Assembly: GCA_044892505.1 (NCBI GenBank)
Contig: CM097883.1
Span: forward strand, 325,872,001-325,936,000
DNA: 64,000 nt
Origin: Schmidtea nova
Taxonomy: Eukaryota
Reading direction: 5' to 3'
Shown here: in pieces, positions 1-64,000 of the stretch
Position numbering within the stretch: position 1 is the stretch's first letter
Layout of the letters: each line of letters starts with the position of its first letter
Made by a program: the position numbers and the translations under genes
Notes under the pieces: model-generated
Seen by the model: only the letters and a program-made list of their open reading frames with translations
Told to the model about the DNA's origin: nothing
The model's database searches: none

Positions 1-1834
1 CCCTCGTGTACTTTAGGAACCACTTCTTGGCTCGACAGTCACGAAAGATTTATTAGAACCTTTACCGTTTTCAATAATTACTTTAAACAAAAAAACTTTA
101 TAACTTTTGAAAAATATAACTAGTTTGTCAAAAGTCAACGTTTCACAACTTTGATTCATCTCAACATTCTACATCAGAGAATAAAATAATAAAATAGTCA
201 AAAAATAGTGAAACATTAAAAAACTTTTAAAGAATGAGATTATTCGACACCATGAAAGTAAAATATGATTTTTACAATTAATTTAAATTCAAATACCAAA
301 AATATATTACATGTGATAATGAAACTCAATTTCGTTTTTAAAGAATTACCTAAAACAACAATAAATTCTACTTTATCTTTCATCGAAACGTCATAGTTGC
401 CCAAAACAAGTACAGTCTCAGACCCGGGTTATCGTTATTAAATGGTCCTAGAAAAACACAATGAAATGAAAAATAACATTATACAAACCAATTCAATATA
501 TTGGTAACATACCACCTGTTTTGATTATTACTTTATTTTGTTGAAAAAAGATAAAATAATGTGAAAATAATTTTATAAAAACAGTACAGCAAAGCTACGC
601 GAAGTTGGAGTGGTGTATGATTATACTGGTGGACTAGAGTTAGAGCGAAACAAAGTTGTCCAGGACAAAGTCAACCGAGTGTGATTGTATTTCATAAACA
701 TGCTATTGAAATTAAAACCGCTTGTTGTAAAGGAATTATTAAATTAGATGTGAACGAATATAATTCTGCTAGATAAAAGAAATACAGCTGACAAACTTTT
801 AGAGAATTTTGTTTGTTACATAAGCTAAATGGTTGAACGACATTTGATTGGATAAAATTTAAAATCATATATACGCTTTGAGTGATATTTTGTCACATTG
901 TCGGCAGAATAATGAACTAAAGTCATATAAACCATTATCTAAACTTTTGAATTATCAGCTTTAAAAATATTTAATTTAAAGTCATCATTCTTTATTAATT
1001 GTACTAATTTAAAATATCAAACAATAAAAATTAAATTAATTTCCAAAGAAATGTCTTTAATTTCTTACTTTACTATTTTGTCTAATTTATCAGAAATCTT
1101 AACACAAGCTATTTTAATATTTCAAGAATTTGTTTTAATATCTCAATGTTTGTAACATTTACAAATTAATTATAAAATAAAAGATTATAAAGTATTGAAA
1201 ACCTTGTTATTGGCTTTGTTGATGTTTTGGAAACATCTGTATTTCGTATTATGACTTTCGAAAAATACAAATAAAATTCCCTAACTTTTCAATAGAAAGA
1301 ATGATAATTGACATCATAGTTGATTAATAAATGTTTATAAATAATTGCCACTTAAATTTAGAAATTTATTCAATTGCATGAAAAACTAGTTTTGGGATAA
1401 ATGTCTAATGATTTGTAAACTAATTGAATAGTTCTTGACTTATTTATTTACTCACATCGATAGATAATATTTTATTGGTCAAATTTTAAAATAAATTTCA
1501 CTAATCCTTGTTTTTAAAAATGAAAACTTTAATTAATGTAAAATCAAGAACATTGTATTTATTTTAATTTTAGTCTTATTTAGAATGGGTGTAACAAATT
1601 TATGATTATAGAACTTTTCGTAAATTTTGAATTTTCATTTGAACTTTATTTCACTCTACATAAATCTCAATAGACCATGTCGTTGGTTGGCTGAAATAGT
1701 TGCCTTTATATTTACATTGCGATTTGCTTTACATAAGCGATTGTATAAATAAAATATTTTTCAAAGTTTTCTAAACAACATAAATAAAATATTTACTATA
1801 TGTGAGACAAATAAACAAACACTTTTAAAATGTC

Positions 1835-1841
1835 TATAAAA
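1835..1841 (+). promoter_or_regulatory. Candidate TATA box of the CAP gene (repeated in every unit)
   Basis: TATAAAA starts 54 nt upstream of the ATG. The AT-rich background makes this weak evidence. Confidence 0.4.
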
Positions 1842-1888
1842 CCATCTATAATTAAAATTAGAAAAGTAATTACAGTTTAAGAAAGAAA

Positions 1889-2717
1889 ATGAGAAATTCT
1901 GTACTATTTGGTATAATGATAAGTGTCGTTATAGCAGTTATCCAGTGTGACGTGACTCCTGACCAACAACAACAATTGATTGATGTTCACAATAAATACC
2001 GTCGAGATGTTGCTCAGGGTAAAATCAGTGGACAACCAGCTGCTGCAAATATGTTGGAATTGGTACGCGATTTCTATCTTATTTCTAAATTCAATAGTTT
2101 CTGGCATGTTTAAACAATCATTGATGTTTCGTTTCAGAAATGGAACGATGAAGCTGCACAAAGAGCTCAAATCTCGGCTGATCGTTGCGTTTTCGAACAT
2201 GATAAATCGAGAAATCGTAGATTCGGAAGTTATGATTGGGTTGGTCAAAATATTGCATACTGGTCAAGCGATGATGTGACAGAGTGAGAAATCAAGCAAA
2301 TGATAGTTTTATTGTTTTCATTTGAATTTTAGCGGTGTCAAGATGTGGTTCGACGAAGTAAAAGATTACACATTCAATGGAGATAGATGTACCGGATTTA
2401 CATGCTTACATTACACAGCTGTAATTTATAATTCCATTTCCAACTGCAATTTATGGCAATTTTGTTCTAGTTAATCTGGGCTAAAACCAAAGAATTCGGA
2501 TGTGGCATTGCAGACTGTTCACGACAAAACTTAGGAAATATCTTCATCGTATGTAATTACGGACCCGGGTAAAGAATTAGATTTTTCGTTGTCGAATATG
2601 ACTGAAATGTGTTTTGTTTTCAGTGGAAATTGGAACAATGAAGCCCCTTATCAAGTTGGTCAAACCTGTTCTAGATGTCCAAATGGAACCCGATGCAACA
2701 ATGGACTATGCAGTTAA
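1889..2717 (+). CDS. Secreted CAP/SCP/TAPS (venom allergen-like, PR-1/CRISP superfamily) protein, copy 1; 5 exons, 199 aa
   Basis: Exons 1889-2062, 2138-2283, 2333-2420, 2471-2568 and 2624-2717 join through GT-AG introns (75, 49, 50, 55 nt; phases 0,2,0,2) into a 600-nt CDS: MRNSVLFGIMISVVIAVIQCDVTPDQQQQLIDVHNKYRRDVAQGKISGQPAAANMLELKWNDEAAQRAQISADRCVFEHDKSRNRRFGSYDWVGQNIAYWSSDDVTDGVKMWFDEVKDYTFNGDRCTGFTCLHYTALIWAKTKEFGCGIADCSRQNLGNIFIVCNYGPGGNWNNEAPYQVGQTCSRCPNGTRCNNGLCS. It has a hydrophobic signal peptide, CAP motifs HNKYR, GQNIA, HYTALIW and VCNYGPGGN, and a Cys-rich hinge. Confidence 0.96.
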
Positions 2718-2726
2718 AACCGAACC

Positions 2727-2732
2727 AATAAA
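2727..2732 (+). terminator. Candidate polyadenylation signal (repeated in every unit)
   Basis: AATAAA lies 9 nt after the stop codon. Further AATAAA copies occur near 2800-2813, so the one actually used is unknown. Confidence 0.45.
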
Positions 2733-4802
2733 TAATTTTTTGAAAATCTTATTAAATACAATTTAAACAAATTTATTCTTATTGTTTTAATTAAATTAAA
2801 ATAAACCAATAAATTATATAAACATATATTTCTGAAACAGAGACAAACATATAACGTTCTTTAAAAGAATTTCTCTGAAAAACATACAGATTTTGATAAT
2901 TCTCAAATATATCACCCTCGTGTACTTTAGGAACCACTTCTTGGCTCGACAGTCACGAAAGATTTATTAGAACCTTTACCGTTTTCAATAATTACTTTAA
3001 ACAAAAAAACTTTATAACTTTTGAAAAATATAACTAGTTTGTCAAAAGTCAACGTTTCACAACTTTGATTCATCTCAACATTCTACATCAGAGAATAAAA
3101 TAATAAAATAGTCAAAAAATAGTGAAACATTAAAAAACTTTTAAAGAATGAGATTATTCGACACCATGAAAGTAAAATATGATTTTTACAATTAATTTAA
3201 ATTCAAATACCAAAAATATATTACATGTGATAATGAAACTCAATTTCGTTTTTAAAGAATTACCTAAAACAACAATAAATTCTACTTTATCTTTCATCGA
3301 AACGTCATAGTTGCCCAAAACAAGTACAGTCTCAGACCCGGGTTATCGTTATTAAATGGTCCTAGAAAAACACAATGAAATGAAAAATAACATTATACAA
3401 ACCAATTCAATATATTGGTAACATACCACCTGTTTTGATTATTACTTTATTTTGTTGAAAAAAGATAAAATAATGTGAAAATAATTTTATAAAAACAGTA
3501 CAGCAAAGCTACGCGAAGTTGGAGTGGTGTATGATTATACTGGTGGACTAGAGTTAGAGCGAAACAAAGTTGTCCAGGACAAAGTCAACCGAGTGTGATT
3601 GTATTTCATAAACATGCTATTGAAATTAAAACCGCTTGTTGTAAAGGAATTATTAAATTAGATGTGAACGAATATAATTCTGCTAGATAAAAGAAATACA
3701 GCTGACAAACTTTTAGAGAATTTTGTTTGTTACATAAGCTAAATGGTTGAACGACATTTGATTGGATAAAATTTAAAATCATATATACGCTTTGAGTGAT
3801 ATTTTGTCACATTGTCGGCAGAATAATGAACTAAAGTCATATAAACCATTATCTAAACTTTTGAATTATCAGCTTTAAAAATATTTAATTTAAAGTCATC
3901 ATTCTTTATTAATTGTACTAATTTAAAATATCAAACAATAAAAATTAAATTAATTTCCAAAGAAATGTCTTTAATTTCTTACTTTACTATTTTGTCTAAT
4001 TTATCAGAAATCTTAACACAAGCTATTTTAATATTTCAAGAATTTGTTTTAATATCTCAATGTTTGTAACATTTACAAATTAATTATAAAATAAAAGATT
4101 ATAAAGTATTGAAAACCTTGTTATTGGCTTTGTTGATGTTTTGGAAACATCTGTATTTCGTATTATGACTTTCGAAAAATACAAATAAAATTCCCTAACT
4201 TTTCAATAGAAAGAATGATAATTGACATCATAGTTGATTAATAAATGTTTATAAATAATTGCCACTTAAATTTAGAAATTTATTCAATTGCATGAAAAAC
4301 TAGTTTTGGGATAAATGTCTAATGATTTGTAAACTAATTGAATAGTTCTTGACTTATTTATTTACTCACATCGATAGATAATATTTTATTGGTCAAATTT
4401 TAAAATAAATTTCACTAATCCTTGTTTTTAAAAATGAAAACTTTAATTAATGTAAAATCAAGAACATTGTATTTATTTTAATTTTAGTCTTATTTAGAAT
4501 GGGTGTAACAAATTTATGATTATAGAACTTTTCGTAAATTTTGAATTTTCATTTGAACTTTATTTCACTCTACATAAATCTCAATAGACCATGTCGTTGG
4601 TTGGCTGAAATAGTTGCCTTTATATTTACATTGCGATTTGCTTTACATAAGCGATTGTATAAATAAAATATTTTTCAAAGTTTTCTAAACAACATAAATA
4701 AAATATTTACTATATGTGAGACAAATAAACAAACACTTTTAAAATGTCTATAAAACCATCTATAATTAAAATTAGAAAAGTAATTACAGTTTAAGAAAGA
4801 AA

Positions 4803-5631
4803 ATGAGAAATTCTGTACTATTTGGTATAATGATAAGTGTCGTTATAGCAGTTATCCAGTGTGACGTGACTCCTGACCAACAACAACAATTGATTGATGT
4901 TCACAATAAATACCGTCGAGATGTTGCTCAGGGTAAAATCAGTGGACAACCAGCTGCTGCAAATATGTTGGAATTGGTACGCGATTTCTATCTTATTTCT
5001 AAATTCAATAGTTTCTGGCATGTTTAAACAATCATTGATGTTTCGTTTCAGAAATGGAACGATGAAGCTGCACAAAGAGCTCAAATCTCGGCTGATCGTT
5101 GCGTTTTCGAACATGATAAATCGAGAAATCGTAGATTCGGAAGTTATGATTGGGTTGGTCAAAATATTGCATACTGGTCAAGCGATGATGTGACAGAGTG
5201 AGAAATCAAGCAAATGATAGTTTTATTGTTTTCATTTGAATTTTAGCGGTGTCAAGATGTGGTTCGACGAAGTAAAAGATTACACATTCAATGGAGATAG
5301 ATGTACCGGATTTACATGCTTACATTACACAGCTGTAATTTATAATTCCATTTCCAACTGCAATTTATGGCAATTTTGTTCTAGTTAATCTGGGCTAAAA
5401 CCAAAGAATTCGGATGTGGCATTGCAGACTGTTCACGACAAAACTTAGGAAATATCTTCATCGTATGTAATTACGGACCCGGGTAAAGAATTAGATTTTT
5501 CGTTGTCGAATATGACTGAAATGTGTTTTGTTTTCAGTGGAAATTGGAACAATGAAGCCCCTTATCAAGTTGGTCAAACCTGTTCTAGATGTCCAAATGG
5601 AACCCGATGCAACAATGGACTATGCAGTTAA
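4803..5631 (+). CDS. CAP/VAL protein, copy 2
   Basis: Same exons and splice sites as copy 1, offset by 2914. Confidence 0.95.
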
Positions 5632-7716
5632 AACCGAACCAATAAATAATTTTTTGAAAATCTTATTAAATACAATTTAAACAAATTTATTCTTATTGTT
5701 TTAATTAAATTAAAATAAACCAATAAATTATATAAACATATATTTCTGAAACAGAGACAAACATATAACGTTCTTTAAAAGAATTTCTCTGAAAAACATA
5801 CAGATTTTGATAATTCTCAAATATATCACCCTCGTGTACTTTAGGAACCACTTCTTGGCTCGACAGTCACGAAAGATTTATTAGAACCTTTACCGTTTTC
5901 AATAATTACTTTAAACAAAAAAACTTTATAACTTTTGAAAAATATAACTAGTTTGTCAAAAGTCAACGTTTCACAACTTTGATTCATCTCAACATTCTAC
6001 ATCAGAGAATAAAATAATAAAATAGTCAAAAAATAGTGAAACATTAAAAAACTTTTAAAGAATGAGATTATTCGACACCATGAAAGTAAAATATGATTTT
6101 TACAATTAATTTAAATTCAAATACCAAAAATATATTACATGTGATAATGAAACTCAATTTCGTTTTTAAAGAATTACCTAAAACAACAATAAATTCTACT
6201 TTATCTTTCATCGAAACGTCATAGTTGCCCAAAACAAGTACAGTCTCAGACCCGGGTTATCGTTATTAAATGGTCCTAGAAAAACACAATGAAATGAAAA
6301 ATAACATTATACAAACCAATTCAATATATTGGTAACATACCACCTGTTTTGATTATTACTTTATTTTGTTGAAAAAAGATAAAATAATGTGAAAATAATT
6401 TTATAAAAACAGTACAGCAAAGCTACGCGAAGTTGGAGTGGTGTATGATTATACTGGTGGACTAGAGTTAGAGCGAAACAAAGTTGTCCAGGACAAAGTC
6501 AACCGAGTGTGATTGTATTTCATAAACATGCTATTGAAATTAAAACCGCTTGTTGTAAAGGAATTATTAAATTAGATGTGAACGAATATAATTCTGCTAG
6601 ATAAAAGAAATACAGCTGACAAACTTTTAGAGAATTTTGTTTGTTACATAAGCTAAATGGTTGAACGACATTTGATTGGATAAAATTTAAAATCATATAT
6701 ACGCTTTGAGTGATATTTTGTCACATTGTCGGCAGAATAATGAACTAAAGTCATATAAACCATTATCTAAACTTTTGAATTATCAGCTTTAAAAATATTT
6801 AATTTAAAGTCATCATTCTTTATTAATTGTACTAATTTAAAATATCAAACAATAAAAATTAAATTAATTTCCAAAGAAATGTCTTTAATTTCTTACTTTA
6901 CTATTTTGTCTAATTTATCAGAAATCTTAACACAAGCTATTTTAATATTTCAAGAATTTGTTTTAATATCTCAATGTTTGTAACATTTACAAATTAATTA
7001 TAAAATAAAAGATTATAAAGTATTGAAAACCTTGTTATTGGCTTTGTTGATGTTTTGGAAACATCTGTATTTCGTATTATGACTTTCGAAAAATACAAAT
7101 AAAATTCCCTAACTTTTCAATAGAAAGAATGATAATTGACATCATAGTTGATTAATAAATGTTTATAAATAATTGCCACTTAAATTTAGAAATTTATTCA
7201 ATTGCATGAAAAACTAGTTTTGGGATAAATGTCTAATGATTTGTAAACTAATTGAATAGTTCTTGACTTATTTATTTACTCACATCGATAGATAATATTT
7301 TATTGGTCAAATTTTAAAATAAATTTCACTAATCCTTGTTTTTAAAAATGAAAACTTTAATTAATGTAAAATCAAGAACATTGTATTTATTTTAATTTTA
7401 GTCTTATTTAGAATGGGTGTAACAAATTTATGATTATAGAACTTTTCGTAAATTTTGAATTTTCATTTGAACTTTATTTCACTCTACATAAATCTCAATA
7501 GACCATGTCGTTGGTTGGCTGAAATAGTTGCCTTTATATTTACATTGCGATTTGCTTTACATAAGCGATTGTATAAATAAAATATTTTTCAAAGTTTTCT
7601 AAACAACATAAATAAAATATTTACTATATGTGAGACAAATAAACAAACACTTTTAAAATGTCTATAAAACCATCTATAATTAAAATTAGAAAAGTAATTA
7701 GAGTTTAAGAAAGAAA

Positions 7717-8545
7717 ATGAGAAATTCTGTACTATTTGGTATAATGATAAGTGTCGTTATAGCAGTTATCCAGTGTGACGTGACTCCTGACCAACAACAA
7801 CAATTGATTGATGTTCACAATAAATACCGTCGAGATGTTGCTCAGGGTAAAATCAGTGGACAACCAGCTGCTGCAAATATGTTGGAATTGGTACGCGATT
7901 TCTATCTTATTTCTAAATTCAATAGTTTCTGGCATGTTTAAACAATCATTGATGTTTCGTTTCAGAAATGGAACGATGAAGCTGCACAAAGAGCTCAAAT
8001 CTCGGCTGATCGTTGCGTTTTCGAACATGATAAATCGAGAAATCGTAGATTCGGAAGTTATGATTGGGTTGGTCAAAATATTGCATACTGGTCAAGCGAT
8101 GATGTGACAGAGTGAGAAATCAAGCAAATGATAGTTTTATTGTTTTCATTTGAATTTTAGCGGTGTCAAGATGTGGTTCGACGAAGTAAAAGATTACACA
8201 TTCAATGGAGATAGATGTACCGGATTTACATGCTTACATTACACAGCTGTAATTTATAATTCCATTTCCAACTGAAATTTATGGCAATTTTGTTCTAGTT
8301 AATCTGGGCTAAAACCAAAGAATTCGGATGTGGCATTGCAGACTGTTCACGACAAAACTTAGGAAATATCTTCATCGTATGTAATTACGGACCCGGGTAA
8401 AGAATTAGATTTTTCGTTGTCGAATATGACTGAAATGTGTTTTGTTTTCAGTGGAAATTGGAACAATGAAGCCCCTTATCAAGTTGGTCAAACCTGTTCT
8501 AGATGTCCAAATGGAACCCGATGCAACAATGGACTATGCAGTTAA
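7717..8545 (+). CDS. CAP/VAL protein, copy 3
   Basis: Same 5-exon structure as copy 1. Confidence 0.95.
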
Positions 8546-10630
8546 AACCGAACCAATAAATAATTTTTTGAAAATCTTATTAAATACAATTTAAACAAAT
8601 TTATTCTTATTGTTTTAATTAAATTAAAATAAACCAATAAATTATATAAACATATATTTCTGAAACCGAGACAAACATATAACGTTCTTTAAAAGAATTT
8701 CTCTGAAAAACATACAGATTTTGATAATTCTCAAATATATCACCCTCGTGTACTTTAGGAACCACTTCTTGGCTCGACAGTCACGAAAGATTTATTAGAA
8801 CCTTTACCGTTTTCAATAATTACTTTAAACAAAAAAACTTTATAACTTTTGAAAAATATAACTAGTTTGTCAAAAGTCAACGTTTCACAACTTTGATTCA
8901 TCTCAACATTCTACATCAGAGAATAAAATAATAAAATAGTCAAAAAATAGTGAAACATTAAAAAACTTTTAAAGAATGAGATTATTCGACACCATGAAAG
9001 TAAAATATGATTTTTACAATTAATTTAAATTCAAATACCAAAAATATATTACATGTGATAATGAAACTCAATTTCGTTTTTAAAGAATTACCTAAAACAA
9101 CAATAAATTCTACTTTATCTTTCATCGAAACGTCATAGTTGCCCAAAACAAGTACAGTCTCAGACCCGGGTTATCGTTATTAAATGGTCCTAGAAAAACA
9201 CAATGAAATGAAAAATAACATTATACAAACCAATTCAATATATTGGTAACATACCACCTGTTTTGATTATTACTTTATTTTGTTGAAAAAAGATAAAATA
9301 ATGTGAAAATAATTTTATAAAAACAGTACAGCAAAGCTACGCGAAGTTGGAGTGGTGTATGATTATACTGGTGGACTAGAGTTAGAGCGAAACAAAGTTG
9401 TCCAGGACAAAGTCAACCGAGTGTGATTGTATTTCATAAACATGCTATTGAAATTAAAACCGCTTGTTGTAAAGGAATTATTAAATTAGATGTGAACGAA
9501 TATAATTCTGCTAGATAAAAGAAATACAGCTGACAAACTTTTAGAGAATTTTGTTTGTTACATAAGCTAAATGGTTGAACGACATTTGATTGGATAAAAT
9601 TTAAAATCATATATACGCTTTGAGTGATATTTTGTCACATTGTCGGCAGAATAATGAACTAAAGTCATATAAACCATTATCTAAACTTTTGAATTATCAG
9701 CTTTAAAAATATTTAATTTAAAGTCATCATTCTTTATTAATTGTACTAATTTAAAATATCAAACAATAAAAATTAAATTAATTTCCAAAGAAATGTCTTT
9801 AATTTCTTACTTTACTATTTTGTCTAATTTATCAGAAATCTTAACACAAGCTATTTTAATATTTCAAGAATTTGTTTTAATATTTCAATGTTTGTAACAT
9901 TTACAAATTAATTATAAAATAAAAGATTATAAAGTATTGAAAACCTTGTTATTGGCTTTGTTGATGTTTTGGAAACATCTGTATTTCGTATTATGACTTT
10001 CGAAAAATACAAATAAAATTCCCTAACTTTTCAATAGAAAGAATGATAATTGACATCATAGTTGATTAATAAATGTTTATAAATAATTGCCACTTAAATT
10101 TAGAAATTTATTCAATTGCATGAAAAACTAGTTTTGGGATAAATGTCTAATGATTTGTAAACTAATTGAATAGTTCTTGACTTATTTATTTACTCACATC
10201 GATAGATAATATTTTATTGGTCAAATTTTAAAATAAATTTCACTAATCCTTGTTTTTAAAAATGAAAACTTTAATTAATGTAAAATCAAGAACATTGTAT
10301 TTATTTTAATTTTAGTCTTATTTAGAATGGGTGTAACAAATTTATGATTATAGAACTTTTCGTAAATTTTGAATTTTCATTTGAACTTTATTTCACTCTA
10401 CATAAATCTCAATAGACCATGTCGTTGGTTGGCTGAAATAGTTGCTTTTATATTTACATTGCGATTTGCTTTACATAAGCGATTGTATAAATAAAATATT
10501 TTTCAAAGTTTTCTAAACAACATAAATAAAATATTTACTATATGTGAGACAAATAAACAAACACTTTTAAAATGTCTATAAAACCATCTATAATTAAAAT
10601 TAGAAAAGTAATTACAGTTTAAGAAAGAAA

Positions 10631-11459
10631 ATGAGAAATTCTGTACTATTTGGTATAATGATAAGTGTCGTTATAGCAGTTATCCAGTGTGACGTGACTC
10701 CTGACCAACAACAACAATTGATTGATGTTCACAATAAATACCGTCGAGATGTTGCTCAGGGTAAAATCAGTGGACAACCAGCTGCTGCAAATATGTTGGA
10801 ATTGGTACGCGATTTCTATCTTATTTCTAAATTCAATAGTTTCTGGCATGTTTAAACAATCATTGATGTTTCGTTTCAGAAATGGAACGATGAAGCTGCA
10901 CAAAGAGCTCAAATCTCGGCTGATCGTTGCGTTTTCGAACATGATAAATCGAGAAATCGTAGATTCGGAAGTTATGATTGGGTTGGTCAAAATATTGCAT
11001 ACTGGTCAAGCGATGATGTGACAGAGTGAGAAATCAAGCAAATGATAGTTTTATTGTTTTCATTTGAATTTTAGCGGTGTCAAGATGTGGTTCGACGAAG
11101 TAAAAGATTACACATTCAATGGAGATAGATGTACCGGATTTACATGCTTACATTACACAGCTGTAATTTATAATTCCATTTCCAACTGAAATTTATGGCA
11201 ATTTTGTTCTAGTTAATCTGGGCTAAAACCAAAGAATTCGGATGTGGCATTGCAGACTGTTCACGACAAAACTTAGGAAATATCTTCATCGTATGTAATT
11301 ACGGACCCGGGTAAAGAATTAGATTTTTCGTTGTCGAATATGACTGAAATGTGTTTTGTTTTCAGTGGAAATTGGAACAATGAAGCCCCTTATCAAGTTG
11401 GTCAAACCTGTTCTAGATGTTCAAATGGAACCCGATGCAACAATGGACTATGCAGTTAA
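10631..11459 (+). CDS. CAP/VAL protein, copy 4 (P188S)
   Basis: Same structure; CCA>TCA at 11421. Confidence 0.95.
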
Positions 11460-13544
11460 AACCGAACCAATAAATAATTTTTTGAAAATCTTATTAAATA
11501 CAATTTAAACAAATTTATTCTTATTGTTTTAATTAAATTAAAATAAACCAATAAATTATATAAACATATATTTCTGAAACCGAGACAAACATATAACGTT
11601 CTTTAAAAGAATTTCTCTGAAAAACATACAGATTTTGATAATTCTCAAATATATCACCCTCGTGTACTTTAGGAACCACTTCTTGGCTCGACAGTCACGA
11701 AAGATTTATTAGAACCTTTACCGTTTTCAATAATTACTTTAAACAAAAAAACTTTATAACTTTTGAAAAATATAACTAGTTTGTCAAAAGTCAACGTTTC
11801 ACAACTTTGATTCATCTCAACATTCTACATCAGAGAATAAAATAATAAAATAGTCAAAAAATAGTGAAACATTAAAAAACTTTTAAAGAATGAGATTATT
11901 CGACACCATGAAAGTAAAATATGATTTTTACAATTAATTTAAATTCAAATACCAAAAATATATTACATGTGATAATGAAACTCAATTTCGTTTTTAAAGA
12001 ATTACCTAAAACAACAATAAATTCTACTTTATCTTTCATCGAAACGTCATAGTTGCCCAAAACAAGTACAGTCTCAGACCCGGGTTATCGTTATTAAATG
12101 GTCCTAGAAAAACACAATGAAATGAAAAATAACATTATACAAACCAATTCAATATATTGGTAACATACCACCTGTTTTGATTATTACTTTATTTTGTTGA
12201 AAAAAGATAAAATAATGTGAAAATAATTTTATAAAAACAGTACAGCAAAGCTACGCGAAGTTGGAGTGGTGTATGATTATACTGGTGGACTAGAGTTATA
12301 GCGAAACAAAGTTGTCCAGGACAAAGTCAACCGAGTGTGATTGTATTTCATAAACATGGTATTGAAATTAAAACCGCTTGTTGTAAAGGAATTATTAAAT
12401 TAGATGTGAACGAATATAATTCTGCTAGATAAAAGAAATACAGCTGACAAACTTTTAGAGAATTTTGTTTGTTACATAAGCTAAATGGTTGAACGACATT
12501 TGATTGGATAAAATTTAAAATCATCTATACGCTTTGAGTGATATTTTGTCACATTGTCGGCAGAATAATGAACTAAAGTCATATAAACCATTATCTAAAC
12601 TTTTGAATTATCAGCTTTAAAAATATTTAATTTAAAGTCATCATTCTTTATTAATTGTACTAATTTAAAATATCAAACAATAAAAATTAAATTAATTTCC
12701 AAAGAAATGTCTTTAATTTCTTACTTTACTATTTTGTCTAATTTATCAGAAATCTTAACACAAGCTATTTTAATATTTCAAGAATTTGTTTTAATATTTC
12801 AATGTTTGTAACATTTACAAATTAATTATAAAATAAAAGATTATAAAGTATTGAAAACCTTGTTATTGGCTTTGTTGATGTTTTGGAAACATCTGTATTT
12901 CGTATTATGACTTTCGAAAAATACAAATAAAATTCCCTAACTTTTCAATAGAAAGAATGATAATTGACATCATAGTTGATTAATAAATGTTTATAAATAA
13001 TTGCCACTTAAATTTAGAAATTTATTCAATTGCATGAAAAACTAGTTTTGGGATAAATGTCTAATGATTTGTAAACTAATTGAATAGTTCTTGACTTATT
13101 TATTTACTCACATCGATAGATAATATTTTATTGGTCAAATTTTAAAATAAATTTCACTAATCCTTGTTTTTAAAAATGAAAACTTTAATTAATGTAAAAT
13201 CAAGAACATTGTATTTATTTTAATTTTAGTCTTATTTAGAATGGGTGTAACAAATTTATGATTATAGAACTTTTCGTAAATTTTGAATTTTCATTTGAAC
13301 TTTATTTCACTCTACATAAATCTCAATAGACCATGTCGTTGGTTGGCTGAAATAGTTGCTTTTATATTTACATTGCGATTTGCTTTACATAAGCGATTGT
13401 ATAAATAAAATATTTTTCAAAGTTTTCTAAACAACATAAATAAAATATTTACTATATGTGAGACAAATAAACAAACACTTTTAAAATGTCTATAAAACCA
13501 TCTATAATTAAAATTAGAAAAGTAATTACAGTTTAAGAAAGAAA

Positions 13545-14373
13545 ATGAGAAATTCTGTACTATTTGGTATAATGATAAGTGTCGTTATAGCAGTTATCCA
13601 GTGTGACGTGACTCCTGACCAACAACAACAATTGATTGATGTTCACAATAAATACCGTCGAGATGTTGCTCAGGGTAAAATCAGTGGACAACCAGCTGCT
13701 GCAAATATGTTGGAATTGGTACGCGATTTCTATCTTATTTCTAAATTCAATAGTTTCTGGCATGTTTAAACAATCATTGATGTTTCGTTTCAGAAATGGA
13801 ACGATGAAGCTGCACAAAGAGCTCAAATCTCGGCTGATCGTTGCGTTTTCGAACATGATAAATCGAGAAATCGTAGATTCGGAAGTTATGATTGGGTTGG
13901 TCAAAATATTGCATACTGGTCAAGCGATGATGTGACAGAGTGAGAAATCAAGCAAATGATAGTTTTATTGTTTTCATTTGAATTTTAGCGGTGTCAAGAT
14001 GTGGTTCGACGAAGTAAAAGATTACACATTCAATGGAGATAGATGTACCGGATTTACATGCTTACATTACACAGCTGTAATTTATAATTCCATTTCCAAC
14101 TGAAATTTATGGCAATTTTGTTCTAGTTAATCTGGGCTAAAACCAAAGAATTCGGATGTGGCATTGCAGACTGTTCACGACAAAACTTAGGAAATATCTT
14201 CATCGTATGTAATTACGGACCCGGGTAAAGAATTAGATTTTTCGTTGTCGAATATGACTGAAATGTGTTTTGTTTTCAGTGGAAATTGGAACAATGAAGC
14301 CCCTTATCAAGTTGGTCAAACCTGTTCTAGATGTTCAAATGGAACCCGATGCAACAATGGACTATGCAGTTAA
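13545..14373 (+). CDS. CAP/VAL protein, copy 5 (P188S)
   Basis: Same structure; CCA>TCA at 14335. Confidence 0.95.
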
Positions 14374-16458
14374 AACCGAACCAATAAATAATTTTTTGAA
14401 AATCTTATTAAATACAATTTAAACAAATTTATTCTTATTGTTTTAATTAAATTAAAATAAACCAATAAATTATATAAACATATATTTCTGAAACCGAGAC
14501 AAACATATAACGTTCTTTAAAAGAATTTCTCTGAAAAACATACAGATTTTGATAATTCTCAAATATATCACCCTCGTGTACTTTAGGAACCACTTCTTGG
14601 CTCGACAGTCACGAAAGATTTATTAGAACCTTTACCGTTTTCAATAATTACTTTAAACAAAAAAACTTTATAACTTTTGAAAAATATAACTAGTTTGTCA
14701 AAAGTCAACGTTTCACAACTTTGATTCATCTCAACATTCTACATCAGAGAATAAAATAATAAAATAGTCAAAAAATAGTGAAACATTAAAAAACTTTTAA
14801 AGAATGAGATTATTCGACACCATGAAAGTAAAATATGATTTTTACAATTAATTTAAATTCAAATACCAAAAATATATTACATGTGATAATGAAACTCAAT
14901 TTCGTTTTTAAAGAATTACCTAAAACAACAATAAATTCTACTTTATCTTTCATCGAAACGTCATAGTTGCCCAAAACAAGTACAGTCTCAGACCCGGGTT
15001 ATCGTTATTAAATGGTCCTAGAAAAACACAATGAAATGAAAAATAACATTATACAAACCAATTCAATATATTGGTAACATACCACCTGTTTTGATTATTA
15101 CTTTATTTTGTTGAAAAAAGATAAAATAATGTGAAAATAATTTTATAAAAACAGTACAGCAAAGCTACGCGAAGTTGGAGTGGTGTATGATTATACTGGT
15201 GGACTAGAGTTATAGCGAAACAAAGTTGTCCAGGACAAAGTCAACCGAGTGTGATTGTATTTCATAAACATGGTATTGAAATTAAAACCGCTTGTTGTAA
15301 AGGAATTATTAAATTAGATGTGAACGAATATAATTCTGCTAGATAAAAGAAATACAGCTGACAAACTTTTAGAGAATTTTGTTTGTTACATAAGCTAAAT
15401 GGTTGAACGACATTTGATTGGATAAAATTTAAAATCATCTATACGCTTTGAGTGATATTTTGTCACATTGTCGGCAGAATAATGAACTAAAGTCATATAA
15501 ACCATTATCTAAACTTTTGAATTATCAGCTTTAAAAATATTTAATTTAAAGTCATCATTCTTTATTAATTGTACTAATTTAAAATATCAAACAATAAAAA
15601 TTAAATTAATTTCCAAAGAAATGTCTTTAATTTCTTACTTTACTATTTTGTCTAATTTTTCAGAAATCTTAACACAAGCTATTTTAATATTTCAAGAATT
15701 TGTTTTAATATTACAATGTTTGTAACATTTACAAATTAATTATAAAATAAAAGATTATAAAGTATTGAAAACTTTGTTATTGGCTTTGTTGATGTTTTGG
15801 AAACATCTGTATTTCGTATTATGACTTTCGAAAAATACAAATAAAATTCCCTAACTTTTCAATAGAAAGAATGATAACTGACATCATAGTTGATTAATAA
15901 ATGTTTATAAATAATTGCCACTTAAATTTAGAAATTTATTCAATTGCATGAAAATCTAGTTTTGGGATAAATGTCTAATGATTTGTAAACTAATTGAATA
16001 GTTCTTGACTTATTTATTTACTCACATCGATAGATAATATTTTATTGGTCAAATTTTAAAATAAATTTCACTAATCCTTGTTTTTAAAAATGAAAACTTT
16101 AATTAATGTAAAATCAAGAACATTGTATTTATTTTAATTTTAGTCTTATTTAGAATGGGTGTAACAAATTTATGATTATAGAACTTTTCGTAAATTTTGA
16201 ATTTTCATTTGAACTTTATTTCACTCTACATAAATCTCAATAGACCATGTCGTTGGTTGGCTGAAATAGTTGCTTTTATATTTACATTGCGATTTGCTTT
16301 ACAAAAGCGATTGTATAAATAAAATATTTTTCAAAGTTTTCTAAACAACATAAATAAAATATTTACTATATGTGAGACAAATAAACAAACACTTTTAAAA
16401 TGTCTATAAAACCATCTATAATTAAAATTAGAAAAGTAATTACAGTTTAAGAAAGAAA

Positions 16459-17287
16459 ATGAGAAATTCTGTACTATTTGGTATAATGATAAGTGTCGTT
16501 ATAGCAGTTATCCAGTGTGACGTGACTCCTGACCAACAACAACAATTGATTGATGTTCACAATAAATACCGTCGAGATGTTGCTCAGGGTAAAATCAGTG
16601 GACAACCAGCTGCTGCAAATATGTTGGAATTGGTACGCGATTTCTATCTTATTTCTAAATTCAATAGTTTCTGGCATGTTTAAACAATCATTGATGTTTC
16701 GTTTCAGAAATGGAACGATGAAGCTGCACAAAGAGCTCAAATCTCGGCTGATCGTTGCGTTTTCGAACATGATAAATCGAGAAATCGTAGATTCGGAAGT
16801 TATGATTGGGTTGGTCAAAATATTGCATACTGGTCAAGCGATGATGTGACAGAGTGAGAAATCAAGCAAATGATAGTTTTATTGTTTTCATTTGAATTTT
16901 AGCGGTGTCAAGATGTGGTTCGACGAAGTAAAAGATTACACATTCAATGGAGATAGATGTACCGGATTTACATGCTTACATTACACAGCTGTAATTTATA
17001 ATTCCATTTCCAACTGAAATTTATGGCAATTTTGTTCTAGTTAATCTGGGCTAAAACCAAAGAATTCGGATGTGGCATTGCAGACTGTTCACGACAAAAC
17101 TTAGGAAATATCTTCATCGTATGTAATTACGGACCCGGGTAAAGAATTAGATTTTTCGTTGTCGAATATGACTGAAATGTGTTTTGTTTTCAGTGGAAAT
17201 TGGAACAATGAAGCCCCTTATCAACTTGGTCAAACCTGTTCTAGATGTCCAAATGGAACCCGATGCAACAATGGACTATGCAGTTAA
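16459..17287 (+). CDS. CAP/VAL protein, copy 6 (V180L)
   Basis: Same structure; GTT>CTT at 17225. Confidence 0.95.
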
Positions 17288-19372
17288 AACCGAACCAATA
17301 AATAATTTTTTGAAAATCTTATTAAATACAATTTAAACAAATTTATTCTTATTGTTTTAATTAAATTAAAATAAACCAATAAATTATATAAACATATATT
17401 TCTGAAACCGAGACAAACATATAACGTTCTTTAAAAGAATTTCTCTGAAAAACATACAGATTTTGATAATTCTCAAATATATCACCCTCGTGTACTTTAG
17501 GAACCACTTCTTGGCTCGACAGTCACGAAAGATTTATTAGAACCTTTACCGTTTTCAATAATTACTTTAAACAAAAAAACTTTATAACTTTTGAAAAATA
17601 TAACTAGTTTGTCAAAAGTCAACGTTTCACAACTTTGATTCATCTCAACATTCTACATCAGAGAATAAAATAATAAAATAGTCAAAAAATAGTGAAACAT
17701 TAAAAAACTTTTAAAGAATGAGATTATTCGACACCATGAAAGTAAAATATGATTTTTACAATTAATTTAAATTCAAATACCAAAAATATATTACATGTGA
17801 TAATGAAACTCAATTTCGTTTTTAAAGAATTACCTAAAACAACAATAAATTCTACTTTATCTTTCATCGAAACGTCATAGTTGCCCAAAACAAGTACAGT
17901 CTCAGACCCGGGTTATCGTTATTAAATGGTCCTAGAAAAACACAATGAAATGAAAAATAACATTATACAAACCAATTCAATATATTGGTAACATACCACC
18001 TGTTTTGATTATTACTTTATTTTGTTGAAAAAAGATAAAATAATGTGAAAATAATTTTATAAAAACAGTACAGCAAAGCTACGCGAAGTTGGAGTGGTGT
18101 ATGATTATACTGGTGGACTAGAGTTATAGCGAAACAAAGTTGTCCAGGACAAAGTCAACCGAGTGTGATTGTATTTCATAAACATGGTATTGAAATTAAA
18201 ACCGCTTGTTGTAAAGGAATTATTAAATTAGATGTGAACGAATATAATTCTGCTAGATAAAAGAAATACAGCTGACAAACTTTTAGAGAATTTTGTTTGT
18301 TACATAAGCTAAATGGTTGAACGACATTTGATTGGATAAAATTTAAAATCATCTATACGCTTTGAGTGATATTTTGTCACATTGTCGGCAGAATAATGAA
18401 CTAAAGTCATATAAACCATTATCTAAACTTTTGAATTATCAGCTTTAAAAATATTTAATTTAAAGTCATCATTCTTTATTAATTGTACTAATTTAAAATA
18501 TCAAACAATAAAAATTAAATTAATTTCCAAAGAAATGTCTTTAATTTCTTACTTTACTATTTTGTCTAATTTTTCAGAAATCTTAACACAAGCTATTTTA
18601 ATATTTCAAGAATTTGTTTTAATATTACAATGTTTGTAACATTTACAAATTAATTATAAAATAAAAGATTATAAAGTATTGAAAACTTTGTTATTGGCTT
18701 TGTTGATGTTTTGGAAACATCTGTATTTCGTATTATGACTTTCGAAAAATACAAATAAAATTCCCTAACTTTTCAATAGAAAGAATGATAACTGACATCA
18801 TAGTTGATTAATAAATGTTTATAAATAATTGCCACTTAAATTTAGAAATTTATTCAATTGCATGAAAATCTAGTTTTGGGATAAATGTCTAATGATTTGT
18901 AAACTAATTGAATAGTTCTTGACTTATTTATTTACTCACATCGATAGATAATATTTTATTGGTCAAATTTTAAAATAAATTTCACTAATCCTTGTTTTTA
19001 AAAATGAAAACTTTAATTAATGTAAAATCAAGAACATTGTATTTATTTTAATTTTAGTCTTATTTAGAATGGGTGTAACAAATTTATGATTATAGAACTT
19101 TTCGTAAATTTTGAATTTTCATTTGAACTTTATTTCACTCTACATAAATCTCAATAGACCATGTCGTTGGTTGGCTGAAATAGTTGCTTTTATATTTACA
19201 TTGCGATTTGCTTTACAAAAGCGATTGTATAAATAAAATATTTTTCAAAGTTTTCTAAACAACATAAATAAAATATTTACTATATGTGAGACAAATAAAC
19301 AAACACTTTTAAAATGTCTATAAAACCATCTATAATTAAAATTAGAAAAGTAATTACAGTTTAAGAAAGAAA

Positions 19373-20201
19373 ATGAGAAATTCTGTACTATTTGGTATAA
19401 TGATAAGTGTCGTTATAGCAGTTATCCAGTGTGACGTGACTCCTGACCAACAACAACAATTGATTGATGTTCACAATAAATACCGTCGAGATGTTGCTCA
19501 GGGTAAAATCAGTGGACAACCAGCTGCTGCAAATATGTTGGAATTGGTACGCGATTTCTATCTTATTTCTAAATTCAATAGTTTCTGGCATGTTTAAACA
19601 ATCATTGATGTTTCGTTTCAGAAATGGAACGATGAAGCTGCACAAAGAGCTCAAATCTCGGCTGATCGTTGCGTTTTCGAACATGATAAATCGAGAAATC
19701 GTAGATTCGGAAGTTATGATTGGGTTGGTCAAAATATTGCATACTGGTCAAGCGATGATGTGACAGAGTGAGAAATCAAGCAAATGATAGTTTTATTGTT
19801 TTCATTTGAATTTTAGCGGTGTCAAGATGTGGTTCGACGAAGTAAAAGATTACACATTCAATGGAGATAGATGTACCGGATTTACATGCTTACATTACAC
19901 AGCTGTAATTTATAATTCCATTTCCAACTGAAATTTATGGCAATTTTGTTCTAGTTAATCTGGGCTAAAACCAAAGAATTCGGATGTGGCATTGCAGACT
20001 GTTCACGACAAAACTTAGGAAATATCTTCATCGTATGTAATTACGGACCCGGGTAAAGAATTAGATTTTTCGTTGTCGAATATGACTGAAATGTGTTTTG
20101 TTTTCAGTGGAAATTGGAACAATGAAGCCCCTTATCAACTTGGTCAAACCTGTTCTAGATGTCCAAATGGAACCCGATGCAACAATGGACTATGCAGTTA
20201 A
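19373..20201 (+). CDS. CAP/VAL protein, copy 7 (V180L)
   Basis: Same structure; GTT>CTT at 20139. Confidence 0.95.
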
Positions 20202-22286
20202 AACCGAACCAATAAATAATTTTTTGAAAATCTTATTAAATACAATTTAAACAAATTTATTCTTATTGTTTTAATTAAATTAAAATAAACCAATAAATTA
20301 TATAAACATATATTTCTGAAACCGAGACAAACATATAACGTTCTTTAAAAGAATTTCTCTGAAAAACATACAGATTTTGATAATTCTCAAATATATCACC
20401 CTCGTGTACTTTAGGAACCACTTCTTGGCTCGACAGTCACGAAAGATTTATTAGAACCTTTACCGTTTTCAATAATTACTTTAAACAAAAAAACTTTATA
20501 ACTTTTGAAAAATATAACTAGTTTGTCAAAAGTCAACGTTTCACAACTTTGATTCATCTCAACATTCTACATCAGAGAATAAAATAATAAAATAGTCAAA
20601 AAATAGTGAAACATTAAAAAACTTTTAAAGAATGAGATTATTCGACACCATGAAAGTAAAATATGATTTTTACAATTAATTTAAATTCAAATACCAAAAA
20701 TATATTACATGTGATAATGAAACTCAATTTCGTTTTTAAAGAATTACCTAAAACAACAATAAATTCTACTTTATCTTTCATCGAAACGTCATAGTTGCCC
20801 AAAACAAGTACAGTCTCAGACCCGGGTTATCGTTATTAAATGGTCCTAGAAAAACACAATGAAATGAAAAATAACATTATACAAACCAATTCAATATATT
20901 GGTAACATACCACCTGTTTTGATTATTACTTTATTTTGTTGAAAAAAGATAAAATAATGTGAAAATAATTTTATAAAAACAGTACAGCAAAGCTACGCGA
21001 AGTTGGAGTGGTGTATGATTATACTGGTGGACTAGAGTTAGAGCGAAACAAAGTTGTCCAGGACAAAGTCAACCGAGTGTGATTGTATTTCATAAACATG
21101 GTATTGAAATTAAAACCGCTTGTTGTAAAGGAATTATTAAATTAGATGTGAACGAATATAATTCTGCTAGATAAAAGAAATACAGCTGACAAACTTTGAG
21201 AGAATTTTGTTTGTTACATAAGCTAAATGGTTGAACGACATTTGATTGGATAAAATTTAAAATCATCTATACGCTTTGAGTGATATTTTGTCACATTGTC
21301 GGCAGAATAATGAACTAAAGTCATATAAACCATTATCTAAACTTTTGAATTATCAGCTTTAAAAATATTTAATTTAAAGTCATCATTCTTTATTAATTGT
21401 ACTAATTTAAAATATCAAACAATAAAAATTAAATTAATTTCCAAAGAAATGTCTTTAATTTCTTACTTTACTATTTTGTCTAATTTTTCAGAAATCTTAA
21501 CACAAGCTATTTTAATATTTCAAGAATTTGTTTTAATATTACAATGTTTGTAACATTTACAAATTAATTATAAAATAAAAGATTATAAAGTATTGAAAAC
21601 TTTGTTATTGGCTTTGTTGATGTTTTGGAAACATCTGTATTTCGTATTATGACTTTCGAAAAATACAAATAAAATTCCCTAACTTTTCAATAGAAAGAAT
21701 GATAACTGACATCATAGTTGATTAATAAATGTTTATAAATGATTGCCACTTAAATTTAGAAATTTATTCAATTGCATGAAAATCTAGTTTTGGGATAAAT
21801 GTCTAATGATTTGTAAACTAATTGAATAGTTCTTGACTTATTTATTTACTCACATCGATAGATAATATTTTATTGGTCAAATTTTAAAATAAATTTCACT
21901 AATCCTTGTTTTTAAAAATGAAAACTTTAATTAATGTAAAATCAAGAACATTGTATTTATTTTAATTTTAGTCTTATTTAGAATGGGTGTAACAAATTTA
22001 TGATTATAGAACTTTTCGTAAATTTTGAATTTTCATTTGAACTTTATTTCACTCTACATAAATCTCAATAGACCATGTCGTTGGTTGGCTGAAATAGTTG
22101 CTTTTATATTTACATTGCGATTTGCTTTACATAAGCGATTGTATAAATAAAATATTTTTCAAAGTTTTCTAAACAACATAAATAAAATATTTACTATATG
22201 TGAGACAAATAAACAAACACTTTTAAAATGTCTATAAAACCATCTATAATTAAAATTAGAAAAGTAATTACAGTTTAAGAAAGAAA

Positions 22287-23115
22287 ATGAGAAATTCTGT
22301 ACTATTTGGTATAATGATAAGTGTCGTTATAGCAGTTATCCAGTGTGACGTGACTCCTGACCAACAACAACAATTGATTGATGTTCACAATAAATACCGT
22401 CGAGATGTTGCTCAGGGTAAAATCAGTGGACAACCAGCTGCTGCAAATATGTTGGAATTGGTACGCGATTTCTATCTTATTTCTAAATTCAATAGTTTCT
22501 GGCATGTTTAAACAATCATTGATGTTTCGTTTCAGAAATGGAACGATGAAGCTGCACAAAGAGCTCAAATCTCGGCTGATCGTTGCGTTTTCGAACATGA
22601 TAAATCGAGAAATCGTAGATTCGGAAGTTATGATTGGGTTGGTCAAAATATTGCATACTGGTCAAGCGATGATGTGACAGAGTGAGAAATCAAGCAAATG
22701 ATAGTTTTATTGTTTTCATTTGAATTTTAGCGGTGTCAAGATGTGGTTCGACGAAGTAAAAGATTACACATTCAATGGAGATAGATGTACCGGATTTACA
22801 TGCTTACATTACACAGCTGTAATTTATAATTCCATTTCCAACTGAAATTTATGGCAATTTTGTTCTAGTTAATCTGGGCTAAAACCAAAGAATTCGGATG
22901 TGGCATTGCAGACTGTTCACGACAAAACTTAGGAAATATCTTCATCGTATGTAATTACGGACCCGGGTAAAGAATTAGATTTTTCGTTGTCGAATATGAC
23001 TGAAATGTGTTTTGTTTTCAGTGGAAATTGGAACAATGAAGCCCCTTATCAAGTTGGTCAAACCTGTTCTAGATGTCCAAATGGAACCCGATGCAACAAT
23101 GGACTATGCAGTTAA
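22287..23115 (+). CDS. CAP/VAL protein, copy 8
   Basis: Same 5-exon structure as copy 1. Confidence 0.95.
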
Positions 23116-25200
23116 AACCGAACCAATAAATAATTTTTTGAAAATCTTATTAAATACAATTTAAACAAATTTATTCTTATTGTTTTAATTAAATTAAAAT
23201 AAACCAATAAATTATATAAACATATATTTCTGAAACAGAGACAAACATATAACGTTCTTTAAAAGAATTTCTCTGAAAAACATACAGATTTTGATAATTC
23301 TCAAATATATCACCCTCGTGTACTTTAGGAACCACTTCTTGGCTCGACAGTCACGAAAGATTTATTAGAACCTTTACCGTTTTCAATAATTACTTTAAAC
23401 AAAAAAACTTTATAACTTTTGAAAAATATAACTAGTTTGTCAAAAGTCAACGTTTCACAACTTTGATTCATCTCAACATTCTACATCAGAGAATAAAATA
23501 ATAAAATACTCAAAAAATAGTGAAACATTAAAAAACTTTTAAAGAATGAGATTATTCGACACCATGAAAGTAAAATATGATTTTTACAATTAATTTAAAT
23601 TCAAATACCAAAAATATATTACATGTGATAATGAAACTCAATTTCGTTTTTAAAGAATTACCTAAAACAACAATAAATTCTACTTTATCTTTCATCGAAA
23701 CGTCATAGTTGCCCAAAACAAGTACAGTCTCAGACCCGGGTTATCGTTATTAAATGGTCCTAGAAAAACACAATGAAATGAAAAATAACATTATACAAAC
23801 CAATTCAATATATTGGTAACATACCACCTGTTTTGATTATTACTTTATTTTGTTGAAAAAAGATAAAATAATGTGAAAATAATTTTATAAAAACAGTACA
23901 GCAAAGCTACGCGAAGTTGGAGTGGTGTATGATTATACTGGTGGACTAGAGTTAGAGCGAAACAAAGTTGTCCAGGACAAAGTCAACCGAGTGTGATTGT
24001 ATTTCATAAACATGGTATTGAAATTAAAACCGCTTGTTGTAAAGGAATTATTAAATTAGATGTGAACGAATATAATTCTGCTAGATAAAAGAAATACAGC
24101 TGACAAACTTTTAGAGAATTTTGTTTGTTACATAAGCTAAATGGTTGAACGACATTTGATTGGATAAAATTTAAAATCATCTATACGCTTTGAGTGATAT
24201 TTTGTCACATTGTCGGCAGAATAATGAACTAAAGTCATATAAACCATTATCTAAACTTTTGAATTATCAGCTTTAAAAATATTTAATTTAAAGTCATCAT
24301 TCTTTATTAATTGTACTAATTTAAAATATCAAACAATAAAAATTAAATTAATTTCCAAAGAAATGTCTTTAATTTCTTACTTTACTATTTTGTCTAATTT
24401 TTCAGAAATCTTAACACAAGCTATTTTAATATTTCAAGAATTTGTTTTAATATTACAATGTTTGTAACATTTACAAATAAATTATAAAATAAAAGATTAT
24501 AAAGTATTGAAAACTTTGTTATTGGCTTTGTTGATGTTTTGGAAACATCTGTATTTCGTATTATTACTTTCGAAAAATACAAATAAAATTCCCTAACTTT
24601 TCAATAGAAAGAATGATAACTGACATCATAGTTGATTAATAAATGTTTATAAATGATTGCCACTTAAATTTAGAAATTTATTCAATTGCATGAAAATCTA
24701 GTTTTGGGATAAATGTCTAATGATTTGTAAACTAATTGAATAGTTCTTGACTAATTTATTTACTCACATCGATAGATAATATTTTATTGGTCAAATTTTA
24801 AAATAAATTTCACTAATCCTTGTTTTTAAAAATGAAAACTTTAATTAATGTAAAATCAAGAACATTGTATTTATTTTAATTTTAGTCTTATTTAGAATGG
24901 GTGTAACAAATTTATGATTATAGAACTTTTCGTAAATTTTGAATTTTCATTTGAACTTTATTTCACTCTACATAAATCTCAATAGACCATGTCGTTGGTT
25001 GGCTGAAATAGTTGCTTTTATATTTACATTGCGATTTGCTTTACATAAGCGATTGTATAAATAAAATATTTTTCAAAGTTTTCTAAACAACATAAATAAA
25101 ATATTTACTATATGTGAGACAAATAAACAAACACTTTTAAAATGTCTATAAAACCATCTATAATTAAAATTAGAAAAGTAATTACAGTTTAAGAAAGAAA

Positions 25201-26029
25201 ATGAGAAATTCTGTACTATTTGGTATAATGATAAGTGTCGTTATAGCAGTTATCCAGTGTGACGTGACTCCTGACCAACAACAACAATTGATTGATGTTC
25301 ACAATAAATACCGTCGAGATGTTGCTCAGGGTAAAATCAGTGGACAACCAGCTGCTGCAAATATGTTGGAATTGGTACGCGATTTCTATCTTATTTCTAA
25401 ATTCAATAGTTTCTGGCATGTTTAAACAATCATTGATGTTTCGTTTCAGAAATGGAACGATGAAGCTGCACAAAGAGCTCAAATCTCGGCTGATCGTTGC
25501 GTTTTCGAACATGATAAATCGAGAAATCGTAGATTCGGAAGTTATGATTGGGTTGGTCAAAATATTGCATACTGGTCAAGCGATGATGTGACAGAGTGAG
25601 AAATCAAGCAAATGATAGTTTTATTGTTTTCATTTGAATTTTAGCGGTGTCAAGATGTGGTTCGACGAAGTAAAAGATTACACATTCAATGGAGATAGAT
25701 GTACCGGATTTACATGCTTACATTACACAGCTGTAATTTATAATTCCATTTCCAACTGAAATTTATGGCAATTTTGTTCTAGTTAATCTGGGCTAAAACC
25801 AAAGAATTCGGATGTGGCATTGCAGACTGTTCACGACAAAACTTAGGAAATATCTTCATCGTATGTAATTACGGACCCGGGTAAAGAATTAGATTTTTCG
25901 TTGTCGAATATGACTGAAATGTGTTTTGTTTTCAGTGGAAATTGGAACAATGAAGCCCCTTATCAAGTTGGTCAAACCTGTTCTAGATGTCCAAATGGAA
26001 CCCGATGCAACAATGGACTATGCAGTTAA
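25201..26029 (+). CDS. CAP/VAL protein, copy 9
   Basis: Same 5-exon structure as copy 1. Confidence 0.95.
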
Positions 26030-28114
26030 AACCGAACCAATAAATAATTTTTTGAAAATCTTATTAAATACAATTTAAACAAATTTATTCTTATTGTTTT
26101 AATTAAATTAAAATAAACCAATAAATTATATAAACATATATTTCTGAAACAGAGACAAACATATAACGTTCTTTAAAAGAATTTCTCTGAAAAACATACA
26201 GATTTTGATAATTCTCAAATATATCACCCTCGTGTACTTTAGGAACCACTTCTTGGCTCGACAGTCACGAAAGATTTATTAGAACCTTTACCGTTTTCAA
26301 TAATTACTTTAAACAAAAAAACTTTATAACTTTTGAAAAATATAACTAGTTTGTCAAAAGTCAACGTTTCACAACTTTGATTCATCTCAACATTCTACAT
26401 CAGAGAATAAAATAATAAAATACTCAAAAAATAGTGAAACATTAAAAAACTTTTAAAGAATGAGATTATTCGACACCATGAAAGTAAAATATGATTTTTA
26501 CAATTAATTTAAATTCAAATACCAAAAATATATTACATGTGATAATGAAACTCAATTTCGTTTTTAAAGAATTACCTAAAACAACAATAAATTCTACTTT
26601 ATCTTTCATCGAAACGTCATAGTTGCCCAAAACAAGTACAGTCTCAGACCCGGGTTATCGTTATTAAATGGTCCTAGAAAAACACAATGAAATGAAAAAT
26701 AACATTATACAAACCAATTCAATATATTGGTAACATACCACCTGTTTTGATTATTACTTTATTTTGTTGAAAAAAGATAAAATAATGTGAAAATAATTTT
26801 ATAAAAACAGTACAGCAAAGCTACGCGAAGTTGGAGTGGTGTATGATTATACTGGTGGACTAGAGTTAGAGCGAAACAAAGTTGTCCAGGACAAAGTCAA
26901 CCGAGTGTGATTGTATTTCATAAACATGGTATTGAAATTAAAACCGCTTGTTGTAAAGGAATTATTAAATTAGATGTGAACGAATATAATTCTGCTAGAT
27001 AAAAGAAATACAGCTGACAAACTTTTAGAGAATTTTGTTTGTTACATAAGCTAAATGGTTGAACGACATTTGATTGGATAAAATTTAAAATCATCTATAC
27101 GCTTTGAGTGATATTTTGTCACATTGTCGGCAGAATAATGAACTAAAGTCATATAAACCATTATCTAAACTTTTGAATTATCAGCTTTAAAAATATTTAA
27201 TTTAAAGTCATCATTCTTTATTAATTGTACTAATTTAAAATATCAAACAATAAAAATTAAATTAATTTCCAAAGAAATGTCTTTAATTTCTTACTTTACT
27301 ATTTTGTCTAATTTTTCAGAAATCTTAACACAAGCTATTTTAATATTTCAAGAATTTGTTTTAATATTACAATGTTTGTAACATTTACAAATAAATTATA
27401 AAATAAAAGATTATAAAGTATTGAAAACTTTGTTATTGGCTTTGTTGATGTTTTGGAAACATCTGTATTTCGTATTATTACTTTCGAAAAATACAAATAA
27501 AATTCCCTAACTTTTCAATAGAAAGAATGATAACTGACATCATAGTTGATTAATAAATGTTTATAAATGATTGCCACTTAAATTTAGAAATTTATTCAAT
27601 TGCATGAAAATCTAGTTTTGGGATAAATGTCTAATGATTTGTAAACTAATTGAATAGTTCTTGACTAATTTATTTACTCACATCGATAGATAATATTTTA
27701 TTGGTCAAATTTTAAAATAAATTTCACTAATCCTTGTTTTTAAAAATGAAAACTTTAATTAATGTAAAATCAAGAACATTGTATTTATTTTAATTTTAGT
27801 CTTATTTAGAATGGGTGTAACAAATTTATGATTATAGAACTTTTCGTAAATTTTGAATTTTCATTTGAACTTTATTTCACTCTACATAAATCTCAATAGA
27901 CCATGTCGTTGGTTGGCTGAAATAGTTGCTTTTATATTTACATTGCGATTTGCTTTACATAAGCGATTGTATAAATAAAATATTTTTCAAAGTTTTCTAA
28001 ACAACATAAATAAAATATTTACTATATGTGAGACAAATAAACAAACACTTTTAAAATGTCTATAAAACCATCTATAATTAAAATTAGAAAAGTAATTACA
28101 GTTTAAGAAAGAAA

Positions 28115-28943
28115 ATGAGAAATTCTGTACTATTTGGTATAATGATAAGTGTCGTTATAGCAGTTATCCAGTGTGACGTGACTCCTGACCAACAACAACA
28201 ATTGATTGATGTTCACAATAAATACCGTCGAGATGTTGCTCAGGGTAAAATCAGTGGACAACCAGCTGCTGCAAATATGTTGGAATTGGTACGCGATTTC
28301 TATCTTATTTCTAAATTCAATAGTTTCTGGCATGTTTAAACAATCATTGATGTTTCGTTTCAGAAATGGAACGATGAAGCTGCACAAAGAGCTCAAATCT
28401 CGGCTGATCGTTGCGTTTTCGAACATGATAAATCGAGAAATCGTAGATTCGGAAGTTATGATTGGGTTGGTCAAAATATTGCATACTGGTCAAGCGATGA
28501 TGTGACAGAGTGAGAAATCAAGCAAATGATAGTTTTATTGTTTTCATTTGAATTTTAGCGGTGTCAAGATGTGGTTCGACGAAGTAAAAGATTACACATT
28601 CAATGGAGATAGATGTACCGGATTTACATGCTTACATTACACAGCTGTAATTTATAATTCCATTTCCAACTGAAATTTATGGCAATTTTGTTCTAGTTAA
28701 TCTGGGCTAAAACCAAAGAATTCGGATGTGGCATTGCAGACTGTTCACGACAAAACTTAGGAAATATCTTCATCGTATGTAATTACGGACCCGGGTAAAG
28801 AATTAGATTTTTCGTTGTCGAATATGACTGAAATGTGTTTTGTTTTCAGTGGAAATTGGAACAATGAAGCCCCTTATCAAGTTGGTCAAACCTGTTCTAG
28901 ATGTCCAAATGGAACCCGATGCAACAATGGACTATGCAGTTAA
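28115..28943 (+). CDS. CAP/VAL protein, copy 10
   Basis: Same 5-exon structure as copy 1. Confidence 0.95.
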
Positions 28944-31028
28944 AACCGAACCAATAAATAATTTTTTGAAAATCTTATTAAATACAATTTAAACAAATTT
29001 ATTCTTATTGTTTTAATTAAATTAAAATAAACCAATAAATTATATAAACATATATTTCTGAAACAGAGACAAACATATAACGTTCTTTAAAAGAATTTCT
29101 CTGAAAAACATACAGATTTTGATAATTCTCAAATATATCACCCTCGTGTACTTTAGGAACCACTTCTTGGCTCGACAGTCACGAAAGATTTATTAGAACC
29201 TTTACCGTTTTCAATAATTACTTTAAACAAAAAAACTTTATAACTTTTGAAAAATATAACTAGTTTGTCAAAAGTCAACGTTTCACAACTTTGATTCATC
29301 TCAACATTCTACATCAGAGAATAAAATAATAAAATAGTCAAAAAATAGTGAAACATTAAAAAACTTTTAAAGAATGAGATTATTCGACACCATGAAAGTA
29401 AAATATGATTTTTACAATTAATTTAAATTCAAATACCAAAAATATATTACATGTGATAATGAAACTCAATTTCGTTTTTAAAGAATTACCTAAAACAACA
29501 ATAAATTCTACTTTATCTTTCATCGAAACGTCATAGTTGCCCAAAACAAGTACAGTCTCAGACCCGGGTTATCGTTATTAAATGGTCCTAGAAAAACACA
29601 ATGAAATGAAAAATAACATTATACAAACCAATTCAATATATTGGTAACATACCACTTGTTTTGATTATTACTTTATTTTGTTGAAAAAAGATAAAATAAT
29701 GTGAAAATAATTTTATAAAAACAGTACAGCAAAGCTACGCGAAGTTGGAGTGGTGTATGATTATACTGGTGGACTAGAGTTATAGCGAAACAAAGTTGTC
29801 CAGGACAAAGTCAACCGAGTGTGATTGTATTTCATAAACATGGTATTGAAATTAAAACCGCTTGTTGTAAAGGAATTATTAAATTAGATGTGAACGAATA
29901 TAATTCTGCTAGATAAAAGAAATACAGCTGACAAACTTTGAGAGAATTTTGTTTGTTACATAAGCTAAATGGTTGAACGACATTTGATTGGATAAAATTT
30001 AAAATCATCTATACGCTTTGAGTGATATTTTGTCACATTGTCGGCAGAATAATGAACTAAAGTCATATAAACCATTATCTAAACTTTTGAATTATCAGCT
30101 TTAAAAATATTTAATTTAAAGTCATCATTCTTTATTAATTGTACTAATTTAAAATATCAAACAATAAAAATTAAATTAATTTCCAAAGAAATGTCTTTAA
30201 TTTCTTACTTTACTATTTTGTCTAATTTTTCAGAAATCTTAACACAAGCTATTTTAATATTTCAAGAATTTGTTTTAATATTACAATGTTTGTAACATTT
30301 ACAAATTAATTATAAAATAAAAGATTATAAAGTATTGAAAACTTTGTTATTGGCTTTGTTGATGTTTTGGAAACATATGTATTTCGTATTATGACTTTCG
30401 AAAAATACAAATAAAATTCCCTAACTTTTCAATAGAAAGAATGATAACTGACATCATAGTTGATTAATAAATGTTTATAAATAATTGCCACTTAAATTTA
30501 GAAATTTATTCAATTGCATGAAAATCTAGTTTTGGGATAAATGTCTAATGATTTGTAAACTAATTGAATAGTTCTTGACTTATTTATTTACTCACATCGA
30601 TAGATAATATTTTATTGGTCAAATTTTAAAATAAATTTCACTAATCCTTGTTTTTAAAAATGAAAACTTTAATTAATGTAAAATCAAGAACATTGTATTT
30701 ATTTTAATTTTAGTCTTATTTAGAATGGGTGTAACAAATTTATGATTATAGAACTTTTCGTAAATTTTGAATTTTCATTTGAACTTTATTTCACTCTACA
30801 TAAATCTCAATAGACCATGTCGTTGGTTGGCTGAAATAGTTGCCTTTATATTTACATTGCGATTTGCTTTACATAAGCGATTGTATAAATAAAATATTTT
30901 TCAAAGTTTTCTAAACAACATAAATAAAATATTTACTATATGTGAGACAAATAAACAAACACTTTTAAAATGTCTATAAAACCATCTATAATTAAAATTA
31001 GAAAAGTAATTACAGTTTAAGAAAGAAA

Positions 31029-31857
31029 ATGAGAAATTCTGTACTATTTGGTATAATGATAAGTGTCGTTATAGCAGTTATCCAGTGTGACGTGACTCCT
31101 GACCAACAACAACAATTGATTGATGTTCACAATAAATACCGTCGAGATGTTGCTCAGGGTAAAATCAGTGGACAACCAGCTGCTGCAAATATGTTGGAAT
31201 TGGTACGCGATTTCTATCTTATTTCTAAATTCAATAGTTTCTGGCATGTTTAAACAATCATTGATGTTTCGTTTCAGAAATGGAACGATGAAGCTGCACA
31301 AAGAGCTCAAATCTCGGCTGATCGTTGCGTTTTCGAACATGATAAATCGAGAAATCGTAGATTCGGAAGTTATGATTGGGTTGGTCAAAATATTGCATAC
31401 TGGTCAAGCGATGATGTGACAGAGTGAGAAATCAAGCAAATGATAGTTTTATTGTTTTCATTTGAATTTTAGCGGTGTCAAGATGTGGTTCGACGAAGTA
31501 AAAGATTACACATTCAATGGAGATAGATGTACCGGATTTACATGCTTACATTACACAGCTGTAATTTATAATTCCATTTCCAACTGAAATTTATGGCAAT
31601 TTTGTTCTAGTTAATCTGGGCTAAAACCAAAGAATTCGGATGTGGCATTGCAGACTGTTCACGACAAAACTTAGGAAATATCTTCATCGTATGTAATTAC
31701 GGACCCGGGTAAAGAATTAGATTTTTCGTTGTCGAATATGACTGAAATGTGTTTTGTTTTCAGTGGAAATTGGAACAATGAAGCCCCTTATCAAGTTGGT
31801 CAAACCTGTTCTAGATGTCCAAATGGAACCCGATGCAACAATGGACTATGCAGTTAA
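31029..31857 (+). CDS. CAP/VAL protein, copy 11
   Basis: Same 5-exon structure as copy 1. Confidence 0.95.
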
Positions 31858-33942
31858 AACCGAACCAATAAATAATTTTTTGAAAATCTTATTAAATACA
31901 ATTTAAACAAATTTATTCTTATTGTTTTAATTAAATTAAAATAAACCAATAAATTATATAAACATATATTTCTGAAACCGAGACAAACATATAACGTTCT
32001 TTAAAAGAATTTCTCTGAAAAACATACAGATTTTGATAATTCTCAAATATATCACCCTCGTGTACTTTAGGAACCACTTCTTGGCTCGACAGTCACGAAA
32101 GATTTATTAGAACCTTTACCGTTTTCAATAATTACTTTAAACAAAAAAACTTTATAACTTTTGAAAAATATAACTAGTTTGTCAAAAGTCAACGTTTCAC
32201 AACTTTGATTCATCTCAACATTCTACATCAGAGAATAAAATAATAAAATAGTCAAAAAATAGTGAAACATTAAAAAACTTTTAAAGAATGAGATTATTCG
32301 ACACCATGAAAGTAAAATATGATTTTTACAATTAATTTAAATTCAAATACCAAAAATATATTACATGTGATAATGAAACTCAATTTCGTTTTTAAAGAAT
32401 TACCTAAAACAACAATAAATTCTACTTTATCTTTCATCGAAACGTCATAGTTGCCCAAAACAAGTACAGTCTCAGACCCGGGTTATCGTTATTAAATGGT
32501 CCTAGAAAAACACAATGAAATGAAAAATAACATTATACAAACCAATTCAATATATTGGTAACATACCACCTGTTTTGATTATTACTTTATTTTGTTGAAA
32601 AAAGATAAAATAATGTGAAAATAATTTTATAAAAACAGTACAGCAAAGCTACGCGAAGTTGGAGTGGTGTATGATTATACTGGTGGACTAGAGTTAGAGC
32701 GAAACAAAGTTGTCCAGGACAAAGTCAACCGAGTGTGATTGTATTTCATAAACATGGTATTGAAATTAAAACCGCTTGTTGTAAAGGAATTATTAAATTA
32801 GATGTGAACGAATATAATTCTGCTAGATAAAAGAAATACAGCTGACAAACTTTTAGAGAATTTTGTTTGTTACATAAGCTAAATGGTTGAACGACATTTG
32901 ATTGGATAAAATTTAAAATCATCTATACGCTTTGAGTGATATTTTGTCACATTGTCGGCAGAATAATGAACTAAAGTCATATAAACCATTATCTAAACTT
33001 TTGAATTATCAGCTTTAAAAATATTTAATTTAAAGTCATCATTCTTTATTAATTGTACTAATTTAAAATATCAAACAATAAAAATTAAATTAATTTCCAA
33101 AGAAATGTCTTTAATTTCTTACTTTACTATTTTGTCTAATTTTTCAGAAATCTTAACACAAGCTATTTTAATATTTCAAGAATTTGTTTTAATATTACAA
33201 TGTTTGTAACATTTACAAATTAATTATAAAATAAAAGATTATAAAGTATTGAAAACTTTGTTATTGGCTTTGTTGATGTTTTGGAAACATCTGTATTTCG
33301 TTTTATGACTTTCGAAAAATACAAATAAAATTCCCTAACTTTTCAATAGAAAGAATGATAACTGACATCATAGTTGATTAATAAATGTTTATAAATAATT
33401 GCCACTTAAATTTAGAAATTTATTCAATTGCATGAAAATCTAGTTTTGGGATAAATGTCTAATGATTTGTAAACTAATTGAATAGTTCTTGACTAATTTA
33501 TTTACTCACATCGATAGATAATATTTTATTGGTCAAATTTTAAAATAAATTTCACTAATCCTTGTTTTTAAAAATGAAAACTTTAATTAATGTAAAATCA
33601 AGAACATTGTATTTATTTTAATTTTAGTCTTATTTAGAATGGGTGTAACAAATTTATGATTATAGAACTTTTCGTAAATTTTGAATTTTCATTTGAACTT
33701 TATTTCACTCTACATAAATCTCAATAGACCATGTCGTTGGTTGGCTGAAATAGTTGCTTTTATATTTACATTGCGATTTGCTTTACATAAGCGATTGTAT
33801 AAATAAAATATTTTTCAAAGTTTTCTAAACAACATAAATAAAATATTTACTATATGTGAGACAAATAAACAAACACTTTTAAAATGTCTATAAAACCATC
33901 TATAATTAAAATTAGAAAAGTAATTACAGTTTAAGAAAGAAA

Positions 33943-34771
33943 ATGAGAAATTCTGTACTATTTGGTATAATGATAAGTGTCGTTATAGCAGTTATCCAGT
34001 GTGACGTGACTCCTGACCAACAACAACAATTGATTGATGTTCACAATAAATACCGTCGAGATGTTGCTCAGGGTAAAATCAGTGGACAACCAGCTGCTGC
34101 AAATATGTTGGAATTGGTACGCGATTTCTATCTTATTTCTAAATTCAATAGTTTCTGGCATGTTTAAACAATCATTGATGTTTCGTTTCAGAAATGGAAC
34201 GATGAAGCTGCACAAAGAGCTCAAATCTCGGCTGATCGTTGCGTTTTCGAACATGATAAATCGAGAAATCGTAGATTCGGAAGTTATGATTGGGTTGGTC
34301 AAAATATTGCATACTGGTCAAGCGATGATGTGACAGAGTGAGAAATCAAGCAAATGATAGTTTTATTGTTTTCATTTGAATTTTAGCGGTGTCAAGATGT
34401 GGTTCGACGAAGTAAAAGATTACACATTCAATGGAGATAGATGTACCGGATTTACATGCTTACATTACACAGCTGTAATTTATAATTCCATTTCCAACTG
34501 AAATTTATGGCAATTTTGTTCTAGTTAATCTGGGCTAAAACCAAAGAATTCGGATGTGGCATTGCAGACTGTTCACGACAAAACTTAGGAAATATCTTCA
34601 TCGTATGTAATTACGGACCCGGGTAAAGAATTAGATTTTTCGTTGTCGAATATGACTGAAATGTGTTTTGTTTTCAGTGGAAATTGGAACAATGAAGCCC
34701 CTTATCAAGTTGGTCAAACCTGTTCTAGATGTCCAAATGGAACCCGATGCAACAATGGACTATGCAGTTAA
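33943..34771 (+). CDS. CAP/VAL protein, copy 12
   Basis: Same 5-exon structure as copy 1. Confidence 0.95.
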
Positions 34772-36855
34772 AACCGAACCAATAAATAATTTTTTGAAAA
34801 TCTTATTAAATACAATTTAAACAAATTTATTCTTATTGTTTTAATTAAATTAAAATAAACCAATAAATTATATAAACATATATTTCTGAAACCGAGACAA
34901 ACATATAACGTTCTTTAAAAGAATTTCTCTGAAAAACATACAGATTTTGATAATTCTCAAATATATCACCCTCGTGTACTTTAGGAACCACTTCTTGGCT
35001 CGACAGTCACGAAAGATTTATTAGAACCTTTACCGTTTTCAATAATTACTTTAAACAAAAAAACTTTATAACTTTTGAAAAATATAACTAGTTTGTCAAA
35101 AGTCAACGTTTCACAACTTTGATTCATCTCAACATTCTACATCAGAGAATAAAATAATAAAATAGTCAAAAAATAGTGAAACATTAAAAAACTTTTAAAG
35201 AATGAGATTATTCGACACCATGAAAGTAAAATATGATTTTTACAATTAATTTAAATTCAAATACCAAAAATATATTACATGTGATAATGAAACTCAATTT
35301 CGTTTTTAAAGAATTACCTAAAACAACAATAAATTCTACTTTATCTTTCATCGAAACGTCATAGTTGCCCAAAACAAGTACAGTCTCAGACCCGGGTTAT
35401 CGTTATTAAATGGTCCTAGAAAAACACAATGAAATGAAAAATAACATTATACAAACCAATTCAATATATTGGTAACATACCACCTGTTTTGATTATTACT
35501 TTATTTTGTTGAAAAAAGATAAAATAATGTGAAAATAATTTTATAAAAACAGTACAGCAAAGCTACGCGAAGTTGGAGTGGTGTATGATTATACTGGTGG
35601 ACTAGAGTTAGAGCGAAACAAAGTTGTCCAGGACAAAGTCAACCGAGTGTGATTGTATTTCATAAACATGGTATTGAAATTAAAACCGCTTGTTGTAAAG
35701 GAATTATTAAATTAGATGTGAACGAATATAATTCTGCTAGATAAAAGAAATACAGCTGACAAACTTTTAGAGAATTTTGTTTGTTACATAAGCTAAATGG
35801 TTGAACGACATTTGATTGGATAAAATTTAAAATCATCTATACGCTTTGAGTGATATTTTGTCACATTGTCGGCAGAATAATGAACTAAAGTCATATAAAC
35901 CATTATCTAAACTTTTGAATTATCAGCTTTAAAAATATTTAATTTAAAGTCATCATTCTTTATTAATTGTACTAATTTAAAATATCAAACAATAAAAATT
36001 AAATTAATTTCCAAAGAAATGTCTTTAATTTCTTACTTTACTATTTTGTCTAATTTTCAGAAATCTTAACACAAGCTATTTTAATATTTCAAGAATTTGT
36101 TTTAATATTACAATGTTTGTAACATTTACAAATTAATTATAAAATAAAAGATTATAAAGTATTGAAAACTTTGTTATTGGCTTTGTTGATGTTTTGGAAA
36201 CATCTGTATTTCGTATTATGACTTTCGAAAAATACAAATAAAATTCCCTAACTTTTCAATAGAAAGAATGATAACTGACATCATAGTTGATTAATAAATG
36301 TTTATAAATAATTGCCACTTAAATTTAGAAATTTATTCAATTGCATGAAAATCTAGTTTTGGGATAAATGTCTAATGATTTGTAAACTAATTGAATAGTT
36401 CTTGACTAATTTATTTACTCACATCGATAGATAATATTTTATTGGTCAAATTTTAAAATAAATTTCACTAATCCTTGTTTTTAAAAATGAAAACTTTAAT
36501 TAATGTAAAATCAAGAACATTGTATTTATTTTAATTTTAGTCTTATTTAGAATGGGTGTAACAAATTTATGATTATAGAACTTTTCGTAAATTTTGAATT
36601 TTCATTTGAACTTTATTTCACTCTACATAAATCTCAATAGACCATGTCGTTGGTTGGCTGAAATAGTTGCTTTTATATTTACATTGCGATTTGCTTTACA
36701 TAAGCGATTGTATAAATAAAATATTTTTCAAAGTTTTCTAAACAACATAAATAAAATATTTACTATATGTGAGACAAATAAACAAACACTTTTAAAATGT
36801 CTATAAAACCATCTATAATTAAAATTAGAAAAGTAATTACAGTTTAAGAAAGAAA

Positions 36856-37684
36856 ATGAGAAATTCTGTACTATTTGGTATAATGATAAGTGTCGTTATA
36901 GCAGTTATCCAGTGTGACGTGACTCCTGACCAACAACAACAATTGATTGATGTTCACAATAAATACCGTCGAGATGTTGCTCAGGGTAAAATCAGTGGAC
37001 AACCAGCTGCTGCAAATATGTTGGAATTGGTACGCGATTTCTATCTTATTTCTAAATTCAATAGTTTCTGGCATGTTTAAACAATCATTGATGTTTCGTT
37101 TCAGAAATGGAACGATGAAGCTGCACAAAGAGCTCAAATCTCGGCTGATCGTTGCGTTTTCGAACATGATAAATCGAGAAATCGTAGATTCGGAAGGTAT
37201 GATTGGGTTGGTCAAAATATTGCATACTGGTCAAGCGATGATGTGACAGAGTGAGAAATCAAGCAAATGATAGTTTTATTGTTTTCATTTGAATTTTAGC
37301 GGTGTCAAGATGTGGTTCGACGAAGTAAAAGATTACACATTCAATGGAGATAGATGTACCGGATTTACATGCTTACATTACACAGCTGTAATTTATAATT
37401 CCATTTCCAACTGAAATTTATGGCAATTTTGTTCTAGTTAATCTGGGCTAAAACCAAAGAATTCGGATGTGGCATTGCAGACTGTTCACGACAAAACTTA
37501 GGAAATATCTTCATCGTATGTAATTACGGACCCGGGTAAAGAATTAGATTTTTCGTTGTCGAATATGACTGAAATGTGTTTTGTTTTCAGTGGAAATTGG
37601 AACAATGAAGCCCCTTATCAAGTTGGTCAAACCTGTTCTAGATGTCCAAATGGAACCCGATGCAACAATGGACTATGCAGTTAA
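36856..37684 (+). CDS. CAP/VAL protein, copy 13 (S89R)
   Basis: Same structure; AGT>AGG at 37197, also visible in the overlapping ORF-track frames. Confidence 0.95.
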
Positions 37685-39769
37685 AACCGAACCAATAAAT
37701 AATTTTTTGAAAATCTTATTAAATACAATTTAAACAAATTTATTCTTATTGTTTTAATTAAATTAAAATAAACCAATAAATTATATAAACATATATTTCT
37801 GAAACCGAGACAAACATATAACGTTCTTTAAAAGAATTTCTCTGAAAAACATACAGATTTTGATAATTCTCAAATATATCACCCTCGTGTACTTTAGGAA
37901 CCACTTCTTGGCTCGACAGTCACGAAAGATTTATTAGAACCTTTACCGTTTTCAATAATTACTTTAAACAAAAAAACTTTATAACTTTTGAAAAATATAA
38001 CTAGTTTGTCAAAAGTCAACGTTTCACAACTTTGATTCATCTCAACATTCTACATCAGAGAATAAAATAATAAAATAGTCAAAAAATAGTGAAACATTAA
38101 AAAACTTTTAAAGAATGAGATTATTCGACACCATGAAAGTAAAATATGATTTTTACAATTAATTTAAATTCAAATACCAAAAATATATTACATGTGATAA
38201 TGAAACTCAATTTCGTTTTTAAAGAATTACCTAAAACAACAATAAATTCTACTTTATCTTTCATCGAAACGTCATAGTTGCCCAAAACAAGTACAGTCTC
38301 AGACCCGGGTTATCGTTATTAAATGGTCCTAGAAAAACACAATGAAATGAAAAATAACATTATACAAACCAATTCAATATATTGGTAACATACCACCTGT
38401 TTTGATTATTACTTTATTTTGTTGAAAAAAGATAAAATAATGTGAAAATAATTTTATAAAAACAGTACAGCAAAGCTACGCGAAGTTGGAGTGGTGTATG
38501 ATTATACTGGTGGACTAGAGTTATAGCGAAACAAAGTTGTCCAGGACAAAGTCAACCGAGTGTGATTGTATTTCATAAACATGGTATTGAAATTAAAACC
38601 GCTTGTTGTAAAGGAATTATTAAATTAGATGTGAACGAATATAATTCTGCTAGATAAAAGAAATACAGCTGACAAACTTTGAGAGAATTTTGTTTGTTAC
38701 ATAAGCTAAATGGTTGAACGACATTTGATTGGATAAAATTTAAAATCATCTATACGCTTTGAGTGATATTTTGTCACATTGTCGGCAGAATAATGAACTA
38801 AAGTCATATAAACCATTATCTAAACTTTTGAATTATCAGCTTTAAAAATATTTAATTTAAAGTCATCATTCTTTATTAATTGTACTAATTTAAAATATCA
38901 AACAATAAAAATTAAATTAATTTCCAAAGAAATGTCTTTAATTTCTTACTTTACTATTTTGTCTAATTTTTCAGAAATCTTAACACAAGCTATTTTAATA
39001 TTTCAAGAATTTGTTTTAATATTACAATGTTTGTAACATTTACAAATTAATTATAAAATAAAAGATTATAAAGTATTGAAAACTTTGTTATTGGCTTTGT
39101 TGATGTTTTGGAAACATATGTATTTCGTATTATGACTTTCGAAAAATACAAATAAAATTCCCTAACTTTTCAATAGAAAGAATGATAACTGACATCATAG
39201 TTGATTAATAAATGTTTATAAATAATTGCCACTTAAATTTAGAAATTTATTCAATTGCATGAAAATCTAGTTTTGGGATAAATGTCTAATGATTTGTAAA
39301 CTAATTGAATAGTTCTTGACTTATTTATTTACTCACATCGATAGATAATATTTTATTGGTCAAATTTTAAAATAAATTTCACTAATCCTTGTTTTTAAAA
39401 ATGAAAACTTTAATTAATGTAAAATCAAGAACATTGTATTTATTTTAATTTTAGTCTTATTTAGAATGGGTGTAACAAATTTATGATTATAGAACTTTTC
39501 GTAAATTTTGAATTTTCATTTGAACTTTATTTCACTCTACATAAATCTCAATAGACCATGTCGTTGGTTGGCTGAAATAGTTGCCTTTATATTTACATTG
39601 CGATTTGCTTTACATAAGCGATTGTATAAATAAAATATTTTTCAAAGTTTTCTAAACAACATAAATAAAATATTTACTATATGTGAGACAAATAAACAAA
39701 CACTTTTAAAATGTCTATAAAACCATCTATAATTAAAATTAGAAAAGTAATTACAGTTTAAGAAAGAAA

Positions 39770-40598
39770 ATGAGAAATTCTGTACTATTTGGTATAATGA
39801 TAAGTGTCGTTATAGCAGTTATCCAGTGTGACGTGACTCCTGACCAACAACAACAATTGATTGATGTTCACAATAAATACCGTCGAGATGTTGCTCAGGG
39901 TAAAATCAGTGGACAACCAGCTGCTGCAAATATGTTGGAATTGGTACGCGATTTCTATCTTATTTCTAAATTCAATAGTTTCTGGCATGTTTAAACAATC
40001 ATTGATGTTTCGTTTCAGAAATGGAACGATGAAGCTGCACAAAGAGCTCAAATCTCGGCTGATCGTTGCGTTTTCGAACATGATAAATCGAGAAATCGTA
40101 GATTCGGAAGTTATGATTGGGTTGGTCAAAATATTGCATACTGGTCAAGCGATGATGTGACAGAGTGAGAAATCAAGCAAATGATAGTTTTATTGTTTTC
40201 ATTTGAATTTTAGCGGTGTCAAGATGTGGTTCGACGAAGTAAAAGATTACACATTCAATGGAGATAGATGTACCGGATTTACATGCTTACATTACACAGC
40301 TGTAATTTATAATTCCATTTCCAACTGAAATTTATGGCAATTTTGTTCTAGTTAATCTGGGCTAAAACCAAAGAATTCGGATGTGGCATTGCAGACTGTT
40401 CACGACAAAACTTAGGAAATATCTTCATCGTATGTAATTACGGACCCGGGTAAAGAATTAGATTTTTCGTTGTCGAATATGACTGAAATGTGTTTTGTTT
40501 TCAGTGGAAATTGGAACAATGAAGCCCCTTATCAAGTTGGTCAAACCTGTTCTAGATGTCCAAATGGAACCCGATGCAACAATGGACTATGCAGTTAA
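39770..40598 (+). CDS. CAP/VAL protein, copy 14
   Basis: Same 5-exon structure as copy 1. Confidence 0.95.
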
Positions 40599-42683
40599 AA
40601 CCGAACCAATAAATAATTTTTTGAAAATCTTATTAAATACAATTTAAACAAATTTATTCTTATTGTTTTAATTAAATTAAAATAAACCAATAAATTATAT
40701 AAACATATATTTCTGAAACCGAGACAAACATATAACGTTCTTTAAAAGAATTTCTCTGAAAAACATACAGATTTTGATAATTCTCAAATATATCACCCTC
40801 GTGTACTTTAGGAACCACTTCTTGGCTCGACAGTCACGAAAGATTTATTAGAACCTTTACCGTTTTCAATAATTACTTTAAACAAAAAAACTTTATAACT
40901 TTTGAAAAATATAACTAGTTTGTCAAAAGTCAACGTTTCACAACTTTGATTCATCTCAACATTCTACATCAGAGAATAAAATAATAAAATAGTCAAAAAA
41001 TAGTGAAACATTAAAAAACTTTTAAAGAATGAGATTATTCGACACCATGAAAGTAAAATATGATTTTTACAATTAATTTAAATTCAAATACCAAAAATAT
41101 ATTACATGTGATAATGAAACTCAATTTCGTTTTTAAAGAATTACCTAAAACAACAATAAATTCTACTTTATCTTTCATCGAAACGTCATAGTTGCCCAAA
41201 ACAAGTACAGTCTCAGACCCGGGTTATCGTTATTAAATGGTCCTAGAAAAACACAATGAAATGAAAAATAACATTATACAAACCAATTCAATATATTGGT
41301 AACATACCACCTGTTTTGATTATTACTTTATTTTGTTGAAAAAAGATAAAATAATGTGAAAATAATTTTATAAAAACAGTACAGCAAAGCTACGCGAAGT
41401 TGGAGTGGTGTATGATTATACTGGTGGACTAGAGTTAGAGCGAAACAAAGTTGTCCAGGACAAAGTCAACCGAGTGTGATTGTATTTCATAAACATGGTA
41501 TTGAAATTAAAACCGCTTGTTGTAAAGGAATTATTAAATTAGATGTGAACGAATATAATTCTGCTAGATAAAAGAAATACAGCTGACAAACTTTTAGAGA
41601 ATTTTGTTTGTTACATAAGCTAAATGGTTGAACGACATTTGATTGGATAAAATTTAAAATCATCTATACGCTTTGAGTGATATTTTGTCACATTGTCGGC
41701 AGAATAATGAACTAAAGTCATATAAACCATTATCTAAACTTTTGAATTATCAGCTTTAAAAATATTTAATTTAAAGTCATCATTCTTTATTAATTGTACT
41801 AATTTAAAATATCAAACAATAAAAATTAAATTAATTTCCAAAGAAATGTCTTTAATTTCTTACTTTACTATTTTGTCTAATTTTTCAGAAATCTTAACAC
41901 AAGCTATTTTAATATTTCAAGAATTTGTTTTAATATTACAATGTTTGTAACATTTACAAATTAATTATAAAATAAAAGATTATAAAGTATTGAAAACTTT
42001 GTTATTGGCTTTGTTGATGTTTTGGAAACATATGTATTTCGTATTATGACTTTCGAAAAATACAAATAAAATTCCCTAACTTTTCAATAGAAAGAATGAT
42101 AACTGACATCATAGTTGATTAATAAATGTTTATAAATAATTGCCACTTAAATTTAGAAATTTATTCAATTGCATGAAAATCTAGTTTTGGGATAAATGTC
42201 TAATGATTTGTAAACTAATTGAATAGTTCTTGACTTATTTATTTACTCACATCGATAGATAATATTTTATTGGTCAAATTTTAAAATAAATTTCACTAAT
42301 CCTTGTTTTTAAAAATGAAAACTTTAATTAATGTAAAATCAAGAACATTGTATTTATTTTAATTTTAGTCTTATTTAGAATGGGTGTAACAAATTTATGA
42401 TTATAGAACTTTTCGTAAATTTTGAATTTTCATTTGAACTTTATTTCACTCTACATAAATCTCAATAGACCATGTCGTTGGTTGGCTGAAATAGTTGCCT
42501 TTATATTTACATTGCGATTTGCTTTACATAAGCGATTGTATAAATAAAATATTTTTCAAAGTTTTCTAAACAACATAAATAAAATATTTACTATATGTGA
42601 GACAAATAAACAAACACTTTTAAAATGTCTATAAAACCATCTATAATTAAAATTAGAAAAGTAATTACAGTTTAAGAAAGAAA

Positions 42684-43512
42684 ATGAGAAATTCTGTACT
42701 ATTTGGTATAATGATAAGTGTCGTTATAGCAGTTATCCAGTGTGACGTGACTCCTGACCAACAACAACAATTGATTGATGTTCACAATAAATACCGTCGA
42801 GATGTTGCTCAGGGTAAAATCAGTGGACAACCAGCTGCTGCAAATATGTTGGAATTGGTACGCGATTTCTATCTTATTTCTAAATTCAATAGTTTCTGGC
42901 ATGTTTAAACAATCATTGATGTTTCGTTTCAGAAATGGAACGATGAAGCTGCACAAAGAGCTCAAATCTCGGCTGATCGTTGCGTTTTCGAACATGATAA
43001 ATCGAGAAATCGTAGATTCGGAAGTTATGATTGGGTTGGTCAAAATATTGCATACTGGTCAAGCGATGATGTGACAGAGTGAGAAATCAAGCAAATGATA
43101 GTTTTATTGTTTTCATTTGAATTTTAGCGGTGTCAAGATGTGGTTCGACGAAGTAAAAGATTACACATTCAATGGAGATAGATGTACCGGATTTACATGC
43201 TTACATTACACAGCTGTAATTTATAATTCCATTTCCAACTGAAATTTATGGCAATTTTGTTCTAGTTAATCTGGGCTAAAACCAAAGAATTCGGATGTGG
43301 CATTGCAGACTGTTCACGACAAAACTTAGGAAATATCTTCATCGTATGTAATTACGGACCCGGGTAAAGAATTAGATTTTTCGTTGTCGAATATGACTGA
43401 AATGTGTTTTGTTTTCAGTGGAAATTGGAACAATGAAGCCCCTTATCAAGTTGGTCAAACCTGTTCTAGATGTCCAAATGGAACCCGATGCAACAATGGA
43501 CTATGCAGTTAA
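42684..43512 (+). CDS. CAP/VAL protein, copy 15
   Basis: Same 5-exon structure as copy 1. Confidence 0.95.
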
Positions 43513-45596
43513 AACCGAACCAATAAATAATTTTTTGAAAATCTTATTAAATACAATTTAAACAAATTTATTCTTATTGTTTTAATTAAATTAAAATAAA
43601 CCAATAAATTATATAAACATATATTTCTGAAACCGAGACAAACATATAACGTTCTTTAAAAGAATTTCTCTGAAAAACATACAGATTTTGATAATTCTCA
43701 AATATATCACCCTCGTGTACTTTAGGAACCACTTCTTGGCTCGACAGTCACGAAAGATTTATTAGAACCTTTACCGTTTTCAATAATTACTTTAAACAAA
43801 AAAACTTTATAACTTTTGAAAAATATAACTAGTTTGTCAAAAGTCAACGTTTCACAACTTTGATTCATCTCAACATTCTACATCAGAGAATAAAATAATA
43901 AAATAGTCAAAAAATAGTGAAACATTAAAAAACTTTTAAAGAATGAGATTATTCGACACCATGAAAGTAAAATATGATTTTTACAATTAATTTAAATTCA
44001 AATACCAAAAATATATTACATGTGATAATGAAACTCAATTTCGTTTTTAAAGAATTACCTAAAACAACAATAAATTCTACTTTATCTTTCATCGAAACGT
44101 CATAGTTGCCCAAAACAAGTACAGTCTCAGACCCGGGTTATCGTTATTAAATGGTCCTAGAAAAACACAATGAAATGAAAAATAACATTATACAAACCAA
44201 TTCAATATATTGGTAACATACCACCTGTTTTGATTATTACTTTATTTTGTTGAAAAAAGATAAAATAATGTGAAAATAATTTTATAAAAACAGTACAGCA
44301 AAGCTACGCGAAGTTGGAGTGGTGTATGATTATACTGGTGGACTAGAGTTAGAGCGAAACAAAGTTGTCCAGGACAAAGTCAACCGAGTGTGATTGTATT
44401 TCATAAACATGGTATTGAAATTAAAACCGCTTGTTGTAAAGGAATTATTAAATTAGATGTGAACGAATATAATTCTGCTAGATAAAAGAAATACAGCTGA
44501 CAAACTTTTAGAGAATTTTGTTTGTTACATAAGCTAAATGGTTGAACGACATTTGATTGGATAAAATTTAAAATCATCTATACGCTTTGAGTGATATTTT
44601 GTCACATTGTCGGCAGAATAATGAACTAAAGTCATATAAACCATTATCTAAACTTTTGAATTATCAGCTTTAAAAATATTTAATTTAAAGTCATCATTCT
44701 TTATTAATTGTACTAATTTAAAATATCAAACAATAAAAATTAAATTAATTTCCAAAGAAATGTCTTTAATTTCTTACTTTACTATTTTGTCTAATTTTCA
44801 GAAATCTTAACACAAGCTATTTTAATATTTCAAGAATTTGTTTTAATATTACAATGTTTGTAACATTTACAAATTAATTATAAAATAAAAGATTATAAAG
44901 TATTGAAAACTTTGTTATTGGCTTTGTTGATGTTTTGGAAACATCTGTATTTCGTATTATGACTTTCGAAAAATACAAATAAAATTCCCTAACTTTTCAA
45001 TAGAAAGAATGATAACTGACATCATAGTTGATTAATAAATGTTTATAAATAATTGCCACTTAAATTTAGAAATTTATTCAATTGCATGAAAATCTAGTTT
45101 TGGGATAAATGTCTAATGATTTGTAAACTAATTGAATAGTTCTTGACTAATTTATTTACTCACATCGATAGATAATATTTTATTGGTCAAATTTTAAAAT
45201 AAATTTCACTAATCCTTGTTTTTAAAAATGAAAACTTTAATTAATGTAAAATCAAGAACATTGTATTTATTTTAATTTTAGTCTTATTTAGAATGGGTGT
45301 AACAAATTTATGATTATAGAACTTTTCGTAAATTTTGAATTTTCATTTGAACTTTATTTCACTCTACATAAATCTCAATAGACCATGTCGTTGGTTGGCT
45401 GAAATAGTTGCTTTTATATTTACATTGCGATTTGCTTTACATAAGCGATTGTATAAATAAAATATTTTTCAAAGTTTTCTAAACAACATAAATAAAATAT
45501 TTACTATATGTGAGACAAATAAACAAACACTTTTAAAATGTCTATAAAACCATCTATAATTAAAATTAGAAAAGTAATTACAGTTTAAGAAAGAAA

Positions 45597-46425
45597 ATGA
45601 GAAATTCTGTACTATTTGGTATAATGATAAGTGTCGTTATAGCAGTTATCCAGTGTGACGTGACTCCTGACCAACAACAACAATTGATTGATGTTCACAA
45701 TAAATACCGTCGAGATGTTGCTCAGGGTAAAATCAGTGGACAACCAGCTGCTGCAAATATGTTGGAATTGGTACGCGATTTCTATCTTATTTCTAAATTC
45801 AATAGTTTCTGGCATGTTTAAACAATCATTGATGTTTCGTTTCAGAAATGGAACGATGAAGCTGCACAAAGAGCTCAAATCTCGGCTGATCGTTGCGTTT
45901 TCGAACATGATAAATCGAGAAATCGTAGATTCGGAAGGTATGATTGGGTTGGTCAAAATATTGCATACTGGTCAAGCGATGATGTGACAGAGTGAGAAAT
46001 CAAGCAAATGATAGTTTTATTGTTTTCATTTGAATTTTAGCGGTGTCAAGATGTGGTTCGACGAAGTAAAAGATTACACATTCAATGGAGATAGATGTAC
46101 CGGATTTACATGCTTACATTACACAGCTGTAATTTATAATTCCATTTCCAACTGAAATTTATGGCAATTTTGTTCTAGTTAATCTGGGCTAAAACCAAAG
46201 AATTCGGATGTGGCATTGCAGACTGTTCACGACAAAACTTAGGAAATATCTTCATCGTATGTAATTACGGACCCGGGTAAAGAATTAGATTTTTCGTTGT
46301 CGAATATGACTGAAATGTGTTTTGTTTTCAGTGGAAATTGGAACAATGAAGCCCCTTATCAAGTTGGTCAAACCTGTTCTAGATGTCCAAATGGAACCCG
46401 ATGCAACAATGGACTATGCAGTTAA
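45597..46425 (+). CDS. CAP/VAL protein, copy 16 (S89R)
   Basis: Same structure; AGT>AGG in exon 2. Confidence 0.95.
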
Positions 46426-48509
46426 AACCGAACCAATAAATAATTTTTTGAAAATCTTATTAAATACAATTTAAACAAATTTATTCTTATTGTTTTAATT
46501 AAATTAAAATAAACCAATAAATTATATAAACATATATTTCTGAAACCGAGACAAACATATAACGTTCTTTAAAAGAATTTCTCTGAAAAACATACAGATT
46601 TTGATAATTCTCAAATATATCACCCTCGTGTACTTTAGGAACCACTTCTTGGCTCGACAGTCACGAAAGATTTATTAGAACCTTTACCGTTTTCAATAAT
46701 TACTTTAAACAAAAAAACTTTATAACTTTTGAAAAATATAACTAGTTTGTCAAAAGTCAACGTTTCACAACTTTGATTCATCTCAACATTCTACATCAGA
46801 GAATAAAATAATAAAATAGTCAAAAAATAGTGAAACATTAAAAAACTTTTAAAGAATGAGATTATTCGACACCATGAAAGTAAAATATGATTTTTACAAT
46901 TAATTTAAATTCAAATACCAAAAATATATTACATGTGATAATGAAACTCAATTTCGTTTTTAAAGAATTACCTAAAACAACAATAAATTCTACTTTATCT
47001 TTCATCGAAACGTCATAGTTGCCCAAAACAAGTACAGTCTCAGACCCGGGTTATCGTTATTAAATGGTCCTAGAAAAACACAATGAAATGAAAAATAACA
47101 TTATACAAACCAATTCAATATATTGGTAACATACCACCTGTTTTGATTATTACTTTATTTTGTTGAAAAAAGATAAAATAATGTGAAAATAATTTTATAA
47201 AAACAGTACAGCAAAGCTACGCGAAGTTGGAGTGGTGTATGATTATACTGGTGGACTAGAGTTAGAGCGAAACAAAGTTGTCCAGGACAAAGTCAACCGA
47301 GTGTGATTGTATTTCATAAACATGGTATTGAAATTAAAACCGCTTGTTGTAAAGGAATTATTAAATTAGATGTGAACGAATATAATTCTGCTAGATAAAA
47401 GAAATACAGCTGACAAACTTTTAGAGAATTTTGTTTGTTACATAAGCTAAATGGTTGAACGACATTTGATTGGATAAAATTTAAAATCATCTATACGCTT
47501 TGAGTGATATTTTGTCACATTGTCGGCAGAATAATGAACTAAAGTCATATAAACCATTATCTAAACTTTTGAATTATCAGCTTTAAAAATATTTAATTTA
47601 AAGTCATCATTCTTTATTAATTGTACTAATTTAAAATATCAAACAATAAAAATTAAATTAATTTCCAAAGAAATGTCTTTAATTTCTTACTTTACTATTT
47701 TGTCTAATTTTCAGAAATCTTAACACAAGCTATTTTAATATTTCAAGAATTTGTTTTAATATTACAATGTTTGTAACATTTACAAATTAATTATAAAATA
47801 AAAGATTATAAAGTATTGAAAACTTTGTTATTGGCTTTGTTGATGTTTTGGAAACATCTGTATTTCGTATTATGACTTTCGAAAAATACAAATAAAATTC
47901 CCTAACTTTTCAATAGAAAGAATGATAACTGACATCATAGTTGATTAATAAATGTTTATAAATAATTGCCACTTAAATTTAGAAATTTATTCAATTGCAT
48001 GAAAATCTAGTTTTGGGATAAATGTCTAATGATTTGTAAACTAATTGAATAGTTCTTGACTAATTTATTTACTCACATCGATAGATAATATTTTATTGGT
48101 CAAATTTTAAAATAAATTTCACTAATCCTTGTTTTTAAAAATGAAAACTTTAATTAATGTAAAATCAAGAACATTGTATTTATTTTAATTTTAGTCTTAT
48201 TTAGAATGGGTGTAACAAATTTATGATTATAGAACTTTTCGTAAATTTTGAATTTTCATTTGAACTTTATTTCACTCTACATAAATCTCAATAGACCATG
48301 TCGTTGGTTGGCTGAAATAGTTGCTTTTATATTTACATTGCGATTTGCTTTACATAAGCGATTGTATAAATAAAATATTTTTCAAAGTTTTCTAAACAAC
48401 ATAAATAAAATATTTACTATATGTGAGACAAATAAACAAACACTTTTAAAATGTCTATAAAACCATCTATAATTAAAATTAGAAAAGTAATTACAGTTTA
48501 AGAAAGAAA

Positions 48510-49338
48510 ATGAGAAATTCTGTACTATTTGGTATAATGATAAGTGTCGTTATAGCAGTTATCCAGTGTGACGTGACTCCTGACCAACAACAACAATTGA
48601 TTGATGTTCACAATAAATACCGTCGAGATGTTGCTCAGGGTAAAATCAGTGGACAACCAGCTGCTGCAAATATGTTGGAATTGGTACGCGATTTCTATCT
48701 TATTTCTAAATTCAATAGTTTCTGGCATGTTTAAACAATCATTGATGTTTCGTTTCAGAAATGGAACGATGAAGCTGCACAAAGAGCTCAAATCTCGGCT
48801 GATGGTTGCGTTTTCGAACATGATAAATCGAGAAATCGTAGATTCGGAAGGTATGATTGGGTTGGTCAAAATATTGCATACTGGTCAAGCGATGATGTGA
48901 CAGAGTGAGAAATCAAGCAAATGATAGTTTTATTGTTTTCATTTGAATTTTAGCGGTGTCAAGATGTGGTTCGACGAAGTAAAAGATTACACATTCAATG
49001 GAGATAGATGTACCGGATTTACATGCTTACATTACACAGCTGTAATTTATAATTCCATTTCCAACTGAAATTTATGGCAATTTTGTTCTAGTTAATCTGG
49101 GCTAAAACCAAAGAATTCGGATGTGGCATTGCAGACTGTTCACGACAAAACTTAGGAAATATCTTCATCGTATGTAATTACGGACCCGGGTAAAGAATTA
49201 GATTTTTCGTTGTCGAATATGACTGAAATGTGTTTTGTTTTCAGTGGAAATTGGAACAATGAAGCCCCTTATCAAGTTGGTCAAACCTGTTCTAGATGTC
49301 CAAATGGAACCCGATGCAACAATGGACTATGCAGTTAA
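48510..49338 (+). CDS. CAP/VAL protein, copy 17 (R74G, S89R)
   Basis: Same structure; CGT>GGT at 48804 plus AGT>AGG in exon 2. Confidence 0.95.
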
Positions 49339-49594
49339 AACCGAACCAATAAATAATTTTTTGAAAATCTTATTAAATACAATTTAAACAAATTTATTCT
49401 TATTGTTTTAATTAAATTAAAATAAACCAATAAATTATATAAACATATATTTCTGAAACAGAGACAAACATATAACGTTCTTTAAAAGAATTTCTCTGAA
49501 AAACATACAGATTTTGATAATTCTCAAATATATCACCCTCGTGTACTTTAGGAACCACTTCTTGGCTCGACAGTCACGAAAGATTTATTAGAAC

Positions 49595-49703
49595 TGTGAG
49601 ATAATAAGACAATTTAAATATTTATTCAGTCAATAAATCTACTTATTTAAACAACTTTATTTTCTTTTATAAATCATTATTTTAAATTATTCTTCTTTAT
49701 ACA
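49595..49703 (-). repeat. Element A 3' LTR (109 bp)
   Basis: TGTGAGATAA...TTTATACA on the + strand; identical to 53053-53161. Confidence 0.97.
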
Positions 49704-52375
49704 TCTCCATGAGATTCTAACAAATCTTCATTCCTGTGCCTCAAGTCAGCTACATGACGCGGCATTGCCACGGTTCCGTAATCGACGATTGCTTTATGCG
49801 GAGACAGCAGCTTCATGATTCTTCCTCTCATCCAGGAAGATGTACATGGTTGATTTTTCGCGGGTTTCACCCACACCTTGTCGTTAATCTGAAAGCCATT
49901 GTCTATTTGTTGAGCCGTTCTTTTCGTTTCATTAAATCGAAGTCTTAGGTCATAAGCGTAAATGCCTTTTATCGGAGGTCTGGAAGAACCATTTACTGGT
50001 GTTTTATTGTACCAGTAAATTGCTTCTTGCACTGAGCATTCCGATCGCGTGACTGCAGCTTTTATTGTTTTATGGTTCCTCTCAATAATGCCGTTGCCTG
50101 CTGGTCTATTAGCGGATCTGAATTCAGTTCTAATTCTCCACCTTTTCATTAGAGAAGTGAAAGTTTCTGACCTAAACGATAAGTAATTGTCCAACAGAAG
50201 CTCGTCAGGAGGTCCTCTTTCATAAAATACCTGTTCCAACTGCTTGCAAATTTCGTCTGCGCTTTCGTTTCGTATTTCTCGCCAAATCGCAAATCGAGAA
50301 GGCCCGCAATCTATGATTGTTAAAAATTTTCTTTGATGTAATTTAGTCACATCGATAGCTAATCGTTTCCAAGAATCTTTTACCTCTAATTGCCCTTTGC
50401 TGATCTTAACCGGATGAGGGTCTATTGATTGACATTTGTTACACTTCTCGACAATCTCTTTTAACTCATTTTGAGAAAGGTTAATTCCTGCTTCCTCGGT
50501 CAAGAACCTCAACCGATCTCCTCCGAAATGGCTTAATTTGTGTATTTCAACTGCGTTCTTGATGGGATCTTCACCCGGGTCTAGCAACGCCGTATTACAC
50601 GTATGTTTCGTAATCCAATTTGAGGGAATTCTGGTTAATATGTCGGATTTATTTTTGTCTGTTGGAACGTATTCTATTTCAGCCTTTATCTCATATTCAA
50701 TAATTAATTCTTCAATTATGTTGAGCCTTCTTTTTACTAACATTTCTGAGGAAGCTTTAGTTGAAACCTTTCTCTCGGATGTCAAGGCATTATGTACCCA
50801 ACTTACCACGGATTTGTTATCCGACATGATCTTAACGGTCTTTAAATTCCATTTGATGCATAAGTTGATGCCTTTAACGATCGCCTCAAGTTCGCACAGG
50901 TTAATGTGCCTAACGTCCTTCTCCTTTCTCAACCAGCATGCGTCTTCCATAATATTTCCGTCGATTTCTAGCGCTGCTCCTATGGCGATAGAGCTGGCAT
51001 CACACCATAAAATATTTCCTCTGTCCATTGGTGCTTTCCATATACCATGAGCTGGATCATTCTTTTCAACCTCCTTTATTAACCATTTAACTTTGTTTAG
51101 TAATTGAACGTCGATTGGCCGGTCCCATTCTCCTTCGCTTAATCGTTTGAGATAAGAGCACGCGGGTCGTAACCAACCTGCAACTGGAAGAATTCCGGTT
51201 AATTGACCGCATAACGAATACAGTTCTCGTCTGTCCATTCTCTTTTCTTCAAATTCGTACCGGATGACATTGGCTCGGTTCCATTTTAATAAGTTATCCT
51301 CAATATGAACTGATAATCCAAGTATTCTTAGAGCATTTGTTGATGAGGGGCGTTCAATTTCTTTCGTCATCAAGTTAAATTTTCCTAGCCAGGCTTTTAC
51401 TTCTTCAGCTGGGACAACTTCTTCGTCGATAACAATATCGTCAATGTACGCACTGGCTCCTTGTTTTATTCTGTCATATAAACCCAACACGTAGTTAACG
51501 ATCTCTGTCATAATACTGGGAGCGATATTGATTCCGAAGCCTAGTCTTGTCAATGCATATCGCCTTCCGTTTACAATGCATGACTGGTACTTCCACATAC
51601 TCTCATCAACCCGGATTTGCATGTATGCATCAGATAAATCCAAAATCGCTATTTTCTTTCCCTTCTTTCTCCAATCTCTTATTGTTTCATTGCAAACTAC
51701 TGCTTCTCCACTATAGACGTCTAAATAATGATTTAAAGCTCTAAAATCGAACACTGGCCGTATTTTGCTCTTGTTCTTTTGCATAACCGGAAATAAAGTT
51801 ACTGCTCCAACAGGCTTACCGAACCGGTTTTCGTCATATTCGACTAACCATCCATTTTTGACCCACTGCTCGATGACTTTGAGAGCCTGGCCTGCTTTGG
51901 TCTTATCTGGATCTAACTTGGAATATCGATCTGACATTGATACTGGGGGTTCTGTGTTCCAATTCCATGATACCATCCATTCTTTGTTGAACGTTGCTTC
52001 GAAGTTCTTCCTTTGAATTAAAAAACTCTGAGCTTCGTTTCCGTTTACAGCCATCAAACATTTCAATTCACATCCGAATCTGACGTCTTCACTGATTGTC
52101 ACTCCTCCTAGTGCTATAATGGCGTTCATACCTAATATGACATCATATCCCGCTATCATTTTTCTAGAAATAAAACAGTCAATGATAAAGTACTTTCCTT
52201 CTAATTCGATTTCTGCCTTGCTCTGGCTCACTGGCAGTATTGATCCATCTGCTAAGAACACTTGAGCGTTGGGTGATGTGATGGCTTCTCCGCGTATAAT
52301 TGTTGTCGAGCAGCCGGAATCTATAAGACAAAGACGTTTTGATCCATTTATGGAAAGGAGTCTTTCTTTTAACAT
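49697..52375 (-). CDS. pol: Element A Pol (protease, RT, RNase H, integrase); frame open up to 52432, probably reached by -1 frameshift
   Basis: Protease LIDSGCS. RT LDLSDAY and YIDD. RNase H CDAS..ELEA..SDN..NKSDILTR. Integrase HKLSH..CNKC and D..D-35-E (IDV, LDNY, IIER). The stop codon lies inside the 3' LTR. Confidence 0.95.
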   Translation of the reverse strand: MLKERLLSINGSKRLCLIDSGCSTTIIRGEAITSPNAQVFLADGSILPVSQSKAEIELEGKYFIIDCFISRKMIAGYDVILGMNAIIALGGVTISEDVRFGCELKCLMAVNGNEAQSFLIQRKNFEATFNKEWMVSWNWNTEPPVSMSDRYSKLDPDKTKAGQALKVIEQWVKNGWLVEYDENRFGKPVGAVTLFPVMQKNKSKIRPVFDFRALNHYLDVYSGEAVVCNETIRDWRKKGKKIAILDLSDAYMQIRVDESMWKYQSCIVNGRRYALTRLGFGINIAPSIMTEIVNYVLGLYDRIKQGASAYIDDIVIDEEVVPAEEVKAWLGKFNLMTKEIERPSSTNALRILGLSVHIEDNLLKWNRANVIRYEFEEKRMDRRELYSLCGQLTGILPVAGWLRPACSYLKRLSEGEWDRPIDVQLLNKVKWLIKEVEKNDPAHGIWKAPMDRGNILWCDASSIAIGAALEIDGNIMEDACWLRKEKDVRHINLCELEAIVKGINLCIKWNLKTVKIMSDNKSVVSWVHNALTSERKVSTKASSEMLVKRRLNIIEELIIEYEIKAEIEYVPTDKNKSDILTRIPSNWITKHTCNTALLDPGEDPIKNAVEIHKLSHFGGDRLRFLTEEAGINLSQNELKEIVEKCNKCQSIDPHPVKISKGQLEVKDSWKRLAIDVTKLHQRKFLTIIDCGPSRFAIWREIRNESADEICKQLEQVFYERGPPDELLLDNYLSFRSETFTSLMKRWRIRTEFRSANRPAGNGIIERNHKTIKAAVTRSECSVQEAIYWYNKTPVNGSSRPPIKGIYAYDLRLRFNETKRTAQQIDNGFQINDKVWVKPAKNQPCTSSWMRGRIMKLLSPHKAIVDYGTVAMPRHVADLRHRNEDLLESHGDV

Positions 52376-53070
52376 CTTTTTGGGATCGAGAGAGACTCCT
52401 GAATATTCTCGATCCCGTTGTCTTTTCCCGATTTACAATATCGGGATTGGTGTCCAAGCATTTCACACCTAGAACATTGAATTTTTTTCTTGTTCGGACA
52501 GTTACGGGCAAAATGATTTTCATTACAAATATAACATTGCATCTTCTTTATCTTCGCCACAAAGGCAGACTGATGTCCATGAGTTAGATTCAGTCGTGAA
52601 ACGATGTCACCGATTGCGTCGATCGTCGTTGATCCTTGTCGTCTCACCTCAGCTGCGATTTCTACTGGCAAGGATTTGATTATAATGTTTATTAAGAGAT
52701 CTCCAGCGTTACAAGCCAGATTCTTCATTTCTGATAAATGAATGTTAATATTGTCCCCGATCTGGAATCTCTTGTTTAACAACTTGGAAAAACATGCTTC
52801 TGGGGGATCGCTGAAAGCTCGTATCAATGATATTTTAATTTCTTCATAACTAATATCTTCGTTTTTCGTTGCTTCCTTCAAGGTGATAAATGCCTTCCCC
52901 TTCATGACAGCAGGTAAAATTTCTTTTTTTCCATTGAATTTGTGAAGCTTGCATATTAATTCAAACTTATCGAACCATTCATCGATTTTCACGGTTTCGC
53001 CGTCAAAACATTCGATTGCATTCAATATATCTTTTATCATGCCCGGATAGCTTGTGAGATAATAAGACAA
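52369..53070 (-). CDS. gag: Element A Gag (start at ATG 53070 inside the LTR, or at ATG 53040 right after the PBS)
   Basis: FDGE..IDEWFDKFE capsid-like N-terminus and two zinc knuckles, CYICNENHFARNC and CSRCEMLGHQSRYC. Confidence 0.92.
   Translation of the reverse strand: MSYYLTSYPGMIKDILNAIECFDGETVKIDEWFDKFELICKLHKFNGKKEILPAVMKGKAFITLKEATKNEDISYEEIKISLIRAFSDPPEACFSKLLNKRFQIGDNINIHLSEMKNLACNAGDLLINIIIKSLPVEIAAEVRRQGSTTIDAIGDIVSRLNLTHGHQSAFVAKIKKMQCYICNENHFARNCPNKKKIQCSRCEMLGHQSRYCKSGKDNGIENIQESLSIPKRC
52382..52429 (-). promoter_or_regulatory. Element A -1 programmed ribosomal frameshift signal
   Basis: G_GGA_AAA heptamer in the gag frame (52429-52423), a 6-nt spacer, then a perfect 10-bp stem GGGATCGAGA/TCTCGATCCC. 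Pol is in the -1 frame and open from 52432. Confidence 0.85.
53041..53052 (-). promoter_or_regulatory. Element A non-canonical primer-binding site AGCTATCCGGGC, complementary to nt 1-12 of tRNA-Lys(UUU)
   Basis: Abuts the 5' LTR with no gap. The + strand reads GCCCGGATAGCT, which is the 5' end of metazoan tRNA-Lys(UUU) as I recall it (GCCCGGAUAGCUCAG...). There is no TGG start. Confidence 0.75.
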
Positions 53071-53161
53071 TTTAAATATTTATTCAGTCAATAAATCTAC
53101 TTATTTAAACAACTTTATTTTCTTTTATAAATCATTATTTTAAATTATTCTTCTTTATACA
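53053..53161 (-). repeat. Element A 5' LTR (109 bp)
   Basis: Identical to 49595-49703. Confidence 0.97.
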
Positions 53162-54231
53162 AGAACCTTTACCGTTTTCAATAATTACTTTAAACAAAAA
53201 AACTTTATAACTTTTGAAAAATATAACTAGTTTGTCAAAAGTCAACGTTTCACAACTTTGATTCATCTCAACATTCTACATCAGAGAATAAAATAATAAA
53301 ATAGTCAAAAAATAGTGAAACATTAAAAAACTTTTAAAGAATGAGATTATTCGACACCATGAAAGTAAAATATGATTTTTACAATTAATTTAAATTCAAA
53401 TACCAAAAATATATTACATGTGATAATGAAACTCAATTTCGTTTTTAAAGAATTACCTAAAACAACAATAAATTCTACTTTATCTTTCATCGAAACGTCA
53501 TAGTTGCCCAAAACAAGTACAGTCTCAGACCCGGGTTATCGTTATTAAATGGTCCTAGAAAAACACAATGAAATGAAAAATAACATTATACAAACCAATT
53601 CAATATATTGGTAACATACCACCTGTTTTGATTATTACTTTATTTTGTTGAAAAAAGATAAAATAATGTGAAAATAATTTTATAAAAACAGTACAGCAAA
53701 GCTACGCGAAGTTGGAGTGGTGTATGATTATACTGGTGGACTAGAGTTAGAGCGAAACAAAGTTGTCCAGGACAAAGTCAACCGAGTGTGATTGTATTTC
53801 ATAAACATGGTATTGAAATTAAAACCGCTTGTTGTAAAGGAATTATTAAATTAGATGTGAACGAATATAATTCTGCTAGATAAAAGAAATACAGCTGACA
53901 AACTTTTAGAGAATTTTGTTTGTTACATAAGCTAAATGGTTGAACGACATTTGATTGGATAAAATTTAAAATCATCTATACGCTTTGAGTGATATTTTGT
54001 CACATTGTCGGCAGAATAATGAACTAAAGTCATATAAACCATTATCTAAACTTTTGAATTATCAGCTTTAAAAATATTTAATTTAAAGTCATCATTCTTT
54101 ATTAATTGTACTAATTTAAAATATCAAACAATAAAAATTAAATTAATTTCCAAAGAAATGTCTTTAATTTCTTACTTTACTATTTTGTCTAATTTTTCAG
54201 AAATCTTAACACAAGCTATTTTAATATTTCA

Positions 54232-54361
54232 AGTAACTATCTTAATATCTGACATCAAAAATAAACAATTTAACAATTGAAAACTTAATATTTATTTTTA
54301 AAAACAACTCCTTCTTGTTGATTATTTAAACAACTTGTTTTTTAATAATCATTACATTACT
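54232..54361 (-). repeat. Element B 3' LTR (130 bp)
   Basis: AGTAA...TTACT terminal inverted repeat, adjacent to the PPT; the first 43 bp are duplicated at 58651. Confidence 0.9.
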
Positions 54362-54372
54362 TTCCCCTCCTC
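54362..54372 (-). promoter_or_regulatory. Element B polypurine tract GAGGAGGGGAA
   Basis: An 11-nt purine run immediately 5' of the 3' LTR, overlapping the pol stop codon. Confidence 0.9.
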
Positions 54373-57148
54373 AACTTTGATGCCATCTCTTCAGCCATTC
54401 TATCCGTCTCGGTCGTCTAGCATCCGGAAATTGTAGCTCGACCTGGTGTTCCGACAAAAATCTAACAATCTTATATGGTCCATCGTATTGTATGTCATTC
54501 TTATTCCTTCTGTGTGGCTCCCGTCGAACCAATACTTCCTCCCCCACTTCAAAAGAACGTTTACCTCTTCGATCTTTTTCTAAAATTCTCATTCTATCTG
54601 CCGCTAGCTTAGCATTCTGAACCACTTTCTCGTCAACTCTTTGGCCTTTGATCTCCGATCCTTGTCCATTGTCATGAAGTGACACTTTCCGTCCATACAC
54701 AATCTCAAATGGAGAATATTTAGTTGCGCTTTGAAACGTCGCATTGATGCTGAATTCCACCCTTGGAAGTATCTCGCACCATTCATATCGCCTGTTGTTA
54801 CTAAGAATTGAAGTCACCAGTAGATCTCTCATCGTGCGAATTACTCTTTCTACCAATCCATTTGATTGATGTTGATATGGTGCTGAGAATTCTTGACGAA
54901 TCCCTAAAACTTCGAATTTCTCTTTCATATATCTGCCTTCAAAATTTTTTCCTCTGTCTGAAAGAATACTTTCTGGCTTTCCATATTTATAAATCCAATT
55001 ATGAAGTATAATCCGGAATATCGTCATTTCGTCTTGCTTCTCTGTCGCAGTTAGGCATACTAATTTACTGAACCGATCTATTATGACAATCACATATCTC
55101 TTTCCGGACCTTGTCTTTTCCATGTGTGCTACATCAACTACGATTTGTTCCAGAAACCCGTTACTTCCGCGTGGAATAAAAAGTTCTTTCGTTCTTCCTT
55201 GATCTATTTTCCTTCTCGCACATATACTACATTCTTTTACAACGTGTCTTACTGTTTCACACATCTTTGGCCAGAAAAAACTATTTTCCATGTAATGAAA
55301 GACTTTTTTTCCCCCCACATGACATAATTCTTCATGAATCTTCTTAACCAGTTGTTTTTGATGGCTCTCTGGAACTGCTACTAAATCATTGGATTCTCTC
55401 TCTACGGTAATTAAGTCATCGTTGATCTTCAATCTGTCTTTGTGAGCATATAGGAAAGATTTCTTGAAAAAATCTTCTTCCTCATTCAAAAATTCATTGA
55501 TATAATTCCATGCTCCTTGAAACCCTTTGTCCTTCTTTTGTTCTTCCATAATTTTCATCATGGTGCCAGTTTTTTGTATCGAATTAATATATCGTACCCT
55601 AGCTCTCTCCTTCTTCGGCTCTTCGTGTTGTGTTTGACATTGTGCGCACAACATTCCTCCAATTCTCGACAATCCATCGGCATTCCCATGTTCTACTCCT
55701 TTCCGATACTGCAATTTAAAATTATATTCTGATAAGTTCACCATCCATGTTTGGAATTGTGGACTTATCGCTTTCTTTGTCGTATTCATAAATACCAGCG
55801 CCTTGTGGTCGGTTCTCGCTATGAACTCCTTCCCATATAAGTATTGACGAAAATAAGTAACAAACTCATGTAATGCCAGCAATTCCTTTCTGGTCACACA
55901 ATACCCTTTTTCGTGTGCTGTGAGATGTCTCGACCCATACGCAATTACTACTTCTTTACCTTCCTCTGTGATTTGACTCAGAACGGCACCTACCGCTTCA
56001 AAACAAGCATCCGTATCTAAGACAAATACCCTGTCCATCCTAGGATAATCCAGTACAGGTGTTTTCATCAGGGCTTCTTTTAAATTCTCGAAACTTGTTT
56101 CACATTTTTGAGACCATTGTAAGGTCTTATCACACCCCGTTGTTGCTGCATATAGTGGTGCTGCCAAACGCGCATAATCTTTGACAAATCTTCGATAGTA
56201 ATTCGTCAGTCCCAAAAATGAGCGCAGTTGTTTCGCACATTTTGGTCTTGTAGCCTCCCTAATCACCCGTATCTTTTCTTCGTTAGTTTGAATCCCGAAC
56301 TCACTCACGGTATGCCCTAAAAATATTAACTTATCTTTGTAGATCTTACATTTCTCCGAATTTATCTTCACGCCAGTACTTCTGATTCTTTCAAAAACTT
56401 CTTTTAGCCGGCTGTCATGTTCCGATTTATTCTTCCCGTATATGAGGATGTCATCTAAATATACCACCGCCCCATTAAAAAGAATACCTTCTAACATAGT
56501 GTTCATGAATCTCTGAAATGTAGCTGGAGCTGTTTTCAATCCGAACGGTAATCGCTCAAAACAGAACTGCCCGCTTTTCGTACTAAACGCGGTTTTCTCC
56601 TGTGACTCTGCTGCCAATGCCACTTGATAATATGCTTGACCCAGATCCAATGATGAGAAAAACTTCGCTCCGGCCAAGTAATCCAGTAGCTGTGTGATAT
56701 TCGGCATCGGAAAAGATTCCTTCTCTGTCAGACTATTTAGACTCCGATAATCCGCACACATTCTGATCGATCTGTCTTTCTTTCCTACTATGACTAATAG
56801 TGCGTTCCATGGACTCTGACATCGCCTGATCACCCTTGCTTCTACTAACTTTTGTATTAAGTCATCTACCTTCCGTTCCAGATACATCGGTTGTCGTCGT
56901 GGATATTGCATCACAGGATTACCAGTCGTTTTAATTTTATGTACTACCGTCGTGGTATATCCTAAATCGAATTTGGTTGCCATAAATATTGAAGCAAAAT
57001 CCGTGATTAATTTCTCGAGCTCGGTATTTTCCTCTTTCAGCAAGTCTGTTTTCGCTTTTAATAGTCGGTCTTTGTCGTTGATGTTTGTCTTGATCTCATT
57101 GTCTTCAATACTTTTCACTTCCACCAGTTGTATGCCGAACGCTTTCAT
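54371..57148 (-). CDS. pol: Element B Pol, uninterrupted RT-RNase H-integrase part (925 codons)
   Basis: RT LDLGQAYYQ, PFGL and YLDD. RNase H TDAC..KELLA..TDH..NADGLSR. Integrase HEELCH..CSIC, VDV, SDRG and VER. Confidence 0.9.
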   Translation of the reverse strand: MKAFGIQLVEVKSIEDNEIKTNINDKDRLLKAKTDLLKEENTELEKLITDFASIFMATKFDLGYTTTVVHKIKTTGNPVMQYPRRQPMYLERKVDDLIQKLVEARVIRRCQSPWNALLVIVGKKDRSIRMCADYRSLNSLTEKESFPMPNITQLLDYLAGAKFFSSLDLGQAYYQVALAAESQEKTAFSTKSGQFCFERLPFGLKTAPATFQRFMNTMLEGILFNGAVVYLDDILIYGKNKSEHDSRLKEVFERIRSTGVKINSEKCKIYKDKLIFLGHTVSEFGIQTNEEKIRVIREATRPKCAKQLRSFLGLTNYYRRFVKDYARLAAPLYAATTGCDKTLQWSQKCETSFENLKEALMKTPVLDYPRMDRVFVLDTDACFEAVGAVLSQITEEGKEVVIAYGSRHLTAHEKGYCVTRKELLALHEFVTYFRQYLYGKEFIARTDHKALVFMNTTKKAISPQFQTWMVNLSEYNFKLQYRKGVEHGNADGLSRIGGMLCAQCQTQHEEPKKERARVRYINSIQKTGTMMKIMEEQKKDKGFQGAWNYINEFLNEEEDFFKKSFLYAHKDRLKINDDLITVERESNDLVAVPESHQKQLVKKIHEELCHVGGKKVFHYMENSFFWPKMCETVRHVVKECSICARRKIDQGRTKELFIPRGSNGFLEQIVVDVAHMEKTRSGKRYVIVIIDRFSKLVCLTATEKQDEMTIFRIILHNWIYKYGKPESILSDRGKNFEGRYMKEKFEVLGIRQEFSAPYQHQSNGLVERVIRTMRDLLVTSILSNNRRYEWCEILPRVEFSINATFQSATKYSPFEIVYGRKVSLHDNGQGSEIKGQRVDEKVVQNAKLAADRMRILEKDRRGKRSFEVGEEVLVRREPHRRNKNDIQYDGPYKIVRFLSEHQVELQFPDARRPRRIEWLKRWHQS

Positions 57149-57445
57149 TGTATCTACTCAACCAATAAATCCTGGTCGAATATCCCTCATAACAACAATA
57201 CATATGTTCCTCTGTTTTTGGTTCCATTTCGCCTCTACCATCGTACGTCACAGTGGTCTTTTACTTCCTGGAAAAACGCCACAAATCGTCAAATCGCTTG
57301 CATCTAACCTCGGTTTTTCGATGTTTATCCATGTTTCTTCATTCATCACTGATATTGATGCCCCCGAATCCCATAACATTTCTACTTCAACCGTATTAAT
57401 AACCATCTTACTCCATTCTCTTCCATCGCTCGTCTGATACTTCAT
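57149..57445 (-). pseudogene. pol: Element B protease region with two in-frame TGA stops
   Basis: LWDSGAS motif, in the same frame as the RT ORF, with TGA at 57250-57248 and 57160-57158. Confidence 0.88.
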
Positions 57446-57486
57446 GCTTCTTCTCCTGTCATTTCGATTTTCTTCATTTATATCTG

Positions 57487-57532
57487 CGATCCCATTGACG
57501 AAATGTGTGCGATGGGATCGTTGGCATTTTTT
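57487..57532 (-). promoter_or_regulatory. Element B -1 programmed ribosomal frameshift signal
   Basis: A_AAA_AAT heptamer in the gag frame (57532-57526), a 5-nt spacer, then a 9-bp stem CGATCCCAT/ATGGGATCG. The -1 frame is open into the protease. Confidence 0.82.
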
Positions 57533-58635
57533 CTTACTTCTACTTCATGTGGTTGGCACTCACTTCCGTATTCATCTCTAAAATCATAACTATTTATCTG
57601 CTGATCCTCCATTTCTTCGTGTATACATGATATCTTCTTGACGTTGGTGTTGTAACCTCGTCGTTCATTCAGAAGGTTACAATTTCTAAAATTGTGTCCG
57701 TTCTTCCCGCAAATCAAACATTTATCCTTTAAAGGGCATTCAAAACGCCTATGTCCTTCTTCTCCGCAACAAAAACATTGACCTGATTTGAGTTCGCATG
57801 GCCTTGGTTCTGGTAACCCCATATGTCTGTTGTATAACCGTTTGGCTATATGTTTCAGAGATACAGTTGGCATCTTCTTTTCACCCGTCTGCTGTCCTTT
57901 CCATCTTTGGGACTCTGGTTGTTCATATCTTCCGTATTCTACTTTGTTTTCGAAACTTCTGGGTTCTTTCCGTATATATGGTCTTTGCTTTCCTCTCTCC
58001 AATTCCTCTCGATTTCTTAGACCCTCTTTGAATTTTTCCGCATATGACATTGGTTTCACTGCCAAAATTTCTTCAGATCTGTCCTCTGTTTTCTCATAAA
58101 TTTTTGCTAAATCATTTCTCTCTTTGTGATCCATCTTAGGTTTCGTCGTAAGTACCTCTTTTAATCTTTTATCTCTCACTCTGTGCATAATAATCTCACT
58201 TACGATTTCTTCCTTTGACAATCCTGAATATAAAACTTCTTCCACGATTTTGAGAACTCGAATCTCGAAAGTAGCAAAACGTTCGTTGTCATCTTGTCTG
58301 ATAGTTGAAAGATCCTTGATTTTATCTAATATTGACTTTTATATAGTGAATGTTTCTATAAACCATTCTCTAGCATCATCCTATGATGTGTCTTCGGTTT
58401 TGAAATTCTTCCACAAGATTGACGCTTCTTCCGATAACAACAAATCAAAAGCTTACGTCCGTTTTAGATCATTTCTTATAATCCACTCATCGATCGCTTT
58501 AATCCATTTTTCTGCTTCCTTAGCGCATCTTCCATCGTATCTACGAATTTCAACGTCTAAGATTTCTTGAGCCTTCTTTGGTAAAACATCTCTTGCTGAT
58601 TTCTTATCTTGGCTACGTGTTTTAACTGCGTTAAT

Positions 58636-58651
58636 TTCGGCGTGGTCGCCA
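58636..58651 (-). promoter_or_regulatory. Element B canonical PBS TGGCGACCACGCCGAA (tRNA-Arg type)
   Basis: Starts with TGG, sharing its T with the last LTR base. TGGCGACC is complementary to the GGTCG-CCA 3' end of tRNA-Arg. Confidence 0.8.
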
Positions 58652-58693
58652 GTAACTATCTTAATATCTGACATCAAAAATAAACAATTTAAC
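58651..58693 (-). repeat. Element B 5' LTR remnant (PBS-proximal 43 of 130 bp)
   Basis: Identical to 54232-54274, then joins host spacer sequence at an AAC microhomology. Confidence 0.9.
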
Positions 58694-59379
58694 TTTGTTA
58701 TTGGCTTTGTTGATGTTTTGGAAACATCTGTATTTCGTATTATGACTTTCGAAAAATACAAATAAAATTCCCTAACTTTTCAATAGAAAGAATGATAACT
58801 GACATCATAGTTGATTAATAAATGTTTATAAATAATTGCCACTTAAATTTAGAAATTTATTCAATTGCATGAAAATCTAGTTTTGGGATAAATGTCTAAT
58901 GATTTGTAAACTAATTGAATAGTTCTTGACTTATTTATTTACTCACATCGATAGATAATATTTTATTGGTCAAATTTTAAAATAAATTTCACTAATCCTT
59001 GTTTTTAAAAATGAAAACTTTAATTAATGTAAAATCAAGAACATTGTATTTATTTTAATTTTAGTCCTATTTAGAATGGGTGTAACAAATTTATGATTAT
59101 AGAACTTTTCGTAAATTTTGAATTTTCATTTGAACTTTATTTCACTCTACATAAATCTCAATAGACCATGTCGTTGGTTGGCTGAAATAGTTGCTTTTAT
59201 ATTTACATTGCGATTTGCTTTACATAAGCGATTGTATAAATAAAATATTTTTCAAAGTTTTCTAAACAACATAAATAAAATATTTACTATATGTGAGACA
59301 AATAAACAAACACTTTTAAAATGTCTATAAAACCATCTATAATTAAAATTAGAAAAGTAATTACAGTTTAAGAAAGAAA

Positions 59380-60208
59380 ATGAGAAATTCTGTACTATTT
59401 GGTATAATGATAAGTGTCGTTATAGCAGTTATCCAGTGTGACGTGACTCCTGACCAACAACAACAATTGATTGATGTTCACAATAAATACCGTCGAGATG
59501 TTGCTCAGGGTAAAATCAGTGGACAACCAGCTGCTGCAAATATGTTGGAATTGGTACGCGATTTCTATCTTATTTCTAAATTCAATAGTTTCTGGCATGT
59601 TTAAACAATCATTGATGTTTCGTTTCAGAAATGGAACGATGAAGCTGCACAAAGAGCTCAAATCTCGGCTGATCGTTGCGTTTTCGAACATGATAAATCG
59701 AGAAATCGTAGATTCGGAAGTTATGATTGGGTTGGTCAAAATATTGCATACTGGTCAAGCGATGATGTGACAGAGTGAGAAATCAAGCAAATGATAGTTT
59801 TATTGTTTTCATTTGAATTTTAGCGGTGTCAAGATGTGGTTCGACGAAGTAAAAGATTACACATTCAATGGAGATAGATGTACCGGATTTACATGCTTAC
59901 ATTACACAGCTGTAATTTATAATTCCATTTCCAACTGAAATTTATGGCAATTTTGTTCTAGTTAATCTGGGCTAAAACCAAAGAATTCGGATGTGGCATT
60001 GCAGACTGTTCACGACAAAACTTAGGAAATATCTTCATCGTATGTAATTACGGACCCGGGTAAAGAATTAGATTTTTCGTTGTCGAATATGACTGAAATG
60101 TGTTTTGTTTTCAGTGGAAATTGGAACAATGAAGCCCCTTATCAAGTTGGTCAAACCTGTTCTAGATGTCCAAATGGAACCCGATGCAACAATGGACTAT
60201 GCAGTTAA
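59380..60208 (+). CDS. CAP/VAL protein, copy 18 (upstream spacer carries both LTR elements)
   Basis: Same 5-exon structure; 686 bp of proximal upstream spacer (58694-59379) is retained. Confidence 0.95.
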
Positions 60209-62293
60209 AACCGAACCAATAAATAATTTTTTGAAAATCTTATTAAATACAATTTAAACAAATTTATTCTTATTGTTTTAATTAAATTAAAATAAATTAA
60301 TAAATTATATAAACATATATTTCTGAAACAGAGACAAACATATAACGTTCTTTAAAAGAATTTCTCTGAAAAACATACAGATTTTGATAATTCTCAAATA
60401 TATCACCCTCGTGTACTTTAGGAACCACTTCTTGGCTCGACAATCACGAAAGATTTATTAGAACCTTTACCGTTTTCAATAATTACTTTAAACAAAAAAA
60501 CTTTATAACTTTTGAAAAATATAACTAGTTTGTCAAAAGTCAACGTTTCACAACTTTGATTCATCTCAACATTCTACATCAGAGAATAAAATAATAAAAT
60601 AGTCAAAAAATAGTGAAACATTAAAAAACTTTTAAAGAATGAGATTATTCGACACCATGAAAGTAAAATATGATTTTTACAATTAATTTAAATTCAAATA
60701 CCAAAAATATATTACATGTGATAATGAAACTCAATTTCGTTTTTAAAGAATTACCTAAAACAACAATAAATTCTACTTTATCTTTCATCGAAACGTCATA
60801 GTTGCCCAAAACAAGTACAGTCTCAGACCCGGGTTATCGTTATTAAATGGTCCTAGAAAAACACAATGAAATGAAAAATAACATTATACAAACCAATTCA
60901 ATATATTGGTAACATACCACCTGTTTTGATTATTACTTTATTTTGTTGAAAAAAGATAAAATAATGTGAAAATAATTTTATAAAAACAGTACAGCAAAGC
61001 TACGCGAAGTTGGAGTGGTGTATGATTATACTGGTGGACTAGAGTTAGAGCGAAACAAAGTTGTCCAGGACAAAGTCAACCGAGTGTGATTGTATTTCAT
61101 AAACATGGTATTGAAATTAAAACCGCTTGTTGTAAAGGAATTATTAAATTAGATGTGAACGAATATAATTCTGCTAGATAAAAGAAATACAGCTGACAAA
61201 CTTTTAGAGAATTTTGTTTGTTACATAAGCTAAATGGTTGAACGACATTTGATTGGATAAAATTTAAAATCTTCTATACGCTTTGAGTGATATTTTGTCA
61301 CATTGTCGGCAGAATAATGAACTAAAGTCATATAAACCATTATCTAAACTTTTGAATTATCAGCTTTAAAAATATTTAATTTAAAGTCATCATTCTTTAT
61401 TAATTGTACTAATTTAAAATATCAAACAATAAAAATTAAATTAATTTCCAAAGAAATGTCTTTAATTTCTTACTTTACTATTTTGTCTAATTTTTCAGAA
61501 ATCTTAACACAAGCTATTTTAATATTTCAAGAATTTGTTTTAATATTACAATGTTTGTAACATTTACAAATTAATTATAAAATAAAAGATTATAAAGTAT
61601 TGAAAACTTTGTTATTGGCTTTGTTGATGTTTTGGAAACATCTGTATTTCGTATTATGACTTTCGAAAAATACAAATAAAATTCCCTAACTTTTCAATAG
61701 AAAGAATGATAACTGACATCATAGTTGATTAATAAATGTTTATAAATAATTGCCACTTAAATTTAGAAATTTATTCAATTGCATGAAAAACTAGTTTTGG
61801 GATAAATGTCTAATGATTTGTAAACTAATTGAATAGTTCTTGACTTATTTATTTACTCACATCGATAGATAATATTTTATTGGTCAAATTTTAAAATAAA
61901 TTTCACTAATCCTTGTTTTTAAAAATGAAAACTTTAATTAATGTAAAATCAAGAACATTGTATTTATTTTAATTTTAGTCTTATTTAGAATGGGTGTAAC
62001 AAATTTATGATTATAGAACTTTTCGTAAATTTTGAATTTTCATTTGAACTTTATTTCACTCTACATAAATCTCAATAGACCATGTCGTTGGTTGGCTGAA
62101 ATAGTTGCTTTTATATTTACATTGCGATTTGCTTTACATAAGCGATTGTATAAATAAAATATTTTTCAAAGTTTTCTAAACAACATAAATAAAATATTTA
62201 CTATATGTGAGACAAATAAACAAACACTTTTAAAATGTCTATAAAACCATCTATAATTAAAATAAGAAAAGTAATTACAGCTTAAGAAAGAAA

Positions 62294-63122
62294 ATGAGAA
62301 ATTCTGTACTATTTGGTATAATGATAAGTGTCGTTATAGCAGTTATCCAGTGTGACGTGACTCCTGACCAACAACAACAATTGATTGATGTTCACAATAA
62401 ATACCGTCGAGATGTTGCTCAGGGTAAAATCAGTGGACAACCAGCTGCTGCAAATATGTTGGAATTGGTACGCGATTTCTATCTTATTTCTAAATTCAAT
62501 AGTTTCTGGCATGTTTAAACAATCATTGATGTTTCGTTTCAGAAATGGAACGATGAAGCTGCACAAAGAGCTCAAATCTCGGCTGATCGTTGCGTTTTCG
62601 AACATGATAAATCGAGAAATCGTAGATTCGGAAGTTATGATTGGGTTGGTCAAAATATTGCATACTGGTCAAGCGATGATGTGACAGAGTGAGAAATCAA
62701 GCAAATGATAGTTTTATTGTTTTCATTTGAATTTTAGCGGTGTCAAGATGTGGTTCGACGAAGTAAAAGATTACACATTCAATGGAGATAGATGTACCGG
62801 ATTTACATGCTTACATTACACAGCTGTAATTTATAATTCCATTTCCAACTGAAATTTATGGCAATTTTGTTCTAGTTAATCTGGGCTAAAACCAAAGAAT
62901 TCGGATGTGGCATTGCAGACTGTTCACGACAAAACTTAGGAAATATCTTCATCGTATGTAATTACGGACCCGGGTAAAGAATTAGATTTTTCGTTGTCGA
63001 ATATGACTGAAATGTGTTTTGTTTTCAGTGGAAATTGGAACAATGAAACCCCTTATCAAGTTGGTCAAACCTGTTCTAGATGTCCAAATGGAACCCGATG
63101 CAACAATGGACTATGCAGTTAA
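62294..63122 (+). CDS. CAP/VAL protein, copy 19 (A176T)
   Basis: Same structure; GCC>ACC at 63048. Confidence 0.95.
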
Positions 63123-64000
63123 AACCGAACCAATAAATAATTTTTTGAAAATCTTATTAAATACAATTTAAACAAATTTATTCTTATTGTTTTAATTAAA
63201 TTAAAATAAACCAATAAATTATATAAACATATATTTCTGAAACAGAGACAAACATATAACGTTCTTTAAAAGAATTTCTCTGAAAAACATACAGATTTTG
63301 ATAATTCTCAAATATATCACCCTCGTGTACTTTAGGAACCACTTCTTGGCTCGACAGTCACGAAAGATTTATTAGAACCTTTGCCGTTTTCAATAATTAC
63401 TTTAAACAAAAAAACTTTATAACTTTTGAAAAATATAACTAGTTTGTCAAAAGTCAACGTTTCACAACTTTGATTCATCTCAACATTCTACATCAGAGAA
63501 TAAAATAATAAAATAGTCAAAAAATAGTGAAACATTAAAAAACTTTTAAAGAATGAGATTATTCGACACCATGAAAGTAAAATATGATTTTTACAATTAA
63601 TTTAAATTCAAATACCAAAAATATATTACATGTGATAATGAAACTCAATTTCGTTTTTAAAGAATTACCTAAAACAACAATAAATTCTACTTTATCTTTC
63701 ATCGAAACGTCATAGTTGCCCAAAACAAGTACAGTCTCAGACCCGGGTTATCGTTATTAAATGGTCCTAGAAAAACACAATGAAATGAAAAATAACATTA
63801 TACAAACCAATTCAATATATTGGTAACATACCACCTGTTTTGATTATTACTTTATTTTGTTGAAAAAAGATAAAATAATGTGAAAATAATTTTATAAAAA
63901 CAGTACAGCAAAGCTACGCGAAGTTGGAGTGGTGTATGATTATACTGGTGGACTAGAGTTAGAGCGAAACAAAGTTGTCCAGGACAAAGTCAACCGAGTG

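Follow-up and report, generated by a model that had tools for sequence, protein, structure and literature searches.

CAP/VAL proteins are ubiquitous in worm secretions, their function being largely unresolved, and VAL expansions such as the 51 members in S. mediterranea were counted as distinct sequences after clustering at 98% (PMC3435950, excerpted text). SmVAL7 and SmVAL32 form the only identical VAL pair found in the literature searched (PMC11854430, excerpted text), and no earlier report of the array described here was found in that literature, which takes in a minority of subscription papers. A long head-to-tail CAP array is described from Lucilia cuprina, where 16 SCP/TAPS genes with a shared exon structure and 60-95% amino-acid similarity lie about 3 kb apart over 53 kb and are transcribed, more highly than other CAP genes (PMC7694928, excerpted text). 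The human macrosatellites CT47, GAGE, DUB3/USP17 (RS447) and TSPY are arrays of one gene per unit, with units of 2.5-20 kb, tens of copies and more than 99% identity (PMC2588610, excerpted text). Homogenization that includes the spacers, together with similarity that decays with distance, variant ends and recent transposon insertions, is found in rDNA and histone arrays and in the Drosophila Rsp satellite (PMC5411766, excerpted text).

The flatworm locus described here has affinities with each of these systems. It shares head-to-tail order, spacing and exon structure with the Lucilia array, but contains 41 genes over 147 kb at 99-100% identity, has near-identical introns and spacers, and is known from sequence alone. 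Like the macrosatellites, which encode cancer/testis or intracellular mammalian proteins, it has one gene per unit in tens of copies; it differs from them in that the product is a predicted secreted CAP protein. Units longer than 2 kb with more than 99% identity place it with the macrosatellites of Table 2A type (PMC2588610), while near-identical coding and non-coding DNA, distance decay, recombinant units and variant ends are features of the rDNA/histone type, from which it is set apart by far fewer units and by a five-exon, lineage-restricted gene in place of a housekeeping RNA or a histone. The first-pass annotation had regarded near-identical long arrays as typical of rDNA and histone genes; this holds for those genes but is not confined to them, given the human one-gene-per-unit arrays (PMC2588610).

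The window, by which we mean the whole 64,000-nucleotide stretch of DNA analyzed, contains 19 start codons of the CAP/VAL gene, and its strongest self-match lag is 2,914 bp. Seventeen units of 2,913-2,914 bp, one gene each, run along the forward strand (1..49594, ending with 59 bp of following spacer), with ATGs at 1889, 4803, 7717, 10631, 13545, 16459, 19373, 22287 and 25201 in units 1-9 and at 28115, 31029, 33943, 36856, 39770, 42684, 45597 and 48510 in units 10-17. Beyond two insertions the array resumes on the same strand (58691..64000, ATGs at 59380 and 62294), and window units are 99.3-100% identical to unit 1, spacer included. The full array spans about 147 kb, from -44,866 to 102,342 in window-relative coordinates (44.9 kb upstream and 38.3 kb downstream of the window), and in every one of its 41 complete head-to-tail genes, the window's 19 among them, the frame is open and the four splice pairs are GT-AG. 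Pairwise divergence across the whole array, spacers included, averages 0.30% with a maximum of 0.64% (99.7% identical). Tandem Repeats Finder returned 0 rows for the window because the longest period it can detect is 500. The first-pass description of 19 intact copies at a 2914-bp period, with near-identical introns and ~2.1-kb spacers and an array leaving the window on both sides, therefore stands, while its assignment of all of 1..64000 to the array applies to most of that span, about 12.5% being two LTR retrotransposons (together 8 kb).

Both retrotransposons lie in the same spacer on the reverse strand. The first (49595..53161) has identical 109-bp LTRs, a 5-bp target duplication and open reading frames of 236 and 911 amino acids, covering reverse transcriptase, an RNase H-like domain and integrase. 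It is separated by a piece of spacer that matches the majority unit exactly (53162..54231, forward strand) from the second (54232..58693), which carries a 928-amino-acid reverse transcriptase/RNase H/integrase frame, includes a 1.5-kb stretch with an identical match elsewhere in the genome and has one LTR trimmed to 43 bp, about 75 bp of the host spacer being lost with it. In the whole array, all three internal insertions fall in spacers, which make up about 72% of the unit, and spare the genes. The three inserted elements are about 0-1% from copies elsewhere, which leaves no demonstrably old feature inside the array; the LTR elements, both young, were rejected as markers of old age. A Polinton-like insertion was likewise rejected as an array clock, as its inverted repeats, which differ by 28 substitutions where two sibling elements have 11 and 4, are at odds with its body, which is about 0.4-2% from siblings.

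The reference copy of the gene (1889..2717, forward strand) comprises five exons (1889-2062, 2138-2283, 2333-2420, 2471-2568 and 2624-2717) and introns of 75, 49, 50 and 55 bp, GT-AG throughout, and encodes 199 amino acids with a hydrophobic N-terminus, a CAP domain and a four-cysteine tail. A TATA-like site, a consensus match only, lies 54 bp 5′ of the ATG (1835..1841, forward strand), with a second at 1744. Downstream, a likely 3′ UTR (2718..2894, forward strand) with AATAAA at 2800 and 2808 can be aligned with the 3′ flank of a single-copy sister gene, L021, and the remainder of the ~2.1-kb spacer follows (2915..4802, forward strand). Unit positions 335-759 are colinear with DNA upstream of a broken relic copy, L023, 1.1 Mb from the array, and the unit corresponds almost exactly to one gene plus its own upstream and 3′ flanks. 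Among the 40 of 77 candidates scored, a spacer search found array copies only.

Identification of the product as a flatworm group-1-like VAL/CAP protein, predicted to be secreted, is supported by several features. Two of four exon-level pieces pass the PF00188 cut-off of 21.1 bits (21.2 and 23.6 bits), and a relative, P0001, which is 78% identical to the array protein without gaps, scores 78.2. Both cavity histidines, H79 and H133, which we take to be the metal-binding pair, are kept, and in P0001 both align with histidines of Ves v 5. Where CAP3 is defined as HNxxR and CAP4 as G(E/Q)N(I/L/V), the spliced product contains HNKYR at 34-38 and GQNI at 94-97, and it differs from SmVAL4 in keeping both histidines (PMC4118828, excerpted text). 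The six core cysteines (C75, C126, C131, C147, C152 and C164, predicted to form three disulphides) and the single CAP domain are shared with Platyhelminth group 1 VALs, and the four-cysteine tail resembles that of turbellarian VALs (PMC3435950). The start, charged and then hydrophobic over residues 5-18, looks by eye like a possible signal peptide. This tail (C184-X2-C187-X5-C193-X4-C198) has a final spacing one below the printed group 1 M sequence, C-X2-C-X5-10-C-X5-15-C (PMC3435950). As to the alpha-beta-alpha fold of the superfamily, an Atlas model of P0001 (pTM 0.86), rather than of the array product itself, has TM scores of 0.79-0.82 to CAP proteins; a single-sequence fold of P0001 was unusable (pLDDT 37.5). 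The CAP/VAL identity first proposed is supported. A search of representative sequences gave no relative above 53% identity among the best 150.

The sister gene, 1.3 Mb from the array, is older, and its comparison with the array gene gives dN 0.146 and dS 0.65 (dN/dS ~0.23). Together with the retained CAP motifs and both histidines and the conserved 3′ flank, this ratio points to long-term function, the protein having evolved under purifying selection over a long period. Fast evolution of the array protein was considered and rejected. With P0001 as outgroup there are 33 array-specific and 10 sister-specific changes, but P0001 groups with L021 (94/90) and so is no outgroup; true outgroups all give a chi-square below 1.4 (11 of 11), and branch dN is 0.066 versus 0.068, with the saturated dS to L022 not used.

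An array this uniform might be a few copies over-expanded by the assembly, and the evidence does come from the assembly and from short-read contigs rather than from array-spanning reads. These contigs represent four runs of one study, with at most 3 samples that may include the assembled one. The head-to-tail joint is present in all four runs, all nine letters at which the contigs differ fall on columns variable in the assembly, and variant fractions of 0.68, 0.70 and 0.65 agree with 27/41, 27/41 and 26/41 in the assembly. The first-pass annotation had named a read depth indicating few copies as the sign of over-expansion; depth relative to the flank is about 46-53x in the deepest run, X3, and 25-35x, below 41, in two shallow runs, contig depth not being a copy-number measure proper. 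The X3 depth and the matching variant fractions make over-assembly unlikely. In addition, 30 of the 39 full units are distinct, mostly by substitutions, and unique insertions that carry target duplications serve as fixed points within the array; we consider over-expansion of a few copies highly improbable.

The variation among these units is informative about how the array arose. Adjacent units (lag 1) show 3.6 differences and units at lag 35 show 11.4, similarity falling with distance along the array (Mantel rho 0.58, p 0.0002). The four-gamete test is failed by 60 of 496 site pairs, 32 of the 48 substitution sites are common to several units in positional blocks, and five of the eight groups of identical units consist of just two members separated by two or three unit lengths, with two- and three-unit blocks recurring. 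A single very recent burst that produced most copies from one gene, by rolling-circle or break-induced replication with little turnover since, would suit the exact 2,914-bp period, the few indels, the young insertions and the undiverged right edge. Such a burst predicts only private variants, however, against which stand the shared sites and recombinant pairs, and the left edge begins within exon 3 and is decayed, which implies that an earlier tandem copy existed. In 533 bp of the fragment at this edge there are 7 private differences against an expectation of 0.09, 6 of them in the outer 145 bp; interior units reach up to 4 differences from the majority, all shared, in a 145-bp window. Of the 41 units, the isolated first one carries more private columns than any other. 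These left-edge mutations could stem from error-prone repair at a break. Since neighbours are most alike, variants are recombinant, blocks are repeated and the left edge is decayed, the pattern is likely one of continuing unequal exchange, and a single-burst origin is disfavoured, at a probability we regard as low. Khost et al. interpret distance-dependent similarity and variant ends likewise (PMC5411766). The alternatives first offered, recent amplification or concerted evolution, are accordingly supported and narrowed towards continuing exchange.

Our preferred reading, on which our confidence is evenly balanced, is that unequal exchange and gene conversion built the array and keep it uniform, likely raising the output of the predicted secreted protein. 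The history would begin with an early duplication of the sister gene, the duplicate of which turned into a tandem pair; misaligned exchange would then add or remove one, two or three units at a time, so that new variants spread locally and old ones disappear. A cut left edge would have left the exchange process, transposons would have arrived late, and, as we propose, many copies would be transcribed and high copy number favoured. Alternatively, the array is real, shaped by unequal exchange and contains a working gene, but its copy number is the neutral or nearly neutral walk of a gene-bearing macrosatellite in which many copies may be silent, a reading that we consider less likely than not. 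The copies show no visible sign of purifying selection: no disabling mutation is present where neutrality predicts 1.6 (P 0.19), the coding sequence varies at 8 sites instead of the 11.5 expected (P 0.19), and every one of the 8 coding variants is missense (P 0.16). The variant A176T is carried by about 11 of the 41 copies, and the commonest protein is encoded by only 18 of them. The high dosage of a secreted product that the first-pass annotation thought plausible leans on the intact frames, which at such low diversity are not beyond neutral expectation (P about 0.19), and it is here neither supported nor refuted. The region around the array, rich in young transposons and other duplications, also suits a neutral walk, as does the repeat-induced silencing described for large arrays, and in humans the copy number of an array and the expression of its own gene seldom went together in the one cell type tested (PMC4063668, excerpted text). 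Against it stand the near-exact fit of the unit to one gene plus flanks, the sparing of genes by all three insertions and a coding pi (0.0018) about half that of the spacer (0.0034; intron 0.0020), none significant alone. Intron-skipping joints were absent from the contigs of the four runs, whose library type is not on record.

A stronger version, which we think rather unlikely, would make this an rDNA-style dosage locus in which some 40-50 co-expressed, homogenized genes under selection flood one secretion with an acidic CAP protein. For a free-living flatworm, candidate secretions would be mucus, gland, cocoon or prey-capture products, and the basic single-copy sister would retain the old role. 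If so, the locus would surpass in size and uniformity every other CAP array found in the literature searched, and it would indicate a cell type and a job for a functionally open family. Planarian RNAi has been hampered by the redundancy of diverged VAL paralogues (PMC3435950); a single trigger would hit all 41 copies here, in a likely tractable animal, with L021 as a built-in comparison. The resolved array, with its mapped variants and three insertions, also offers a clean case for measuring how a gene with introns is homogenized by unequal exchange. In a transcriptome clustered at 98% the array would count as one gene, and such arrays may therefore be under-reported.

The top self-match of the window lies at a lag of 2,914 bp and its multiples, in agreement with the period read in the first-pass annotation. 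Unit 1, the reference copy, is matched by 17 successive units as far as 49,535, past which the spacer is split by two insertions and two further genes follow. The 19 start codons in the window agree with the number of copies first counted, but 8 kb of what had been described as array from end to end consists of two LTR retrotransposons that the first reading missed. The gene has five exons, separated by GT-AG introns of 75, 49, 50 and 55 bp, and encodes a product of 199 residues. When 100 kb on either side is included, the array runs beyond both window ends, as anticipated, from window-relative -44,866 to 102,342 (147 kb, on a host contig of 456 Mb in a genome of 1.25 Gb), and the unit has no further match in what is left of these flanks (55 kb upstream, 62 kb downstream). 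At its left end the array begins with a 3′ fragment of the gene, followed by 41 complete genes; the open frames and splice pairs noticed earlier are intact in all 41. Across the array 52 of 2,914 columns vary, and nine protein variants are encoded, the commonest by 18 of the 41 copies. On the right, the array breaks off in spacer at a fragment that we take to be mariner-like.

The array is real. Its unit is present in four public runs (Logan contigs from one study, at most three samples, library type unrecorded), and the joint between unit end and unit start is seen in all four. Letters differing from unit 1 in these runs fall on assembly-variable columns in nine of nine cases, and the variant fractions of the deepest run (1300/1900, 1400/2000 and 1295/1995) agree with those of the assembly (27/41, 27/41 and 26/41). 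In that run, the depth of unit contigs is 1,805-1,985, against 37.4 and 39.3 for two contigs from the flank (573 and 301 bp long), so that the unit is 46-53 times as deep. The corresponding ratio is 25-35 in two shallow runs, whose baselines of 4-5 the abundance floor has likely raised; the fourth, without a usable baseline contig, contributes no ratio. Contig depth is a rough check that yields no copy number, and the sequenced sample may be the assembled one; as such a check, it excludes "a few copies" and makes the assembly over-expansion that had been raised as a concern unlikely.

The architecture is already known from human arrays, which carry one gene per unit at >99% identity (PMC2588610), and so are CAP arrays: that of Lucilia, termed larger than any seen before, has 16 genes at 60-95% (PMC7694928). 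Here, in contrast, there are 41 copies at 99.7%, with introns and spacers homogenised, and no published flatworm CAP array of this description was found in the literature searched. Within that search, what appears new is the combination of CAP gene, flatworm host, copy number and uniformity.

Three insertions lie inside the array, all of them young. The first LTR retrotransposon (49,595-53,161) has two LTRs of 109 bp that do not differ, and is bordered by a target duplication of 5 bp; the second (54,232-58,693) has one shortened LTR, with about 75 bp of spacer gone, and ends in AGT...ACT in place of TG...CA. Its family is very young and abundant (2,145 first-look candidates, one identical across 1,501 bp). 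The third, an 18.1-kb element at window-relative -41,206 to -23,101, parts the first array gene from all others. It is bounded by terminal inverted repeats, lies between the two copies of a 6-bp target duplication and carries polymerase-like frames, features by which we assign it to Polinton/Maverick. Its two inverted repeats diverge more than those of two siblings, its family is large and young (3,194 first-look candidates, best copies >99% in 1.5 kb), and a related element sits 110-129 kb downstream. About 115 bp of spacer (unit positions 1,089-1,203, for example window 1,089-1,203) gathers the second insertion site (~1,125), the right end of the array (1,141), a shared 1-bp deletion and several block-defining variants, and is possibly a fragile or exchange-prone site, or a product of chance.

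Units diverge pairwise by 0.30% on average and 0.64% at most, and 30 of the 39 full units are distinct. Their differences grow steadily with distance, from 3.6 at lag 1 to 11.4 at lag 35 (Mantel rho 0.58, p 0.0002), all four gametes occur at 60 of 496 site pairs, and identical units form three adjacent groups and five separated by two or three units. Such marks have been read as concerted evolution via unequal crossing-over and conversion (Khost et al., PMC5411766). A single burst would yield private variants only, whereas 32 of 48 substitution sites are shared between units and arranged in blocks. The left-end fragment, which opens inside exon 3, adds a variant end, likewise one of the marks used by Khost et al.: its private differences number 7 over 533 bp, against 0.09 expected, with 6 of them in its outer 145 bp. 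Against the exchange reading, these mutations could stem from the break itself, the right edge is without divergence, and the youth of the three insertions leaves the age of the array bounded only by its diverged left edge. On these sequence patterns, homogenisation by unequal exchange and conversion is nonetheless well supported, in keeping with the recent amplification or concerted evolution first proposed.

The CAP/VAL identity of the product stands. Of four pieces compared at exon level, two score above the Pfam CAP cut-off, and the protein carries HNKYR and GQNI motifs, histidines 79 and 133 and six core cysteines. Its closest database protein, the unnamed P0001, is identical at 156 of 199 positions without gaps (78 bits, Pfam CAP), followed by Schistosoma VALs at 35-58%; relatives with solved structures include Ves v 5 and SmVAL4, the latter shown to bind sterol (PMC4118828). 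A four-cysteine tail, described as typical of turbellarian VALs and lost from trematode ones (PMC3435950, section 15), is likewise present, though its last spacing is one below the printed pattern. The worm that carries the array is thus placed among the flatworms, and is likely a planarian. With a mature pI of 5.9, the array protein is acidic (L021, its basic single-copy sister, has 8.5), and its sequence has a new N-glycosylation sequon at 189. A preprint classes CAP proteins of planarians as predicted toxins and reports their detection by proteomics (10.1101/2025.01.09.632098).

Purifying selection along the lineage, together with conservation of the 3′ flank, speaks for a functional gene; neither carries information on copy number. 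Under neutrality at the diversity of the array, 1.6 disabling mutations are expected and none is seen (P 0.19); coding variants show no deficit (8 against 11.5 expected), and all eight are missense (P 0.16). Dosage of a predicted secreted product is slightly the likelier reason for the array, on two grounds: each unit amounts to a complete gene plus flanking DNA, and in Lucilia the CAP genes inside the array are transcribed at higher levels than the others (PMC7694928). Close behind comes neutral drift in the copy number of a macrosatellite that carries a gene, perhaps with some copies silenced, as described for large repeat arrays (PMC4063668).

L021 is one intact gene 1.34 Mb away whose five exon lengths equal those of the array gene; its protein is identical to the array protein at 149 of 199 positions (dN 0.146, dS 0.65) and to P0001 at 179 of 199. 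In a 14-protein tree, P0001 and L021 group together (94/90) with the array gene as sister to both (82/96), both branches being below the tree tool's star level; from this topology, the array lineage is likely older than the divergence from the source of P0001. A broken exon-1 relic of that lineage, 1.1 Mb away (L023:4468-4728, at 324.707 Mb of the host contig), is identical at 159 of 174 positions, has a stop at codon 19 and retains a colinear piece of array spacer. An apparently faster evolution of the array protein disappears with true outgroups.

Genome searches scored best candidates only, and array counts apply within those; ten paralogues were modelled after 20 loci had been retrieved, and none of the ten forms a head-to-tail array, each judged within its own 10-kb stretch. 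Three of these VAL genes, at 111.78-111.89 Mb of the host contig (L026, L027 and L028), 94-98% identical across 2 kb, spaced 30-80 kb apart and one inverted, form a second, small recent expansion. At 362.78 Mb, a 259-aa VAL model (L039) has a C-terminal extension that by eye resembles the domain described in turbellarian VALs as fibronectin type 2. Upstream of the array, at window-relative -87,427 to -65,341 (L002-L004), lie three intronless frames resembling mitochondrial dicarboxylate carriers, two of them an inverted duplicate at 97% identity; the best named matches of a neighboring carrier gene are flatworm proteins, with a Schmidtea paralogue on top.
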